From Malacoraja senta (taxonomy: Eukaryota), in assembly GCA_038087875.1 (NCBI GenBank), contig CM075991.1:8062001-8126000 (forward strand): 64,000 nucleotides of DNA. Reading direction: 5' to 3'. The notes below the pieces were generated by a model, which ran no database searches, had not been told where the DNA came from, and was given only the letters and a program-made list of their open reading frames with translations. A program made the translations under genes and the position numbers. This document shows, piece by piece, positions 1 to 64,000 of this stretch (position 1 is the first letter of the stretch; the number at the start of each line of letters is the position of its first letter).

Positions 1-477
1 GAGTTCTGGCGAGTTTGCCCTCGACTCATACTCGCAGCATGGTCGACACGAGGTCGTAGGAGGTCTTCGTAACTCTCCTTCATGCTCGAGAGTGGTCCCC
101 GCGTACACGAGGCCTCAGCTAGGTCGCGGCGTATTTTTCAACATGTTGAGAAATGCCCGCGAGTAAAAAAAGGTCGCCGTGGAAAAAATCGATACTTTTT
201 TTACTCGTAGGTTTAGTCGTAGTAGGTCGGCATGTTAGTCGTAGGTAATCGAGGGTAGTCGAAGGTAGTCGTAGATAGTCTTCATCATAGTCGAAGGGAG
301 GTCGAAGGAGATCGAAGGAGGTCGTCTTCACTCTCCACTATTTGGTGTCCAATTTTCCCGGTTAGTCGTAGCTGGTCGTAGTTAGTCTTCAACATAGTCG
401 AAGGAGGTCTTCAACATGCCATTTTTCCTAAGCTCTTCTAAACTTGCCAATTAGGTCGCCCAAGTGGGACAGCCCCT
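1..477. mobile_element. PIF/Harbinger-type MITE, type G (left end outside the window)
   Basis: Ends in AAGTGGGACAGCCCCT followed by TAA; interior is GTCGTAG-rich. The first ~55 nt are the reverse complement of ~63668-63717. Confidence 0.75.
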
Positions 478-1400
478 TAACAAACTCAATGGAACGAGCT
501 CTTCACCCAGTTTCTGGGTTAGCGCACTGCACTGAGCTGAGAGGAGATGCAGTGTCTTCACGTGTTGGCTGAACAGTTGGGGAGATAATAATGGGATCCC
601 TATCAGATTCAGTTTAACTTTCCAAGATGTGTTTTCTTTATCTGTTTGATAAAGTTAACAGGAAAGCTGGAATAAGATTTCATTTTTCATACGAACATTA
701 TTTTTGCCGGCCAGGATCTTATCTTTTCTGGGAGCTGATTCACTGTTCGTTCCTAGAAAGATTGATTCCACTACGGTAAGTTCCTCAGTCAACAGAGAAC
801 ATCACTCGGCAAGACTCAGGTTCAGTTGCTGCAGTTTAGAGTCATCCAACACTTCCCTTCCCTCTCCCTTCCTCCCCCCCCCCCCCCACTTCCTCCATTC
901 AAAGCCCATTAACCAGTTGCACAGTTCAAATACGATGTATTCCTCTTCGGAGCACACCGTCCCCAAGTCAACAATCAGCCTATCAGGGAACCTGTAGGAA
1001 GGAACTGCAGATGCTGGTTTAAACCGAAGGTAGACACGAAAAGCTGGAGTAACTCAGCGGGACGGGCAGCATCTCTGGAGAGAAGGAATGGGTGACGTTT
1101 CGGGTCGAGACCCGTTCCTTCTCTCCAGAGATGCTGCCTGTCCCACTGAGTTGCTCCAGCTTTTTGTGTCTATCAGGGAACCTCCTGGTCTTCTCTTGCT
1201 TCCCCTCTCCCCACCTCCCCCCCACCCCCATCCCCACAATCAGTCTGTAGAAAGGAAAAAGGGTCATGACCCATATTTATTTTCTCCAGAGATGCTGCCT
1301 GACTCAATGAGTTACCACAGCATATTGTGTCTGCCTTTGATGTAAACTAGAATCTGCAGTTCCTTTTTACTCCATACTGCATGGAAACTAGCCCTTAGGC

Positions 1401-2213
1401 CAGAGGTGGGGAACCTGCGGCCTTCTAGGCCATTAAGTGCAGCCTTTTGAATAAATCCACATTTTGTAGAACAAATCCTTTTATTTTTATTTAATTAATA
1501 TATTTTTGTTCGCCTTTTATTATCTTAAAATGAACGTGTTTAAAATACCAAAGAGTAAAGGCCCCGTCCCACTTTCCCGAGTTACTCACGAATTCTCCCG
1601 AGTTTTCCCTTGATTTCAAACTCGGAGAATGTCCGTAGCGAGGCCGTAGGAGTCCGTCGACATTTCGTAGCGGCTCGTAATGCCAGCCGTAGGTACTCGG
1701 GGCATCAGGTAAGTCGGGACGTTTTTTCAGCATGTTGAAAAATGTCCACGAGTAAAGAAAATAGCCCCCGAGTACCTACGGCTGGCATCTCCGAGTTTGA
1801 ATCAAGGGGAAAACTCGGGAGAATTCGTGAGTGACTCGGGAAAGTGGGACAGTGGCTTTAAAGAAGATTCAACGAAATAATCCTCCCCGACTGATGGCCA
1901 CAATTAAAACATTAGTAAGTCATGAGGGCTATTTTAACACCTGTTATGCTCATGATTTAGTTCTAATGCGACTCTAGAATGTACTAACGTTAACCTCCCA
2001 CAAAAAGCAGTCACAACAAAGTCATTAAAATGTTAGTTAACTTTAGAATTAACAAAAAAAATTCATTTTCTTGAAGTTAGTACATAGTAGTTAGGTTTTT
2101 ACAAACTTTTGTACATTTTGATGTATATCTAATTGAAGTTTCTTGGATGCGGCCTTATTAGATTACAGCTAACTTAATGCGGCCTTCCAACATGAAAAGG
2201 TTCCACACCCCTG
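1401..2213. mobile_element. hAT-type non-autonomous element containing a Harbinger MITE
   Basis: TIRs CAGAGGTGGGGAACC / GGTTCCACACCCCTG; 8-bp TSD CCTTAGGC / CCGTAGGC. Second copy at 28347-28699. Confidence 0.8.
1559..1857. mobile_element. PIF/Harbinger-type MITE, type A
   Basis: Long inverted ends (GTCCCACTTTCCCGAG...CTCGGGAAAGTGGGAC), TAA/TTA flanks. The empty site is visible in the hAT copy near 28505-28520. Confidence 0.8.
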
Positions 2214-2984
2214 CCGTAGGCCAACCCATCCATGCCAACCACCACGGCCCATCTAGGTTAGTAAATGTGCCCACATTTGTCCCAAGCCCTTCTAAACTTA
2301 TCCTCTCCAAGCTTCTGTCTTTTGAATGCTGTTACAGTAGGTTTAGATTTATTATAGTCAAGTGTACTGAGGTACAGTGAAAAGCTTTTGTTTTGCATGC
2401 TATCCAAACAGTCCAGATATACCATACCTAAATACAATTGAGTCAAACTCAAGTACAATGGATAGAACAAGGGGAAGGTGCAGGGTGTAGAATATAGTTC
2501 TCAATATTGTCATGTACCAGTTCCAGAGGAAACGTCCAATGTCTGCAATGGGCTGGAATTTTATCCAGAGTAGGGTAATCTAAAACTGGACCGTGTGGGT
2601 TTCCTACGGGTGCTCCGGTTTCCTTCCACTCCCCAGCGATGTGCGGGTTTGTAGGTTAATTGTCCCCTGTGTAAAATTGCCCCTGGAGTGTAGGGAGTGG
2701 ATGAGAAAGTGGGATAACATGGAAGTATTGCGAATGGTCAGCGTGGACTCAGTGGGCCGAAGGGCCTGGCTTTATGCTGTATCTCTAAACTAAACAAATA
2801 ATCACAGTGACAACGAGATACAGAGAGCATGGGAATTGATGGGAGTTCATCAGTTCGTAAGTTATAGAAGCAGAATTCGGCCATTTGGCCCATCGAGTCT
2901 ACTCCGCCGTTCAATCATAGCTGATCTATCTTTCCCCTCTTAACCCCATTCTCCCCATAACCCCTGATGCCAGTAATAAGCAGT

Positions 2985-3348
2985 TTCAGTTTCAGTTCAG
3001 TTTAGTTTATTGTCACGTGTACCGAGGTACAGGGAAAAGCTTTTGTTGCGTGCTAACCAGTCAGCAGAAAGACAACACATGATTACAATCAACCCATTTA
3101 CAGTGTATAGATACATGATAAGGGAATAACGTTTAGTGCAAGATAAAGCCAGCAGAGTGCGATCAAGGATAGTCCGAGGGTCATCAAAGAGGTAGATAGT
3201 AGTTCAGCACTGCTCTCTGGTTGTGGTAGGATGATTCAGTTGCCTGGTAACAGCTGGGAAGAAACTGTTTCTGAATCTGGTGGTGTGCGTTTTCACACTT
3301 CAATATCTTTTGCCCGATGGGAGAGGGGAGAAGAGGGGAGTGGCCGGG
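2985..3348 (-). mobile_element. Rex1/Babar-like LINE 3' end
   Basis: Reverse complement of the 3' sequence seen at 10735-11320 and 17590-18005, with a short-repeat tail. Confidence 0.65.
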
Positions 3349-3709
3349 TTCATAATCAAGTTACGAACTTCCCGGGGGTACGTACGCACGGGGAGGAGGG
3401 GGGATCCCATTCACAATTCCTTTGGCTGTTGGTTGTGAATGCCCACGTGTGGAAAGTAGTCATCAGCTGCGGGACGGACCATGTCCATGTCCATGCCCAC
3501 TTGGCCATTTATCTTCTGCCATTCCCATGGCTGAGTCGAAAACTTGAACTTGGAAGTGTTGGTTCACTCACCTTGAACACATATTGTTTGTACCTGAGGC
3601 AGAGGACTGAGACCCGGGTTACTTAATTCCATTACATTGCCAACAGCCTATGTTTAGATTATTATCTAAATGTGTTTGATATATTTAGATATTAAACATG
3701 TAAATCTAG

Positions 3710-4042
3710 TGGGCCTGTCCCACTTAATGCGACTTTTTCGGTGACTGCCGGCACCCGTCATAGGTCGTTGCAGTCGACAAAAATGTTCAACATGTTGAAA
3801 ATCCAGCGTCGACCAGAAAGACGCTACGACTCTTTGGGCGACTGAGGAGACTACTCACGACCATACAGGCGACACCCTGGCGACCTGTCGAGGGGGGAAG
3901 CCTGTATGGTCGTGAGTAGTCGCCCATAGAGTCGTACCTTGTTCTGGGCACCGCTGGATTTTCAACATGTTGAACATTTTCAACGACCTGTAATGACGGG
4001 TGCCGGCAGTCGCGAAAAGGTCGCATAAGTGGGACAGGCCCA
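3710..4042. mobile_element. PIF/Harbinger-type MITE, type B
   Basis: TIR TGGGCCTGTCCCACTT / AAGTGGGACAGGCCCA; interior shared with 23430-23854 and 32651-33060. Confidence 0.8.
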
Positions 4043-4105
4043 CAAGAATATAGATATATATAATATATATATAGGTAGATTAACATCTAGAATTAATAGA
4101 TTATA

Positions 4106-4422
4106 GGGGTGGCATGTTGGCACAGCGGTAGAGTTGCTGCCTTACAGCGCCAGAGACCCGGGTTCGATCCTGACCACTGGTGCTGTCTGTACGGAGTTTG
4201 TACGTTCCCCCCATGACCTGTGTGGGTTTTCTCCGGGTGCTCCGGTTTCCTCCCACACTCCAAAGACGTACAGGTTTGTTGGTTAATTGGCTTTGGTATA
4301 ATTGTAAGTTGTCCCTGGTGTGTGTAGGACAGTGTGAGTGTGCGGGGATCGCTGGTTGGCACAGACTCGCTGGGACGAAGGGTAACTTTTCCACGCTGTA
4401 TCTCTAAACGAAACCAAACTAA
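4106..4422 (+). mobile_element. tRNA-derived V-SINE (HE1-like), full-length representative; more than 20 full or partial copies in the window
   Basis: A-box-like TGGCACAGCGG, B-box GGTTCGATCC, central GGTTTTCTCCGGGTGCTCCGGTTTCCTCCCAC domain, and a CR1-like tail ending in (CTAAA)n-like repeats. Other copies lie near 5617-5897, 11905-12217, 14095-14420, 25530-25820, 34897-35202, 35495-35778, 38020-38302, 44085-44385, 49553-49845 and 50155-50450. Confidence 0.85.
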
Positions 4423-6104
4423 ATCTATGCTATAATAGATCTTAGATCTAATCTATTAGATTAATATTTGGAGGAATGTGTAACAACCCCCCCACGCCAC
4501 CTTCCCCCCTAAGCAATTCACTGCTCTGTGCTTTATTGTGTGAATATTGGTTGCGTTTTGTACAGAACTCATAACATTGTGTAAATCCTTCTCTGCATAA
4601 TTAATGATTATGTTTTGACAAATTGTATTTTTGCAGTAATTAGGTAGCAGATGCTTCTTTGCAACTACATCCTGAGGAAGATATGGAGGCCATTGACAGT
4701 AACGCTAATTGTAATTTTATGCTAAGAGTCGATTTAACTTTCATGTTAAATTATCCCAGTTACTATGAATAACTGGACAATGAGATGAGTCGCTTTGAAC
4801 AGGAGTGCAAATTAGGACTTTGCAGAGAGATATGCTCCTTGCTTCCGACATGGTAACTGCTGGCGAGCTGGTTTTATCTCGTGCTCCATTCCAGGGTGAT
4901 GGGGACAGATTGATCTTTCTTGCTTTCGCTGACTGTGCATTCGATGTCACGGTCACTGCGAGAAAAGTTCCTCCTCCAAGAATTAGGTCGTGTCGACTTC
5001 AGTCGGACCAAATTACAGTGAGTGCAAGATGCAGTTGTAGAGTCAGAGAGTCAAAGGAATCGGCGTGGAGGGAGAAGGGGAGGAGGGGGAACAAAGGGGA
5101 ACCTTGCACAGGGGGTAATTTGTAACATTGTAAGCGCCCTTTATATAGCGACTATTTGAATACCTTGGGTGTGCAAGCAAAGAATTTCACTGTGACTTGT
5201 CACATGTGACAATAAAGTATTCAATTCAATACAGTGTGGAAACAGGCCCTTCGGCCCAACATGCCCACACCAGCCAACATGTCCCAATTCCACTAGTCTC
5301 ACCTGCCACTGTTTGGTCCATATGCCTCTAAAACTGTCCCATCCACAGTAAATGTTTCTTAAACCTTGTGATTGTACCTGCCTCAACTACCTCCTCCACT
5401 CTACTACCTCATATACTTTCCATCCAAAGTTGCCCCTCAAGTTCCTTTTAACTCATTTTGACCACCCTATATACCTATGACGCCATCTTTATCAGGATGC
5501 ATCACAGCATGGTTTGGGAACAGCTCCATCTAAGATCTCAAACAATTGCAGCAGATTGTGGACACAGCCCAGGCCATCACACAAGCTAACCTTCCTTCCA
5601 TTGACTCCATTTATCCGTTTAGTTTAGAGATACAGCGTGGAAACAGGCCCTTCGGCCCAACGAGTCCATGCCAACCATTGATCCCCCATACACTAGTTCT
5701 ACTGCATGTTATCCCAGTTTTGCATCTTACACATTAGGGGACAATTTACAGAAGCCAATTCACCTACAAATCTGCACGCCTTTGAAAACTGGGAGCGAAC
5801 CCTAGCACCAGGAGAAAACCCACATGGTCACAGGGAGAGAGTAAAAACTCCGCACTGACAGCACCCGTAGTCAGTATCTGTAAGGCAGCAACTCTCCAGA
5901 ATGTATTGTTATTTCCCACCCCAAAAAAAAACTGGGCATTGGTTCACTCCAGTCTGAAGAAGGGTCTCGACCCGAAATGTCACCCATTGCTCCCTGTCCC
6001 GCTGAGCTACTCCACCACTTTGTGTCTATCTTTGGTTCAGCCGGCATTGGCTGTTCCTTTCCATGCTCCATTCAACCGCTGTGCTTGCTTTCCTTCTCTC
6101 GTAG

Positions 6105-6248
6105 GGCTGAACGTGCAGGAGGTGCTGATCAATGTGTCTCGACAGCAAGTGGAAGATTTCCACGGCCCGGAAGACTACTGGTGCCTCTGCGTGGCCTGGA
6201 GTGAGCTGGGGACCACGAAGAGCAGGAAGGCCACCGTCCGCATTGCAT
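6105..6248 (+). CDS. UNC5D: UNC5D-like netrin receptor exon, C-terminal half of Ig domain 1 ([48 protein letters not shown])
   Basis: Pyrimidine tract plus AG at 6103-6104 and GTAAGC donor at 6249; 144 nt, phase 1/1. The peptide closely matches my recollection of vertebrate UNC5D ([31 protein letters not shown]). Confidence 0.93.
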
Positions 6249-6309
6249 GTAAGCAGAAGCTTGGCCGGCCTTCCGGCAGCAGTTGCTAATGCCCACCAGC
6301 ACCGCGCAC

Positions 6310-6820
6310 CAAAGATCCTATAGCAAGCAAGATGGTCCACTCAACGAAAAAGGCGTAGTACGGTCATGGGCAGATTCATGGGTCATTTTCGGCCCCATTT
6401 CCGTAACCGGCTTCCGTCTCCACACCAAAGATCCTAGAGCGAGCAAGATGGTCCACTCGACGAAAAAGACGTAGTACGGTCATGGGCAGATTCATGGGTA
6501 ATTTAAGGCCAGATTTCCATAACCGTCTCCCGTCTCCGCACCAAAGCTCCCATAGGATAATAGTGCGGAGACGGAAGCCAGTTACGGAAACATCCTCGTA
6601 AAAATAAAAGTTATTTGGTAAAAATCTTCTTCTCATTTTCAGAATTTTAATTTATTAACACAAACTGTTCCCCCGCGACGTTGATTACACTGCGAGTCGG
6701 GTCGGGTCAGGTTACTGAAATGGATGAAAAAAAGGCCCACGTTCCGCTCCGTTGCGTACTACACGTCAGCCCATTGCATTTAGCAGGAGTGGTCTATCTT
6801 GCACCGCTATAGGATCTTTT
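6310..6820. mobile_element. Non-autonomous TIR element with a probable 8-bp TSD (hAT- or P-like) and an internal 116-bp tandem repeat
   Basis: ~33-bp imperfect TIR CAAAGATCCTATAGC..GCAAGAT...CCACTC; flanks CCGCGCAC / CCACGCAC. Repeat units start at 6310, 6426 and 6542. Confidence 0.7.
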
Positions 6821-7194
6821 CCACGCACGCTCCTACAGAGATGAATTAGCTATCCTATTCTGCAGTCCTTACAGGCTTTGGCTGCTGTTGGGTAGGTAGT
6901 CCATCAAACTGGTTCCGCTTGAATAATTGGATCACCGTGTGAACTACAGAGCCTGGGCAACTTGCAAGTGCAGCATACTGAAGCTGTTGGCTACAGGCTC
7001 TAAATAATGCATGGACCACGTTTTTTTTATTTGGCAAGTTGCGGGTCTTGTGATGACTTGTGTTTCACAGAGAACACTAGCAAGAGATAAATGCCACCAT
7101 CGGCATGGTGGGAGATTTCTGTCTGCTCGTAGCCTTGCATGCTAAAGAGTCTTTCTCCAACACAGCTCTTTTTAAACCAGGGGGTGTGAAATAA

Positions 7195-7462
7195 ACATGG
7201 AAAATAGGTGCAGGAGTAGGCCATTCGGCCCTTCGAGCCAGCACCGCCATTCAATATGATCATGGCTGATCGTCCAAAATTAATACCCCGTTCCTGCTTT
7301 CTCCCCATATCCCCGATTCCGTTAGCCCCAAGAGCTAAATCTAACTCTCTCTTGAAAACATCCAGTGAATTGGTCTCCACTGCCTTCTGTGGCAGAGAAT
7401 TCCACAGATTCACAACTCTCTGGGTGAAAAAGATTTTCCTCATCTCAGTCCTAAATGGCCTA
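7195..7462 (-). mobile_element. CR1-type LINE 3' fragment
   Basis: Translates to FFTQRVVNLWNSLPQKAVE...FKRELD, the CR1 ORF2 C-terminus, followed by the 3' UTR. Confidence 0.85.
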
Positions 7463-8699
7463 TTCTCTTGAATAGTTGAATGTGGCAGGAACTGGGATCG
7501 GACTGGTTTAATGTTTATTTGTAAACTGCAAATTAAAACCGTCCACGTTCTACAGAGGGACGCTGATGTTTTTCAAGCCACTTTCAAGGAATATTTAGTC
7601 ATTCTCAGCAGCCCGCTGAGAAATAAATTCTCTGATTAGAACGTGTTCTATCCAATGCGCATTAAAGTGATTAAGCTTAGAATTAGATTCCGAGTAATGT
7701 TTATAACGTTGAATGAAGAGTTGTAGGCCCTCAGGATTGGAAAAGTCTTGAGATAAGCAAAGGAGGACTAAAGAAGCATCTCAACTCAAAACGTCACCCC
7801 ATTCCTTTTCTCCAGAGATGCCGCCTGTCCCGCTGAGTTACTCCAGCATTTTGTGTCCACCTTCCGTGTAAACTAGCACCTGCAGTTCCTTCCTACACAG
7901 TAGTTAAAGAGGCATGAAGTAGTGTTTGAGTGGATGTGGAGAGGATGGTTTCATCAATGGGAGATTCGGGGACCAGAGGGCAGAGTGTCAGAATAATAGG
8001 AAGTACCTTTAGAGAGGAGATGAGGAGGAATTTCTTTAGCAGGGAGAGTGTGCAAACTCCACATAAACAGCACCCCGAGGTCAGGATCAAACCTGGGTCT
8101 CGGGTGCTGTGAGGTAGTGACTCTACGAGATGCGCCACTGAGATGCCCCCTCCACCCTCTCAATATGGAGAAGCAAACAGCTCAATGGCGAAACTGTTCC
8201 GTACAATTTTTCATGCCAGGGTGGGAAGAGAGAAAGGAGACGGATCAGAGGCCAAAACATAGAGCTGCTGCCTCACAGCGCCCGAGCCCCGGGTTCGATC
8301 CTGACCTCGAGTGCTGCCTGTGTGGAGTTTGCACGTTCTCCCTGTCACCACCAGTTTCCTCCAACATCCCGAAGGTGTGCGGGGTTGTAGGTTAATTGGC
8401 TTCTGTAAATCGCCTCCGGTGTGAATGCGTAAGTGGGACAACGTAGAACTATTGCACGAGTGATCAATGGTCAACAGGGACTTGGAATATGGTGAGCAAT
8501 TGTGGGCACCATATCTGAGGAAGGATGTACCGGCTCTGGAGAGGATCCAGAGGAGGTTTACAAGCATGATCCCAGGAATGAGTGGGTTAACCTATGATGA
8601 GCGTTTGTCGGCACTGGGCCTGTACTCGCTGGAGTTTAGAAGAATGAGGGGGGACCTCATTGAAACATACAGAATAATGAAAGGCTTGGATAGATTGGA

Positions 8700-9419
8700 G
8701 GTACACAAAAATGCTGGAGAAACTCAGCGGGTGCAGCAGCATCTATGGAGCGAAGGAAATAGGTAACGTTTCGGGCCGAAACCCTTCTTCAGACTGATAG
8801 GGGGTGGGGAGAAGAAAGGAAAAAAGGAAAAGGCGGAGGAGGAGCCCGAGGGCTGGGGGAGGGGAGGAGACAACCAGATGGCTGATGAAGGGGAGGGGAC
8901 AGCCAGGGCTAGCAGAATTGGGAGAATTCAACGTTCAGGCCACCAGGATGTAGACTGCCCAAGCGGAATATGAGGTGCATTTCCTCCAATTTATGGTGTT
9001 GCTCGCTGTGGCCATGGAGGAGACCCAGGACAGAGAGGTCAGATACGGAATGGGAGGGGGAGTTGAAGTGCTGAGCCACCGGGAGTTCAGGTTGGTTATT
9101 GCGGACCGACCGGAGGTGTTCGGCGAAACGATCGCCAAGCCTCCGCTTGGTCTCACCGATGTAGATCAGCTGGCATCTAGAGCAGCGAATGCAATAGATG
9201 AGGTTGGAGGAGATGCAGGTGAACCTCTGTCGCACCTGGAACGACTGCTTGGGTCCTTGAATGGAGTGGAGGGGGGAAGTGAAGGGACAAGTGTTGCATC
9301 TCTTGCGGTTGCAAGGGAAAGTACCAGGGGAGGGGGTGGTATGGGAGGGAAGGGAAGAATTGACAAGGGAGTTACGGAGGGAGCGGTCTTTGCGGAAGGC
9401 AGACATAGGGGGAGATGGG
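8700..9419 (-). mobile_element. Penelope-like retroelement 3' part: GIY-YIG endonuclease ORF plus terminal repeat with a hammerhead-like motif
   Basis: ORF 8909-9436 reads PCNRKRCNTC...NLIYCIRCSRCQLIYIGETKRRLGDRFAEH...VAQHFN...GLN, the PLE GIY-YIG domain with its Cys motif. Downstream on the same strand is CTGAAGAAGGGTTTCGGCCCGAAACGTT. Confidence 0.9.
8765..8792 (-). ncRNA. Minimal hammerhead-ribozyme-like core in the Penelope terminal repeat
   Basis: CUGAAGA-A-GGGU(UUCG)GCCC-GAAAC-GUU, ~120 nt 3' of the GIY-YIG stop, in the sense orientation. Confidence 0.65.
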
Positions 9420-10232
9420 AGATTGGATGTGGACAAGATGTTTCCACTAGTGGGAGAGTCAAGGACTAGAGGTCATAGCCTCAGAATTAAAGGATGTCCT
9501 TTTAGGAAGGAGATGAGGAATTTCTTTGGTCAGAGGGTGGTGAATCTATGGAATTCTTTGCCGCAGAAGGCTGTGGAGGTCAAGTCAATGGATATTTTTA
9601 AGACAGATTCTTGATTAGTGCAGGTGTCAGAGGTTATGGGGAGAAGGCAGGAGAATGGGGTTGAGGGGGAGAGATAGATTGGCCATGATTGAATGGCGCA
9701 GTAGAATTGATGGGCCGAATGGCCTAATTCTACTCCTGTTCCATGTGACCTCATGGTGGGTCGAAAGGCATGTTTCCACATGTCTCTAAACTAAACTAAA
9801 ATTAGTAGGCCTGAAATCAATGGAAGGAAAAACCTGAAGGAAAAACATCAACTGAATGAAAGAATTATTTATCATTATTCATATGAAAGTATGGTGATCA
9901 CATTCACATCATATCCATGCTTTTATGTATGAAAGGGAAGTTTGTGGATGCATTGAATTGGTGATAGGGGGAGCCACTGGATTTGTTTCCGAATCTCTGC
10001 TGAAGAAAGTCTTGTGGGATTGGGAGTAATGAATTAGTATGGATAGAGGAATGTCACAAAGGGCAGAGGTCAGGAATAATTGGATCGTTTTCAGGATGGT
10101 TCTCTGTTACTAATGGGGTTATGCAAGGATCAGTGCCAAAGCCTCAGCTATTTACAATTTATATTAATGACTTTGATAATAGGTTTCAACATACGTTATC
10201 TAGGTTTGACGATGATACAAAGCTCGGTGGGA

Positions 10233-10649
10233 ATAGAAACATAGAAAATAGGTGCAGGAGTAGGCCATTCGGCCCCTCGAGCCTGCACCGCCATTCAATA
10301 TGATCATGGCTGATCATCCAACTCAGTATCCCGTACCTGCCTTCTCTCCATACCCCCCTGATCCCTTTAGCCACAAGGGCCACATCTAACTCCCTCTTAA
10401 ATATAGCCAATGAACTGGCCTCAACTACCTTCTGTGGCAGAGAGTTCCAGAGATTCACCACTCTCTGTGTGAAAAATGTTTTTCTCATCTCGGTCCTAAA
10501 AGACTTCCCCCTTATCCTTAAACTGTGACCCCTTGTTCTGGACTTCCCCAACATCGGGAATAATCTTCCTGCATCTAGCCTGTCCAACCCCTTAAGAATT
10601 TTGTAAGTTTCTATAAGATCCCCCCTCAATCTTCTAAATTCTAGCGAGT
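10233..10649 (-). mobile_element. CR1-type LINE 3' fragment, young subfamily
   Basis: ORF 10186-10629 (RGDLIETYKILKGLDRLDAGRLFPMLGKSRTRGH...); nearly identical to 33290-33710 and 46563-46937. Confidence 0.9.
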
Positions 10650-10734
10650 TATCAATGCAAGCTATCTATAGGACGCGGCGAGATTTTATTTTTAATTGAC
10701 TTGTTTTTGTTTGGGAAGTGAATGACGCTGCCAA

Positions 10735-11320
10735 GGCTATAACGCCCCTACTTCCTTCGAAGGCCGAGGAGTTCCGGCATGTCCCCAGCAACTCTCACCA
10801 ACTTCTACAGATGCGCCGTAGATGGCATTTTATCGGGTGGCGTCACGGCATGCTTTGGGAACAGCTCCATCCAAGACCGTAGGGAATTGTGGACGCAGCC
10901 CAGACCATCAGGCAAACCAATCTCCCTTCTATTGACTCCATTTATACCTCACGCTGCCTCGGCAAGGCCAGCAGCATAATCAAGAGCAAGTCCCACCCCG
11001 GCCATTCCCCCTTCTCCCTCAGACCTCGAGATTCTAGCGAAAACGCACACCACCAGATTCAGGGACAGTTGTTATCAGGCAACTGAACCATCCTACCAAC
11101 AACTAGAGAGCGGTCCTGAGCTACTGTCTACCTCATTGGAGACCCACAGACCCTCAGACTATCATTGATCATTGATTTGCACTAAACATTATTCACATTC
11201 CCTTTATTATGTTTTTGTACACCGTGGACGGCTCGATTGTAATCACGTATTGTCTTTCTGCTGACTGGTTAGCACGCAACAAAAGCTTTTCACTGCACCT
11301 CGGGTACACGTGACAATAAA
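10735..11320 (+). mobile_element. Rex1/Babar-like LINE 3' fragment
   Basis: LTNFYRCAV.GILSG.VTA.FGNSS motif of the Rex1-type C-terminus, then a 3' UTR ending in GTGACAATAAA. Confidence 0.7.
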
Positions 11321-11433
11321 ACAATCATTTTATTGGCCACCCCAAATAGCCCGTGAGAAGGTGTTGGTGAGCTTAAACCACTTCCACTAGTTGGTCTACT
11401 TGAACTACTGATGTTCTTTTGATGTAGAACCGG

Positions 11434-11715
11434 TTGCTCAACATTTTAACTCCTCCCCCCCCCCCCCCCCCCCCCCATTCCCACATTGACCCTTCTGTCC
11501 TGGGCCTCCTCCATTGTCAGAGTGAGGCCCAGCGCAAATTGGAGGAACAGCACCTCATATTTCGCTGGGGTAGCTTACACCCGAGCGGTATGAACATTGA
11601 CTTCGCTAACTTCAAGTCGCCCTTGCTTTCCCTCTCTCTCCATCCTCTCCCCCTACTGGTCTTACTGTCTCCCATCCTTTTTCACCAGAGACGCTGCCTG
11701 ACGCGTTGAGTTACG
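11434..11715 (+). mobile_element. Penelope-like GIY-YIG 3' fragment
   Basis: SVLGLLHCQSEAQRKLEEQHLIFRWGSLHPSGMNIDF, homologous to the 8909-9436 ORF. Confidence 0.8.
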
Positions 11716-12539
11716 TGCGCACTCTGTGCCCACCCTGCCTGATCTCTTTACATAACGGAAGTCCTCCAGTCCCGATAACATCCTGGTGAATTTCCTCTGC
11801 ACTCTGGTTAATGCCTCGAACAATGCTGCCTGGTGCTGGAAGCTGAAAGAATTCCCACATTTAAGAGGCATTTAGATAGACACCTAAATATGCAAGGCTT
11901 AGTATAGATTAGAGATACAGCGCGGAAACAGGCCCTTCGGCCCACCAAGTCCGTACCGACCAGCGATCCCTGCACAATAACACTACCCTACACGCACTAG
12001 GGACAATTTACACTTATACCGAGCCAATTAACCTACAAGCCTGTACGTCTTTGGAGTGTGGGAGGAGACCAAAGATCTTAGAGAAAACCCACAAGGTCAC
12101 GGGGGAGAACGTACAAACTCCGTACAGACAGCACCCGTGGTCGGGATCGAACCCGGGTCTACGGCGGTGTAAGCGCTGTATGGCAGCAACTCTACCGCTG
12201 AGCCACCATGCCGCCCAAACCCTAACCCTAACCCTTTTGTGGACGGGGTGATTGCTGGTCAGCACAGACTCGGTGGGCTGAGGGGCCTGTTTCCACGCTG
12301 TATCTCTACAATCTACAAGCAATGTCACAAGTGTGCGCGAAGGAACTGCAGGTGCTGGTTTATACCGAAGCTGGACTCGAAAAGCTGGAGCAACTCAGCG
12401 GGTCAGGCGGCATCTCTGGACAAAAGGAATGGGTGACGTTTCAGGTTTGGAACCCTTCTAAAGTCTAAACTGTCGGACTGAGGGAGATTGAATCTGCATT
12501 GCCACTGTTGTCTTGCTGATCCCGCAATCAGATTACAGT

Positions 12540-12666
12540 CTGAAGAAGGGTTTCGGCCCGAAACGTTGCCTATTTCCTTCGCTCCATAGATGCTGCTGCA
12601 CCCGCTGAGTTTCTCCAGCTTTTTTGTGTACCTTCGATTTTCCAGCATCTGCAGTTCCTTCTTTAA
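12540..12666 (+). mobile_element. Short Penelope-derived insertion beginning at a hammerhead-like core, with a 15-bp TSD
   Basis: CAATCAGATTACAGT at 12525-12539 and 12667-12681; the insert starts CTGAAGAAGGGTTTCGGCCCGAAACGTT. Confidence 0.85.
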
Positions 12667-13720
12667 CAATCAGATTACAGTTCCTGGTCTGCTGAGTGAG
12701 AAAGGAGAAAAGAATAATGTTGGGAGAAGGGAGGTGTGGGGGAAAGGTAATGGTTGCATGTTAATTGACATCAATTTTGCCTCTAAGGTGGAAGTTATGA
12801 CTACTTACAGCTGATGTATCACTTTTACTTACAGATCTCTTTATTCTTACGATGCAACGGCAAGAACTTTCTGCCAGGCTTTAACTCTCTGTTGAGAAAG
12901 TTGTCACCTCATTACTTGCAGTGAAGCTTAAAGTCCAATTCACCATTTCTAGCCAATCTCAATGGGCAGTCTAAAGAAGGGTCTCCACCCGAAACGTCAC
13001 CCATTCCTTCTCTCCAGAGATGCTGCCTGTCCCGCTGAGTTCCCCCAACATTTTGTGTCTCTCTTCAGTGGCCAGACCTTTTGGTTTATCCATTCGGTTC
13101 AGAACTAAAGGAACTGCCATACATACGCTGGTTTACAAAAGAGGACACAAGGTGTTCATACTCAGCGGGTCAGGCAACATCTCTGGAGAATGTGGACGTT
13201 TTAAGTCGGGACCCATTTGGTTCATCCTGCCTGGCTCTGCTGCTTGAAAGAATTCCCCCTCTGTGTGTTGAATTCTCCAATTTTAGGCAATAGTTTCTGC
13301 TTTCATTTCATATCCGAGCAATTTTTATAAAATGTATCACTTTCAGGAGAGAAATTTTGGAAGCACGTTCACTCTCAGAGTGTGTGAGAAATTTGGAACT
13401 CGCATCTGCAAGTGGCAAGCCAACTCTTAACTTCACATCTGAGATTGCTAGATTTTGAATGCGGGGAGATCGGGCAAAGGTGGGTCTGTGGACTTTGATC
13501 AATTTATCAGCCATGATGCAGTTGAATGATGACACAGGCTCGAAGGGCTGAATCATCTCCGCAGATCCCACCCCACGCCAGATGGACGCATTGATCTGAA
13601 AGATCACTCAGTCCGCAGGCAATGCCACGGTGGGACTGAAAGCTGGAATGAAAGTCAAGTCAAACTGAGTTTGTGAGTTAACTGATCAATTGGTTTCTCC
13701 TCCTCCATCCACCCCCACAG

Positions 13721-13824
13721 ATCTGAGAAAAAACTTTGAACAAGATCCGCAGGCAAAGGAGGTTCCTCTTGAAGGGAAGATAATCCTGCATTGTCGTCCG
13801 CCTGAGGGAGTTCCCTCAGCCAAG
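13721..13824 (+). CDS. UNC5D: UNC5D-like exon, start of Ig domain 2 ([35 protein letters not shown])
   Basis: CCCACAG acceptor and GTAAGA donor; 104 nt, phase 1/0, in frame with the previous exon. Carries the UNC5 signature LRKNFEQ.P...CRPPEGVP. Not in the ORF track. Confidence 0.93.
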
Positions 13825-15345
13825 GTAAGAAGCAGCTATTGATCAGAATCAGAATCAGAATCAGATTTTACTTCGGAGTCACGTAATCACCAACGTAACT
13901 CCTCATAAAATAAAGATCAAACTTCAAACTGGTAAGTTCTCGTTTAATCTTACTATTTTATTCGCCAAGTATGTTTTGCAACATACGAGGAATTTTAACT
14001 GGCCTTGATTCATCACCTTGAAGCATCATTTCAAAGATTCAATGCCGTTATTATTGCTCTTGGTATCACCATGTTTGGAACATCGCTTTGATAAGTTTAG
14101 TTCAGAGATATGGCACGGAAGCAGGCCCTTCGGCCCACCGAGTCCGGGCCGACCAGCGATCGCCCCATACACTAACACTACCTGCACACACTAGGGGACA
14201 TTTTATTTTATTTTTTATAACAAGCCAATGAACCTACAGACCTGTACATCTTCGGAGCGTGGGAGGAAACCGAAGATCTCGGAGAAAACCCACGCAGGTC
14301 ACAGGGAGAATGTACAAACTCCATACAGACAGCACCCGTAGTCGGGATCGAACCCGGGTCTCCGCCGCTGCATTTGCTGTAAGGCAGCAACTCTACCGCT
14401 GTGCCACCGTGACTGCCCTCTGACTGAAGTAGTAGCCAGGATGTGGGATACAAGTTATATTAGGAGATACGAACGGAATGTAAGAAAGGAAATACTTCCG
14501 TGGTCGGTACAGACAAGCACCCGTGGTCAGGATTGAACCCGGGACTCTGGAGCTGTAAGGCAGCAACTCTACCGCTGCGCTATCGTGCCACCCCTATGCA
14601 CTCCCATGTTGAAATGATTCAGACAGATCGACTGCACTTGATATTTCCTATGACTTAGAGAGAGGACAAGCTAGCCCACTGAGTCTATGCTGATTCACAG
14701 AGTATTCCCTTTCCCCTACTAGTTATAGAGTCATACAGCGTGGATACAGGCCCTTCGGCCCAACTTGCCCACATCGCCCAACATGCCCCATCTACACTGT
14801 TCCCACTTGCCTGCATTTGGCCCAGATCCCTCTAAACCTGTCCTTTCCATGTACCTTTCGAATTGCTTATTAAACATTATGACAGTACCTGCCTCAGCTA
14901 CCTCCCCCAGCAGCTCGTTCCATTCACCCGCCACCCTCGATGTCCCTGTAACCTATTCACCCCACATTCCCATCAGCCTCCCCAAATCTACCACTCACCC
15001 ACACGCGAGGGACGGATTGTAGTGGCCAATTAACCTACCAATTTCCAAATCTCAGGGATGTGGGAGGAAACCTTGGTTTGGTTTGGAGATACAATGTGGA
15101 AACAAGCCCTTCGGCCCACCGAGGCCAAGTTGACCATTATTCCACTAGTTCTATGTTATCCCACTTTATCATCCTACACACCAGGGAAAATTTACAGACG
15201 GCAATTAACCTACAAACCTGCACGTATTTGGGATGTGGGAGGAAACTGAGAGTATAATTATTTACATAATTTCAGCATTTTGGTGCAGATAGGTAATTTA
15301 GAATTACATTTTTACAATGGGTGCACATCTCAACTGATAGAATAA

Positions 15346-15671
15346 TGGCCCTGTCCCACGGTACGAGTTCATTCCAAGAGCTCTCCCGAGTTTGCCCTGA
15401 TTCGAACTCGGAGATTTACGGTAACGGCCGCTTGTCGGTACTCGGGGCTCTCGTGGACATTTTTCAAAATGTTGAAAAATCTTCACGAGTCTTCCCGACC
15501 TTACCTGCCATTAGCGAGTCTTCCCGAGTACCTGCCGTTAGCGTTACGAGCCGCTAAGAGACATCCCCGAGCTCCGACGTACCCTCTATGTTCATTCTCC
15601 GTGCTTACCACGAGTTTTTTTTTAAACTCGGGAGAGCTCTTGGAATGAACTCGTACCGTGGGACAGGGCCA
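15346..15671. mobile_element. PIF/Harbinger-type MITE, type C
   Basis: ~40-bp inverted ends TGGCCCTGTCCCACGGTACGAGTTCATTCCAAGAGCTCTCCCGAG; TAA on both sides. Confidence 0.85.
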
Positions 15672-17589
15672 TAACTTTGAATATTCAATCTCCTGTGGAT
15701 TTAGTAATTGAGGCATAGAGCGTGGAAGCAGGCCCATCGGCCCAACTTGCCCATGCCGGCCAACATGTCCCATCTACACTAGTCCCATCTGCCTGCATTT
15801 GGCCATACCCCTCAAAACCTGTCCTGTCCTGTCCATCTAGCTGGCTCAATGTTTCTTAAACATTGCAACACTACCTGCGAATTTCTAAAGGGTTCTGAAA
15901 AATCCTAGACATCCAAACTATAGTTCGTTCAGCAAATGTTAAGGGATAGACTAACACCCAGAATATTAACTGACAAAAGCAATGATGTCTTGAACTCTTT
16001 GTTCAATGGCCACTTGGTACCTTGCCCAATCTTCAGTGATAAGTGAGACCCATTAATACAAATACTTTCTTGTCTTCCCTGTCATTGTTACAATGGCACA
16101 GTATTGGAATATCCTGCTCCCAGCGACAGGTTCCATTGGCCTTAATGCATCAATCAATATTACACTCTGAATGGGATTTGGGTGCCAGAGACCCGGGTTC
16201 GATCCCAACATCAGGTGCTGTCTCCTGTCTCTGTGGAGTTTGCACAATGCTATGTATCATGTTTACATATGTAGACACAAAATGCTGGAGTAACTCAGCG
16301 GGTGAGGCAAGCATCGCAGGAGAAAAGGAATGGTCTCGCCCCGAAACTTCACCCCATTCCTTCTCTCCAGAGATGCTGCCTGTCCCGCTGAGTTACTCCA
16401 GCTTTGTGCGTCTGTCGCTAAGTAACGCCCGTGGTCAGGATCGAACCCAGGTCACTGGAGCTGTGACGCAGCAGCTCGATTAGCTGCACCACCGCGCTGC
16501 CCCTCGTTCATATGAATTTTTCATTTTGATTTTCACAGGCACAGCTTGCTTATTTAAGTGAATTTATAGCACCTGGTAGAATCTGTAATTAGTGTGGCAT
16601 TGATATCCAGGTTTAGGTTTCGGGCACCAGCAGGAGTGAGCCTGCCACATTCTTTCCAAGATTATTTCATTTTCGAAATCAATAAAAAACCCTCTCTTGC
16701 CTGCACCTGCTGTGAATGGGATTGGATGAAAGAAAAATATATTTATATTCCTAAAGTGCCTGACCACATCTCTCAGGCTCTTCAAAGCACTTCATTTCAA
16801 GCCACTGCGACGGGCCTTATCAGCTCCGTCCCACGTGTAGCATGGAGGTGAATGAAGTGGGAATATCAGGGAGAACAAGCAATCTCCTGCAGCACAGAAC
16901 AGCATGGGGAACGGCCCTTGCCCCCACAGTGTTTGTGCCCAACATGATGCCAATTGAATCGGATCTCATCTGCCCGCAGACGAAAAATGCTGGAGAAACT
17001 CAGCGGGTGAGGCAGCATCTTTGGAGAGAAGGAATAGGCGACGTTGCCTGCGTACGATCTATCTGCCTCTATCCATTCCACTTCCATGTGCCTATCTAAA
17101 AGCCTCTTAAACACCACTATAATATCACACAAAGCAACAATAGACAATAGACAATAGGTGCAGGAGTAGGCCATTTGGTCCTTCGATGTGGTCATGGCTG
17201 ATCATCCCCAATCAGTGCCCCATTCCTGCCTTCTCCCCATATCCCCTGACTCCGTTATTTTTAAGAGCCCTATCTAGCTCTCTCTTGAAAGCATCCAGAG
17301 AACCGGCCTCCACCGCCCTCTGAGGCAGAGAATTCCACAACCTCCCTTCCTTTGATCGACACAAAAAGCTGGAGTAACTCAGCGGGTCAGACAGCATCTC
17401 TGGAGAAAAGGAATGGGTGACGTTTCGGGTCGAGACCCTTCTTCAGACAGAACTTCAGACGGAAGAAGGATCTCGACCCGAAAACGTCACTTATTTCTTT
17501 TCTCCACAGATGCTGCCTGACCCGTTGAGTTACTCTAGCTTTTTGTGTCTATCTGTGGGTTGAACCAGCATCTGCAGTTCCTTCCTACT

Positions 17590-18005
17590 CCCTTCCATTG
17601 ACTCCATTTATACCTCACGCTGCCTCGACAAGACCAGCAGCATAATCAAGGATGAGTCACACCCCTGGCCACTCCCTCTTCTCCCCTCTGGCATCGGGCA
17701 AAAGGTATAGAAGTGTGAAAACGCACACCTCCAGATTCCGGGACAGTTTCTTCCCAGCTGTCATCAGACAACTGAACCATCCTACCACAACCAGAGAGCA
17801 GTGCCGAACTACTATCTACCTCAAAGGGGACCCTCGGACTATCTTTGATTGGACTTTACTGGCTTTACCTTGCACTAAACGCTATTCCCTTATCATGTAT
17901 CTACACACTGTGAATGGTTTGATTGTAATCATGTATTGTCTTTCCGATGACTGGTTAGCAGGCAACAAAAGTTTTTCACTGTACCTCGGTACACGTGACG
18001 ATAAG
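17590..18005 (+). mobile_element. Rex1/Babar-like LINE 3' fragment
   Basis: HPGH-like HTPGHSLFSPLASGKRYRSVKTHTSRFRDSFFPAVIRQLN followed by a 3' UTR. Confidence 0.75.
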
Positions 18006-20745
18006 CTAATCTGCCTCCACCACCACCCATGGCAATGCATTCCACACCCGCACTATTCTCTGTGAAAAGAATTCTCTCATAAAACTTTCCCCTCTCACCT
18101 TATAGCTATGCCCTCTAATCTTGGACATCTCCACCCTGGGAGAAAAATGCTGACTGCCTACCCTATCCATGCCTCATGTTATATATTTCAATCAAGTCTC
18201 TCCTCAGCCTCCGACGTTCCAGAGAAATGTGGTATGTTTAATATCAACTGGATCTTTGGAATGCGTTTGGATGTTTTACCCCTCACATGTAGCAAGGTGA
18301 CACCAAGGTGCCAGTTTGCAAAGCACTTACTGTCCCAAAACACACCATCCATCCCCAATGCTGATAATTAAAGTCCATTCTTTGCATCTACATTATCTTT
18401 ATAAATTGTTTCCCCCTCAGATGTTCAATCTTCACGTTAAATATATCCTCAGGGCAGCACAGTGGTGCAGTGGCTAAACTTGCTGCCTTACAGCACCAGA
18501 GAACCGGGTTCCATCCTGACCTCAGGTGACGTCTGTGTGGAGTTTTGCACATTCTCCATGTCACTGCGGGAGTTTCCTCCCACATCCCACGGGTCTGTAG
18601 GTCAATTAGCCTCTGTAAATTGTCCCTGTGAAGTGCAAATGGGTTAACATGAGGCTGGTGTGAATGGGTGATCGATGATGGTCGACGGCCGGCGTGGACA
18701 CGGTGGGCCGAAGGGCCTCTTTCCATGCTGTATTTCTGAAATCTAAAAACTATTCACCTCAAGGGCAATAGTGAAGGCAACATACTCATCTTACCATAGT
18801 TTGGACTTGATCTTATATATATGGCGTGTAAGTTTAAATCTTGCTTGTGTGGCATCATGAAAAAGACCATTTCTTTGCATGCATCAAATATGCTTGAAAT
18901 CTACTCGTGAAAATTGAAGTCAGTGGAATGAAAATTCAGAAAGGAAAGCTGATTAAAGACGCTTCCTCGGTATAATACGAGAAAATCAGCCTGTATTATT
19001 GAGCGGAACTACCAGTGACAGGGCTGCGACTCTCAACGATTTGATTCAGTGGGCGAGAGTGTTACCTGTTAAGCTAAATTGATGCTGGCACTCTCCTTAT
19101 TTTCTCATCAGCTTCATTGAAATACTTCCACGGCATTTACCTTAATGCAGATTTCAAGGAGTTTTCCACTAAACGGCTAATTCCTCGGTCTTGGCTGTTG
19201 TCGGCAAAAAGCATCTTTGTGTTGCGACTGATTGAAATTCCTCGGCCAAGGCACGGAGGATTTTAATGCCCTTGCACTTCTGAGCTAGCCGCTCACGAGA
19301 GGGAAAGCTGCAGAATGATGAGATGCCTTCTGTTTGTCCAGAGAGATTTAAGCAATAAACATTCGTTCCATAATTTCTCCAAAGTGCATCATCTGTCATC
19401 TTTTTGGCACCTTTCCCAGGTAGTTGTGATCAGCTTACAGCAAAGAACACTTCAACAAGTACAGTATCTGGCCAGATAAACATTTCTCAAAGGGATGGGA
19501 TGAATGAAGAACTCAACAGTGATGGATATGTGTGGGAAAGGAACTGCAGATGCTGCTTTAAACTGGAGACAGACACAAAAAACCTGGAGTGACTTCTGCT
19601 GAAGAAGGGTCTTGGCCCGAAACGTCACCTTATCCTTTCCTCCAGAGATGCTGTCCGGTCCGCCGAGTTACTCCGGCTTTTTGTGTCTGTGTACAGTGGT
19701 GGGTATATTCGGTATCATGGAAAGTAGATCCATGGGATTTACAGCGCAGGTCTCTCATCCCACAAAGCATGTGCCACCTTAAACTGTGTAGGAAGGAACT
19801 GCAGATGCTGGTTTAAATCGCAGATAGACACAAAATGGTGGAGTAACTCAGCGGGATGGACACGGTGGAGAACGATGGAAGAGGGAGCCGGCGATGATGG
19901 TCTCGAGGAGTAAGGACCGGTAGGAAAGCGAACTGGTGTCGTATCTTCCGCACCTTAAGGTCATCTTCGGGAGGCGAGGACGTCAGTTTACTGAATGATC
20001 CAGATGAAGGCAACGGCTGAAGGCCCTGCAGCAGCCTGGGGCTCGCCTGGATCGGGCGCTCCATGGGGACCCAGCGTGCGGTCCTTGCAAATGACACCGA
20101 ATCTGGCGACTCGAATAATAATTTCATTGAATTTTTCACACATGGCCACAAAGCACCACTCTTCTTCTTCTTGCATATGGCGTGCACAGCCCAAAGCAGG
20201 ACAACTTGTTCTATTTGATCTTATTTGATTGTGCACACCAGGTTGATCACATTCGTCGACCACGTGAAGGTTGCAATCTCCCACCCAAAGCACCATTGAA
20301 CCAAAGATTGACCAAATGCTGGAGTAACTCAGCGGGACAGGCAGCATCTCTGGAGAGAAGGAATGGGCGATGATTCGGGTCGTGATTGAAGAAGGGTTTC
20401 GACCCAAAACGTCACCTGTTCCTTCTCTCCAGAGATGCTGCCTGGCCCGCTGAGTTACTCCAGCATTTTGAGGCATGTTGAACTAATCTATTGAGCTTGC
20501 ATGTGCTCCAAATCACTCCATTCTCTGCAACGTTCACTAGTTCTTTATTTGTCAGAGATGCAATTGCACAATCAAATTATTTTTGCATTTATATCACACA
20601 TGCAGGCACGGCCATTTTTGGCACCATTATTCAAAGTCCGGTCGGCCCGCACGCTCTGCAGTAGTTCCTTGTTTCAACATCACAGAATAAGTGGGATTGA
20701 AATACAGTAACAGCTACTAATGTCCTAAGGATCTTTATAAGTATA

Positions 20746-21278
20746 TGTGTAAGAAAGAACTGCAGATGCTGGATAAAATCGAAGGTAGACACAAAAAGCT
20801 GGAGTAACTCAGCGGGTGAGGCAGCATCTCTGGAGAGAAGGAATGGGCGACATTTCGGGTCGAGACCCTTCTTCAGACTGATGTCAGGGGAGGGACAAAG
20901 ATAGAATGTAGGCGGAGACAGTAAGACTGGTGGGAGAACTGGGAAGGGGGAGGGGATGGAGAGAGAAAGCAAGGGCTATCTGATGTTAGAGAAGTCAATG
21001 TTCATACCGCTGGGGTGTAAACTACCCAAGCGAAATATGAGGTGCTGTTCCTCCAATTTGTGCTGGGCCTCACTCTGACAATGGAGGAGGCCCAGGACAG
21101 AAAGGTCAGATTGGGAAAGGAAGGGGGAGTTGAAGTGCTGAGCCACCGGGAGATCAGGTAGGTTAAGATGGACTGAGCGAAGGTGTTCAGCGAAACGATC
21201 GCCGAGCCGGCGCTTGGTCTCACCGATGTAGAGAAGTTGACACCTGGAATAGCGGATACAGCAGATGAGGTTGGAGGA
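20746..21278 (-). mobile_element. Penelope-like GIY-YIG fragment with terminal repeat and hammerhead-like motif (20849-20876)
   Basis: Homologous to 8700-9210 but a different subfamily (stem II GGGTCTCGACCC). Confidence 0.85.
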
Positions 21279-21784
21279 TATAATTATAGTTGGGCGGTCT
21301 GAGAGGTGTGATCAATGTTTGGCCAACTTCACTACACTCTGTGTGTGTGTGTTTAGGAGAACTGGTGTGTGTGATTTCAATCCGCGCTGCCGGGTTGCTG
21401 GAAACGCATCTCTCCCCAGGGATTAGCTTCTGTATCCTCCTTGGTGAAATTGCTTGATATGCTTATTAAGCAACTTTGTGTCGGCTCAGAGAGGAACTGA
21501 GAAATAACCGCACCATTAAAGAGAAAGAGACTGCAGTAAGGCGAGCAAAGCAGGTAGACAACAGCATTTAAAAAGTGTGATTAAACATAGTTCGAAGGTC
21601 TCCAATGAGGTAGATTGGAGGTCAGGACCGCACTCTTGTTGGTGAGAGGACGGTTCAGTTGCCTGATAGCAGCTGGGAAGAAACTGTCCTTGAATCTGGA
21701 GGTGTGCGTTTTCACACTTCTATTCTTGCCTGTTGGGGGAGGGGAGAAGAGGAAAGGGCCTGTCCCACTTGGCGGGTTTTTTCG

Positions 21785-21984
21785 NNNNNNNNNNNNNNNN
21801 NNNNNNNNNNNNNNNNNNNNNNNNNNNNNNNNNNNNNNNNNNNNNNNNNNNNNNNNNNNNNNNNNNNNNNNNNNNNNNNNNNNNNNNNNNNNNNNNNNNN
21901 NNNNNNNNNNNNNNNNNNNNNNNNNNNNNNNNNNNNNNNNNNNNNNNNNNNNNNNNNNNNNNNNNNNNNNNNNNNNNNNNNNNN
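21785..21984. other. Assembly gap (200 N)
   Basis: Run of N. The left flank is the start of a Harbinger-type MITE and the right flank is the interior of a Tx1-like LINE, so the two sides are not contiguous. Confidence 0.99.
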
Positions 21985-22375
21985 CCACCATCCTCATCTT
22001 TGGACACCCTGTGCCTAGGGTAGAGGGTAGGGGCTGAAGACGTCCTGGTTGGGCTGCTCCTGGGCCTGGCCAAGCTGGCCGTCCGCGAGTCACGGCGGAA
22101 GAGGGCTCTGCCCGAGCCGGCTGCCTGCCCCTTTCCCGGGGTTACGTCTGCACCCCGGTGGCACTAGAGAGGGACTACGTGCTGTCCACGGGCGCCCTGG
22201 GGGGGGGGGCGGGTATCTGGGACCGCGGGGGGGAGCGATGTATCCTTAATAAGGATGGGGAAATATTAGTTAAAGGAAAATACACATTGCTTGTATTGTG
22301 GTGGTGGGTTTAGTTTTGAATTATTTGGTGTTGTAAGTAGTATTGTAAATACGTGAATAGATCTATTTTTGGTTG
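21985..22375 (+). mobile_element. Tx1/L1-like LINE 3' fragment
   Basis: PTILIFGHPV.R.EGR followed by LLLGLAKLA; homologous to the reverse complement of 55780-56150. Confidence 0.7.
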
Positions 22376-22762
22376 AAAACAAACAGTGTGCTGTGGGTCA
22401 GAGTGCCTGTGATGGTCCACCCCCCCCCACACACACACACACACAAACCTCCGTGAACGCTGATCGCCACGGGGAGTCGAGCGTATTGTAGATATTGTGT
22501 TATAATAACCGCCTGATGTAATATGACAAGTGAAAGTCTACGTACCTTCTGGTACACTGAAAAATGCAGATACTGAATAAAGTCCTTGTTAGGAAGGGGG
22601 GGGGGAATCAGCATTGACATCTCTTTGATATTGTCCTTTGGGCTTCGAACTTTAGACTTTATTGATACACGTCCACCGGGTCTGTGTCGACCAACGATAG
22701 CCCTATATATACACTAGCACGATCCTACACACTAGGGACAATTTACAGTTTTGTACAATTAT

Positions 22763-23160
22763 AAACTGGAGGAACAGCATCTCATATTTCGCTTGGGGAG
22801 CTTACAACACAGTGGTATAATGCATTAATTTCTCTAACTTCCATTAAACCTTGCATCTCCTCTCTCTCTCTGTCCCTCGCCCACCCTAGTCGTTTCACCG
22901 TCATCCTGTTGAGTTTCATTGTCTATAACTCATTTTCACCTAGCCCACAGATAATGATGGAGCGTTTCTTTGATCTACGTTACCTTTTTGCAACATTTCA
23001 TTCATTTGTTCCACATCTCTCTATAACACCCTCTATCATCTCTCATTTCCCCTTTCCCCCGACTTTCAGTCCGAAGAAGGGTCTCAACCCGAAACGTCAC
23101 CTATTCCTTTTCTCCAGTGATGCTGCCTGACCCGCTGAGTCACTGCAACTTTTTGTGTCA
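22763..23160 (+). mobile_element. Penelope-like 3' fragment with a degenerate hammerhead-like motif at ~23071
   Basis: KLEEQHLIFRLGSL followed by the terminal repeat CCGAAGAAGGGTCTCAACCCGAAACGTC. Confidence 0.75.
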
Positions 23161-23215
23161 CAATGGAGGCCATTAACTTCAGATTTGCTTCTAATCCCTT
23201 TGTCTTTCTGCGCAG

Positions 23216-23401
23216 GTATTGAGACCAACAGTGACGTGGCGCTGTATTCTGGACTGGGGGCGGCAGTGATTGCAGTCGCTATGCTCGCGGTGGGCATCAC
23301 ATTGTACCGGAGAAGTCAAAGTGAATACGGTGTCGATGTTATTGACTCCTCAGCTCTGACCGGTGGCTTCCAGTCTTTCAACTTCAAGACAGTCAGACAG
23401 G
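23216..23401 (+). CDS. UNC5D: UNC5D-like transmembrane/juxtamembrane exon ([61 protein letters not shown])
   Basis: TTTCTGCGCAG acceptor and G|GTTGGT donor; 186 nt, phase 1/1. Hydrophobic helix followed by YRR, and a DVID caspase-site motif typical of UNC5D. Confidence 0.95.
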
Positions 23402-23429
23402 GTTGGTGTGCTGCACAGTTTAATATTAA

Positions 23430-23854
23430 TGGACCTGTCCCACTTAGGCTATTTTTTAGGCGACTGTCATAGACTTACAAGGTCGCCGAAAAACCGGCAC
23501 CTGGACCCTCCTACGACATAAAATTGTCTATAATAAATCTATAAAGAATCATCACTTTAACAAAAAAAACCAAAGTCAGCACCGGTGACAACCTACGTCA
23601 CCTGGCGACAACTACGCCCGCACGTACGTCAGGAGAAGTCAAGCTACGCTCATTGGCGTCAAACCCACTGTCGGCGACTGTCGGTGAAAATTTTTCAACA
23701 TGTTGAAAATCCAGCGGCGAGCAGAAAGACGCTACGACTCTCTGGGAGACTGAGGAGACGACTCATGACCGTACAGGCAACACCCTGGCGACCATGTGGC
23801 CACAGCCTAGTCGCCTGTAGTTGCCTAAAGAATCGCCTAAGTGGGACAGGCCCA
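23430..23854. mobile_element. PIF/Harbinger-type MITE, type B
   Basis: TIR TGGACCTGTCCCACTTAGG / CCTAAGTGGGACAGGCCCA; TAA TSD. Confidence 0.85.
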
Positions 23855-26800
23855 TAACTCTTACAGCGTTGTTCATTTCAACAGTTTGTGCTGAATAATC
23901 TGTAGGTCAATTATTTATAGCGACATTATTAATAGAGTTTAATAAAATGTGCTTGCAGTGTATTGGGAATGTGAAGGAGGCACATGGAGACTGGTTTAGT
24001 TTAGAGATACAGCGCCGAAGCAGGCCCTTCGGCCCACCGAGCCTGCGCCGGCCCACGATCCCGGGGGGGGGAGAGAGAGAGGGAGGGAGGGAGAGGGAGA
24101 GAGAGAGAGAGAATTCAGCCTTTCAAGTCAGCACAGTGATCATGGCTGATCATCCACAATCAGTACCATATCCCCTGACTCCACTATCTTTATGAGCTCT
24201 ATCTAACTCTCTCTTGAAAGCATCCAGGTGAATTGGCCTCCACTTCCACAGATTCACAACGCTCTGGGTGAAAAAGTTTTTCCTCGTCTCCGTTCTAAAT
24301 GGCTTACCCATTATTCTGAAACCGTGGCCCCTGGTTCTGGACTCCCCCAACGTCGGGAACATGTAGGATAGTGCTAGTGTACGGGGATCGCTGGTCGGGG
24401 CAGACTCGGTGGGCCGAAGGGCCTGTGTCCGTGCTGTATCTCCAAATTAAACTAAACTAAAAGAAGGAGAGAGCCTTTGGCAGAATTCTCAAGATTCTTC
24501 TCAACTGACCCATTTAGATGAGTGTAGTTTAGTATTCAGCAAGGAGGTACAGGCACTGTTAATCTGCCTTCTGAGTACTGCGTGGATGGACTTCAAACGT
24601 GCCACTTCAGCAGGCAGCAATAATAAAGGTCATTGTCATTGTGGACAAGTGCTCAGTGGATGTGAACACAGAAGCATTTACTTAATAAGAATGCGGGGAC
24701 TTAAGGGGAAGTAGATTGATGAGTTCAGAACAGTAATTTTCTATTTGAATCATTGTGGTTGCTTTCATAATTGCAGGCAAGTACACTTGGACTCAGAAGC
24801 ACCGGGATAAACTGATAAACTGAATCAATTGAAAGCATTTTGCTCAATGGTTATTGTCATTGACAAAATGCTCTGCCTCTCCTTACACAGTTGATTAATA
24901 CCCCTCTGAAACCACTCTGTAATCAAATTGAATTCTCTCAAAACACTGGTTAAAATGTTGGTCTTTGGTTTTGTAAATCCCTACTTAGGAACGATTGATT
25001 GGTTACAAATGACTTGTTAGCAACCCCCAATTTTAACTTTCCCATTACAGAATTCTTTGCCACAGAAGGCTGTGGAGGCCAAGTCAATAGATATTTTTAA
25101 GGCAGAGCTGGATAGATTCTTGATTAGCACGGGTGTAGGGGGTTATGGGGAGAAGGCAGGAGAATGGGGTTAGGAGGGAGAGATAGATCAGCCATGATTG
25201 AATGGCCTGAGTGGCCTAAGCAAGAATTTCATTGTCCTATCAGCGACACATGACAATAAACTCTCTAGAACTTAATTCAGATGGGCCGAATGGCCTAATT
25301 CTGCTCCTAACGCTATGATAATACTTTCCACGCTCCAATTACTGGAAAATGTCTTTCTTCATGCAACAATTCTTTGGAACATACACAGTATGGTTTTGAG
25401 GTATTATTTGTGTCTAAAGAATGGCCCTGACCAAAAACATCACCTGTCCATGTTCTCCAGAGGTGCTGCACCTCAGTTACTGCTGCACTTTGTGTCCTTT
25501 TGTGCATCAAACAGCGTCTGTAGATTTTTTTTTAGAGATACAGCATGGAAACAGGCCCTTCAGCCCACCATGATCATCCTGCAGACCATCGATCCCTGTA
25601 CACTACGCAATAGGGACAATTTACATTTTTTACCAAAGCCAATGGACTCTACAAACCTGCACGTCTTTGGAGTGTGGGTGGAAACCGGAGCACCTGGGGA
25701 AAACCCACGTGGTCACGGGGAGAATGTACAAACTCTGTACAGACAGCACCCGTAGTCAGGATCGAACCCGGGTCTCAGGCGCTGTGAGGCAGCAACTCTA
25801 CCGCTGCGCCACCGTGCCTGCCCTTTGTTCTTTGTTTCTACAGCTTATTTGGGGATTTGACCCGGGGCAGTGGGAGGAGTGACTAGTTTCTTCATCCTGA
25901 AGCAAGTTACACTGAGAAGGGTAGAGTTCCATAGGTGCCACTAACTTCCAACTGTGAATCATCAGGACAGAATCGGTAAGGTTAGCCCGCTCCCTCATCC
26001 CCTCTATGCTGAAAGACCACAGTAATCCATGGTATCAACTCAGAGACAAGCATAGGACTTTAAGCATACAGCTTTAAGGTGGAGGCGGGGGGGGGGGGGG
26101 TAAGATTTAACAGGAACCTGAGGGGTAACTTTGTTTACATAAAGGGTGACGGGTGTATGGAACGAGCTGCCGGAGGAAATAATTGAGGCAGGTACTATCA
26201 CAATGTTTAAGAAACATTCAGACAGGTACATGAATAGGTCAGGTTTAGAGGGATACAGGCCAAATGCAGGCAGGTGGGACTAGTGTAGATGGGACAAAAT
26301 GGCCGGAGTGGGTAAGTTGGGCCGACGGACAGGTTTCCATGCTGTAAGACTCTATGACTATGTGTCAACTCGAGGGTATCTGGGTCAAATGAGGATCAAA
26401 GCAAAGAAATTCAGACTGAAAATAGGGGGGGGTGGGGGGGGGAACAACTGAAGGTAAAGACCAGGGCCAGCCACAAATGACCTCGGGCTGAGCGTTACCT
26501 GGTAGGCCCATTGTAGGCCAGGGAAGGTGTGATCTCAAGAGAAACAATGTGGAGAACTGTGGAACAGGTAAAACAATAGGGAGGAGGAAGTGGGAGGGGG
26601 GGGAGGAGAGTATGAAATGAAGTTATTTAAATTTAGAGAATTCAATGTTCATACCGCTGGTTTGGAAGCTGCCCAAGCGAAATATGAGGTGACGTTCCTC
26701 CAGTTTGCGTGTGGCCTCCCTCTGGCAATGGAGGAGGCCCTGGACAGAAAGGTCAGTGTGGGAATGGGAAGGGGAGTTGAAATAGCTGGCAACCGAGAGA

Positions 26801-27147
26801 TCTTGTGGGCCTTGGCCTACTATGTTTGCTGGGCAATTTGTTGCAAATGGTTGAAAGTGTCGTTGTAGATTTGTCCAAGATGGCGGGAAATTTGTCCAAG
26901 ATGGCGCACAAACCAGGCAACTATGTGTGTGCTAGCTACAGAAGCCGATCGACAGACACATATCACAATCGCTCCACACTCTTAAATCTCCATTCCTACA
27001 CCAACATTTAGAGTCATAGAGCGATACAGTGTGGAAACGGGCCCTTCGGCCCAACTTTCCCACACTGGCCAATGCGTCACAGCTACACCACCTGCTTGTG
27101 TTTGGTCCATATCCCTCCAAACCTGTCCTATCCATGTACCTGTCTAA

Positions 27148-27447
27148 AGGGCCCGTCCCACTTTCCCGAGTTACTCACGAATTCACCCGAGTTTTCCCCT
27201 TGATTCAAACTCGGAGAATGTCCGTGGCGAGTCCGTAGGAGTCCGTCGACATTTCGTAGCGGCTCGTAATGCCAGCCGTAGCTACTCGGGGCATCAGGTA
27301 AGTCGGGACGGTTTTTTCAGCATGTTGAAAAATGTCCACGAGTAAAAAAAATAGCCCCCGAGTACCCACGGCTGGCATCTCCGAGTTTGAATCAAGGGGA
27401 AAACTCGGGAGAATTCGTGAGTAACTCGGGAAAGTGGGACAGGGCCT
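27148..27447. mobile_element. PIF/Harbinger-type MITE, type A, inserted in a CR1-derived repeat
   Basis: TAA TSD; removing it restores TGTACCTGTCTAACTGTTTCTT. Nearly identical to 1559-1857. Confidence 0.88.
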
Positions 27448-27784
27448 TAACTGTTTCTTAAATGTTGGGATAGTCTCTGCCTCAACTACCTCCTCTGGCA
27501 GCTTGTTCCATACACCCACCACCCTTTGTGTGGGAAATGTTACCCTTCAGAATCCTATTAACTCTTTTCCCCTTCACCTCAAACCAATGTCCTCTGGTCC
27601 TCGATTCACTTACTCTGGGTAAGAGACTTCTGACTTTAACTAAGATAGTCACTGTAAATGGCTCGATTGCGATCATGTGTTGTCTTTCCGCTGACCAGAT
27701 AGCACGCAAGAAAAAGCTCTTTGCCGTACCTCGGTACGCGTGACGATAGACGAAAATTAAAGCTTTCTCTGTCCGTTTTCCTAG

Positions 27785-28162
27785 GCAATTCTCTGCTGTT
27801 GAACCCATCGCTGCAGCAAGACCTGACGGTGAGCAGGACCTACAGTGGGCCCATCTGCTTCCAGGAGCCCATGGGCAAGGAGCTCATGAACCAGTCGCCC
27901 CTCTTTGACTCTCTGCCGGGGATCAAGGTCAATGTCCAGAGTTCGCTCATGGTCTCACTGGGGGTGGCTGACGGAGTGGAGTACCAGGGGAGGGTATCGT
28001 CCCGCACCTACCCCCGTAACAGCAGGGTGGCTGACAAACTGCACCACCCCCGGAGCAACGCGTCGAGCTCTCAGCATCTCCCCGCTGCCCTCTCTAGGGC
28101 CGGGGACCGGACCAGCGGTATATTCGGGTGCCTCGGAGGATGTCTGGTGGGACCCGCCAAAG
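27785..28162 (+). CDS. UNC5D: UNC5D-like exon, cytoplasmic linker to start of ZU5 (GNSLLLNPSLQQDLTVSRTYSGPICFQ...GIFGCLGGCLVGPAK)
   Basis: TTTTCCTAG acceptor and G|GTATGA donor; 378 nt, phase 1/1, open. Contains DLTVSRTYSGPIC and QSS.MVSLGV motifs of UNC5D. Confidence 0.93.
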
Positions 28163-28290
28163 GTATGAAGCCGAATTTACCGAAACCTACCGGCTAGTGT
28201 GCTACCAGAACAAGTTGGTAGAGATGGGCCACAACCACCAGTCTCTGCCACCAATTACCTCAATTAGTCCAATTACCTGATTAAAACTTA

Positions 28291-28871
28291 AGGGCCTGTC
28301 CCACTTGGTGATTTTGTTCGGCGACTGCCGGCATCATTGACTAACGCACAGGTGGGGAACCTGCGGCCTTCTAAGCCATTAAGTGCGGCCTTTTGAATGA
28401 ATCCAAATTTTGTAGAACAAATCTTTTTATTATTATTAATATGTTTTTGTTCATCTTTTATTATTTTTATTTTAATCTTAAAATGAACGTATTTAAAGTA
28501 GCAAAGAGTAAAAGAAGATTCAACGAAATAATCCTCCCCGACTGACGGCCACAATTAAAACATTAGTAAGTCATGAGGGCTATTTAACAAAATAATGTGC
28601 ATTTTGAAGTATATCTAATTGAAGTATCTTGGATGCGGCCTCATTAGATTACAGCTAACTTAATGCAGCCTTCCACCATGAAAAGGTTCACCACCCCTGG
28701 ACTAACGTGATGCGGAGTGACGTGGCGTGATGACGTATTGACGCGTGGTGTTTTTTCAAGTGTCGCAACATTTTTTTGTCGCCACTGGATTTTGAAATGT
28801 TCAAAATCTTTTGGCGACACTGATATGACGCCGGCAGTCGCCAAAAAAAATCGCCAAGTGGGACAGGCCCT
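28291..28871. mobile_element. PIF/Harbinger-type MITE, type D, containing a hAT element
   Basis: TIR AGGGCCTGTCCCACTTGG / CCAAGTGGGACAGGCCCT; TTA TSD. Uninterrupted relative at 42420-42646. Confidence 0.85.
28347..28699. mobile_element. hAT-type non-autonomous element
   Basis: Perfect 8-bp TSD GACTAACG (28339-28346 and 28700-28707); same family as 1401-2213. Confidence 0.85.
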
Positions 28872-31156
28872 TTACCGAATAGTTAGCTGCCAGACAGGGT
28901 GCTAGAGAATTACCTCATTGAAACTTAACGAACAGTGAAAGGCCTGGATAGAGTGAACGTGGAGAGGTGGTGAGGGAGTCTAGGACCAGAGGCCATAGGG
29001 CGATTCTTTAGCTAGAAAATGAGGAGGAATTTCTTTAGTCAGAGGGTGGTGGGTGAATCTGTGGAATTCATTGCCACAGAAGGCTGTGGTGGCCAAGTCA
29101 ATGGGTATTTTTAAGGCGGAGACTGACTGATTCTTGATTAGTACGGGTGTCAGGGGTTATGCGGAGAAGGAAGGAGAATGGGGTTGAGGGGGAAAGATAG
29201 ATCAGCCATGATTGAATGGCGGAGTAGACTCGGTGGGCCAAGTGGGAGGTGAGGACCACATGGAGAAGGCAGAGGAGTAGACCAGCCGCCAAGTGTGGTG
29301 GCTTTGAGAGGGCCAGGTCTGAAGAAGGGTCTCGGCCCGAAACGTCACCCATTCCTTCTCTCCAGAGATGTTGCCTGTCCCGCTGAGTTACTCCAGCATT
29401 TGGTGTCTATGCCAGGTAGCCTCTTTCTCTTGTTCCTCCTTCCTTGTGTTCTTGTCAATGAATTTAGCCACTTGTATAACCATATAACCATATAACAATT
29501 ACAGCACGGAAACAGGCCATCTCGGCCCTTCTAGTCCGTGCCGAACTCTTACTCTCACCTAGTCCCATCTACCTGCACTCAGACCATAACCCTCCATTCC
29601 TTTCCCGTCCATATACCTATCCAATTTATTTTTAAATGATAAAATCGAACCTGCCTCCACCACTTCCACTGGGATCTCATTCCACTTGCCCATCCTATGT
29701 GTACCATGCACCCATTGTTAAAATCAGGTAAGTGTGATCAAGTTAAAGTGCCCTTTGGGGGGTTTGATGGAAGTGGAAAGACAACGGCCAAGATTAACTA
29801 ACTACAAAGCGATGGGCTGCATGCACTGGATGTCCTTGCTGCCGTTCCAGCCGCAATTACTCTTGGATTAGTTGTTGCATCAGCTGACAATCCTCAGAGC
29901 TGGGCTCGCTGCTGAAGGATTAGCTTTCAGCCCGCTCCATATGGTACTGTGTAATTACGCGGATGGTGAATGATTCAATTTCTGCAGCTGACGAGAGCCC
30001 CGTGCAATTGTAATGGGAACGGGGGAAATGTGGCCGTTCATCTTCTCCTTTTACACTGTCCAAGTGCGGCCACCGGCATTTATTCATCGGCAAGTGATTT
30101 ATTCCCCAAATCAAACCCTTCCAAATCTTTGGAAATGATTAGATAGCGTTCACAAACTCATGGATGTGCTGCTCTGGAACCCAGTTGAACATCATCAGCA
30201 GCTCAATAGTCTTTCTTGTCATGGTCAGTCCCACCACTACGCTCCATATCTCTGTCACTCCATCCATCTCCACCTCTCTCTATGATCTCTGCGCTCCTCC
30301 AACCCTGAGGTCCACAACATGCCACCCAAGACTTCTCCAACTTCATTCCTCTCTCTTCTCCTTTGATCATCCCTGGATAGAGTGGATGTGGAGAGAGTGT
30401 TTCCACTCGCGGGAGAGTCTAGAACCAGAGGTCACACCGCCTCAGAATTAGAGGGCGTTCCTTTAGGAAGGAGATGCGGTGGAATTTCTTTAGTCGGAGG
30501 GTGGTGAATCTGTGGAATTCTTTGCCATAGAAGGCTGTGGAGGCCAAGTCAGTGGATATTTTTAAGGCAGAGATAGATAGATTCTTGATTAGTACGGGTG
30601 TCAGGCATTATAGGGAGAAGGCTTGAGAATGGGGTTAAGAGGGAGAGATAGATCAGCCATGATTGAATGGCGGAGTAGACGATGGGCCGAATGGCCTAAT
30701 TCTGCTCCTATCACTTATGAACTAATGCACTTCTGAACTCAAAGGTTGTGAATCTGTGGAATTCTCTGTCACAGAAGACAGTGGAGGCCTACTCACTGGA
30801 TGTTTACAAGTTATCTTTAGCTCTTAGAGCTAACGGAAAAAAGCAGGAACGGGGTACTGATTTTGGATGATCAGCCGTGATCACATTGAATGGCGGTGCT
30901 GGCTCGAAGGGCTGAATGGCCTACTCCTGCACCTATTTTCTATGTTTATAAGCATCATCAAAAGCCAGCATTCAGTGTCCATTCCCAATTGCCTTTGTCT
31001 AGTGGTGGTGGGCTGCCTTTGCGAACCTCTGCAGTCTTTCAGGTCAAGGTGGCCCCAAGCCGTTTAGTTTTGGAGATACAGCGTGGAATCAGGACCTTCG
31101 GCCATCGAGTCCATGCCGACCAGCGATCCCCCCAACACACTAGTTCTATCAACACC

Positions 31157-31930
31157 AGGGGCGTCGGAGAGATGGCAGCCCTGCCGGCTGTCTGTTCATT
31201 TTTTCATCTTTAACAAAAACTTTTAACATTTTTAGTGTTTGTTAAAAGTTTGATTTAATGTTCTTCGGTTTGTTTTATGTGGGGGGGGGAGGGGGGGGCT
31301 GATCGGAGGTAAACTTTTTTTTCAAGTTCTTACCTTGCCGGAGATGTGATTATTTTTTGGATCACATTCTCCGGGCGCTCTGCGGCCTACCATCGCTGGA
31401 GCTGGGAGCCGCCTCGGACTGTCGTGAGCCCCACCGCGGGGCGCGGACTTAACATCGGGAGTGGATCCCTTGCCTGGGATCGCTCCCACCGCGGCCTGCG
31501 GATTTGCCATCAAGGGCTCGCAGTCTCAGGTGAGGCTAGTCGGGAGCTCCAACGTCGCGGAAGTTTCGACCAGCTCCGACGCGAGGTTCGATCGCCCGGC
31601 GCGGGGGGAGCTGACATCCCCCCGATGCAGGAGCTGATCGCCTCGACGCGGAGGGCACGAACAGCGCCGACTACGGGAGTCAAAACCGTCCCATCAACGG
31701 GGGCTCGAGGCCCCCGACCGAGGAAGAACTAAGGGAAGGACTTGAACTTTATTTTGCCTTCCATCACAGTGAGGAATGTGTAGGAGTCACTGGGGTGGAT
31801 GTTCAGGTTAAAATGTGTTTTTGACTGATCTGTTGCTTTTAATTGTATGACTGACCTGGCCAGTGAAATTCCTCGTATGTTGCAAAACATACTTGGCGAA
31901 TAAAGTGTGATTCCGATTCTGATTCTGATC
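31157..31930 (+). mobile_element. GC-rich non-autonomous retroposon-like element with a (GATTCT)n tail
   Basis: Interrupts a V-SINE and ends in AATAAAG plus hexamer repeats. Diverged relative on the - strand at 51915-52760; matching tail fragment at 13842-14000. Confidence 0.6.
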
Positions 31931-32650
31931 ATACACTCTGGGGACAATTTACAGAAGCCAATTAACCTGCAAACCTGCACATCTTTAGAATGTGGGAGGA
32001 AACCGGAGCACCCGGAGAAAATCCCACGCAGTCACAGAGCGAACACACAAACTCCGTCCAGACAGCACCCTTAGTCAGGATTGAACCTGTGTCTCTGGTG
32101 CTGTAAGGCAGTAGCTCTACTGCTGCGCCATTGTGCCGCCCCTAGTGCTATAAGGGAAGGAGCTCAGGACAATGACGGAGCAAGGATATATTTCCAAGTC
32201 AGACCAGAATGTAACAGGCCAGGGTGAGGTTACGTTGTGGCTACTATTATCTTTCTTGGTGGTAAGTTTTACATATCTTGGACGTGCAATGGGAGTAGCC
32301 TCTGTATGTGACTGTTGCACATCTTGTAGATGGTACATACTTCAGCCACTCAGTACAAGTATGGAGGGAAATAGTAGTTGCAAGGAATTGCAGATGCTGG
32401 TTTACAAAAAAAAACAAAGTGCTGGAGTAATTGAGCAGGTCAAGCAGCATCTGTGGAAGATATAGGTAGGTGACGCTTTGGGTCCCTTCAAGAACCCTTC
32501 AAACACTAGATTGAGTGTTCAGGTTGAGGAATAGGGTGTAAATAAACTGGGCTGCCTTGTCTGGGATGGTGTAAATCTTCTTGACAGTTGTCGGCTCTGT
32601 GCTGATCGAGTCATAAGGTCATAAGATCATAAGAGATAAGAGCAGAATTA

Positions 32651-33060
32651 TGGGCCTGTCCCACTCAGGCTATTTTTAGGCGACTGTCATAGTCGTAGCA
32701 GGTTGCTGAAAAAACAGCGACTGGACCCCCGCCCCCCCACCCCCCTTCGACATCAAATTTGAAATAGAATCATTACTTTAACAGCAAAACAAAACCTAAG
32801 TCATCACCAGCGACAACCTACGTTAACCTGGTGACAACTACGACAGTACCTACGTCAGGAGAAGTCAAGCTACGCTCATTGGCGTCAAACCCACAGTCGC
32901 CGACTGTCTCTGAAAATTTTTCAACATGTTGAAAATCCAGAAAGACGCTACGACTCTTTGGGCGATTGAGGAGACTACTCACGACCACACAGGCGACACC
33001 CCAGCGTCCATGTGGCGACAGCCTAGTCGCCGAAAAAATCGCCTAAATGGGACAGGCCCA
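32651..33060. mobile_element. PIF/Harbinger-type MITE, type B
   Basis: TIR TGGGCCTGTCCCA / TGGGACAGGCCCA; TTA/TGA flanks; interior like 23430-23854. Confidence 0.8.
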
Positions 33061-33289
33061 TGAGGCAATCATTCAGTAACATTTTTTGAGATAGGTGCAA
33101 AATGCTGGAGTAGCTCAGTGGGTCAGGCAGCTTCTCGGGAGAAAAGGAATAGGTGACGTTGCGGGTCGAGACCCTTCTTCAGACTGAGGGTCCGTGGCTT
33201 ATCTTGTGGAGATTCTGCACATTGAGCAGACAGAATGCATAGGAAGGGACTGCAGGTGCTGGTTTACACCGAAGATAGACGCAAAATAG

Positions 33290-34476
33290 ATACATAGATA
33301 CATAGAAAATAGGTGCAGGAGTAGGCCATTCGGCCCTTCGAGCCTGCACCGCCATTCAATATGATCATGGCTGATCATCCAACTCAGTATCCCGTACCTG
33401 CCTTCTCTCCATACCCCCTGATCCCCTTAGCCACAAGGGCCACATCTAACTCCCTCTTAAATATAGCCAATGAACTGGCCTCAACTACCCTCTGTGGCAG
33501 AGAGTTCCAGAGATTCACCACTCTCTGTGTGAAAACGTTTTTCCTCATCTCGGTCTTAAAGGATTTCCCCCTTATCCTTAAGCTGTGACCCCTTGTCCTG
33601 GACTTCCCCAACATCGGGAACAATCTTCCTGCATCTAGCCTGTCCAACCCCATAAGAATTTTGTACGTTTCTATAAGATCCCCTCTCAATCTCCTAAATT
33701 CTAGCGAGTATAAGCCAAGTCTATCCAGTCTTTCTTCATATGAAAGTCCTGACATCCCAGGAATCAGTCTGGTGAACCTTCTCTGCACTCCCTCTATGGC
33801 TATAATGTCCTTCCTCAGATTTGGAGACCAAAACTGTACTCAATACTCCAAGTGTGGTCTCATCAAGACCCTGTACAACTGCAGTAGAACCTCCCTGCTC
33901 CTATACTCAAATCCTCTTGCTATGAAGGCCAACATACCATTCGCTTTCTTCACTGCCTGCTGCACCTGCATGCCTACTTTCAATGACTGGTGTACCATGA
34001 CACCCAGGTCTCGCTGCATCTCCCCTTTTCCTAATCGGCCACCATTTAGATAATAGTCTGCCTTCCCGTTTTTGCCACCAAAGTGGATAACCTCACATTT
34101 ATCCACATTATACTGCATCTGCCAAACATTTGCCCACTCACCCAGCCTATCCAAGTCACCTTGCAGTCTCCTAGCATCCTCCTCACAGCTAACACTGCCC
34201 CCCAGCTTAGTGTCATCCGCAAACTTGGAGATGTTGCTTTCAATTCCCTCATCCAGTTCATTAATATAAATTGTAAATAGCTGGGGTCCCAGCACTGAGC
34301 CTTGCGGTACCCCATTAGTCACTGCCTGCCATTGTGAAAAGGACCCGTTTACTCCTACTCTTTGCTTCCTGTTTGCCAGCCAGTTCTCTATCCACATCAA
34401 TACTGAACCCCCAATACCGTGTGATTTAAGTTTGTATCCTAATCTCTTATGTGGTACCTTGTCGAAAGCCTTCTGA
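33290..34476 (-). mobile_element. CR1-type LINE, ~1.2 kb 5'-truncated, containing most of the reverse transcriptase
   Basis: FQKAFDKVPH...GVPQGSVLGPQLFTIYIN...KFADDTKL...RPHLEY, then a single in-frame TGA at ~33840, then the ORF2 C-terminus and 3' UTR. Confidence 0.95.
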
Positions 34477-37400
34477 AACTCAGCGGGACAGGCGGCGTCC
34501 CTGGATAGAGATGCATTCCTTCTATCCACAGATGCTGCCTGGCCTGCTGAGTTACTCCAGCATTTTGTGTCTGTCTGCAGATGCTCCACTCAGTGCTTGC
34601 ATGCTGCACTGTACGATTGAACTCTGCGTAAATTCATCAGTTCGAACCCTCCTGCAATTTAAATTCAGGCTTGACTTTCAGAAAACACATAAAATGGGGA
34701 AACATAATTTATTGAATCTGCATGCAATTTCTGGAATAGATAAAAAGGCTAAAAATATATGCAGAAAGAGCTGTATATCACAGGAGATAATATTGTTATG
34801 CTCACGGACCTAGAACGAAGCTCTTAGGTCATATGTTTGATTTTTCCAGTGTTATGTTCATTAAGGTGAAGAATATTGGTGCTGGAGCAAGGAATAGTTT
34901 TAGTTTTTAGTTTTAGTTTAGAGACAGCAGCGTGGAAACAGGCCCTTCGGCCCATCGAGCCCACGCCATCCCTGCACACTAGTTCTATCCACGGACACAC
35001 CAGGGACAATTTGTAGAAGCCAATTAACCCACAAAGCTGCACGTCTTTGGAGTGTGGGAGGAGACCGGAGCACCCGGAGAAAACCCACGCGGTCACAGGG
35101 AGAACGTACAAACTGCGTACAGAGAGCACCTGCAGTCAGGATTGCTTCCGGGTCTCTGGTGCTATAAGGCAGCAACTCAAACGCTATCCCACCGTGCCGC
35201 CCTAGTCTTTATTTAAGGCACCCAGTCCCACTATTAAAACCTCCTCGGGTACAGAGTGTGAAACTGTCTTGACAGCACCATCAAACTCACATGAAGATAT
35301 AACGCAGGTTAGTTTGAGAGTGAAGCTCAATCAACAATGTCCCGCCAAATGTACTCAGGGAGTGTACAAGCCTAATAGTGCTCAGTGATAAACACTACAG
35401 ACACTACGACCACCCTCCTTGTACTACCAGGGACTTGTTCGAATTGGAGTAGACATTCCCTCGGTTCAACAACTACTGAATCTCCTTTCTCTTTAGACTT
35501 TAGAGATACAGCTTTTAAACAGGCCCTTCGGCCCAACGAGCCCATGCTGACCAGCGATCGCGCCGTACACTAGCATTAACCTACACTCTCGGGACAATTT
35601 ACAATTTTTGCCGAAGCCAATAACCTGCGCGATTCTGGAGTGCGGGAAGAAACTGGAGCACCCGGAGAAATCCCACACAGTCACGGGGAGAAGGTGCAAA
35701 CTCCCGTACAGACAGCACCCGTAGTCAGGTCTCCGACGTTGCAAAGCGACAACTCTACCGCTGCGCCACCGTGCCGCACCTGTTCTCTGATCGACTGTTC
35801 ATTAGCAATCTCCAGCCACATGCAGCACAATGATAGAACAAGTGGGGTAGTGGGTTTTCTCCGGGTGTCGTGAGGTAGACTGAGACTGACGGCCCAACCC
35901 CCCACCGCCCAACCACCCAATCCCAATCTTTGCGCATCCCCCAAGCCTTCCCACTCGTCACTTTAATTTCACTTTTCATGTATTTTGTGTTTTCAAGACT
36001 GTTGGCAGATCAATCTCCCTCCTGGAATAAACAAAGTTCTATCGTATCGTAAGATTATTGGCACCAGTGTCCTGGTGAATAAACCTTCTGAAGCTTCTGA
36101 ATTTTGTAGTCGGCAGGGCGGTACTCTGCAAACCGCCAACTTGGACAATTTAACATTTTATCAATCCAATTAACCTACAAACCTGCACGTCTTTGGTGTG
36201 TGGGAGGAAACCGAAGATCTCGGAGAAAACCCACGCAGATCACGGGGAGAACGTCCAAACTCTATACAGACAGCACCCATAGTCAGGATCGAACCCGGGT
36301 CTCTGGCGCTGCATTTTGCTGTAAGGCAGCAACTCTACCGCTGTGCCACCGTGACTGCCCAAATAAATAAATAAATACCGCTCAACCAACATCAGGTGGT
36401 GATTATGGAGCCAGTGGTGGAAACTGATTGTGCATTCATGGGCTTCCACGAACCATTCTTACAACAGTGTCTGCACTTCAGAAATGCTTCGTCGGTAGTA
36501 AAGAGCTTTGTGGCAACCTGAGGTTGTAAAAGATGCATAAAAAACAAAACGCTTTGTTCTGTAGACTTCTGTATGAAATGCGAGAAGCCATTTTGTACCC
36601 ACAAGCCTGTTGCTTTAGTGTAAAAACAAGGAACAGCAGATGCTGGTTTATACCGAAGATAGACACACAGTGCTGCAGTAACTCAGCGGGGCAGGCGGCA
36701 TCTCTGGAGAAAAGGAACAGATGACTTTGGATGGAGTCCCTTCTTCAAACCTGGAAGTGAAGAAGGGTCTCGACCCGAAACATCGTCTATTCCTTCTCTC
36801 CAGAGATGCTGCCTGCCCCGCTTTTTGTGTCTACTTACACAATAGGACACAGTTCTCCCCCCCCCCACCCCCCCATGAAGAGGGATCCTGTTCCAAAACA
36901 TCGCCTATCCATGTTCCATCTTCTCCAGTGATGCTGCCTGAGTTACTCCAGCTTTTTGTGTCCATTTTCCCATTGTCTGCTCTCTCTTCTGTGTCCAGCT
37001 CTCGAGATGTTACCAATGTATTCCTCTGCCATTTGTTAGCCCTTCAGAAAGTCTCTCTTTGCCCCGCAACGACACAACGGTTATCCATCCATAATTCTGG
37101 CCGTGATTGAGTAGTTTACCTGCTTGAATTATTTCCTCGGTTAGACGCTAAGACTGTTGTATGAAGACTGCTGTGCGGCCATCTGGTCCTCTGCCTGTCC
37201 ATGTCCCCAGTTCATGGGCTGCAAGTGAATTCATGCCGAGAGGCAGCGTTCTATTTCTCAACTGAAAACAGATGGGGTTTGCGATCATGAAATTTGAGCT
37301 TCAATGTCCCAAAATATTATTCTGTGTGTTAAAATGGCTTCTCTCTGGGAATGCTGTACTACCGTGACAGCCAATAATCAAATGCGGTTTAACTTTCGGA

Positions 37401-37574
37401 AGGAAGGGTTCTTAATTAGGGGCATGAACATTCTATTCCTCTATCGTCTCCGTTGCACGCACCATCTCTGATCTGTGCCAGCATGCGTACTGAAATCAAA
37501 CTGGAACAGTTTGAAGGAGGGGATTCATTCTTAGTCAGTAGTAATAAGCTGATGGTCACCTACAAACTGCCTCA

Positions 37575-37975
37575 TCATCGGCGGTCACTCGAAACGAGTA
37601 TGACTGTCCTCTCATGGAGGACGCCTGTGCGTGACTTTGTTTAACGTGGGGAGACTGGTGCACAGACAGCCACCACACGGTCCTTGACAGATCTGGGTCA
37701 GGATCCAGTGGCATGGAGTCCAAGACAACCAGACACCCTTTTCTGCTGCAGCCTTCATCCGCCTTCCCAGCCGTTGTGACGCTCCACTGAGATCAGCCAT
37801 CATCCTCCGCCTGTTCCACCGTTGAGGTCTTGGTTGGATTGCTCTTTGTCAGAGACCTCCCCCTCGACCTTACCGCCATGGGTGGCCCTACCTAGAGCAT
37901 AGCTCCAGACGGCATCGCTCTCAGGTCCACACAAGCTTCTCCACCACGACAAGGTGACAATCCATGGATTGTGCC
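37575..37975 (-). mobile_element. Probable RTE-clade LINE 5' UTR fragment
   Basis: The reverse strand reads CTAGGTAGGGCCACCCATGGCGGTAAGGTC...GACAAAGAGCAATCCAACCAAGAC, resembling RTE/Expander 5' UTRs from memory. No coding support. Confidence 0.4.
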
Positions 37976-40900
37976 TACTGTGCTGCCCACTAAGTTGCAT
38001 TAAGATCGACAGTAGAGTCTAAGAATCATACAGCATGGAAACAGGCCCTTCACCCCTCTGGGTCCACGCCGACCCCTTGCTCAACCACTATCCTATACGC
38101 TCGGGATAGTTTACAATTTTACAGAAGTGAATTAACCTACGTCTTTGGAGTGTGGGAGGAAACCAGAGCACCCGGAGGAAACCCACGTGGTCCCGGTGAG
38201 AATGTACAAACTCCGTACAGACAAGTACCCGTAGTCAGGATCGAACCAGGGCCTCTGGCGCTGTGAGGCAGCAACTCTACCGCTGCACCACCGTGCCGCC
38301 CCTGTTCTCTGTTCGACTGTTTTTGATTTCGCAAAAATCTCCAGCAAAATGCAGTGCAATCATAGAGCGAGACTTTTGTCACCGAGATTTTTGTACGTTC
38401 TCCCCGTGACCGCGCGGGCTATTTCCGGATGCTCTAGTTTCCTCTCGCACTCCAAAGACGTACAGGTTTGCAGGTTAATTGGCTTCTGTAAAATTGTCCC
38501 TTGTGTGTAGAATAGTGCTAGTGTATGGGGTGATGGTTGGTCTGTACGGGCTCGATAGGCCGAAGGGCCTCTGTATCTCTAAATGTAAAACTAAATTCCA
38601 AAGACGTAGTTTGCAGGTTAATAGGCTTTGGTAAAATTGTAAATTACCCCTAGGGTGTAGAATAACTCTAGTGTACGGGGGTGATGGTCGGTCGGCACGG
38701 ACTCGGTGGGCCGAAGAGCCTGTTTCCGCGCTGTATCTCCAAAGTCTAAAGTCCAAAGAACTCGGCCTCCAGTCACAGATGTCCAGTGGTGTTCAGATGG
38801 CCAGGGTCCACAGGGGCTGCCGAGCTCTCTGCATCACGCTGCACTGGAATTGAATACAGTAGATGGCAAAGGGAATTAGTGAGCAGAGCACAGATGGAGA
38901 TTAGGTGACATTTCTAAATTACCTCGTTCAGACAAATGATAGCATGCAGGTATTGAAGGACTGCCCGAGGTTCAAGCATTGCAGTGCCAAATCCACACAG
39001 GCTGCCATTCACACTTCTGCTCTCATAATGCAGTTCAATTTAAAATAACAGCAGAGGGCCTTCAAGCTCAGCATGGTCGCAGAATAACCCATTATTTGGG
39101 GTTGTTTGGAGCAGTCAGCAGCTGTATTTGTCGAGCTGCGTGTCAGTTTATGATTTAGACTTTCGACTTTGTTTTAGACTTCAGCGATACAGTGAGGAGA
39201 CCAGCCCTTCGGCCCAGCGAGTGCACGCAGACCAGTGAGTCCGCGCCGACCAGCGGGTCCGCGTGGACCAGCGATTCTCCCACTTTACCACCACTCTAGG
39301 TGCAGGGGGCAAAATGTACAATGTTTTACACATCAGTTAACCTCAAACCTGTACGTCTCTGAAATGTGGGGGAAACTGGAACACCCGGAGGAAAAACCCA
39401 TGCAGGTTCACGGGGAGAACGTACAAACTCCATACAATAAACAACAGACAATAGGTGCAGGAGTAGGCCATTTGGCCCTTCGAGCCAGCACCGCCATTCG
39501 ATGTGATCATGGCTGATCATCCCCAATCAGTACCCCGTTCCTGCCTTCTCCCCATATCCCCTGACTCCGCTATTTTTAAGAGCCCTATCTAGCTCTCTCT
39601 TGAAAGCATCCAGAGAACCTGCCTCCTCCGCCCTCTGAGGCAGAGAATTCCACAGACTCACCACTCTCTGTGAGAAAAAGTGTTTCCTCGTCTCCGTTCT
39701 AAAAAAGTGTTTCCTCGTCTCCGTTCTAAACAGACTACAGACAGCACCCGTAGTGTGGATGGAACCTGGGTCTCTGGCGCTGTAAGGCAGTGACTCCACC
39801 GCTGTGCCACCATGGATTTATTTTTTGATGCCGGGGCTTAGTGAGATCAGTGGGGTTTGGTTCTTGGGTCAGGCAGCATGTACAGGCACTCCCTGACTTA
39901 TGTTAGGGGTAGGTTATGTCAATCCTTACGTAAGTCGGATTTTATTTAAGTCGGAATCACCATCCCCGTCCCCTGCCCGGAAAAACTCGCTGAGAATATT
40001 AACTGTCTCAGCGGCGTTCGGCTGCACCCCGGGCACTTTCTGTGGCCTCGCACGGCCTTGAAGCGCCAGAGACCCGGGTTCGATCCTTACTGCGTGTGCT
40101 GTCTGTACGGAGTTTGCACGTTCACCCTGTTGTACGTTTAAGCCAATATGCTTTGACAGTGGGAGTGTCTAGGACTAGAGGTCATAGCCTCAGAATTAAA
40201 GGAAGGAGATGAGGAGGAATCTCTTTAGTCAGAGGGTGGTGAATCTGTGGAATTCTTTGCCACAGAAGGCTGTAGAGGCCAAGTCAGTGGATATTTTTAA
40301 GGCAGAGATGGATAGATTCTTGATTAGTACGGATGTCAGGGGTTATGGGGAGAAGGAAGGAGAATGGGGTTAGGAGGGAGAGATAGATCAGCCATGATTG
40401 AATGGCGGAGTAGACTTGATGGGCTGAGTGGCCCTATTCTGCTACTATGACTTATGACCTTATGATATTGTTGATCAACCACCTGGGATAATAGCTAGGT
40501 ACACAAAAATGCTGGAGAAACTCAGCGGGTGCAGCAGCATCTATGGAGCGAAGGAAATAGGCAATGTTTCGGGCCGAAACCTTTCTTCAGACTGATAGGG
40601 GGTGGGGAGAAGAAAGGAAAAAAGGAAAAAGGCGGAGGAGGAGCCTGAGTGCTGGGGGGGGGGGGGGGGGAGGGGAGGAGACAACCAGAGGGCTGATGAA
40701 GGGGAGGGGACAGCAAGGGCTAGCAGAATTGGGAGAATTGGGGTAATAGCTATCTCCTCTCTACTCCAGCAGTCTGAAGAAGGATCCCAACTTGATGCCA
40801 TCTTCCTCCACCTACTCAGTTCCTTCAGCACCTTGTGCTCAAGATTTCATCATCTTCAGTCTCTTGTCTCTCCAGATTATTCTCACAAGTCTGTCCGCAC

Positions 40901-41153
40901 TTTCTTTGTCAATTATGTCGCTCCTGCTTTATTGCCTTTTAAATATTCCCATTAACATTGTTATTTCTGGCAACGTTATATCATCGTCAAGGTTCCTCAA
41001 TGCGCTTTCAGCCCCATGGTTTACGATTCACATCAAAGATAAAATTAATCATTTGATTTGTGTTGCAGAAGTTAGTCTGCTGTGTGTAGATAGACACTAA
41101 ATGATGGAGTAACTCGGCGGGCCAGGCAGCATCTCTGGAGAGAAGGAATGGGT

Positions 41154-41181
41154 GACGTTTCGGGTCGAGACCCTTCTTCAG
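41154..41181 (-). ncRNA. Minimal hammerhead-ribozyme-like core (second subfamily)
   Basis: CUGAAGA-A-GGGU(CUCG)ACCC-GAAAC-GUC. Similar intact cores at ~17419-17446 (-), 19599-19626 (+) and 29319-29346 (+). Confidence 0.65.
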
Positions 41182-41210
41182 ACTGAGGGGAGAGGGAGAC
41201 ACAAAGATAA

Positions 41211-41509
41211 AGGCCCTGTCCCACTTTCCCGAGTTACTCACGAATTCTCCAGAGTTTTCCCCTTGATTCAAACTCGGAGATGCCAGCCGTAGGTACTCGG
41301 GGGCTATTTTTTTAACTTGTGGACATTTTTCAACATGCTGAAAAAACGTCCCGACTTACCTGATGCCCCGAGTGCCTACGGCTGGCATTACGAGCCGCTA
41401 CGAAATATCTACGGACTCCTACGGACTCACGACGGATATTCTCCGAGTTTGAATCAAGGGGAAAACTCGGGAGAATTCGTGAGTATCTCGGGAAAGTGGG
41501 ACAGGGCCT
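41211..41509. mobile_element. PIF/Harbinger-type MITE, type A, opposite orientation
   Basis: TIR AGGCCCTGTCCCACTTTCCCGAG; TAA TSD. Confidence 0.88.
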
Positions 41510-42419
41510 TAAGGAAGTGTACGGAGTGAAAACAAGACATCAAAGTGTATCTTCGGTGTAAACCAGCATCTGCAGTTTCATTCCCACACATTTCCTCTGC
41601 TCTGTGGAGAACCTGGTTGGGTGGTCCAACCGGCTGTAGATCTGGGCAAGCGACAAAGTGCTGGAGGAACTAACGGGCGTCAGACTGGCGCAGCGGTAGA
41701 GCTGCTGCCTTACTCGTGCTGTCTGTACGGAGTTTGTACGTTTTCCCTGTGACCTGCATGGGTTTTTTTCTGGGATCTCCCACATCCCAAAGACTTACAG
41801 ATTTGTACGTTAATTGGCTTGGTATAAGTGCAAATTGTCCCTAGTGTGTGTAGGATAGTGTTAGTGTGCGGGAGATCGTGGGTCGGCGTGGACTCACTGG
41901 GCCGAAGGGCCTGTTTCCGGGCTGTCTCTCTAAACTAAACTAAACTCAATTTTAATTTATCTTCTTTATCCCATCTTCCAACCAGCTGCCTGTAATTAGT
42001 TGCCAACTAATCGGCTTTTGTGACTAAAATTCTCTAAATATCAGTGTCACGGTTCTCAGAGTTGGCTTGAAAGTGTCCCATTAAACTACAAGATGAAACT
42101 TTGATTTTGTTGATGAATTTGTATTCCTTCCTTCCCGCCCATCATTCATGCAAAGATTTGAGTACATGGCGCATGGTATCACAGCACTGATGCTCATCTC
42201 TGCTGCAATATTCAATCACAGCACAGCACAGTAGTCTCCAGGGACTGCAGGGGTAGTTACGGTACTTGATAATGGAAACAATGCAAATAATTGCTTCTAT
42301 AATAGTTATTTGTCAGGAAAGGACCAAACCGTCGCTTGTTCTTTTTCTCTGTTTCCTGTCCAAATATTTTGAGCATTGCAATGAAAAAAAAAACATTTTC
42401 CTTAGAGTGGGAAGCTAAA

Positions 42420-42646
42420 AGGGCCTGTCCCACTTGGCGATTTTCTCGGCGACTGACGGCATCATTGGCTGATGTATCAGGTCACCGGAAAATTCGCGGC
42501 GTGATGACGTACTGACGCGCGGTGTTTTTTCAAGTGTAGCAACATTATTTTTGTCGCCACTGGATTTTGAAATGTTCGCAATTTTTTGGCGACACTGTTA
42601 TGATGCCGGCAGTCGACGAAAAAAATCGCCAAGCGGGACAGGCCCT
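42420..42646. mobile_element. PIF/Harbinger-type MITE, type D
   Basis: TIR AGGGCCTGTCCCACTTGGCGATTTT / AAAATCGCCAAGCGGGACAGGCCCT followed by TAA. Confidence 0.82.
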
Positions 42647-42687
42647 TAAGTTGAATCTGGGTGTTAACCCACCTCAGCACTCCTTGC

Positions 42688-43725
42688 AGCAATGTTACAA
42701 AATTTTGAGATTTTAAAAATAAAGTCTGCAATTTATCCCATCAGATAAAGCATAAAAAGAAGTTTAATTTGACACTTAATTCACTTTCATATCTTCAGTA
42801 TTAAAAAAGTTATGGCCATTATCATACTCGGGAATTAGCATCTAGTTCCCTATTGCTTTTCCATTGACTTAACACAAAAGCTGTGATCGAGGACAGTTAA
42901 AAGCCCATAACTTTCTTAAAAATTATGATAACTGAAAGAAATTTTCAGGTATTATAGATTGAAGCATTCTGAAACAAATATGAAACAATCTTACTTCGAA
43001 GACATGAAAGTAAAGCATATAATTAGTTAGTTACCTAATTGTAGCTAATTACAAAATTCAATTACTAGATCTAAACATCTATCAATTTCTTAAGAATAGA
43101 TTAACATTTTTAAATAGCCTAAGTGTCCAAATAACATTCACACAATAATTCACAATATAACATAATTTTTAAATCTAATTTTCATGAAGTTACAGGCCAA
43201 ATGGAAGGAATTGAATGTTTAATACCTGTAAATTAATGGGGATTTAAATCATCTTGTGAGTGAGGATTACTGGAACGCGATCTTTTGGAACGTTGATTTG
43301 CGGTGAATTTAACCCCGTATTGGCATGAAAAATACTGCCGTTAATTCGGGGAATAAAATCACCGTGTCGCATGACAAAATGTGAATTAAAGGCTTCTTAA
43401 GAAGCACTTTTATACATTTAAAGAAAGCACTTTCGTTAACCGTCCCGTGTGTGAAATCCGTCCCCGTTATCGGCGTTGACGCTTCAGGAGCTGCTTTTAA
43501 AATTACTCTAGCGCTGACATTGACGGTTTAATAAAAATAAAAAATTCACAAAACGCCGGTAGGAACGATTTTGTCAGCCAAGGCTTGTACTCCAACAAAA
43601 TATTCCCAGGACAAGGGAGGAGAAACCCGCGTTTTAACTCCGCCCCCCCTTAAAGGCGCCAAAATCGCGCACACGGCCAGTGGCAGAATTACAGCGCGAC
43701 TGAAGGTAAGTTTTGTAACATTCCT
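42688..43725. mobile_element. 1,038-bp non-autonomous DNA transposon with a 9-bp TSD (superfamily uncertain)
   Basis: TIR AGCAATGTTACAAAA / TTTTGTAACATTCCT; flanks ACTCCTTGC / ACTCCTTGT. AT-rich interior with a GC-rich right end. Confidence 0.75.
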
Positions 43726-45612
43726 ACTCCTTGTGCCCAAGATGAATAGATTAGTGGCACAGCTGGTAGATCTACTGCATTGCAGCACCTGTAACTCAGG
43801 TCGAACCCTAACCTCGGCTGCTGTCTTCATAGGTTCTAGGAGCAGAATTGGGCCGTTCAGCCCAACAAGCCTAATCCGTCATTCAATCATGGCTAAAGAT
43901 AGACACAAAAAGCTGGAGTAACTCAGCAGGACAGGCAGCATCTCTGGACAGAAGGAATGGGTGACGTTTCGTGTGTCGTGACCCTTCTTCAGATCTATCT
44001 TTCCCCCTCAACCCCATTCTCCGGCCTTCTCCCCATAAACCCTGACACCCATACTAATCAAGAATCAGTCAATCTCCGCCTTAAAGGGGCTGCGCAGCGG
44101 TAGAGTTGCTGCCTCACAGCGCCAGAGACCAGGGTTCGATCCTGACCACGGGTGCTGTCTGTACGGAGTTTGTACGTACTCCCCGTGACCTGCGTGGGTT
44201 TTCTCCAGGTGCTCCGGTTTCTTTCCGCACTCCAAAGACGTACAGGTTTGTAGGTTAATTGGCTTGGTATAATTGTAAATTGTCCCTAGTATGTGTGTGT
44301 GTGTGTGTAGGATGGTGTTAATGTGCGGGGATAGGTGGTCGGTGCGGAACCAGTGGGACGAAGGGCATGTTTCCACGCTGGTTGGCTAAAGAAAAACCGT
44401 ACAAGTATCTGCATGGAGTTTGCCTCACGTTCCCCCTGTGACCGCACGGGTCTCCTCCAGGTGATCCTAATTGCTCCCTCATCCTATGGACGTTGGTCAA
44501 TTGGCCTCTGTAAATTGCCCTGGTGTGTTGGTGAGTGGCAGAATGTAGGGGGTAGGAGGAGATTGGAAAACAAAATGAATGTAGGGTCAGTGTAGGATGA
44601 GAGGGGGGAAGTTTAATGGAGATGTCAGGTACAGGTTTATTTACATCGAGAGCGTGGGGACCTGGAATGCATTGCCAGGGGTGTTGGTGGAGGCAGATAC
44701 GATAGTGGTGTTTAAGGGGCTTTTGGATAGGCCCATGGAGGTGCAAGGAATATAGGGATATGGATCACGCGCAGGCAGATGAGATGGGTTTAACTTGGCA
44801 TCATGTTCGGCACAAACATTGTGGGCCGAAGGGCCTGTTACTGTGCTGTACTGATCTGTGTTCTATGTAAATTGCTGTTTGATGAATACTTCAGACTCTC
44901 CTCCGTGACAATGATCTATTCTACATTGTCCTTGATCTCTACCCCCCCCCCACCTTTGATGTCTTGTTCTCACACCTTACACTTCCTTATCTCTGTATCC
45001 CCCCTCTCCCCTGACTCTCAGTCTCATGAAGAGTCTCAACCGAAACGTCACCAGTTCCTTCTCTCCGGAGATGCTGCCTGTCCCGCTGAGTTACTCCAGC
45101 ATCTTGTGTCCATCTTCAGTTTAAACCAAAGATACTAGAGGAGCTTAAACCAGCATCTGCATTTCTGTCCAACACAGGTACTTGGATGGGACAGGTTTGG
45201 AGGGATAGGGACCAAAGGCATGCAGGTGGGACTAGTGTAGCTGGGACATGTTGGCCGGTGTGGGCAAGTTCAGCGATGGGCCTGTTTCCACGCTGTATCA
45301 CTCTATGAGTCTATAGACAATAGACAATAGGTGCAGGAGTAGGCCATTCAGCCCTTCGAGCCATCACCATCATTCAATGTGATCATGTCTGATCATCCCC
45401 AATCAGTACCCCGTTCGTGCCTTCTCCCCATATCCCCTGACTCTGCTATCTTTAAGAGCCCTATGACTCTATAATTATAAAGATCCATGTGAATACATTG
45501 CTTTATTCTCCCACTGAAGTTTGCTGTGACAATTATAGTCGGTAACAGTTCTAAACCCATCTCTGAACTTTCGTGAAACTAACCGCGATTTTTTTTTCTT
45601 TTTGTGTGAAAG

Positions 45613-45697
45613 GAGTCCGTTTAATGGTCCCTCTGGGATCAATTCCGGGAGGGAATTCCTGGGAAATGCACATTGCAGTCAATCACGGTGAAACTAG
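45613..45697 (+). CDS. UNC5D: UNC5D-like ZU5 exon (GVRLMVPLGSIPGGNSWEMHIAVNHGETS)
   Basis: T-rich tract then AAAG acceptor and AG|GTAAGC donor; 85 nt, phase 1/2, which fits both neighbours. Resembles [29 protein letters not shown]. Not in the ORF track. Confidence 0.88.
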
Positions 45698-46464
45698 GTA
45701 AGCAAAAAAAAAAAAAATTCAAACGTGTGGGAGATTTCCATTCCGCAGACAAGCGTTTATTGGGAAAAGTGGAGAAGTTTTGTATGCTTTGAGCCTTGTG
45801 CCGATCTGGGGGGTGGGAAAAGTTAAACAGCTGGCTGAAGAGGAAAATCTTGGGATTATTAATATATTTTCTTCTAACTTTGCTAATCAAAGCGAAATAC
45901 AATCGACTGCATGCGTGGGCAATGCTGCACGAAGAATTGTATACATCTAAAGTTGTTTTCCGAGAACATTTTGACAATAAATAATTAAAGCTTTGGAATT
46001 TAATTGCATGGTTTAAAAAAAACATTAAACATATTCATTAGATATTCTTACGCTTCAGTTCGTTAGCACTGTGCTGTTGAAAGTTCCAACTGAAATATCA
46101 AAACTATTAAGGGTGTTTATAATGAATAATTAGCTTCATGTAGGCTAATTATAGTTCCTTGTGATATCATGTGAATGCTCTTCTAATTATGTGGAGAATG
46201 GGTGGCTCTCTCCTGGTTATTCATTCATCTGTTGACTAATATTAGTGAGCGTTGGGTTCCAGCCATGTATAATTGGGCAGAATTACATGCTTGGCCCAGT
46301 TATATTGTACAAAAGGAGGACCTGCATTTGTACGAGAAAGAACTGAAGATGCTGGATAAATTCAAAGGTAGAGGCAAAATGCTGGAGTAACTCAGCGGGA
46401 GGCAGCATCTATGGAGAGAATGAATGGGTGACGTACCTCAGTGGTTGCCTCAGCTACTGAGTAA

Positions 46465-47051
46465 AGGGCCTGTCCCACTTGGGAGTTATTTGCGCGTCAT
46501 TTACGCGACATCATTTACGGGTCACAACGCACGTGATGCGCGCATGGCGTGCATTACGCGCGCATAGAAACATAGAAAATAGGTGCAGGAGTAGGCCATT
46601 CGGCCCTTCGAGCCTGCACCGCCATTCAATATGATCATGGCTGATCATCCAACTCAGTATCCCGTACCTGCCTTCTCTCCATACCCCCTGATCCCTTTAG
46701 CCACAAGGGCCACATCTAACTCCCTCTTAAATATAGCCAATGAACTGGCCTCAACTACATTCTGTGGCAGAGAATTCCAGAGATTCACCACTCTCTGTGT
46801 AAAAAATGTTTTTCTCATCTCGGTCCTAAAGGATTTCCCCTTTATCCTTAAACTGTGACCCCTTGTTCTGGACTTCCCCAACGTCAGGAACAATCTTCCT
46901 GCATCTGGCCTGTCCAACTCCTTAAGAATTTTGTAAGTATGGTGCATGGTGACGTAGGTAGAGACGCGCGGCACCCAGGATTTTGGGATTCACAAAATCT
47001 TCGCACGCCACCTGCATGACACGCAAATGACACCCAAGTGGGACAGGCCCA
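46465..47051. mobile_element. PIF/Harbinger-type MITE, type E, interrupted by a CR1 fragment (46563-46937)
   Basis: TIR GGGCCTGTCCCACTTGGG / CCCAAGTGGGACAGGCCC; interior is the reverse complement of 52986-53184. Confidence 0.82.
46563..46937 (-). mobile_element. CR1-type LINE 3' fragment, young subfamily
   Basis: Nearly identical to 10233-10610. Confidence 0.9.
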
Positions 47052-50000
47052 TTCACTCCAGCATTTATTATCTACCATGCATTTGTACAGTGTGTTTCAT
47101 CACCTCACGGCAGTCCGTTGAGCATCACGTTTAGTAGAGTACCTCTGACGGACAACTACTGAAACGTGAAAACAATTTGCACAGAACAATGTCCGAGAAA
47201 CAAATAAGTGCAGGAAGGAATTTGCGAAATGCTGATTTAAACCGAAGATAGACACAAAGTGCTGGAGTAACTCAGCGGTTCAGGCAGCATCTCTGGAGAA
47301 AAAGGATGGGTGACGTTTTGGGTTGGGACCCTTCTTCAGACTGAAAATGTGGGTTTGGGAAGGATGGGGGGAGGTTGAGATGGGTTTTGGTCTTTTACCT
47401 GAAGGATCTGTGGATGCTGGTTTATATCGAAGATAGACACCCCAAAGTAATCTGGACTAATGAAGCGGCTCAGGCAACATCTCTGGAGAAAACGGATTGG
47501 TGACGTTTCGGGTCGGAACCCTTCTTGTGGTTGGGGATGGTGGGGGTGATGGGGGGTGGTAAATAAACTTGTGGCGAGTAAAGGCTAGAGTGAACCATGT
47601 GTGACAACAGATGACCTCAGGAAGGATGGAGACCACAATGGCCCATTGTTGGCTGGGGAAGGTGTGATTACAAGTGGGATACAAGGATGTGAACAGTGGA
47701 ACTGGTAGGACGACTAGAGTGGGGGACTGGGGGGAGAGGAAAGGCAGGCGTTGCTTGAAATTAGAGAAATCAACATTCATATCATGACCGATGACGTTGT
47801 TTGTTTTATAGATTATTGTTGAAAGATGAATATTGGTCATGAACATTGTGGTATATTTTGGTTTTGCTGCCCTACAGAGAGATTTGACTACGTTTTGATT
47901 TGACCAGAGGTAGGCCATTCGGCCCATCGAGTCTACTCCACCATTCAATCATGGCTGATCTATCTTTCCCTGTCAACCCCATTCTCCTGTCTTCTCCCCG
48001 CAACCCCTAGCACCCGTACTAATCAAGAATCTATCTATCTCTGCCTTAAAAATACCCAACGACGGCCTCCGCAGCCTTCTGTGGCAATGAATTCCATATA
48101 TTCACCATCCTCTGATGAAAGAAATTCCTCCTCATCTGCTTTCTAAAGGTTTGTCCTTTTATTCTGAGTTCTTGATTCTATGACGAGTGGAAACATCCTC
48201 CACACATCCACTCTGTCCAGGCCTTTCACTATTCGGTAAGTTTCAATGAGGTCCCCCTCCTCATCCTTCTAAACTATAGCGAGTGCAGGCCCACAGTTTA
48301 ATGGAGATGTGCGGGGCAGATTTTTTCCATGTGACCTTGGGTTTTCTCCGGGTTCTCCGGTTTCCTCTCGCACCCCAAAGACGTGGAGGTTTATAGGTTG
48401 CTTGACTTCTGTAAAGATTATAAATTGTCCCTGGCGTGCAGGAGAGTGCTAGTGTACGGGGTGATCGCTGGTCGGCGCAGACTCGGTGGGCCAAAGGGCC
48501 TGTTTACACGCTGTATGTCTAAAGTCTAATCATTCCCTGGTTAAGTCAGAAGGTTTGTAACTCAGTATCTCATTGTTTCCCAGTGCAGGATGGAGCTTTG
48601 ATAATGTTACCCCCAAGCTATTGTGTATGAAGGAACTGCAGATGTTGGTTTAAACCGAAAATAGACTAAATCTGAAGAAGGGTCTCGACCCGAAATGTCA
48701 GAGACCCTTCTATCCAGAGATGCAGCCTGTCCCGCTGAGTTACTCCAGCATTTTGTGTCTATCTTCGGTTTCCCCACGCTATTTACAGCCATTGTACATC
48801 AACGATAAAAGAAAATAATTTGGCTTCCCAAAGCTGCAATATTCTGAACGCAACATGACAAACATCCATCCTTGATTTCAGATTCCTTCACTTCCATCAT
48901 GGCAAGCATTAAAGTTACAAATTGCACTAACCTTGGCTCTGTAACAAGAATGAATTTCAACTCTTCAACTTCAATCGTAGTGACATTATCTGTGTCCCAG
49001 CCTTGACAGAACCTTTGGCAGTGAATTTTAACACAGACTTCAGTCTGATTAATACAGAATTAGACTTCTGGTACAAGGTTCTACTTAACAAGGAGAGAGA
49101 GAGAAAGTACATGCATGGCAAGACAAGATTATGCCAAATGCATTAAACATGGACAAGTGACAGAGAATTCCGATTCAATGTACGCTTATAGTCTTATACG
49201 AGTCTTATAGCCTTAATGAGTCTTGATGCTTTTAGCCACCTTGGTGGAGAATGTTGGATTTGAGCGTCGGCGGAGAATGTCTCAAAGACTTGCCTTTGCG
49301 ATTTTATTTATCTAACGCAATTATGGAAGAGGCAGTGAATTCAACAGTGACCGAGGATCAAAAGCCGTGGATGCCAGTGTCTGCAATAAAAGGTGGAAGT
49401 GCTGGACTCGTTCAGCAAACAGGCCAGTGGAGAGGGGAAACACAGTTAACATTTCCCTCGATGACCTTTCACCAATACTGGGAAAGGATATGATGCATCT
49501 GTAGCTTAGTGTTGAGACACGGCATGGAGAAATGCTCTTCAGTCCACCGACGTGGGCAGCAGTGGTAGAGTTGCTGCCTTACAGCACCAGAGACCTGGGT
49601 TCGATCCTGACTACTGGTGCTGTCTGTACGGAGTTTATATGTTCTTCCCGTGATCGGGGTGGGTTTACCCCAGGTGCTCCGGTTTTCCCCCACACTCCAA
49701 AGACGTACAGGTTTGTAGGCTAATTGGGTTTGATAAAATTGTAAGTTGTCTCTTGTGTGTAGGGCAGTGTTAGTGTGCTGGGATCGCTAGTCGGTACGGA
49801 CTCGGTGGGCCGAGGGGCCTGTTTCCACACTTTATCTCTATACTATGCATATACTCTACATCGAGGCCATGCCGACCACCAATCACCTGTTCGCACTAGT
49901 TCCATGTCACCCAATGTCACATCTGCTCCCTACGCATTAGAACAAGTTCAAACAAGGCCTATTTACTTGTAAACCTGTAGGTCTTTGGAATTGGGGAGGA

Positions 50001-51211
50001 AACCAGAGCAGCCAGAGGAAACCCAGGCAGTCACAGGGAGCGTGTGGAAACTCCACACAGACAGCACTTTGAAGTCAGGATCAAACCTGGTCTCTGGCGC
50101 TGTAAGGCAGCAGCTCCACCAATGTGCTGCCTAAATGAAGATGACATAAAAGCCTCTTTAGTTTAGTGTTGTTTAGTTTAGAGATACAGAGCAGAAACAG
50201 GCCCTTCGACCCACCGAGTCTGCGCCGACCAGCGATCCCCGCACACCAACACTATCCTACACACACTAGGGGCAATTTACAATTATACCAAGCCAATTAA
50301 CATACAAACCTGTGGGAGGAAACTGGAGAACCCATGCAGGTCACGGGGAGAACGTACAAACTCCGTATAGACAGCACCCGTAGGCAGGATCGAACCCGGG
50401 TCCCTGCCGCTGTATGGAAGCAACTCTGCCGCTGCGTCACCGTGCCGCCCTTCATGTTTAGAAAAATATTTTTCCCAATTCTGATGAAGTGGCTTCGCCC
50501 TCGGACGTTAACTCTGCTTCTCTCTCCAGAGATGCTGCCTGACCTGCTGAGCTATTCCAGCACTTTGTGTTTCAATTTCAGATTTCATGCCCCTTTATGA
50601 GAAACGGAATATCCGCAAGCACGAAACGATGTCACTTATTTCGACCTTCGAACTGATGTTGATATGTTTCTTCCAAAAAAAAAAACCCAATTACAATTCA
50701 CGAAATATCAAACAAGTCTATTTGACAGGCCCAGCACAACAGTAATTAATAGCATGCGAATTGTCATTGAAGTAATCCACAGAGGGAAAGTCCGAGCACA
50801 AGAGAAGCGGAGAGTAGGATTCAGTGGTTGAACAAAGATCTGCAGTCAAAGCTGCAAAGAGATTTTAGCTCTTCAATGGCCTGCCTCAGATCTCTGTAGG
50901 CGGCTGACAAGATAAATAAAAAATCATTACGTTGTATCAGATTAAAGACTTTTCTGCCCTCAGTACGATCTGCCCAAGTTAAAAGAAAGCTTCTTCCCTT
51001 TTGAACGCTGCCGCTATCTCACCAGGTTTTCTCATCCGAGTTTGATGAGAGGAGGCAGAGAGATGGGATCGTTCTGGTTCTTGGTGATAACTCCATTCTC
51101 CGCAACAGGTTCCATTCCTCTCTCTGGAACCAAATGACCTTCCTTAAAATACAACATACAAATTGGGAGCAGGAGTAGGTCGCCGACTGATCCCACTGTG
51201 ATCGTAAACTT

Positions 51212-51396
51212 GTTCAAGGAGAAACTGCAGATGCTGGAGAATCGAAGGTAGACAAAATTGCTGGAGAAACTCAGCGGGTGCGCCAGCATCTATGGAGCGA
51301 AGGAAATAGGCAACGTTTCGGGCCGAAATGTTGCCTATTTCCTTCGCTCCATAGATGCTGCCGCACCCGCTGAGTTTCTCCAGCAATTTTGTCTAC
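51212..51396. mobile_element. Fold-back Penelope-derived insertion with a 16-bp TSD
   Basis: CTGTGATCGTAAACTT (51196-51211) / CTGTGATCGGAAACTT (51397-51412); inverted arms of ~73 bp. Confidence 0.85.
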
Positions 51397-51914
51397 CTGT
51401 GATCGGAAACTTCACGGGTGTCGGGGGTTATGGGGAGAAGGCAGGAGAATGGGGTTAGGAGGAAGAGATAGAACAGCCACGATTGAATGGCGGAGTAGAC
51501 TTGATGCGCCGAATGGCCTAATTCTGCTCCTATCACTTATGACCTTATGATTTTATGAACTGTCTCTCTGTGGAGAGAAATGGGCGTGATGTTTTGGGCT
51601 GGGACCCTTCCTCAGACGATGGAGTAGGGGGAGAAATCTGTTAGACAGAGGCAGGAGTGGGGCAATCGTGGCAGGTGATAGGTGGATACAGGTGTGGAGA
51701 GGTGGGGTGCAGAATGGTGTAGATGGTGACAACGGAAACCAAACAGTGCAAGGCAGGAAGGAAGAGGAGGAATGAAGAAGAGCTGGCCCGTGTGGGTTTC
51801 CTCCGGGTACTCCAGCTTCCTCCCACATCCCAAAGACGTGAGTGATTGGAATTAATTGGCCTTCTGTAAATAGCCCCCAAATGTGTAAGGTGTGGATAGA
51901 AAATGGGATGATAT

Positions 51915-52760
51915 AGATTTAGATTTAGATTTAGATATTTATTTGTTGTCGTTTGAACCTAAGTTCAAACGAAATTCTGTTTCTGCAGTCATACAAACAA
52001 TTAAAAAAGACACAACACAATTTACACAAACATCCATCACAGTGAATCTCCTCCTCACTGTGATGGAAGGCAAAGTCTTATCTCTCCCCTGCACTCCATT
52101 CTCCTCCCGATGTCAGAGTCAAAGCCCCCGGCGGGCGACTGTAAACATATCCCACGGCCACCAAAGCCGCGCCGGGCGATGCCAGACCCCGCTCCGGGTC
52201 TTGATGTTGCAGCCCCCGGTAGCGCCAGCAAGTCTCACGGCCACCAATGCCGCACCGGGCGATGTCAGACCCCGCTCCAGGTCATCTTCAACCCCGCAAC
52301 TCGGGCGGGAGTAGCTGCCGTTGCGGGAGCTCCGAAAAGCGGTCTCCCACCATGGACCCGCGGGCCCCCGATGTTACCGTCCACCAGTCCCGCGGCTGAA
52401 GACTCCGAATCTCCGGGGTCGGGTCGCAGCCGCGCGCCACCACAGCCCCTCCCGCTCCGAAGTCGGCCAGCTCCACGATGGTGAGAAGTCCACAGGCTCC
52501 GCGACTGGAGCCCCAGGTCGTTCCGGTTGGAGGCCGCTCCACGGTGCTAGGCCCCAACGACAACGGAGACCCGACAGAGAAAGGTCGGTTCTCCCGTGCA
52601 GGGAAAAGATTTTAAAAGTTTCCCCCTCCATACCCCACCCCCCGCCCCCCACACATACCCAGTTAAAAAAACACTAAAAACAAAACTCAAACGAAACAAA
52701 AAAAATAAAAAAGACAGACGGACTGCAGAGGCCGCTGCAACCAAGTCGCGCCGCCCACTT
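51915..52760 (-). mobile_element. GC-rich non-autonomous retroposon-like element with a (TCTAAA)n tail
   Basis: Shares TTGCCTTCCATCACAGTGAGGA and the T-rich/G-run 5' architecture with 31157-31930. Confidence 0.6.
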
Positions 52761-52985
52761 AACACCACTACTGTTAACGGGTGATCACTGGTCGGCGTGG
52801 ACTCGGAGGGCTGAAGGGCCCATTTGTATGCCGCATATCTAAACCAAATTAAAATAAACTAAACTGACTCTATGACTCTAACATATACTTGGGAGTGGGA
52901 AAGCCCTTATTTAACTCATGTGGTGTGGCCACGGAGTCTCTGTGTTTCTGTGGCATGGTGGCGCAGTGGTAGAGTTGCTGCCTAA

Positions 52986-53184
52986 AGGGCCTGACCCACT
53001 TGGGCGTCATTTGCGCATCACGCAGATGGCGAGCGAAGATTTTGTACGTCCCAAAATCCTGGGGCGCCGCGCGCGAGACCGCGTGTCACTGCCTAGGTCA
53101 CCACGTACCACGCACCTTGTGTTGTGACGCGTAAATGATGTCGCGTAAATGACGTGCAAATGACGCCCAAGTGGGACAGGCCCT
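52986..53184. mobile_element. PIF/Harbinger-type MITE, type E, inserted in a V-SINE
   Basis: GTTGCTGCC-TAA-[AGGGCCTG...CAGGCCCT]-TTA-CAGCGCCAGAG. Confidence 0.85.
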
Positions 53185-54262
53185 TTACAGCGCCAGAGAT
53201 CCGGGTTCCATCCTGACCACGGGTGCTGTCTGTATGGAGTTTGTACGCTCTCCCTGCCCGGAACCATGTGGGTTTTCTCCAGGAGCTCCGGTTTCCTCCC
53301 AACTCCAAAGACGTGCAGGTTTGGAGGTTAATTGGCTTCGGTAAAATTGTAAATTGGTCCTAGTGTGTGTAGGATAGTGCTGGTGTACGGGGTGATCGGA
53401 GCAGACTTGGTGGGCCGAGGGGCCTGTTTCCGCCCTGTATGTCTCAGGTCTGAATTTCCCGTTTGCAAGCAGTTGAAAAATAATGAAATAAGCTGAATTG
53501 ATTTAAACATCTTGCAAAGTAGTTGCCACACAAAGCCAACAGCAACGGTACATGATAGCTGCTGAATCAGATGGCGATGGCTTTATCAAGTGCCTCACTG
53601 TCCAAGGCAACGCTGGCTTCTAAAGATAGACGGTTCCTCTGGTCGGCCTCATTGGTGTCGCAGCTCCACGGGAAGTTAGCCGACCACAGGGGGACACGTT
53701 TTCCACCGCTGATTCAGAGCGGGCTCGTCCTATTTGCATTTGCAAGAACATCCCTCTGTCTTGCTGCGAACGATGACGTCCCCTGGGCAGCGGGCATGGC
53801 ATGATGTGTTCAGCTTTGTAGGCAGATGGTCGAGCTCGAGGCCAAACCCTTGAATTGAGACATCATCAGGAATAAGTGCTTCATTATATGTCCCGGGAGA
53901 ATTTAATCAATGCCTTTTTTGAAAGTTTAAAAAAACCACAGCAATGTTCCAGCAGCGTATTACACATGTACTGACACAAGTCAATTAAGACAAAATGGAT
54001 GTGTGAAAGTTAACTGTTGATGCAAATTTGTGTTAATTTTTAATCAGTGCAATTGAGTCTGAGGTGTTTATGCTTAATGGGATATTAGTACCACTAAACA
54101 AGCCTTCACAGAAATTCACAAAAAGCTGGAGTCACTCAGCGGGACAGGCATTATCTCTGGAGAGAAGGAATGGGTGATGTTTCGGATCGAGACCCTTCTT
54201 CGGACTGATCTGCCTGCAGTTTGCTGCACTTCACAGCACAGCTGCTCAACTTCAGAATGATT

Positions 54263-54597
54263 AAGAAAGAACTGCAGATGCTGGAAAAATTGAAGGTAGA
54301 CAAAAATGCTGGAGAAACTCAGCGGGTGAGGCAGCATCTATGGAGCGAAGGAATGGGCGACGTTTCGGGTTGAGACCCAAAAATGCTGGAGAAACTCAGC
54401 GGGTGAGGCAGCATCTATGGAGCGAAGGAATGGGCAACGTTTCGGGTCGAGACCCTAAAAAATGCTGGAGAAACTCAGCGGGTGAGGCAGCATCTATGGA
54501 GCGAAGGAATGGGTGACGTTTCGGGTCCGAAACGTCACCCATTCCTTCGCTCCATAGATGCTGCCACACCCGCTGAGTTTCTCCAGCATTTTTGTCT
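54263..54597. mobile_element. Penelope-derived insertion: three tandem ~77-bp units plus one inverted unit, with a 15-bp TSD
   Basis: AACTTCAGAATGATT at 54248-54262 and 54598-54612. Confidence 0.85.
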
Positions 54598-55010
54598 AAC
54601 TTCAGAATGATTGATCATATGAGGTACCTCTGGGAACCCTATTAAGATCGTCTATAAAACCTACCTATCTTTCATCTGTAGATTCCTGGCTTCTTGAACA
54701 TGCTTAGCTGTGAGATTTACTGGAGAAAGCCCGAGGGATTGGGTAGCAAGGATAAGGAAGTGGCACAGCATTTTTCTAACTATTTCCCTGCGCTGTGCAT
54801 CTATCCTTCTCTCCGCACACTCTCTGTGTGAGAACGTTTTAATAATTCTAAATTATCAATTGAGAAAGTAAAAGAAATATATAGACATTTATCACACAGT
54901 TGAGCCCTCTGAACAAGGTTAGTGCAATGAATTTGTTCGACAATTGGCTTTTATTTGGTGTGTTGGTTTATTGAAAACCGAGAGGCAAAATCAATGATTA
55001 TTGTAGACTG

Positions 55011-55229
55011 AAATGCTGGGGAAACTCAGCGGGTGAGGCAGCATCTATGGAGCGAAGGAAAACAAGAAGTTTCGGGTCGAGACCCTTCTTCAGACTCGAC
55101 TGGAAAGAAGGGTCTCGACCCGAAACGTTACCTTTTCCTTCGCTCCATAGATGCTGCCCCACCCGCTGAGTTTCCCCAGCATTTTTGTCTACCGTCGATT
55201 TTTCCAGCATCTGCAGTTCCTTCCTAAAC
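55011..55229. mobile_element. Fold-back Penelope-derived insertion with a 14-bp TSD and two divergently oriented hammerhead-like remnants
   Basis: ATTATTGTAGACTG at 54997-55010 and 55230-55243. Confidence 0.85.
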
Positions 55230-55398
55230 ATTATTGTAGACTGTGTATCTTTACAGACATCTTAGCGGTGGATCAATTGCTAACACTATTGCCTCTTTTT
55301 CTAGATCAAAAATATTTATTCAAATAGTATTTACAATACAATAAAACAAAACAAGCCACCACCATAATACAAGACAAACAAATATACTAAGTAAACTG

Positions 55399-55523
55399 TT
55401 AAAGAAGGAACTGCAGATGCTGGAAAATCAAAGGTACACAAAAATGCTGGAGAAACTCAGCGGGTGCAGCAGCATCTATCGAGCGAAGGAAACAGGCAAC
55501 GTTTCGGGCCGAAACCCTTCTTC
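55399..55523 (-). mobile_element. Short Penelope-derived insertion with a 15-bp TSD, inside a Tx1-like tail
   Basis: ATACTAAGTAAACTG at 55384-55398 and 55524-55538; 5'-truncated within the hammerhead core. Confidence 0.85.
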
Positions 55524-55754
55524 ATACTAAGTAAACTGCTAGACAACTATGTTGCAGGTCTTGTCCAGGATGCATTTAACCCCACTTGGTGCCCAGCGGT
55601 TTCATAAATCCCCCAGGGTGCCCGTGGACAGCTGGTAGTCTCTCTCTAGTACCACCTGGATGCGGACGTAACCCCAGTAAAGGGGCAGGCAGCCCTCTTC
55701 TGCCTGGCGCCGTGACTCGTGGATGGCCAGCTTGGCCAGGCCCACAATTGCCTC

Positions 55755-56385
55755 TTTTTTTTCAAAAAATGTATTCAATTATTAAAAAAATAATATTACA
55801 CTACAATAAAACAAGGCAGAACCCAGCACCATAATACAACACAAACAAATATCCTTAATACACTACTATACAGCTATGTTACACTCCTTGTCATGGATGC
55901 ATTCAACACCCTGCGGAGCCCAGCGGTCCCGGAACTCCCTCAGGGTGCCCATGGACAGGGCATATTCCCTTTCTAACCCCACCCCGGGAAAGGGGCAGGC
56001 AGCCGGCTCGGGTACAGCCCTCCACCGCTTGGTGCCGTGACCCGCAGATGGCCAGCTTGGCCAGGCCCAGGAGCAACCCAACCAGGACATCTTCAGCCCC
56101 TACCCTCTCCCCTACGCACAGGCTGTCCAAAGATGAGAATGGTGGGTGAAAAGAGCAGCCAGAAGGCAAGGAGCAGCCCCTTTAGGTATTGGAACAGGGG
56201 CTGCAGCCTCATGCACTCCATATACACGTGGTACACAGACTCGTCCAGCCCGCAAACGTGGCAGGCGGCTGGCGAGTCTGTGAACCGTGAGAGAAACAGG
56301 TTGCAGGGAACTCCACGGTGCAATACCCTCCACCCCAGGTCCCCAATGTAGAGGGGGGAGAATCCCTGCGTAGAACTATTGTCTC
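55755..56385 (-). mobile_element. Tx1/L1-like LINE ORF2 C-terminal zinc-finger fragment; a second partial copy lies at ~55300-55742
   Basis: DLGWRVLH...CHVCGLDESVYHVYMECMRL...FSPTILIFG, a CX2C-X7-H-X4-C knuckle. Confidence 0.78.
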
Positions 56386-57659
56386 TGTTGGAAGGCAGCG
56401 AAGTCAAGTACTGCTCCTAAGCAATGAAAGGGCGGCACAGTGTCACAGCCACTGCCTCACAGCACCAGAGACCCTGGTTCAATCCTTACTTTGGCTGCTG
56501 TCAGCCTCGCGTTCTTTCACACACCAAAGAATGCCAACACACAGTGGTAACATCCAAGGTCAGGATCAAACCTAGGTTTCGGTAGCTGTGAGGCAGCATC
56601 ACTAAATCGCCACACCATTGTGTTTTGGGCAAAGTTTATGCTTAAGACATCGCTAAGACATGTAAAATATAAGTGCTGGAGTAACCCAGTGCTGGAGTAA
56701 CCCAGTGGGTCAGGCAGCATCTCTGCACAAATAGGATGGGTGACATTTTTAGGGTCCGGACCCAGTTACTCCAGCACTTTGGGTTTATCTTTGGTATAAT
56801 CCAGGATCTGCAGTTCTATGTTTCTATTAAAAAATATAATATGGTTAATAACATATGGTTGTGTCGGGGAACTTGCTGTGTATTAATCGGTTGGATTATT
56901 CCCTGCATTACAGCAATAATTGTCATATAGTGTGGAAACAGGCCCTTCGGCCCAACTTGCCCATACCAACCAACCTGTCCCATCTACATTAAGTTCATAA
57001 GTTGTTGGGTTGCAGAATTAGGCCATTCCACCCATCAAGTCTACTCCGCCATTCAATCATGGCTAATCTATCTCTCCCTCTCAATCCCATTCTCCTGCCC
57101 TCTCCCCATAACCCCCAACGCCCGTACTAATCAAGAATCTATCAATCTCCATTGACTTGGCCTCCACAGCCTTCTGTGGCAAGACTCTCTCCAGACCCAC
57201 CTGCCTGTGTTTGGCCCATATCCCTCCAAACCTGTCCTATCCATGAATGTTTCGTAAACCTTGTGATAGTACCTGCAATGACCTTGAAGATTTTTGCACT
57301 AATCCTTGGGATGTTCTCCAGAAGGCAGAGGAGGCCAATTCACTGGATGTATTCAAGAGAGAGTTGGATATAGCTCTTAGGGCTAACGGAATCAAGGGAT
57401 ATGGGGAGAAAGCAGGAACGGGGTGCTGATTTAAGATGATCAGCCATGATCATGTTGAATGGCGGTGCTGGCTCGAAGGGCCGAATGGCCTACTCCTGCA
57501 CCTATTTTTATGTTTCTTTGTTCTGATTTTGAAAAGAGCTTCGGAAATTCAAAACCGGAGCATCAGTGACAGTCAAACATGATCCATTTATCAACGTGTC
57601 CACCATGCTCAGCCATCCCTCACAGAACAGCAATTTAACAGATAGCTCGCTCTTTATTG

Positions 57660-57840
57660 AACATAAAACATCCTTCGAAGTTTGCGACCAACCCTGACCT
57701 TCTCAACGGCTGAAGTAAAAAGTGCAGCGTTACTCGGGCCAGGTGTTTGTCCGCGTGTCCACGGGAGGGGGGGGGGGATTGAACTCACGACCTTCCAGCT
57801 CAGCGAGGGGAGTGCTACCCACAGAGCCACAGCTGACACC
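57660..57840 (-). mobile_element. Degenerate tRNA-derived SINE head, possibly DeuSINE (SacSINE1-like)
   Basis: The reverse strand reads GGTGTCAGCTGTGGCTCTGTGGGTAGCACTC...GAAGGTCGTGAGTTCAAT, with A- and B-box-like motifs. Confidence 0.45.
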
Positions 57841-58175
57841 ACTGCAGGGGCACGTAATGTCCTTGACATCATGCACAGTCGTTTTCTGCAGCACACCACA
57901 AACAACAGCGTGGGACCATTTGGTTAAGCTCACACTGCTGTTGTTCAGCTGCCCACAGCAGCAGAGCCAGAGTATTTAGTCGACGTCTATGACTGTCCGC
58001 AGTGATAATTGTTCCGAGCTCCATCAACCTTCAAGCTCACAGAAAACCTCATGATTTTTAAACCGCAGCTCTTAATGTCTGTGTACTGAAGTGAACTTTT
58101 CTAACACCTTCAGGGAGTCCAGTTATCACCATACGTACCGCGATTGGAAAGAATCGTTTGGTGGCTGGAACACAG

Positions 58176-58595
58176 TAGAGTCTTTATTCTTTGGAGCGCA
58201 GAAGGTTAAGGGGGGACTTGATAGAGGTCTTTAAAATTATGAGAGGGATAGACAGAGTTGACGTGGATAAGCTTTTTCCATCGAGAGTAGGGAAGATTCA
58301 AATAAGAGGACATGATTTGAGAATTAAGGGACAAAAGTTTCGGGGTAACAAGAGGGGGAACTTCTTTACTCAGAGAGTGGTAGCTGTGTGGAATGAGCTT
58401 CCAGTGGAAGTGGTGGAGGCAGGTTCGATTTTATCATTTAAAAATAAATTGGATAGGTATATGGACGGGAAAGGAATGGAGGGTTATGGTCTGAGTGCAG
58501 GTAGATGGGACTAGGTGAGAGTAAGTGTTCGGCACGGACTAGAAGGGCCGAGAGGGCCTGTTTCCGTGCTGTAATTGTTATATGGTTATATGGTT
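58176..58595 (+). mobile_element. CR1-type LINE 3' fragment, second subfamily with a (TATATGGT) tail
   Basis: ORF 58191-58514 ERRRLRGDLIEVFKIMRG...FFTQRVVAVWNELP; reverse copy near 29478-29690. Confidence 0.9.
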
Positions 58596-58689
58596 AATAG
58601 GACTTGATGTTTCAATCTCTGTAACAAGTTGGCACTCTTGCTATTTGCAGTGGGATTGGAGCGGTGAAAGGTCGGGTAGGTACGTCATC

Positions 58690-59020
58690 GGGGTCATCAG
58701 GTGGGCACCCTCCTTCTTTGATGTTTCATTGATAAGCCCACAACATCTCCAGAGGGCTCAACGGTGATACCTGGCGTCCCAGTTGCACCCCGCTCAATTC
58801 CATACCCTCCTGTCTTCATCTTGCAGCCCAATTGTTGTCTCTCCTTTTGATCCAAATCCAATTGCTGCTTTTTTTCCGCAGAATTTGATAATGGCTTGAT
58901 TGCTTGTTGGAGGGAGCGACCCCTCAGCCCCATTTTCTTTAATAGCCTGGTCATAGATGTAGCAACAAATCCCCTGCATCTCACTTCGACAGGGAAAATC
59001 TTGGTCTTCCAGCCATTCTG
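58690..59020 (-). mobile_element. HERO/R2-group non-LTR element 3' fragment (restriction-like endonuclease C-terminus)
   Basis: The reverse strand gives GWKTKIFPVEVRCRGFVATS..RLLKKMG, then after a frameshift WIWIKRR. Confidence 0.6.
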
Positions 59021-59337
59021 GGAAGCTTTGTAGTAATCCTATCCTTTCATGCACAATGCTAATCGCACCTCAACAACAGAACACTACTGTCAAGAGCCAA
59101 GAGACAAAGAATGTTTTATCGTCAATACGTCCCGAAACAGAACAATTAAATTCTTACTTGTAGCAGCACGACAGATATGTATACATAAGATAGACACAAA
59201 ATGCTGGAGTACCTCAGCAGGACAGGCAGCATCTCTGGAGAGATGCTGCCTATCCCATATATACACACACACACACACACACATAAAAACAAACAATAAA
59301 AGTACAAAAGGCAAAACTAATGTCCCCCAAGACTATG

Positions 59338-59531
59338 GTAGACAAAAATGCTGGAGAAACTCAGCGGGTGAGGCAGCATCTGTGGAGCGAAGGAAATAGG
59401 CCGAAACAAGGGACTTGGCCCGAATCGTTGCCTATTTCCTTAGCTCCATAGATGCTGCTGCACCCGCTGAGTTTCTCCAGCATTTCTGTCTACCTTCGAT
59501 TTTCCAGCATCTGCAGTTCCTTCTTAAACAT
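59338..59531. mobile_element. Fold-back Penelope-derived insertion with a 15-bp TSD
   Basis: TCCCCCAAGACTATG at 59323-59337 and 59532-59546. Confidence 0.85.
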
Positions 59532-59960
59532 TCCCCCAAGACTATGTAGTTCAGAGCTTATTTGGAGGTTGTAATGTAGAGGTTGCAGTTTAAAGGTTGT
59601 ACTGTAGGGAAGAAGCTGTTCCTGAACCAGGACGTTACAGTTTTCAGGCACCTGTACCTTGTTACCGATGGCAGAAGTGAAATGAGAGTGTGGCCAGGGT
59701 GGTGTGGGACTCTGATGATGCTGGCTGCCTCCTGGAGTCAGCGACGACTGTAGGTCTCCTTGATGGTGGGGAGGTCAGTACCCCATGATGAAATGGGCCT
59801 TGTTCACCATTTTATGTAGTCTTCTCAACTCCTGGGCATAATATTACACCTACACTGTTTGTATGCACGATCCCAGCTCTTCTAGATAACAGATTGACTT
59901 TAAGAAATTAATGCATTAGTTACTCAGTTCTCTCTCTCTCTCTCTCTCTTCTTTTTATAG

Positions 59961-60129
59961 CCTGCAACCAGAGGGAGGTGAGATACTCCTGAGTCCAGAG
60001 GTCACCTGTGGACCACCAGGTTTATCCTTGTCCACCCCAGTTGCTCTGACAGTCCCTCACTGTGCCATGGTGTGCCCGGAACACTGGAGCATTAAGCTTA
60101 AGAGGCAGGTCCTGACTGGAAAATGGGAG
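59961..60129 (+). CDS. UNC5D: UNC5D-like ZU5 exon ([56 protein letters not shown])
   Basis: (TC)n tract plus TAG acceptor and GAG|GTGAGT donor; 169 nt, phase 2/0. Contains the ZU5 motif [11 protein letters not shown]...PHCA...W. Confidence 0.94.
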
Positions 60130-60328
60130 GTGAGTTTGGTGATTTGCAGATTCCTTGCAACGGCCGTGTTGAAGTACGTCCCAGATAGAACAATGAAATC
60201 TTGCTTGCAGCAGCACTACACAATATGTAAAACATAGTGCACTGTGAACAATATAATAAATAAATAAGCAAAAAATGGTTCAGTGTGTGTATATATACAT
60301 ATACACATATATACACATGTATACAAAG

Positions 60329-60534
60329 TGTTTAAGAAGGAGCTGCAGATGCTGGAAAATCGAAGGTACACAAAAATGCTGGAGAAACTCAGCGGGTGCA
60401 GCAGCATCTATGGAGCGAAGGAAATAGGCAACGTTTCAGGTCTGAAGAAGGGTTTCGGCCCGAAACGTTGCCTATTTCCTTCGCTCCATAGATGCTGCTG
60501 CACCCGCTGAGTTTCTCCAGCATTTTTGTGTACC
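60329..60534. mobile_element. Fold-back Penelope-derived insertion with an intact hammerhead-like core (60442-60469) at the turn
   Basis: ~72-bp perfect inverted arms; TACACATGTATACA on both sides (60312-60325 and 60535-60548), although this lies in a microsatellite. Confidence 0.8.
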
Positions 60535-60682
60535 TACACATGTATACATATACACATATATGCACATACACATATATACACATACACATATATGCACATA
60601 CACATATATACACATACACATATATACATATACACATATATACATTTACACACATATATATACACATATACATATACATATA
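60535..60682. repeat. Degenerate (CA/TA)n microsatellite
   Basis: TACACATATA-type reiterations. Confidence 0.95.
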
Positions 60683-61666
60683 ATAGACACAAAACGTTTC
60701 GGGTCGAGACCCTTCTTCAAACTCGAAACATCACCCATTCCTTCTCTCCAGACATGCTGCCTGTCCCGCTGTGTCACTCCAACATTTTGTGTCTATCTTC
60801 GGTTTAAACCAGCATCTGCAGTCCCTTCCTACATATACATAGTCACACACACACACACGTACAAATAAACAAACAAGGAATAATAGTGCAAAAAGACAAA
60901 AACAATGCCCCCAAATCTAATTCAGAGCTTGAAGGGTCTATGTAATTCTGAAGGTCTCGACCCGAAACATCACCTATTCCTTCCCCTCCATAGATGCTGC
61001 CTCACCCGCGGAGTTTCTCCAGCATTTTTGTCTGCCTTCAATTTTTCCAGCATCTGCAGTTCTTCCTTAAATAATTCAGACCTTATTCAGACGGTATTTA
61101 ATCCTTGTATATTGCATCTGAAGCATCTCTGGTGCGATTGCCTCCTTCATATAATGACCTAAACTCTTCTTGTTTCACCATTAAGTTATATAATGGCTGT
61201 TCGGCACCTTAACCTTTCCTGATAATATTGTAAATGTTTAGTATGGAGATGACGTTGAACTGCGCTAAAACTCTTTGACCTGAAACATTAGTGAAAATCA
61301 AAAACGCCAGATATTGGATTGAAATAAAAACCCAAAATGTTGGAAATACTCAGGTGGTCGGGCAGCATCTGTGGAAAGACTTTAGACTTTACCTAAGACT
61401 TTAGAGACACATTATGGAAATAGGCCCTTTGGCTCACCGAGTCCACGCCAACTAGCGATCACCCCATATACTAACACACTCCTACACACACTAGGAACAA
61501 GTTACAATTTTATCGAAGCCAAATAACCTACGTACCTGTACGTCTTTGGAATGCGGGAGGAAACCGGAGCTCCTGGAGAAAACCCACGCGGCCACGGGGA
61601 GAACGTACAAACTTCATACAGGCAGCATCCATAGTCAGGATCGAACCCGGGTCTGTGGCACTGTAA

Positions 61667-62097
61667 AGGGCCTGTCCCACCTTCACGAGTTATTCACGAA
61701 TTCTCCCGGGTTTTCCCCTTGATTCAAACTCGCAGAATGTTCGTAACGAGTCCGTAGGAGGTCGTAGGAGTCCGTGGATATATCGTAGCGGCTCGTTATG
61801 CTAGCCGTGGGTACTCGTGGCATCAGGTAAGTCGGGACGTTTTTTCCAGCCCGATAAAAAATGTCCACGAGTAAAAAAAATGGTCGGGATGAAAGAAATT
61901 GCAACTTTTTACTCGTAAGGAGGGCATCGAAATAGTCGTGGGAATTCGTAGACGTACTCGTAGGAGTTTGTAGGAGTTCGTGAACATAGTCGTGGAAGTT
62001 CGTAGGAGTTCGTAGATTACCACGATCTTGATTTTTTTTAATGTCCTTTAAACTCGGCAGAGGTTTTGAATTAAGTCGTGAAAGTGGGACAGGCCCT
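61667..62097. mobile_element. PIF/Harbinger-type MITE, type F, inserted in a V-SINE
   Basis: GGCACTG-TAA-[AGGGCCTGTCCCAC...GTGGGACAGGCCCT]-TAA-GGCAGCAAC. Confidence 0.88.
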
Positions 62098-62804
62098 TAA
62101 GGCAGCAACTCTACCGCTGCGCCACCGTGCCGTCCTAAAGAGTTCTAGCGGAGGTCTTCAAGCTGAACGCTGACCCTGTTTCTCTTTCCACGGAGTCTCC
62201 ACATTATTTTCGGGTTTAATTTTTAAAATCCAGCATTTTCTTTTTTTTTTTAATTTTCCATAACTCCATCTACCAACTCCAAAACTGTTATCTTCGACGT
62301 CCTCACCTAACAATGGGATGGTGAGAAACTGGAAATAACAGACATTGTGAGGAGGCACTTGATTTTGTTAGGTATGCGAGCTGGGGAGAGAACAATAGAT
62401 CGTTTTCAATGTGCAATGTGACAATTCCTACACTCCATTGAAACATTGACATCTTTGTCCTGTATGTATTGAATAGGCTTATGGTGACGCTAACGCCCAC
62501 CCCTTTAATTAGCTCATCAGATTCAGACTCTGTGTGGATTAGTTCTCTATTAACTTGTAAAGATCACATTTAGGAAACATCCTTTTGATGTGCTTTTCTT
62601 ATGATAGATGTACAAAGGCAGCTGATAATAAAAAGCTCGCACTCTTATTGCAAACACTTGGCTACATTTATTAACATCCGAGCCTTAAGATTGTGAGATT
62701 AGGTCCCAGTCAAAGAACTTAGTAACGTTCTAATTAAAATTTAGGCGCGGGAGCTCAGCTAGGAAGTGCTGCTGCCTTGCGACATACAACAGCCCTGATT
62801 TATA

Positions 62805-63170
62805 GACAATAGGAGCAGGAGTAGGCCATTCGGCCCTTCGAGCCAGCACCGCCATTCAATGTGATCATGGCTGATCATCTCCAATCAGTACCCCATTCCT
62901 GCCTTCTCCCCATATCCCCTGACTCCGCTATTTTTAAGAGCCCTATCTCTCTCTCTCTTGAAAGCATCCAGAGAACCAGCCTCCAACACCCTCTGAGGCA
63001 GAGAATTCCACAGACTCACCACTCTCTGTGAGAAAAAAGTGTTTCCTCGTCTCCGTTCTAAATGGCTTACACCTTATTCTTAAACTGTGGCCCCTGGTTC
63101 TGGACTCCCCCAACATCGGGAACATGTTTCCAGCCTCTAGCGTGTCCAAGCACTTAACAATCTTTTATGT
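62805..63170 (-). mobile_element. CR1-type LINE 3' fragment
   Basis: NMFPMLGESRTRGHSLRIR motif followed by the 3' UTR. Confidence 0.85.
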
Positions 63171-63533
63171 TTCAAATATGATTTGTTCCTGATCTCCATA
63201 GTCATAGAGTGATACAGCGTGCCCTTTGGCCCAACTTGCCCACACCGGCCAACATGCCCCAGCTACATTAGTCCCACCTGCCTGTGTTTGGTCCATATCC
63301 CTCCAAACCCATCCTATATCCAGTGCTGCCTGTGATGTTTGCGTGTTCTTCTTGTGGAGTTTGCGCGGTTTTCATATGATCCTCCAGTTTAAGAATATAA
63401 GAGAAAATAAGAGCAGGAGAGTTTTTATTTTTAGTTTTAGAGATACAGCGCGGAAACAGGCCCTTCGGCCCACTGGGTGCGCGCCAACCAGCGATCCCCG
63501 CACATTAACACTAGGGACAAATGTTTACATTTA

Positions 63534-63717
63534 AGGGCCTGTCCCACTTTCACGACCTAATACACGACCTTTTTTACTCGTGGACATTTTTCATCATGTT
63601 GAAAAAACTTCCCGACCTACTTGATGCAACGAGTACCTACGACTAGCATCACGACCTGCTACGACCTACCTACGACCTCGTGACGACCATGCTGTGAGTA
63701 TGAGTCAAGGGCAAACT
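63534..63717. mobile_element. PIF/Harbinger-type MITE, type G-related, truncated
   Basis: TTA followed by AGGGCCTGTCCCACTT; ACGACCT repeats; overlaps the element at 1-477 in reverse complement. Confidence 0.7.
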
Positions 63718-64000
63718 ACCTAAGCGAAATAAGAGGTGCTTTAGGAGGAGATGAGGAGGAATTTCTTTCGTCAGAGCGTGGTGAATCTGTGGAAGCTGTG
63801 GAGGGCGTCAACGGATATTTTTAAGGCAGAGATTGACATATTCTTTATTAGTAAGGGTGTCAGGGGTTATGGGGAGAAGGCAGGAGAATGGGGTTGAGAG
63901 AGAAAGATAGATCAGCCATGATTGAATGGTGGAGTAGACTTGATGGGCCGAATGGCCTAATAAAATTGTGAACTCTCCCCACCTTCTAGCAACATCGGGT

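What the first reader, a model, noticed from the sequence alone, without database searches (positions are those of the whole stretch)
5954..60469. Swarm of minimal hammerhead-ribozyme-like motifs carried by Penelope terminal repeats
Seen: dozens of ~100-130 bp repeats contain all or part of CTGAAGA-A-GGGT(YTCG)RCCC-GAAAC-GTH. Intact examples are 8765-8792(-), 12540-12567(+), 19599-19626(+), 29319-29346(+), 41154-41181(-) and 60442-60469(+). In three places the motif lies just 3' of a GIY-YIG ORF remnant in the sense orientation. Two subfamilies differ in ways that keep stem II paired (U-A with a CUCG loop versus U-G with a UUCG loop) and keep an NUH triplet (GUC versus GUU). Known: the hammerhead core is CUGANGA/GAAA/NUH, and Penelope-like elements carry minimal type I hammerheads whose loopless palindromic stem III (ACGU here) is thought to work as a dimer. 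An extra base after A9 occurs in some natural hammerheads. Inference: this lineage has a very high-copy ribozyme-bearing PLE, and sense copies are transcribed inside the UNC5D pre-mRNA. Caveat: I see only ~2 bp of stem I, so activity is uncertain.
Basis: partly seen in the sequence, partly recalled or inferred. Interest (0 to 1): 0.8.

Follow-up and report, generated by a model that had tools for sequence, protein, structure and literature searches.

The report
Ribozyme-bearing stubs of a Penelope retroelement
These short repeats are truncated end-pieces of a Penelope-like jumping gene, each carrying all or part of an already described minimal hammerhead ribozyme motif that is predicted to cut RNA only weakly; the kind is ordinary, but about half of the young copies begin at one sharp point just before the ribozyme, likely the start of the element's RNA, which would explain why such stubs swarm in this genome.

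Summary
All six motifs are present; 62 repeat copies lie in the window, only 7 with a complete motif; 41,995 exact motifs occur genome-wide, none in the control. They belong to the pseudo-LTR of a young Neptune-type Penelope-like element (RT plus GIY-YIG, 3.9-kb tandem unit) in what is likely a cartilaginous fish. The motif is the minimal type I hammerhead described in 2014: a distant relative keeps the core at the same place, with compensatory changes in stems I and II, and matches the published Acropora Neptune motif. This scan noted the same kind in two other genomes. Added here: 36 of 73 non-inverted young copies begin within 14 nt around the CUGA, right beside their target duplication; only 1 begins at the cut site. 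Likely the RNA starts at a TCAGT initiator just before the ribozyme, and reverse transcription, begun internally about 95 or 130 nt downstream on uncut RNA, runs off that end. Dispersed copies decay neutrally, show no strand bias in the UNC5-family gene and are predicted to misfold, so an effect on that pre-mRNA is unsupported. Cleavage and start site are untested.

The parts
8699..9420 (-). 5'-truncated young Neptune-type PLE copy (ORF end, spacer, hammerhead, 3' end at the first stop site), 8-bp target duplication, inserted in a LINE fragment
   Evidence: 99.9% identical over 722 nt to the full unit in L003; duplication at 8692-8699 and 9420-9427
8909..9420 (-). C-terminal 170 aa of the ORF: Cys linker and GIY-YIG endonuclease
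   Evidence: Pfam GIY-YIG E 1.7e-4, just under the cut-off; 98.8% to the long ORF; the 150 scored genome matches are 94-100% identical
8793..8797 (-). TCAGT initiator-like motif, inferred transcription start, also the 5' strand of stem I
   Evidence: YCAGT kept in 35 of 38 ORF-linked copies whose spacers vary from 99 to 232 nt; 5' ends pile up here
8765..8792 (-). intact minimal hammerhead motif, young subfamily (UUCG loop, GUU); predicted cut 3' of 8765
12364..12637 (.). head-to-head pair; intact motif at 12540-12567 (+)
19597..19698 (+). solo stub, intact motif at 19599-19626 (CUUG loop)
20781..21281 (-). older 5'-truncated PLE copy: GIY-YIG remnant, spacer, motif with CpG decay in stem III
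   Evidence: 78% aa to the long ORF
29315..29417 (+). solo stub, intact motif at 29319-29346
40497..40739 (-). young-subfamily copy with ORF end and damaged motif
41084..41186 (-). stub with pyrimidine spacer, intact motif at 41154-41181 (CUCG loop, GUC)
51242..51402 (.). head-to-head pair joined inside the ribozyme's own palindrome; CUGA lost from both
54289..54607 (.). three direct stubs lacking CUGA plus a head-to-head partner
60359..60541 (.). head-to-head pair; intact motif at 60442-60469 (+), next to a TA/CA microsatellite
1022..61378 (.). whole swarm: 62 copies (28 +, 34 -), 14 head-to-head pairs, 7 complete motifs
23216..23401 (+). host exon, transmembrane segment of an UNC5-type receptor (assignment recalled)
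   Evidence: AG/GT borders; translation; no tool match
59961..60129 (+). host exon, ZU5 domain of an UNC5-family receptor
   Evidence: Pfam ZU5 over cut-off; UNC5B 3g5b E 4.5e-13; AG/GT borders

Best explanation
The repeats are 5'-truncated insertions of a Neptune-type Penelope-like retroelement whose pseudo-LTR carries a minimal type I hammerhead motif, and the 95-135-nt stubs are likely made when the element's reverse transcriptase starts inside the uncut RNA and runs off its 5' end, which is inferred to lie 2-5 nt before the CUGA. Shown: the motif sits about 110 nt after the RT-GIY-YIG stop codon and is repeated at both ends of 3.9-kb tandem units; insertions end at +92-96 or +124-134 (counting C3 of CUGA as 0), carry 10-21-nt target duplications, and begin in a sharp cluster at -6..+7, not at the cut site (+28). 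Inferred: TCAGT is the initiator; the two 3' sites are internal priming sites as in the anole element PAc; priming in the 3' pseudo-LTR of a long transcript gives the long copies, priming in the 5' one gives the stubs; priming from both nicked target strands, with the two cDNAs joined through the motif's palindromes, gives the head-to-head pairs. The ribozyme most likely works only in the autonomous element's RNA, as a slow, protein-assisted dimer (ACGU on ACGU) that trims tandem or read-through transcripts after or apart from reverse transcription. The dispersed copies are fossils.
For: Architecture: tandem units with two motifs 3,891 and 3,875 nt apart in L003 and L014; RT and GIY-YIG in one frame of up to 1,222 aa; C-x4-C-x2-C linker and DKG motif. 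Ribozyme: 24 of 59 testable distant relatives (about 50% aa) pass the descriptor about 97 nt after the ORF end, 0 antisense, 0 reversed; core unchanged, free position 7 changed, stem I pair G-C to C-G, stem II pair U-A/U-G to C-G, flanks unlike; that form matches the published Acropora Neptune motif. 5' edge: 47 of 100 young copies, and 36 of 73 non-inverted ones, start at -6..+7 (2.6 per nt against 0.07 upstream and 0.16 downstream); 1 of 73 at +26..+30; genome-wide 7,314 of 18,573 copies that reach -2 also match to -11. No shared upstream exon in 167 flanks. YCAGT in 35 of 38 ORF-linked copies; TATA-like box at -37..-41 in 37 of 49 copies of the distant relative. 3' ends: 63 of 100 at +92-96, 29 at +124-134; bimodal in the distant relative too (22 and 19 of 53). 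Published support: internal priming at two sites, extension of both strands, protein-assisted hammerhead not needed for insertion (PMC11167929). Neutral decay.
Against: Covariation rests on two lineages only (77 of the 80 relative loci come from one assembly), and the pair counts lean on relatedness. The active fold is predicted to be rare in naked RNA (stem II probability at most 0.02 once 45 nt are included). A cap-derived G is not clearly seen: at -3 there are 1,531 G against 1,944 C or T, and several G cases are template jumps. The 5' cluster is 14 nt wide, and part of the 61% genome-wide drop is point mutation. The 100 copies all come from the first 10.3 Mb of one contig and were chosen by an exact tail starting at +44. 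The spacer also looks like a splice acceptor. No tree with named Neptune references was built.
Confidence: 0.6

Rival explanations
1. The stubs are a non-autonomous, SINE-like offshoot: solo copies keep the initiator and both priming sites, are transcribed on their own and are copied in trans by the element's protein.
For: Stubs hold everything from TCAGT to both 3' sites; they outnumber long copies about two to one (67 of 100 start at -6 or later); pseudo-LTRs suffice for mobilisation in trans in rotifers (PMC3846280); animal retrozymes are argued to derive from pseudo-LTRs (bioRxiv 10.64898/2026.07.22.740005).
Against: Stubs match the long copies of their own subfamily and show no stub-only diagnostic changes in the clusters seen; 5' junctions are all different and no upstream flank is shared; no array of complete motifs in the window.
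Confidence: 0.2
2. The 5' edge is not the RNA start but a splice acceptor or a reverse-transcriptase roadblock: the pyrimidine spacer ending in CAG is an intron end, as in Drosophila Penelope, or a protein-bound block.
For: Pyrimidine tract plus CAG directly before the motif; in D. virilis the intron ends at helix I (PMC4209133).
Against: No spliced copy with a first exon among 167 flanks; target duplications abut the edge; the young subfamily has no donor-like GT at its ORF end; the distant relative has no AG there but has a TATA-like box at the right distance; the predicted hairpin would stop an RT near +45, not -3.
Confidence: 0.15
3. In this lineage the motif no longer cuts; it is kept as a pairing or protein-binding signal that holds two template RNAs together for the dimeric enzyme.
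For: Active fold disfavoured; the young subfamily has a 15-nt palindrome over stem II and GAAAC where 7 of 27 inverted pairs join; no copies start at the cut site; PAc core mutants still insert; minimal motifs cut poorly in vitro.
Against: Every catalytic base, the extra base after A9 and a cleavable NUH are kept between lineages about 50% apart in protein, and only position 7 changes; PAc's motif does cut when protein is added.
Confidence: 0.2
4. The dispersed sense copies are active ribozymes that cut or regulate the host UNC5 pre-mRNA.
For: Four intact motifs lie in sense inside the gene.
Against: No strand bias (28 versus 34); partners for a dimer are 7-31 kb away or on the other strand; core positions in 179 older copies are changed as often as flanks (6.6% versus median 7%) and G12 in 31% through CpG decay; monomers of such motifs do not cut in vitro.
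Confidence: 0.05

Closest known systems
Minimal hammerheads (min-HHR) in pseudo-LTRs of metazoan Penelope-like elements, nearest the Acropora digitifera Neptune motif (Cervera and De la Pena 2014, PMC4209133)
   Same: CUGANGA, extra base after A9, G10.1-C11.1, GAAA, loopless palindromic CG, UH; 4-bp stem II with a 4-nt loop; one motif per pseudo-LTR; mostly single, dispersed, truncated copies
   Different: Stem I of 2 bp rather than 3; no cartilaginous fish in the paper's table or alignment; 41,995 exact motifs against about 9,000 in Xenopus and 4,000 in coelacanth
Neptune clade of endonuclease-bearing Penelope-like elements (features as given in PMC8557442)
   Same: RT then GIY-YIG, Cys-rich linker, DKG motif, partial tandems, inverted 5'-truncated partners, optional 30-40-bp tail (37 nt here)
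   Different: Long Pro-rich repetitive stretch in the N-terminal part; clade placement not tested by a tree
PAc, Poseidon element of the green anole (Frangieh et al. 2024, PMC11167929)
   Same: Two 3' end sites downstream of the hammerhead; no sign of cut RNA as template
   Different: In PAc the ORF starts in stem II and the priming sites lie in the ORF; here the likely start codon is at +163, beyond both sites. The passages read do not describe a 5' pile-up or a start site
Animal non-LTR retrozymes (bioRxiv 10.64898/2026.07.22.740005)
   Same: Short non-coding, hammerhead-bearing, pseudo-LTR-derived repeats; reported in one chondrichthyan genome
   Different: Defined there as tandem arrays with a complete motif in consecutive units; the window's copies are solo or head-to-head with target duplications

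Membership tests
min-HHR (type I) of PLEs | Core CUGANGA, GAAA and UH | tested here: met
   7 of 62 window copies; 41,995 exact genome copies
min-HHR (type I) of PLEs | Extra base between 9 and 10.1; G10.1-C11.1 pair | tested here: met
min-HHR (type I) of PLEs | Palindromic 15.2-16.2 without loop 3 | tested here: met
   ACGU in all 7 complete window copies and 23 of 24 passing relatives
min-HHR (type I) of PLEs | Short stem I closing the core | tested here: met
   2 bp (U-A or U-G, G-C); G-C to C-G in the distant relative; 2-bp cases in the published alignment
min-HHR (type I) of PLEs | Compensatory change across families | tested here: inconclusive
   Score 0.311 against 0.202 shuffled, 5 of 500, slid controls at most 0.121, but only two lineages in 10 rows
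min-HHR (type I) of PLEs | Present in both pseudo-LTRs of a full element | tested here: met
   L003 and L014
min-HHR (type I) of PLEs | Self-cleavage as a dimer or with protein | not testable with these tools
   Folding predicts competing hairpins; no raw RNA reads
Rfam hammerhead families | Match to a curated model | tested here: not met
   No hammerhead family among 36 matches at E up to 5
Neptune-type Penelope-like element | One ORF with RT followed by GIY-YIG | tested here: met
   Both Pfam families in 2 of 2 long ORFs, each a little under the curated cut-off
Neptune-type Penelope-like element | CX2-5CxxC linker between RT and EN; DKG motif | tested here: met
   features from PMC8557442. 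The linker is shared with Nematis
Neptune-type Penelope-like element | Partial tandems, inverted 5'-truncated partner, 30-40-bp tail | tested here: met
   L003, L014, L098; 27 of 100 inverted; ends at +92-96 and +124-134
Neptune-type Penelope-like element | Placement in the Neptune clade on an RT tree | not tested
   No named references held; indirect: relatives at about 50% aa carry the motif published for an Acropora Neptune
Non-LTR retrozyme | Tandem array with a complete hammerhead in consecutive units | tested here: not met
   Window only: 4 direct neighbours, none with two complete motifs; the rest of the genome was not searched for arrays

The most novel reading that the evidence does not exclude
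In Neptune elements from corals to cartilaginous fishes the hammerhead sits at the very 5' end of the transcript, a few bases behind the cap, and internal priming on uncut sense RNA turns that first 95-135 nt into a stereotyped, ribozyme-bearing stub: this would explain the genome-wide masses of single minimal hammerheads seen in animals, would favour a sense template over the proposed antisense one, and would make cleavage a decapping switch for the element's mRNA rather than a step needed for insertion.
Probability: 0.5. Interest if true: 0.5.

Novelty: new member of a known kind. Interest (0 to 1): 0.3.

Why it matters
The ribozyme and the element are known kinds, so the catch itself is a new host lineage and a record-size family (41,995 exact motifs; very roughly a million degenerate copies by extrapolation from 540 kb). 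What could matter is mechanistic: the role of the hammerhead in Penelope-like elements and the strand used as template are open questions (PMC8557442, PMC3846280). Twenty thousand near-identical young insertions give a natural record of where reverse transcription starts and stops; it points to uncut sense RNA starting just before the ribozyme, which one 5'-end mapping experiment can test.

Tried and rejected
Rfam: no hammerhead match; only microRNA-like hits over the head-to-head pairs, all under their gathering scores. Cut RNA as template: rejected, 1 of 73 non-inverted copies starts at +26..+30. Spliced template: rejected, no shared first exon in 167 flanks. Cap-derived G: looked enriched locally (10 of 16) but only mildly genome-wide (1,531 G, 1,944 C or T) and partly due to template jumps; not counted as support. 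Position-7 variants: 5,904 matches against 301 control, nearly all point mutants of the main family in the 100 listed, no separate family established. Subfamily conservation test inside the genome: uninformative, subfamilies too close. RNA data: no RNA holder listed; contigs of relatives show the repeat but cannot give starts, strand or cuts. Upstream ATG at +50: frame differs between subfamilies, not taken as coding. Protein Atlas, Pfam and PDB gave no name for the transmembrane exon. One pairing-probability row for the relative was off by one base and was redone. Lunse et al. 2017 (dimer cleavage) is not held; only its title was seen. Supplement file 1 of PMC4209133 could not be searched and the preprint's supplements are closed; either may list shark or ray motifs.
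Full report
Observation. A profile from eight window copies finds 62 copies of the 100-130-nt repeat, none in the reversed window. A strict descriptor (CUGANGA, 0-2 extra bases, stem of at least 4 pairs, GAAA, palindromic stem III, H) passes 7 of the 62; over 894 kb of window and fetched loci it gives 93 hits against 1 in the reversed control. In the window's own genome (1.94 Gb) the 28-nt motif occurs exactly 41,995 times, control 0. Outside the central kilobase of 60 fetched 10-kb stretches there are 311 copies in 540 kb; scaled up this is about a million, a rough figure from one region chosen beside young copies. Rfam has no hammerhead match here.

What carries it. The copy at 8699-9420 (-) holds the last 170 codons of an ORF with a GIY-YIG match and an 8-bp target duplication. 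The 150 best-scored genome matches to that protein are 94-100% identical, with open frames up to 1,222 aa. I fetched 20 of them. Both long ORFs tested have RT followed by GIY-YIG, with DKG, YxDD and a C-x4-C-x2-C linker, the linker that PMC8557442 gives for Neptune and Nematis (passages). L003 and L014 are partial tandems with a motif at each end of a 3,891- or 3,875-nt unit; the likely start codon is 163 nt after C3. Twenty-five ORF ends have a median identity of about 98%, so the subfamily is young. The best named protein relatives are from sharks and rays (64-67%), so the host is likely a cartilaginous fish.

Is the motif a ribozyme by descent? Inside the genome the test is weak. Among 292 full-length copies the larger subfamilies share the core, but also much of the flank, and U-A versus U-G is a one-sided change. 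A distant family settles more. Of 80 metagenome loci at about 50% protein identity (77 from one assembly), 59 had enough sequence downstream; 24 pass the descriptor about 97 nt after the ORF end, none on the other strand or reversed, and most of the rest hold a damaged copy. Against the window family, every core base, the extra A and the ACGU palindrome are kept; position 7 changes from A to C; the outer stem II pair becomes C-G; the loop differs; stem I's second pair goes from G-C to C-G. On a 10-row alignment the covariation score is 0.311 against 0.202 shuffled (5 of 500) and at most 0.121 when slid, but this is two lineages. That distant form is the motif printed for the Acropora digitifera Neptune element in Fig. 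S3 of PMC4209133. That paper (main text parts 1-2 of 4; supplement file 2 parts 1-2 of 3) defines these minimal hammerheads, reports them in fish Neptune, Poseidon and Xena elements, counts about 9,000 in Xenopus, finds no cleavage of a monomer and low cleavage of dimers, and lists no cartilaginous fish in what I could read.

How the stubs arise. I took 100 young copies found in loci fetched around the first 100 of 19,756 exact matches to a 48-nt tail (all in the first 10.3 Mb of contig C1; copies cut 3' of +44 cannot appear). With C3 as 0, 3' ends fall at +92-96 (63) and +124-134 (29): the optional tail of these elements. The distant family is also bimodal, 22 of 53 at +92-109 and 19 at +143-167. 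PMC11167929 (parts 1-2 of 4; passages) showed for the anole element PAc that such ends are internal priming sites, that both target strands are cut and extended, that the hammerhead cuts only with protein, and that uncut RNA is the main template. The 5' ends are the new part: 47 of 100 start at -6..+7, 33 further upstream, 20 at +8..+44. Leaving out the 27 with an inverted partner, 36 of 73 start at -6..+7 (2.6 per nt), 4 at -60..-7 (0.07), 6 at +8..+44 (0.16), and 1 at the cut site. Target duplications of 10-21 nt were found for 36 of the 73. Genome-wide, 7,314 of 18,573 copies reaching -2 also match to -11; mutation accounts for part of that drop. Several junctions carry a short re-copied piece of the motif's first bases, as expected if the enzyme reached a template end and jumped (inference).

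Why the edge is likely the RNA start. It is not a splice junction in the inserted copies: 167 flanks share no first exon, only inverted partners or spacer (60 of the loci used were selected for a non-A at -3). YCAGT is kept in 35 of 38 ORF-linked copies while the spacer varies from 99 to 232 nt; it fits the initiator consensus (recalled), and an initiator-like TCACT with a TATA box was noted in rotifer pseudo-LTRs (PMC3846280, passages). The distant family has a TATA-like box at -37..-41 in 37 of 49 copies, which by the usual 30-nt spacing (recalled) puts its start near -7. By eye about 13 of the 56 rows of the published Fig. S3 have UCAGU, UCAUU or UUAGU just upstream of the core (no control, a lead only). 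In Drosophila Penelope, by contrast, the start lies 46 nt before an intron that ends at helix I (PMC2377424, passages). Against: a cap-derived G is not clearly seen and no RNA start could be observed.

Head-to-head pairs. Fourteen pairs hold 28 of the 62 window copies; 7 of the 27 young inverted copies join in a 15-nt palindrome spanning stem II and GAAAC. Inverted partners with palindromic junctions are known. The two motifs of a pair are on opposite strands and cannot form a double hammerhead in one transcript.

Activity. Shown only by homology. Predicted folds of the window copies pair the purine-rich core and stem II arm with the pyrimidines after the cut site; stem II probability is at most 0.02 with 45 nt, in line with a protein-assisted ribozyme (inference). 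In 179 older copies non-CpG core positions differ in 6.6% against a flank median of 7%, and G12, in a CpG, in 31%: no selection after insertion. An UNC5-family gene runs on the + strand, copies are 28 + and 34 -, and the four intact sense motifs are 7-31 kb apart, so cutting of the host pre-mRNA is unlikely.

Novelty. The motif class, the element class and the insertion structures are published. A 2026 preprint (10.64898/2026.07.22.740005, parts 1-3 of 5; supplements closed) reports pseudo-LTR-derived retrozymes in one chondrichthyan. A review (PMC6765202, passages) summarises the dimer model. Five answered paper searches showed no description of this family or of a 5' pile-up at the hammerhead; subscription papers, Repbase and Dfam were not searchable, so absence from print is not established. 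Two earlier notes of this scan on other genomes reach the same classification. Verdict: new member of a known kind; interest 0.3, carried mostly by the testable start-site and run-off model.

Noticed in passing
L003:1720-1732 (unit positions about +158..+169): A donor-like AAG/GTATGC overlaps the likely start codon, and an ATG at +50 opens a 41-codon frame that overlaps it; the frame is not kept in the older subfamily. A spliced or regulatory upstream frame is possible.
   Followed up: partly
L003:1620-1695; L141:2165-2200: Both lineages have a TTTTGTG run ending about 93-95 nt after C3 at the first 3' end site, preceded by a predicted hairpin (7 perfect pairs in the distant family): a candidate priming signal.
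   Followed up: partly
L001:4005-7673: Long Pro/Thr-rich stretch with tandem 25-aa repeats between the N-terminal motif and the RT; length differs between copies.
   Followed up: no
protein hits P0001-P0120: After sharks and rays, the closest proteins (50-55%) are mostly unnamed marine assemblies, a coral and snails, as close as or closer than the one ray-finned fish listed; patchy spread or horizontal transfer is possible, untested.
   Followed up: no
window, e.g. 4129-4410, 11909-12174, 25532-25818: A second abundant repeat in both orientations (families D8, D11, D13-16, D19, D20), resembling the tRNA-derived HE1 SINE of sharks and rays (name recalled).
   Followed up: no
window 8464-8766, 10186-10665, 33384-34589, 46654-46989, 58179-58514 (-): LINE reverse-transcriptase 3' fragments, CR1-like (name recalled); one is interrupted by the young PLE copy, another by a head-to-head stub pair at 34471-34582.
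   Followed up: no
window 55903-56416 (-) and 21581-22141: Related remnants of another LINE with a Cys-rich C-terminal motif.
   Followed up: no
window 21785-21984: Assembly gap of 200 N.
   Followed up: no
L098:4515-5700: Tandem of internally deleted young elements with a 961-nt spacing between motifs: a possible short non-autonomous derivative with two hammerheads in one transcript.
   Followed up: no

Follow-up and report, generated by a model that had tools for sequence, protein, structure and literature searches.

On sequence grounds, seven short insertions in the window (the whole 64,000-nucleotide stretch of DNA analysed) derive from a young Penelope-like element (PLE) of Neptune type and represent its 3' end, the pLTR or final 95-130 bases. 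We put at roughly 0.7 the probability that they are terminal pLTR pieces made by nicking of both target strands and priming at two RNA sites, with target site duplications (TSDs) of about 14 bp. The element's protein would nick both DNA strands, and reverse transcription would be primed at two sites on the RNA, A and B. Priming from one nick would give a single arm, and priming from both would give two like-strand cDNAs that become joined where the ribozyme region is self-complementary over short stretches. The Penelope origin and target-primed insertion suggested by the initial annotation are both supported.

Element positions (x) are counted from the hammerhead core, x = 1 being the first C of its motif; the A end lies at about +129 and the B end at about +93, and in a head-to-head unit the arms lie on opposite strands. 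All seven units are real insertions with target duplications of 14-16 bp. Two are single arms with an A end. The plus-strand unit 12540..12666 (x +1..+127) has a 15-bp TSD (12525-12539 and 12667-12681) that overlaps element sequence in part at both joints, and its bases 12540..12567 (plus strand) form a putative minimal type I hammerhead core motif with predicted cleavage after 12567. The minus-strand unit 55399..55523 has a core without its first base and an exact 15-bp TSD, which is present as a single copy at three of three paralogous empty sites. The other five units have arms on both strands. In 51212..51396, a minus-strand A arm (x12..129) and a plus-strand B arm (x11..94) meet head-to-head in a 15-nt stem II quasi-palindrome, there is no full core, and the 16-bp TSD has one mismatch. 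Unit 54263..54597, also without a full core, has an exact 15-bp TSD and combines a minus-strand A arm containing two tandem restarts (x9..124, 8..90, 11..86) with a plus-strand B arm. Unit 55011..55229 is head-to-head, with a minus-strand B arm (from x-2), an 8-nt filler and a plus-strand A arm (x4..129); its core is damaged and its 14-bp TSD exact. The inner junctions of these last two units are common to two other organisms. The head-to-head unit 59338..59531 (B arm minus, x30..93; A arm plus, x4..129; exact 15-bp TSD) sits in a host repeat, three of three other copies of which show the TSD sequence once. The last head-to-head unit, 60326..60534, joins a minus-strand A arm (from x18) to a plus-strand B arm (x-1..94) and has an intact core at 60442-60469; its junction type occurs 130 times genome-wide, dispersed.

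The coordinates first given for six of these insertions hold, with exact repeats of 15, 15, 14, 15 and 15 bp besides the mismatched repeat at 51212, and the seventh, initially called only probable and begun at 60329, is bounded by an exact 14-bp repeat, though this lies within a CA/TA microsatellite. The description of the units as ribozyme-bearing is right for two of the seven (12540 and the seventh), which have an intact hammerhead core, and wrong for the remaining five. Two longer minus-strand copies in the window have the B end: 8699..9420, a 5'-truncated copy comprising the GIY-YIG coding end, a pyrimidine-rich 3' UTR and the core, and 40497..40739, an intermediate copy (x-135..94) whose 14-bp TSD has one mismatch.

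Between the short units and the long 5'-truncated copies, these two included, there is continuity, since both have the same ends, and the short units are 99-100% identical to long-copy ends; the best genomic matches of 12540 include long-copy ends at 100% identity. At one locus (L181), tandem 3.87-kb units that are 99.2% alike encode a reverse transcriptase (RT), a Cys-rich linker and, at the C terminus, a GIY-YIG domain. The two domains follow one another in a single frame (L181:5664-8192; RVT_1, E 4e-6; GIY-YIG, E 9e-4, both below Pfam's curated cut-offs), and the units carry frameshifts. Further traits of EN+ PLEs are present, namely tandem or partial tandem copies forming pLTRs (the 3.87-kb units), an optional 30-40 bp tail (3' ends at +93..96 and +127..131) and an inverted 5'-truncated copy (69 of 154 young inserts are head-to-head). 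The Cys-rich, Zn-finger-like linker between RT and EN, a Neptune trait, was recognised by eye, and the available text of PMC8557442 ascribes a linker to Nematis too. We counted 531 arms in 1.26 Mb, and a rough extrapolation gives a copy number of several hundred thousand. Such fragments are readily misclassified as SINEs or MITEs; a class II MITE was rejected on the absence of equal terminal inverted repeats, on arms that stop at different sites and on the TSDs found in 31 of 77 single-arm copies.

Rather than the one fixed end first thought common to all units, we found the two 3'-end peaks, B and A, about 35 nt apart. A pairs with B in 60 of the 69 young head-to-head inserts and in 72 of 99 young-plus-old junctions, of which 82 are classifiable. 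A TSD flanks 21 of 52 B-only inserts, an indication that B primes alone. What had been read as arms folding back reflects this second priming site, which the initial annotation missed. According to the available text of PMC11167929, the anole PLE enzyme cuts and extends both strands, has two internal start sites that bound the tail, requires ORF-side RNA downstream of them and uses uncleaved RNA as template. A+B pairing is what would be expected if both nicked strands prime, each at one of the two starts that the anole element uses in vitro.

TSD and pairing statistics come from 154 young insertions sampled genome-wide. A TSD-like repeat is found in 81 of them, as against 2 of 600 mismatched flank pairs used as control; in the other 73 a TSD is not detectable, which counts against our best explanation. 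Lengths peak at 14 bp, with 47 of the 81 at 14-16 bp and 78 at 10-18 bp, so that of the tight duplication and fixed stagger originally proposed a preferred stagger of ~13-15 bp survives and fixity does not. The expectation of empty sites with a single TSD copy is borne out at paralogous sites: 22 of the 81 lie in host repeats for which such sites exist, and 21 of these show a single repeat copy, one, in a microsatellite, being ambiguous. Among the joints listed from contigs of four sequencing runs across 54000-55800, we found no orthologous empty site. Insertion targets are AT-rich.

The centres of some pairs have a history of their own, which the initial annotation also missed. One junction type has 542 matches, which form clusters on the Mb scale and occur on several subfamily backgrounds; inside one copy lies unique flanking sequence of a neighbour at a distance of 49 kb. 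Together these indicate that centres are sometimes copied from nearby inserts. Some of the inserts that lie outside the window have a pair centre that matches a neighbouring genomic copy, and the gap between arms may be filled by copying such a neighbour. For these clustered centres only, it is an even bet whether ectopic gene conversion spread them instead, at a time long after insertion, with breaks at palindromes being repaired from nearby copies. Mosaic arms occur in 5 of 24 composites and 0 of 34 simple pairs (p=0.009), the clusters lie mostly near contig ends, and break repair could likewise capture donor flank; against this, 7 of 24 composites have the youngest arm background and perfect TSDs, though exact-match searches favour young copies. 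We advance only tentatively the fuller proposal that insertion is two-ended, that its open middle is often closed by neighbour copying and that junctions and 34-/44-bp hammerhead mini-repeats spread locally as parasites of new insertions, without whole transposition. When captured flanks were looked for more generally, across 27 of the 35 junction fillers, the result was noisy and gave no further clear case, and the x82 variant was discarded as a local marker on its 9,436 matches genome-wide. Four specific junctions of three window units have no local relatives in the ~2 Mb of sequence examined, and the window's other two junction types are common and dispersed. In the literature searched, with most subscription journals outside its scope, we found no earlier report of local centre copying with a captured flank. 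If correct, neighbour copying would be a birth route for retrozyme-like arrays, a possible origin of tandem hammerhead arrays, and a record of nuclear proximity.

The hammerhead motif lies in the pLTR; 1.26 Mb contained 120 cores, and a single base-shuffled control contained none. In stem II, the pair x12:x17 is U-A in 73 of the 120 and U-G in 34, stem I is just 2 bp, and an Rfam scan gave no match at the gathering score. We counted 5' ends on young copies and set old copies aside because their alignments to the young reference are interrupted where the sequences have diverged, and because upstream sequence is different in old subfamilies. As the initial annotation held, the variable end lies at or near the core, and 5' ends plotted against it show a sharp peak at the ribozyme, not a smooth truncation curve. 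Ends pile up at -5..-1 and at +8..+11 (within a second group spanning +4..+14), followed by a tail of long copies. Among 112 young arms within 1.26 Mb, the stop rate per nucleotide is 0.079 at -7..+3, 0.032 at +4..+14 and 0.006 at +28..+36. Of 53 arms that reach just upstream of the core, 46 stop within 11 nt and 7 pass -8.

For the shortness of most cDNAs we propose, at a little under even odds, priming on the pLTR at the transcript's 5' end and run-off at the end of the RNA, in TCAGT before the core. Long copies would come from priming further along tandem transcripts, and ribozyme cleavage would set few ends. Flanks upstream of -5 are mutually unrelated. Counting against run-off, a cap-derived G is not in excess at -3 (G 0.11), and the spread of ends over ~5 nt, with a second group at +8..+11 that recurs in tandem restarts, looks like pausing. 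It is less probable that two-site priming operates on long RNAs and that RT is halted at the ribozyme's 5' edge by a folded core or dimer, or by proteins on the pyrimidine tract and CAG. This would account for the second stop group (29/82) and for the +8..+11 restarts of unit 54263. Pyrimidines make up 97% of the upstream tract, which ends in CAG and is conserved in young and older subfamilies; it resembles a 3' splice site, and in D. virilis an intron ends here, at helix I, the start site lying further upstream (PMC4209133, PMC2377424), so that a roadblock is plausible. However, the majority of arms stop only once the whole core has been copied, beyond it the sequence is predicted to be unstructured, and the edge is sharp, base frequencies being at background by -6. 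Cofolding did not give the hammerhead dimer as the lowest-energy form, and no spliced template forms were found in 157 upstream contexts. The original suggestion that RT aborts at the ribozyme structure is retained only for ends at +4..+14, many of which are stem II palindrome junctions; it fails for the main peak, which follows copying of the whole core, and the predicted cleavage site shows no peak.

Head-to-head units could also come from one cDNA that folds back, or from self-priming on an antisense template, an idea raised for rotifer Penelopes in the available text of PMC3846280, and we consider this unlikely. Junctions are commonly palindromic (820 loci belong to one type, and nine of the 99 to another), and two subfamily sites have the same state in both arms of all 34 simple pairs compared, as fold-back predicts too. 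Under fold-back, however, the precise B end needs a separate reason, B-only inserts with TSDs exist, and the loop of some junction palindromes is 0-1 nt long. Moreover, 17 of 52 simple pairs have a B arm longer than their A arm, a result that a single A-primed cDNA folding back cannot give; these pairs count for two-site priming, although inversion between the arms after insertion could be another source of them. Arms differ within pairs at 22 of 191 polymorphic cells, as against 33% between pairs, a comparison that is not decisive on one versus two RNA templates per pair because the sites were chosen on the same data.

Still less probable is a discrete ~130-nt non-autonomous RNA, a ribozyme SINE or retrozyme, made from short copies and mobilised in trans, as the initial annotation had offered. 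The huge excess of short copies would suit it, composite centres do propagate, and at the 5' edge of the core lies TCAGT, which we take to be Inr-like. Retrozymes have, in addition, been proposed as PLE derivatives (bioRxiv 10.64898/2026.07.22.740005). Against a separate family of this kind stand the identity of the units to long-copy ends, with nothing in the sequence separating short from long copies, their varying 5' ends and the lack of a full core in five of seven; composites share centres yet carry at least four different outer-arm backgrounds, and the RNA that the anole enzyme requires downstream of its start sites is absent from short copies (PMC11167929, available text). Assignment as a SINE was rejected for want of sequence apart from the partner's 3' end, and as a retrozyme because none of the seven window units has at least two consecutive units each with a complete hammerhead. 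Outside the window, 44-bp arrays (e.g. locus L048) do have the retrozyme form, tandem repeats each with a full core, with junctions that are not at the cleavage site. Ribozyme-cleaved RNAs as templates, with 5' ends marking the cleavage site, are very improbable, and as the principal route they are refuted. In a few inserts every arm begins within +30..+34 (L290, with four arms, L217 and L243), but of 95 young arms no more than 5 end at +28..+36, similar to the rate in neighbouring stretches, and 90 extend past the predicted site.

The PLE insertion mechanism is still termed unresolved (PMC8557442 and PMC11167929, in their available text). This genome offers a very large, young set of insertion products and hence testable numbers: two starts 35 nt apart, one per target strand; a ~14-bp duplication; and copying that ends immediately ahead of the ribozyme core, not at the cut site.

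In L1 twin priming, two target strands prime on the RNA and leave an inverted segment within one TSD. There the position of the second site varies and the arms have no overlap, whereas here both sites are fixed and the arms copy the same stretch. The green anole element PAc (Poseidon) belongs to a different clade and shares two internal tail-bounding starts, two-strand cutting and extension, uncleaved RNA and AT-rich targets; its main text does not treat the pairing of A with B, the length of TSDs, a peak of 5' ends or copying from nearby inserts (PMC11167929). Minimal hammerheads of metazoan PLEs share the extra base before stem II, the palindromic helix III and the short helix I, and likewise occur mostly as single motifs from truncated PLEs, with some opposite-strand pairs 100-700 bp apart (PMC4209133). 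That paper does not map ends, TSDs or mechanism, and the cleavage and circles it proposed are unsupported as the main route by the 5' ends here. Animal non-LTR retrozymes, as described in the available text of PMC7229834 and bioRxiv 10.64898/2026.07.22.740005, share the PLE pLTR origin and resemble the L048-like 44-bp arrays with full cores; unlike them, none of the seven window units consists of complete ribozymes in tandem array. There is a close likeness to Neptune-clade EN+ PLEs, for which the available text of PMC8557442 gives RT with C-terminal GIY-YIG, a Cys-rich linker, tandem units, the optional 30-40 bp tail, the inverted 5'-truncated copy and a minimal pLTR hammerhead. The present element differs from them in that >90% of its young arms consist of the pLTR tip alone, and its TSD peak of 14 bp compares with 8-10 bp in the rotifer Penelope examples given in the available text of PMC3846280.

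The insertions are real. Six units (12540-12666, 51212-51396, 54263-54597, 55011-55229, 55399-55523 and 59338-59531) lie between direct repeats where the initial annotation placed them, exact in five and with one mismatch at 51212, and the unit it held to be a probable seventh (60326-60534) has an exact 14-bp repeat within a microsatellite. The window contains 61 unit matches, mostly old. Once duplicates (11 loci), edge cases and loci with identical flanks had been taken out, 154 sampled insertions were left; a repeat borders 81 of them, versus 2 of 600 mismatched flank pairs used as chance control. Target site duplication (TSD) length is peaked, with a mode of 14, but it is not one fixed length, 13-16 bp accounting for 59 of the 81. 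In head-to-head inserts, mirror-image pairs of copied stretches (arms), it averages 14.4 +/- 1.5 bp, or 12.7 +/- 2.4 bp once bases shared with the element are discounted (45 pairs); TSDs are found in 21 of 52 inserts with only 3' end B and 10 of 25 with only 3' end A. Empty sites were recovered on paralogous host repeats: 22 of the 81 TSD insertions lie in a host repeat with further copies in the sample, and for 21 of these the empty site has the TSD sequence as a single copy, window units 55399 and 59338 included. Two pairs of independent inserts (L212 and L064; L080 and L258) occupy near-identical positions in one host repeat each, a hint that some target sites are preferred. The junctions inside units 54263 and 55011 also occur in contigs from two other organisms (window 54569-55050), so these two insertions are older than the split of those organisms. 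Elsewhere, the window holds fragments of a LINE-type reverse transcriptase (RT) element on the minus strand (33384-34589, 10186-10665 and 7027-7572; Pfam RVT_1, E 1e-20 for 33840-34589), which we take to be CR1-like, and an assembly gap at ~21,780-21,990 (200 N).

Each unit represents the 3' tip of one type of Penelope-like element (PLE). On the upstream side, many of the best genomic matches run on through a pyrimidine-rich UTR to the end of the GIY-YIG coding region, for example at window 8699-9420. A tandem array of parent copies (L181, C1122:12001-22000) has at least 2.5 full-length 3.87-kb units, 99.2% alike, encoding RT, a Cys-rich linker and GIY-YIG, with frameshifts; a long N-terminal region is proline-rich. 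The linker, as characterized in excerpts of PMC8557442, suggests Neptune or Nematis. Copies of the core motif number 120, versus 0 in one shuffle, and the variable pair of stem II is preserved among cores (U-A 73, U-G 34); Rfam returned no match for the hammerhead motif. Positions are counted on a real tandem copy from L181, with +1 the first C of the core motif; in standard hammerhead numbering, stem II spans +9..+20 and predicted cleavage follows +28. The predicted hammerhead has a 2-bp stem I and a 4-base palindrome as helix III, and the full core is intact in only 2 of 7 window units. A hammerhead motif of this type is described in excerpts of PMC4209133.

Our tile sample totals 1.26 Mb and consists of the window and 120 analyst-chosen 10-kb tiles drawn from nine contigs, with 464 kb coming from the contig that carries the window. 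It yielded 531 arms in 434 clusters, a rough extrapolation from which gives ~6-8 x 10^5 arms genome-wide. A further 90 loci were retrieved with three core queries, and tiles and loci together are the source of the 154 insertions above. Coverage of the reference by young copies is 7 upstream of -30 and ~95 at +80. Seventeen of 112 young tile arms end at +37..+93, 5 of 95 at +28..+36, around the predicted cleavage site, 8 of 90 at +15..+27, 29 of 82 at +4..+14 and 46 of 53 at -7..+3, the remaining 7 extending 22-1,053 nt upstream. The rate of match to the parent is 0.93 at -1, 0.50 at -4 and at background by -6 (44 arms). Most cDNAs therefore pass the predicted cleavage site and the entire core and stop within ~5 nt. 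The peak near the ribozyme that the initial annotation anticipated is thus present, but mostly after the whole core has been copied and not inside the structure.

We favour run-off from the RNA 5' end as the explanation for this stop. Priming would take place on the pseudo-LTR (pLTR) with which the transcript begins, the copy that has ORF sequence after it, and some arms do contain bases from the ORF side, in L290, an insert of four arms, as far as +197. Excerpts of earlier work describe an internal pLTR promoter in D. virilis (PMC2377424) and an Inr-like motif in a rotifer pLTR (PMC3846280). Against run-off, no extra G resembling a cap copy is seen, and the upstream tract resembles a 3' splice site, where a D. 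virilis intron ends (PMC4209133, in part); a spliced form was not found among the upstream contexts of copies. A roadblock halting RT at the 5' edge of the core is a strong rival. In a few inserts (L290, L217 and L243) all arms start at +30..+34, and these may derive from cleaved RNA templates.

The single fixed end originally claimed does not hold: arms stop at either B (+93..96) or A (+127..131), and the 35 nt between them are the known tail. A hairpin is predicted at +48..+112, its 3' strand within the tail, with B in a bulge and A just past the stem. The outer arms of 69 head-to-head inserts are A+B in 60, B+B in 5, A+A in 1 and unclear in 3; A is paired with B too in long head-to-head inserts with ~1 kb arms (L200, L203/L204, L222/L223 and L182). 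According to excerpts of PMC11167929, Poseidon protein cuts and extends both strands from two start sites that bound the tail, requires ORF-side RNA and uses uncleaved RNA as template. Priming would occur here at one site per nicked target strand, and the resulting pair of cDNAs would be joined through short self-complementary stretches; those at the joints include a quasi-palindrome of 15 nt in stem II (820 loci) and another of 9 nt at -4..+5. Of 79 priming joints that lack untemplated bases, 60 have one or more bases in common with the target, about half being a rough chance expectation. Such palindromes have been attributed to self-priming on an antisense template (PMC3846280, in part). Simple fold-back of an A-primed cDNA sits poorly with the arm lengths of 52 pairs, of which 17 have a longer B arm, 9 a longer A arm and 26 arms of equal length, although inversion between arms after insertion could also produce the pairs with a longer B arm.

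Some inserts have composite centres, middle pieces matching a neighbouring genomic copy. All cases lie outside the window, the nearest ~3 kb upstream, and the window's own seven junctions bear no sign of local copying: four specific junctions from three units have no local relatives in the ~2 Mb compared, and two other junction types are common and dispersed. Five head-to-head inserts in 464 kb around the window share a microhomology-free junction and a 44-bp tandem core repeat. Of 55 exact matches to the 44-bp junction, 30 (20 loci) fall on contig C15, which is 14.3 Mb long, between 8.1 and 12.6 Mb; 4 are on C14/C17/C21, 21 on higher-numbered contigs and 0 on C1-C13. The C15 interval houses a local head-to-head lineage (L036, L046-L048, L070, L293-L310) with 44-bp tandem hammerhead repeats and up to 6 consecutive cores. 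Among the first 100 listed of 542 matches to the central junction, 5 are on C1, although this contig makes up one fifth of the assembly; C2 has 17, confined to two zones of 1-2 Mb, and C3 has 69, in two zones at its ends that amount to 12% of its length, whereas a control microhomology junction is dispersed (23 of 130 on C1; p=3e-13). Copy density does not account for the clustering: C1 0-17 Mb has 100 matches to a single young subfamily and 0 central junctions among the matches listed. For a sister variant, whose repeat is 34 bp long, there are 42 matches, 13 on C3 and 0 on C15. Four loci (L327, L328, L314, L317) carry 34-bp tandem repeats that cover stem II but lack the first bases of the core, ~10 in array in L327, and in L319, L325 and L326, on two contigs, the young composite centre sits inside ~61-bp repeat arrays of an older subfamily.

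Most of the 35 loci examined have their own TSD, one side ending at A and the other at B. No fewer than four different backgrounds of outer arms share the same centre, and the two arms conflict in 5 of 24 composites (6 counting one point mutation) versus 0 of 34 simple pairs. In a single case of flank capture, the A arm of L313 (C3:88,026 kb) encloses the B end of L311 (C3:87,977 kb) together with its TSD and unique flank; the 17-mer concerned is present only two times in 1.94 Gb, at places 49 kb from each other. A wider search for captured flanks was noisy and gave no clear further case. Given the clustering, the varied arm backgrounds and this capture, copying of centres from neighbouring inserts is well supported; it may take place during insertion or through later gene conversion.

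In the literature searched, which leaves most subscription journals outside its coverage, we found no account of A+B pairing statistics, of a peak of stops upstream of the core or of centres copied locally, the last a surprising and testable side result. A 2026 preprint, in the portion available, derives tandem retrozymes from pLTRs without giving a mechanism, and its supplements may list cartilaginous-fish families. Already known are pLTR truncation, tails, inverted copies and minimal hammerheads, whether solo or opposed, as excerpts of PMC4209133, PMC8557442, PMC8969392, PMC6765202 and PMC7229834 attest.
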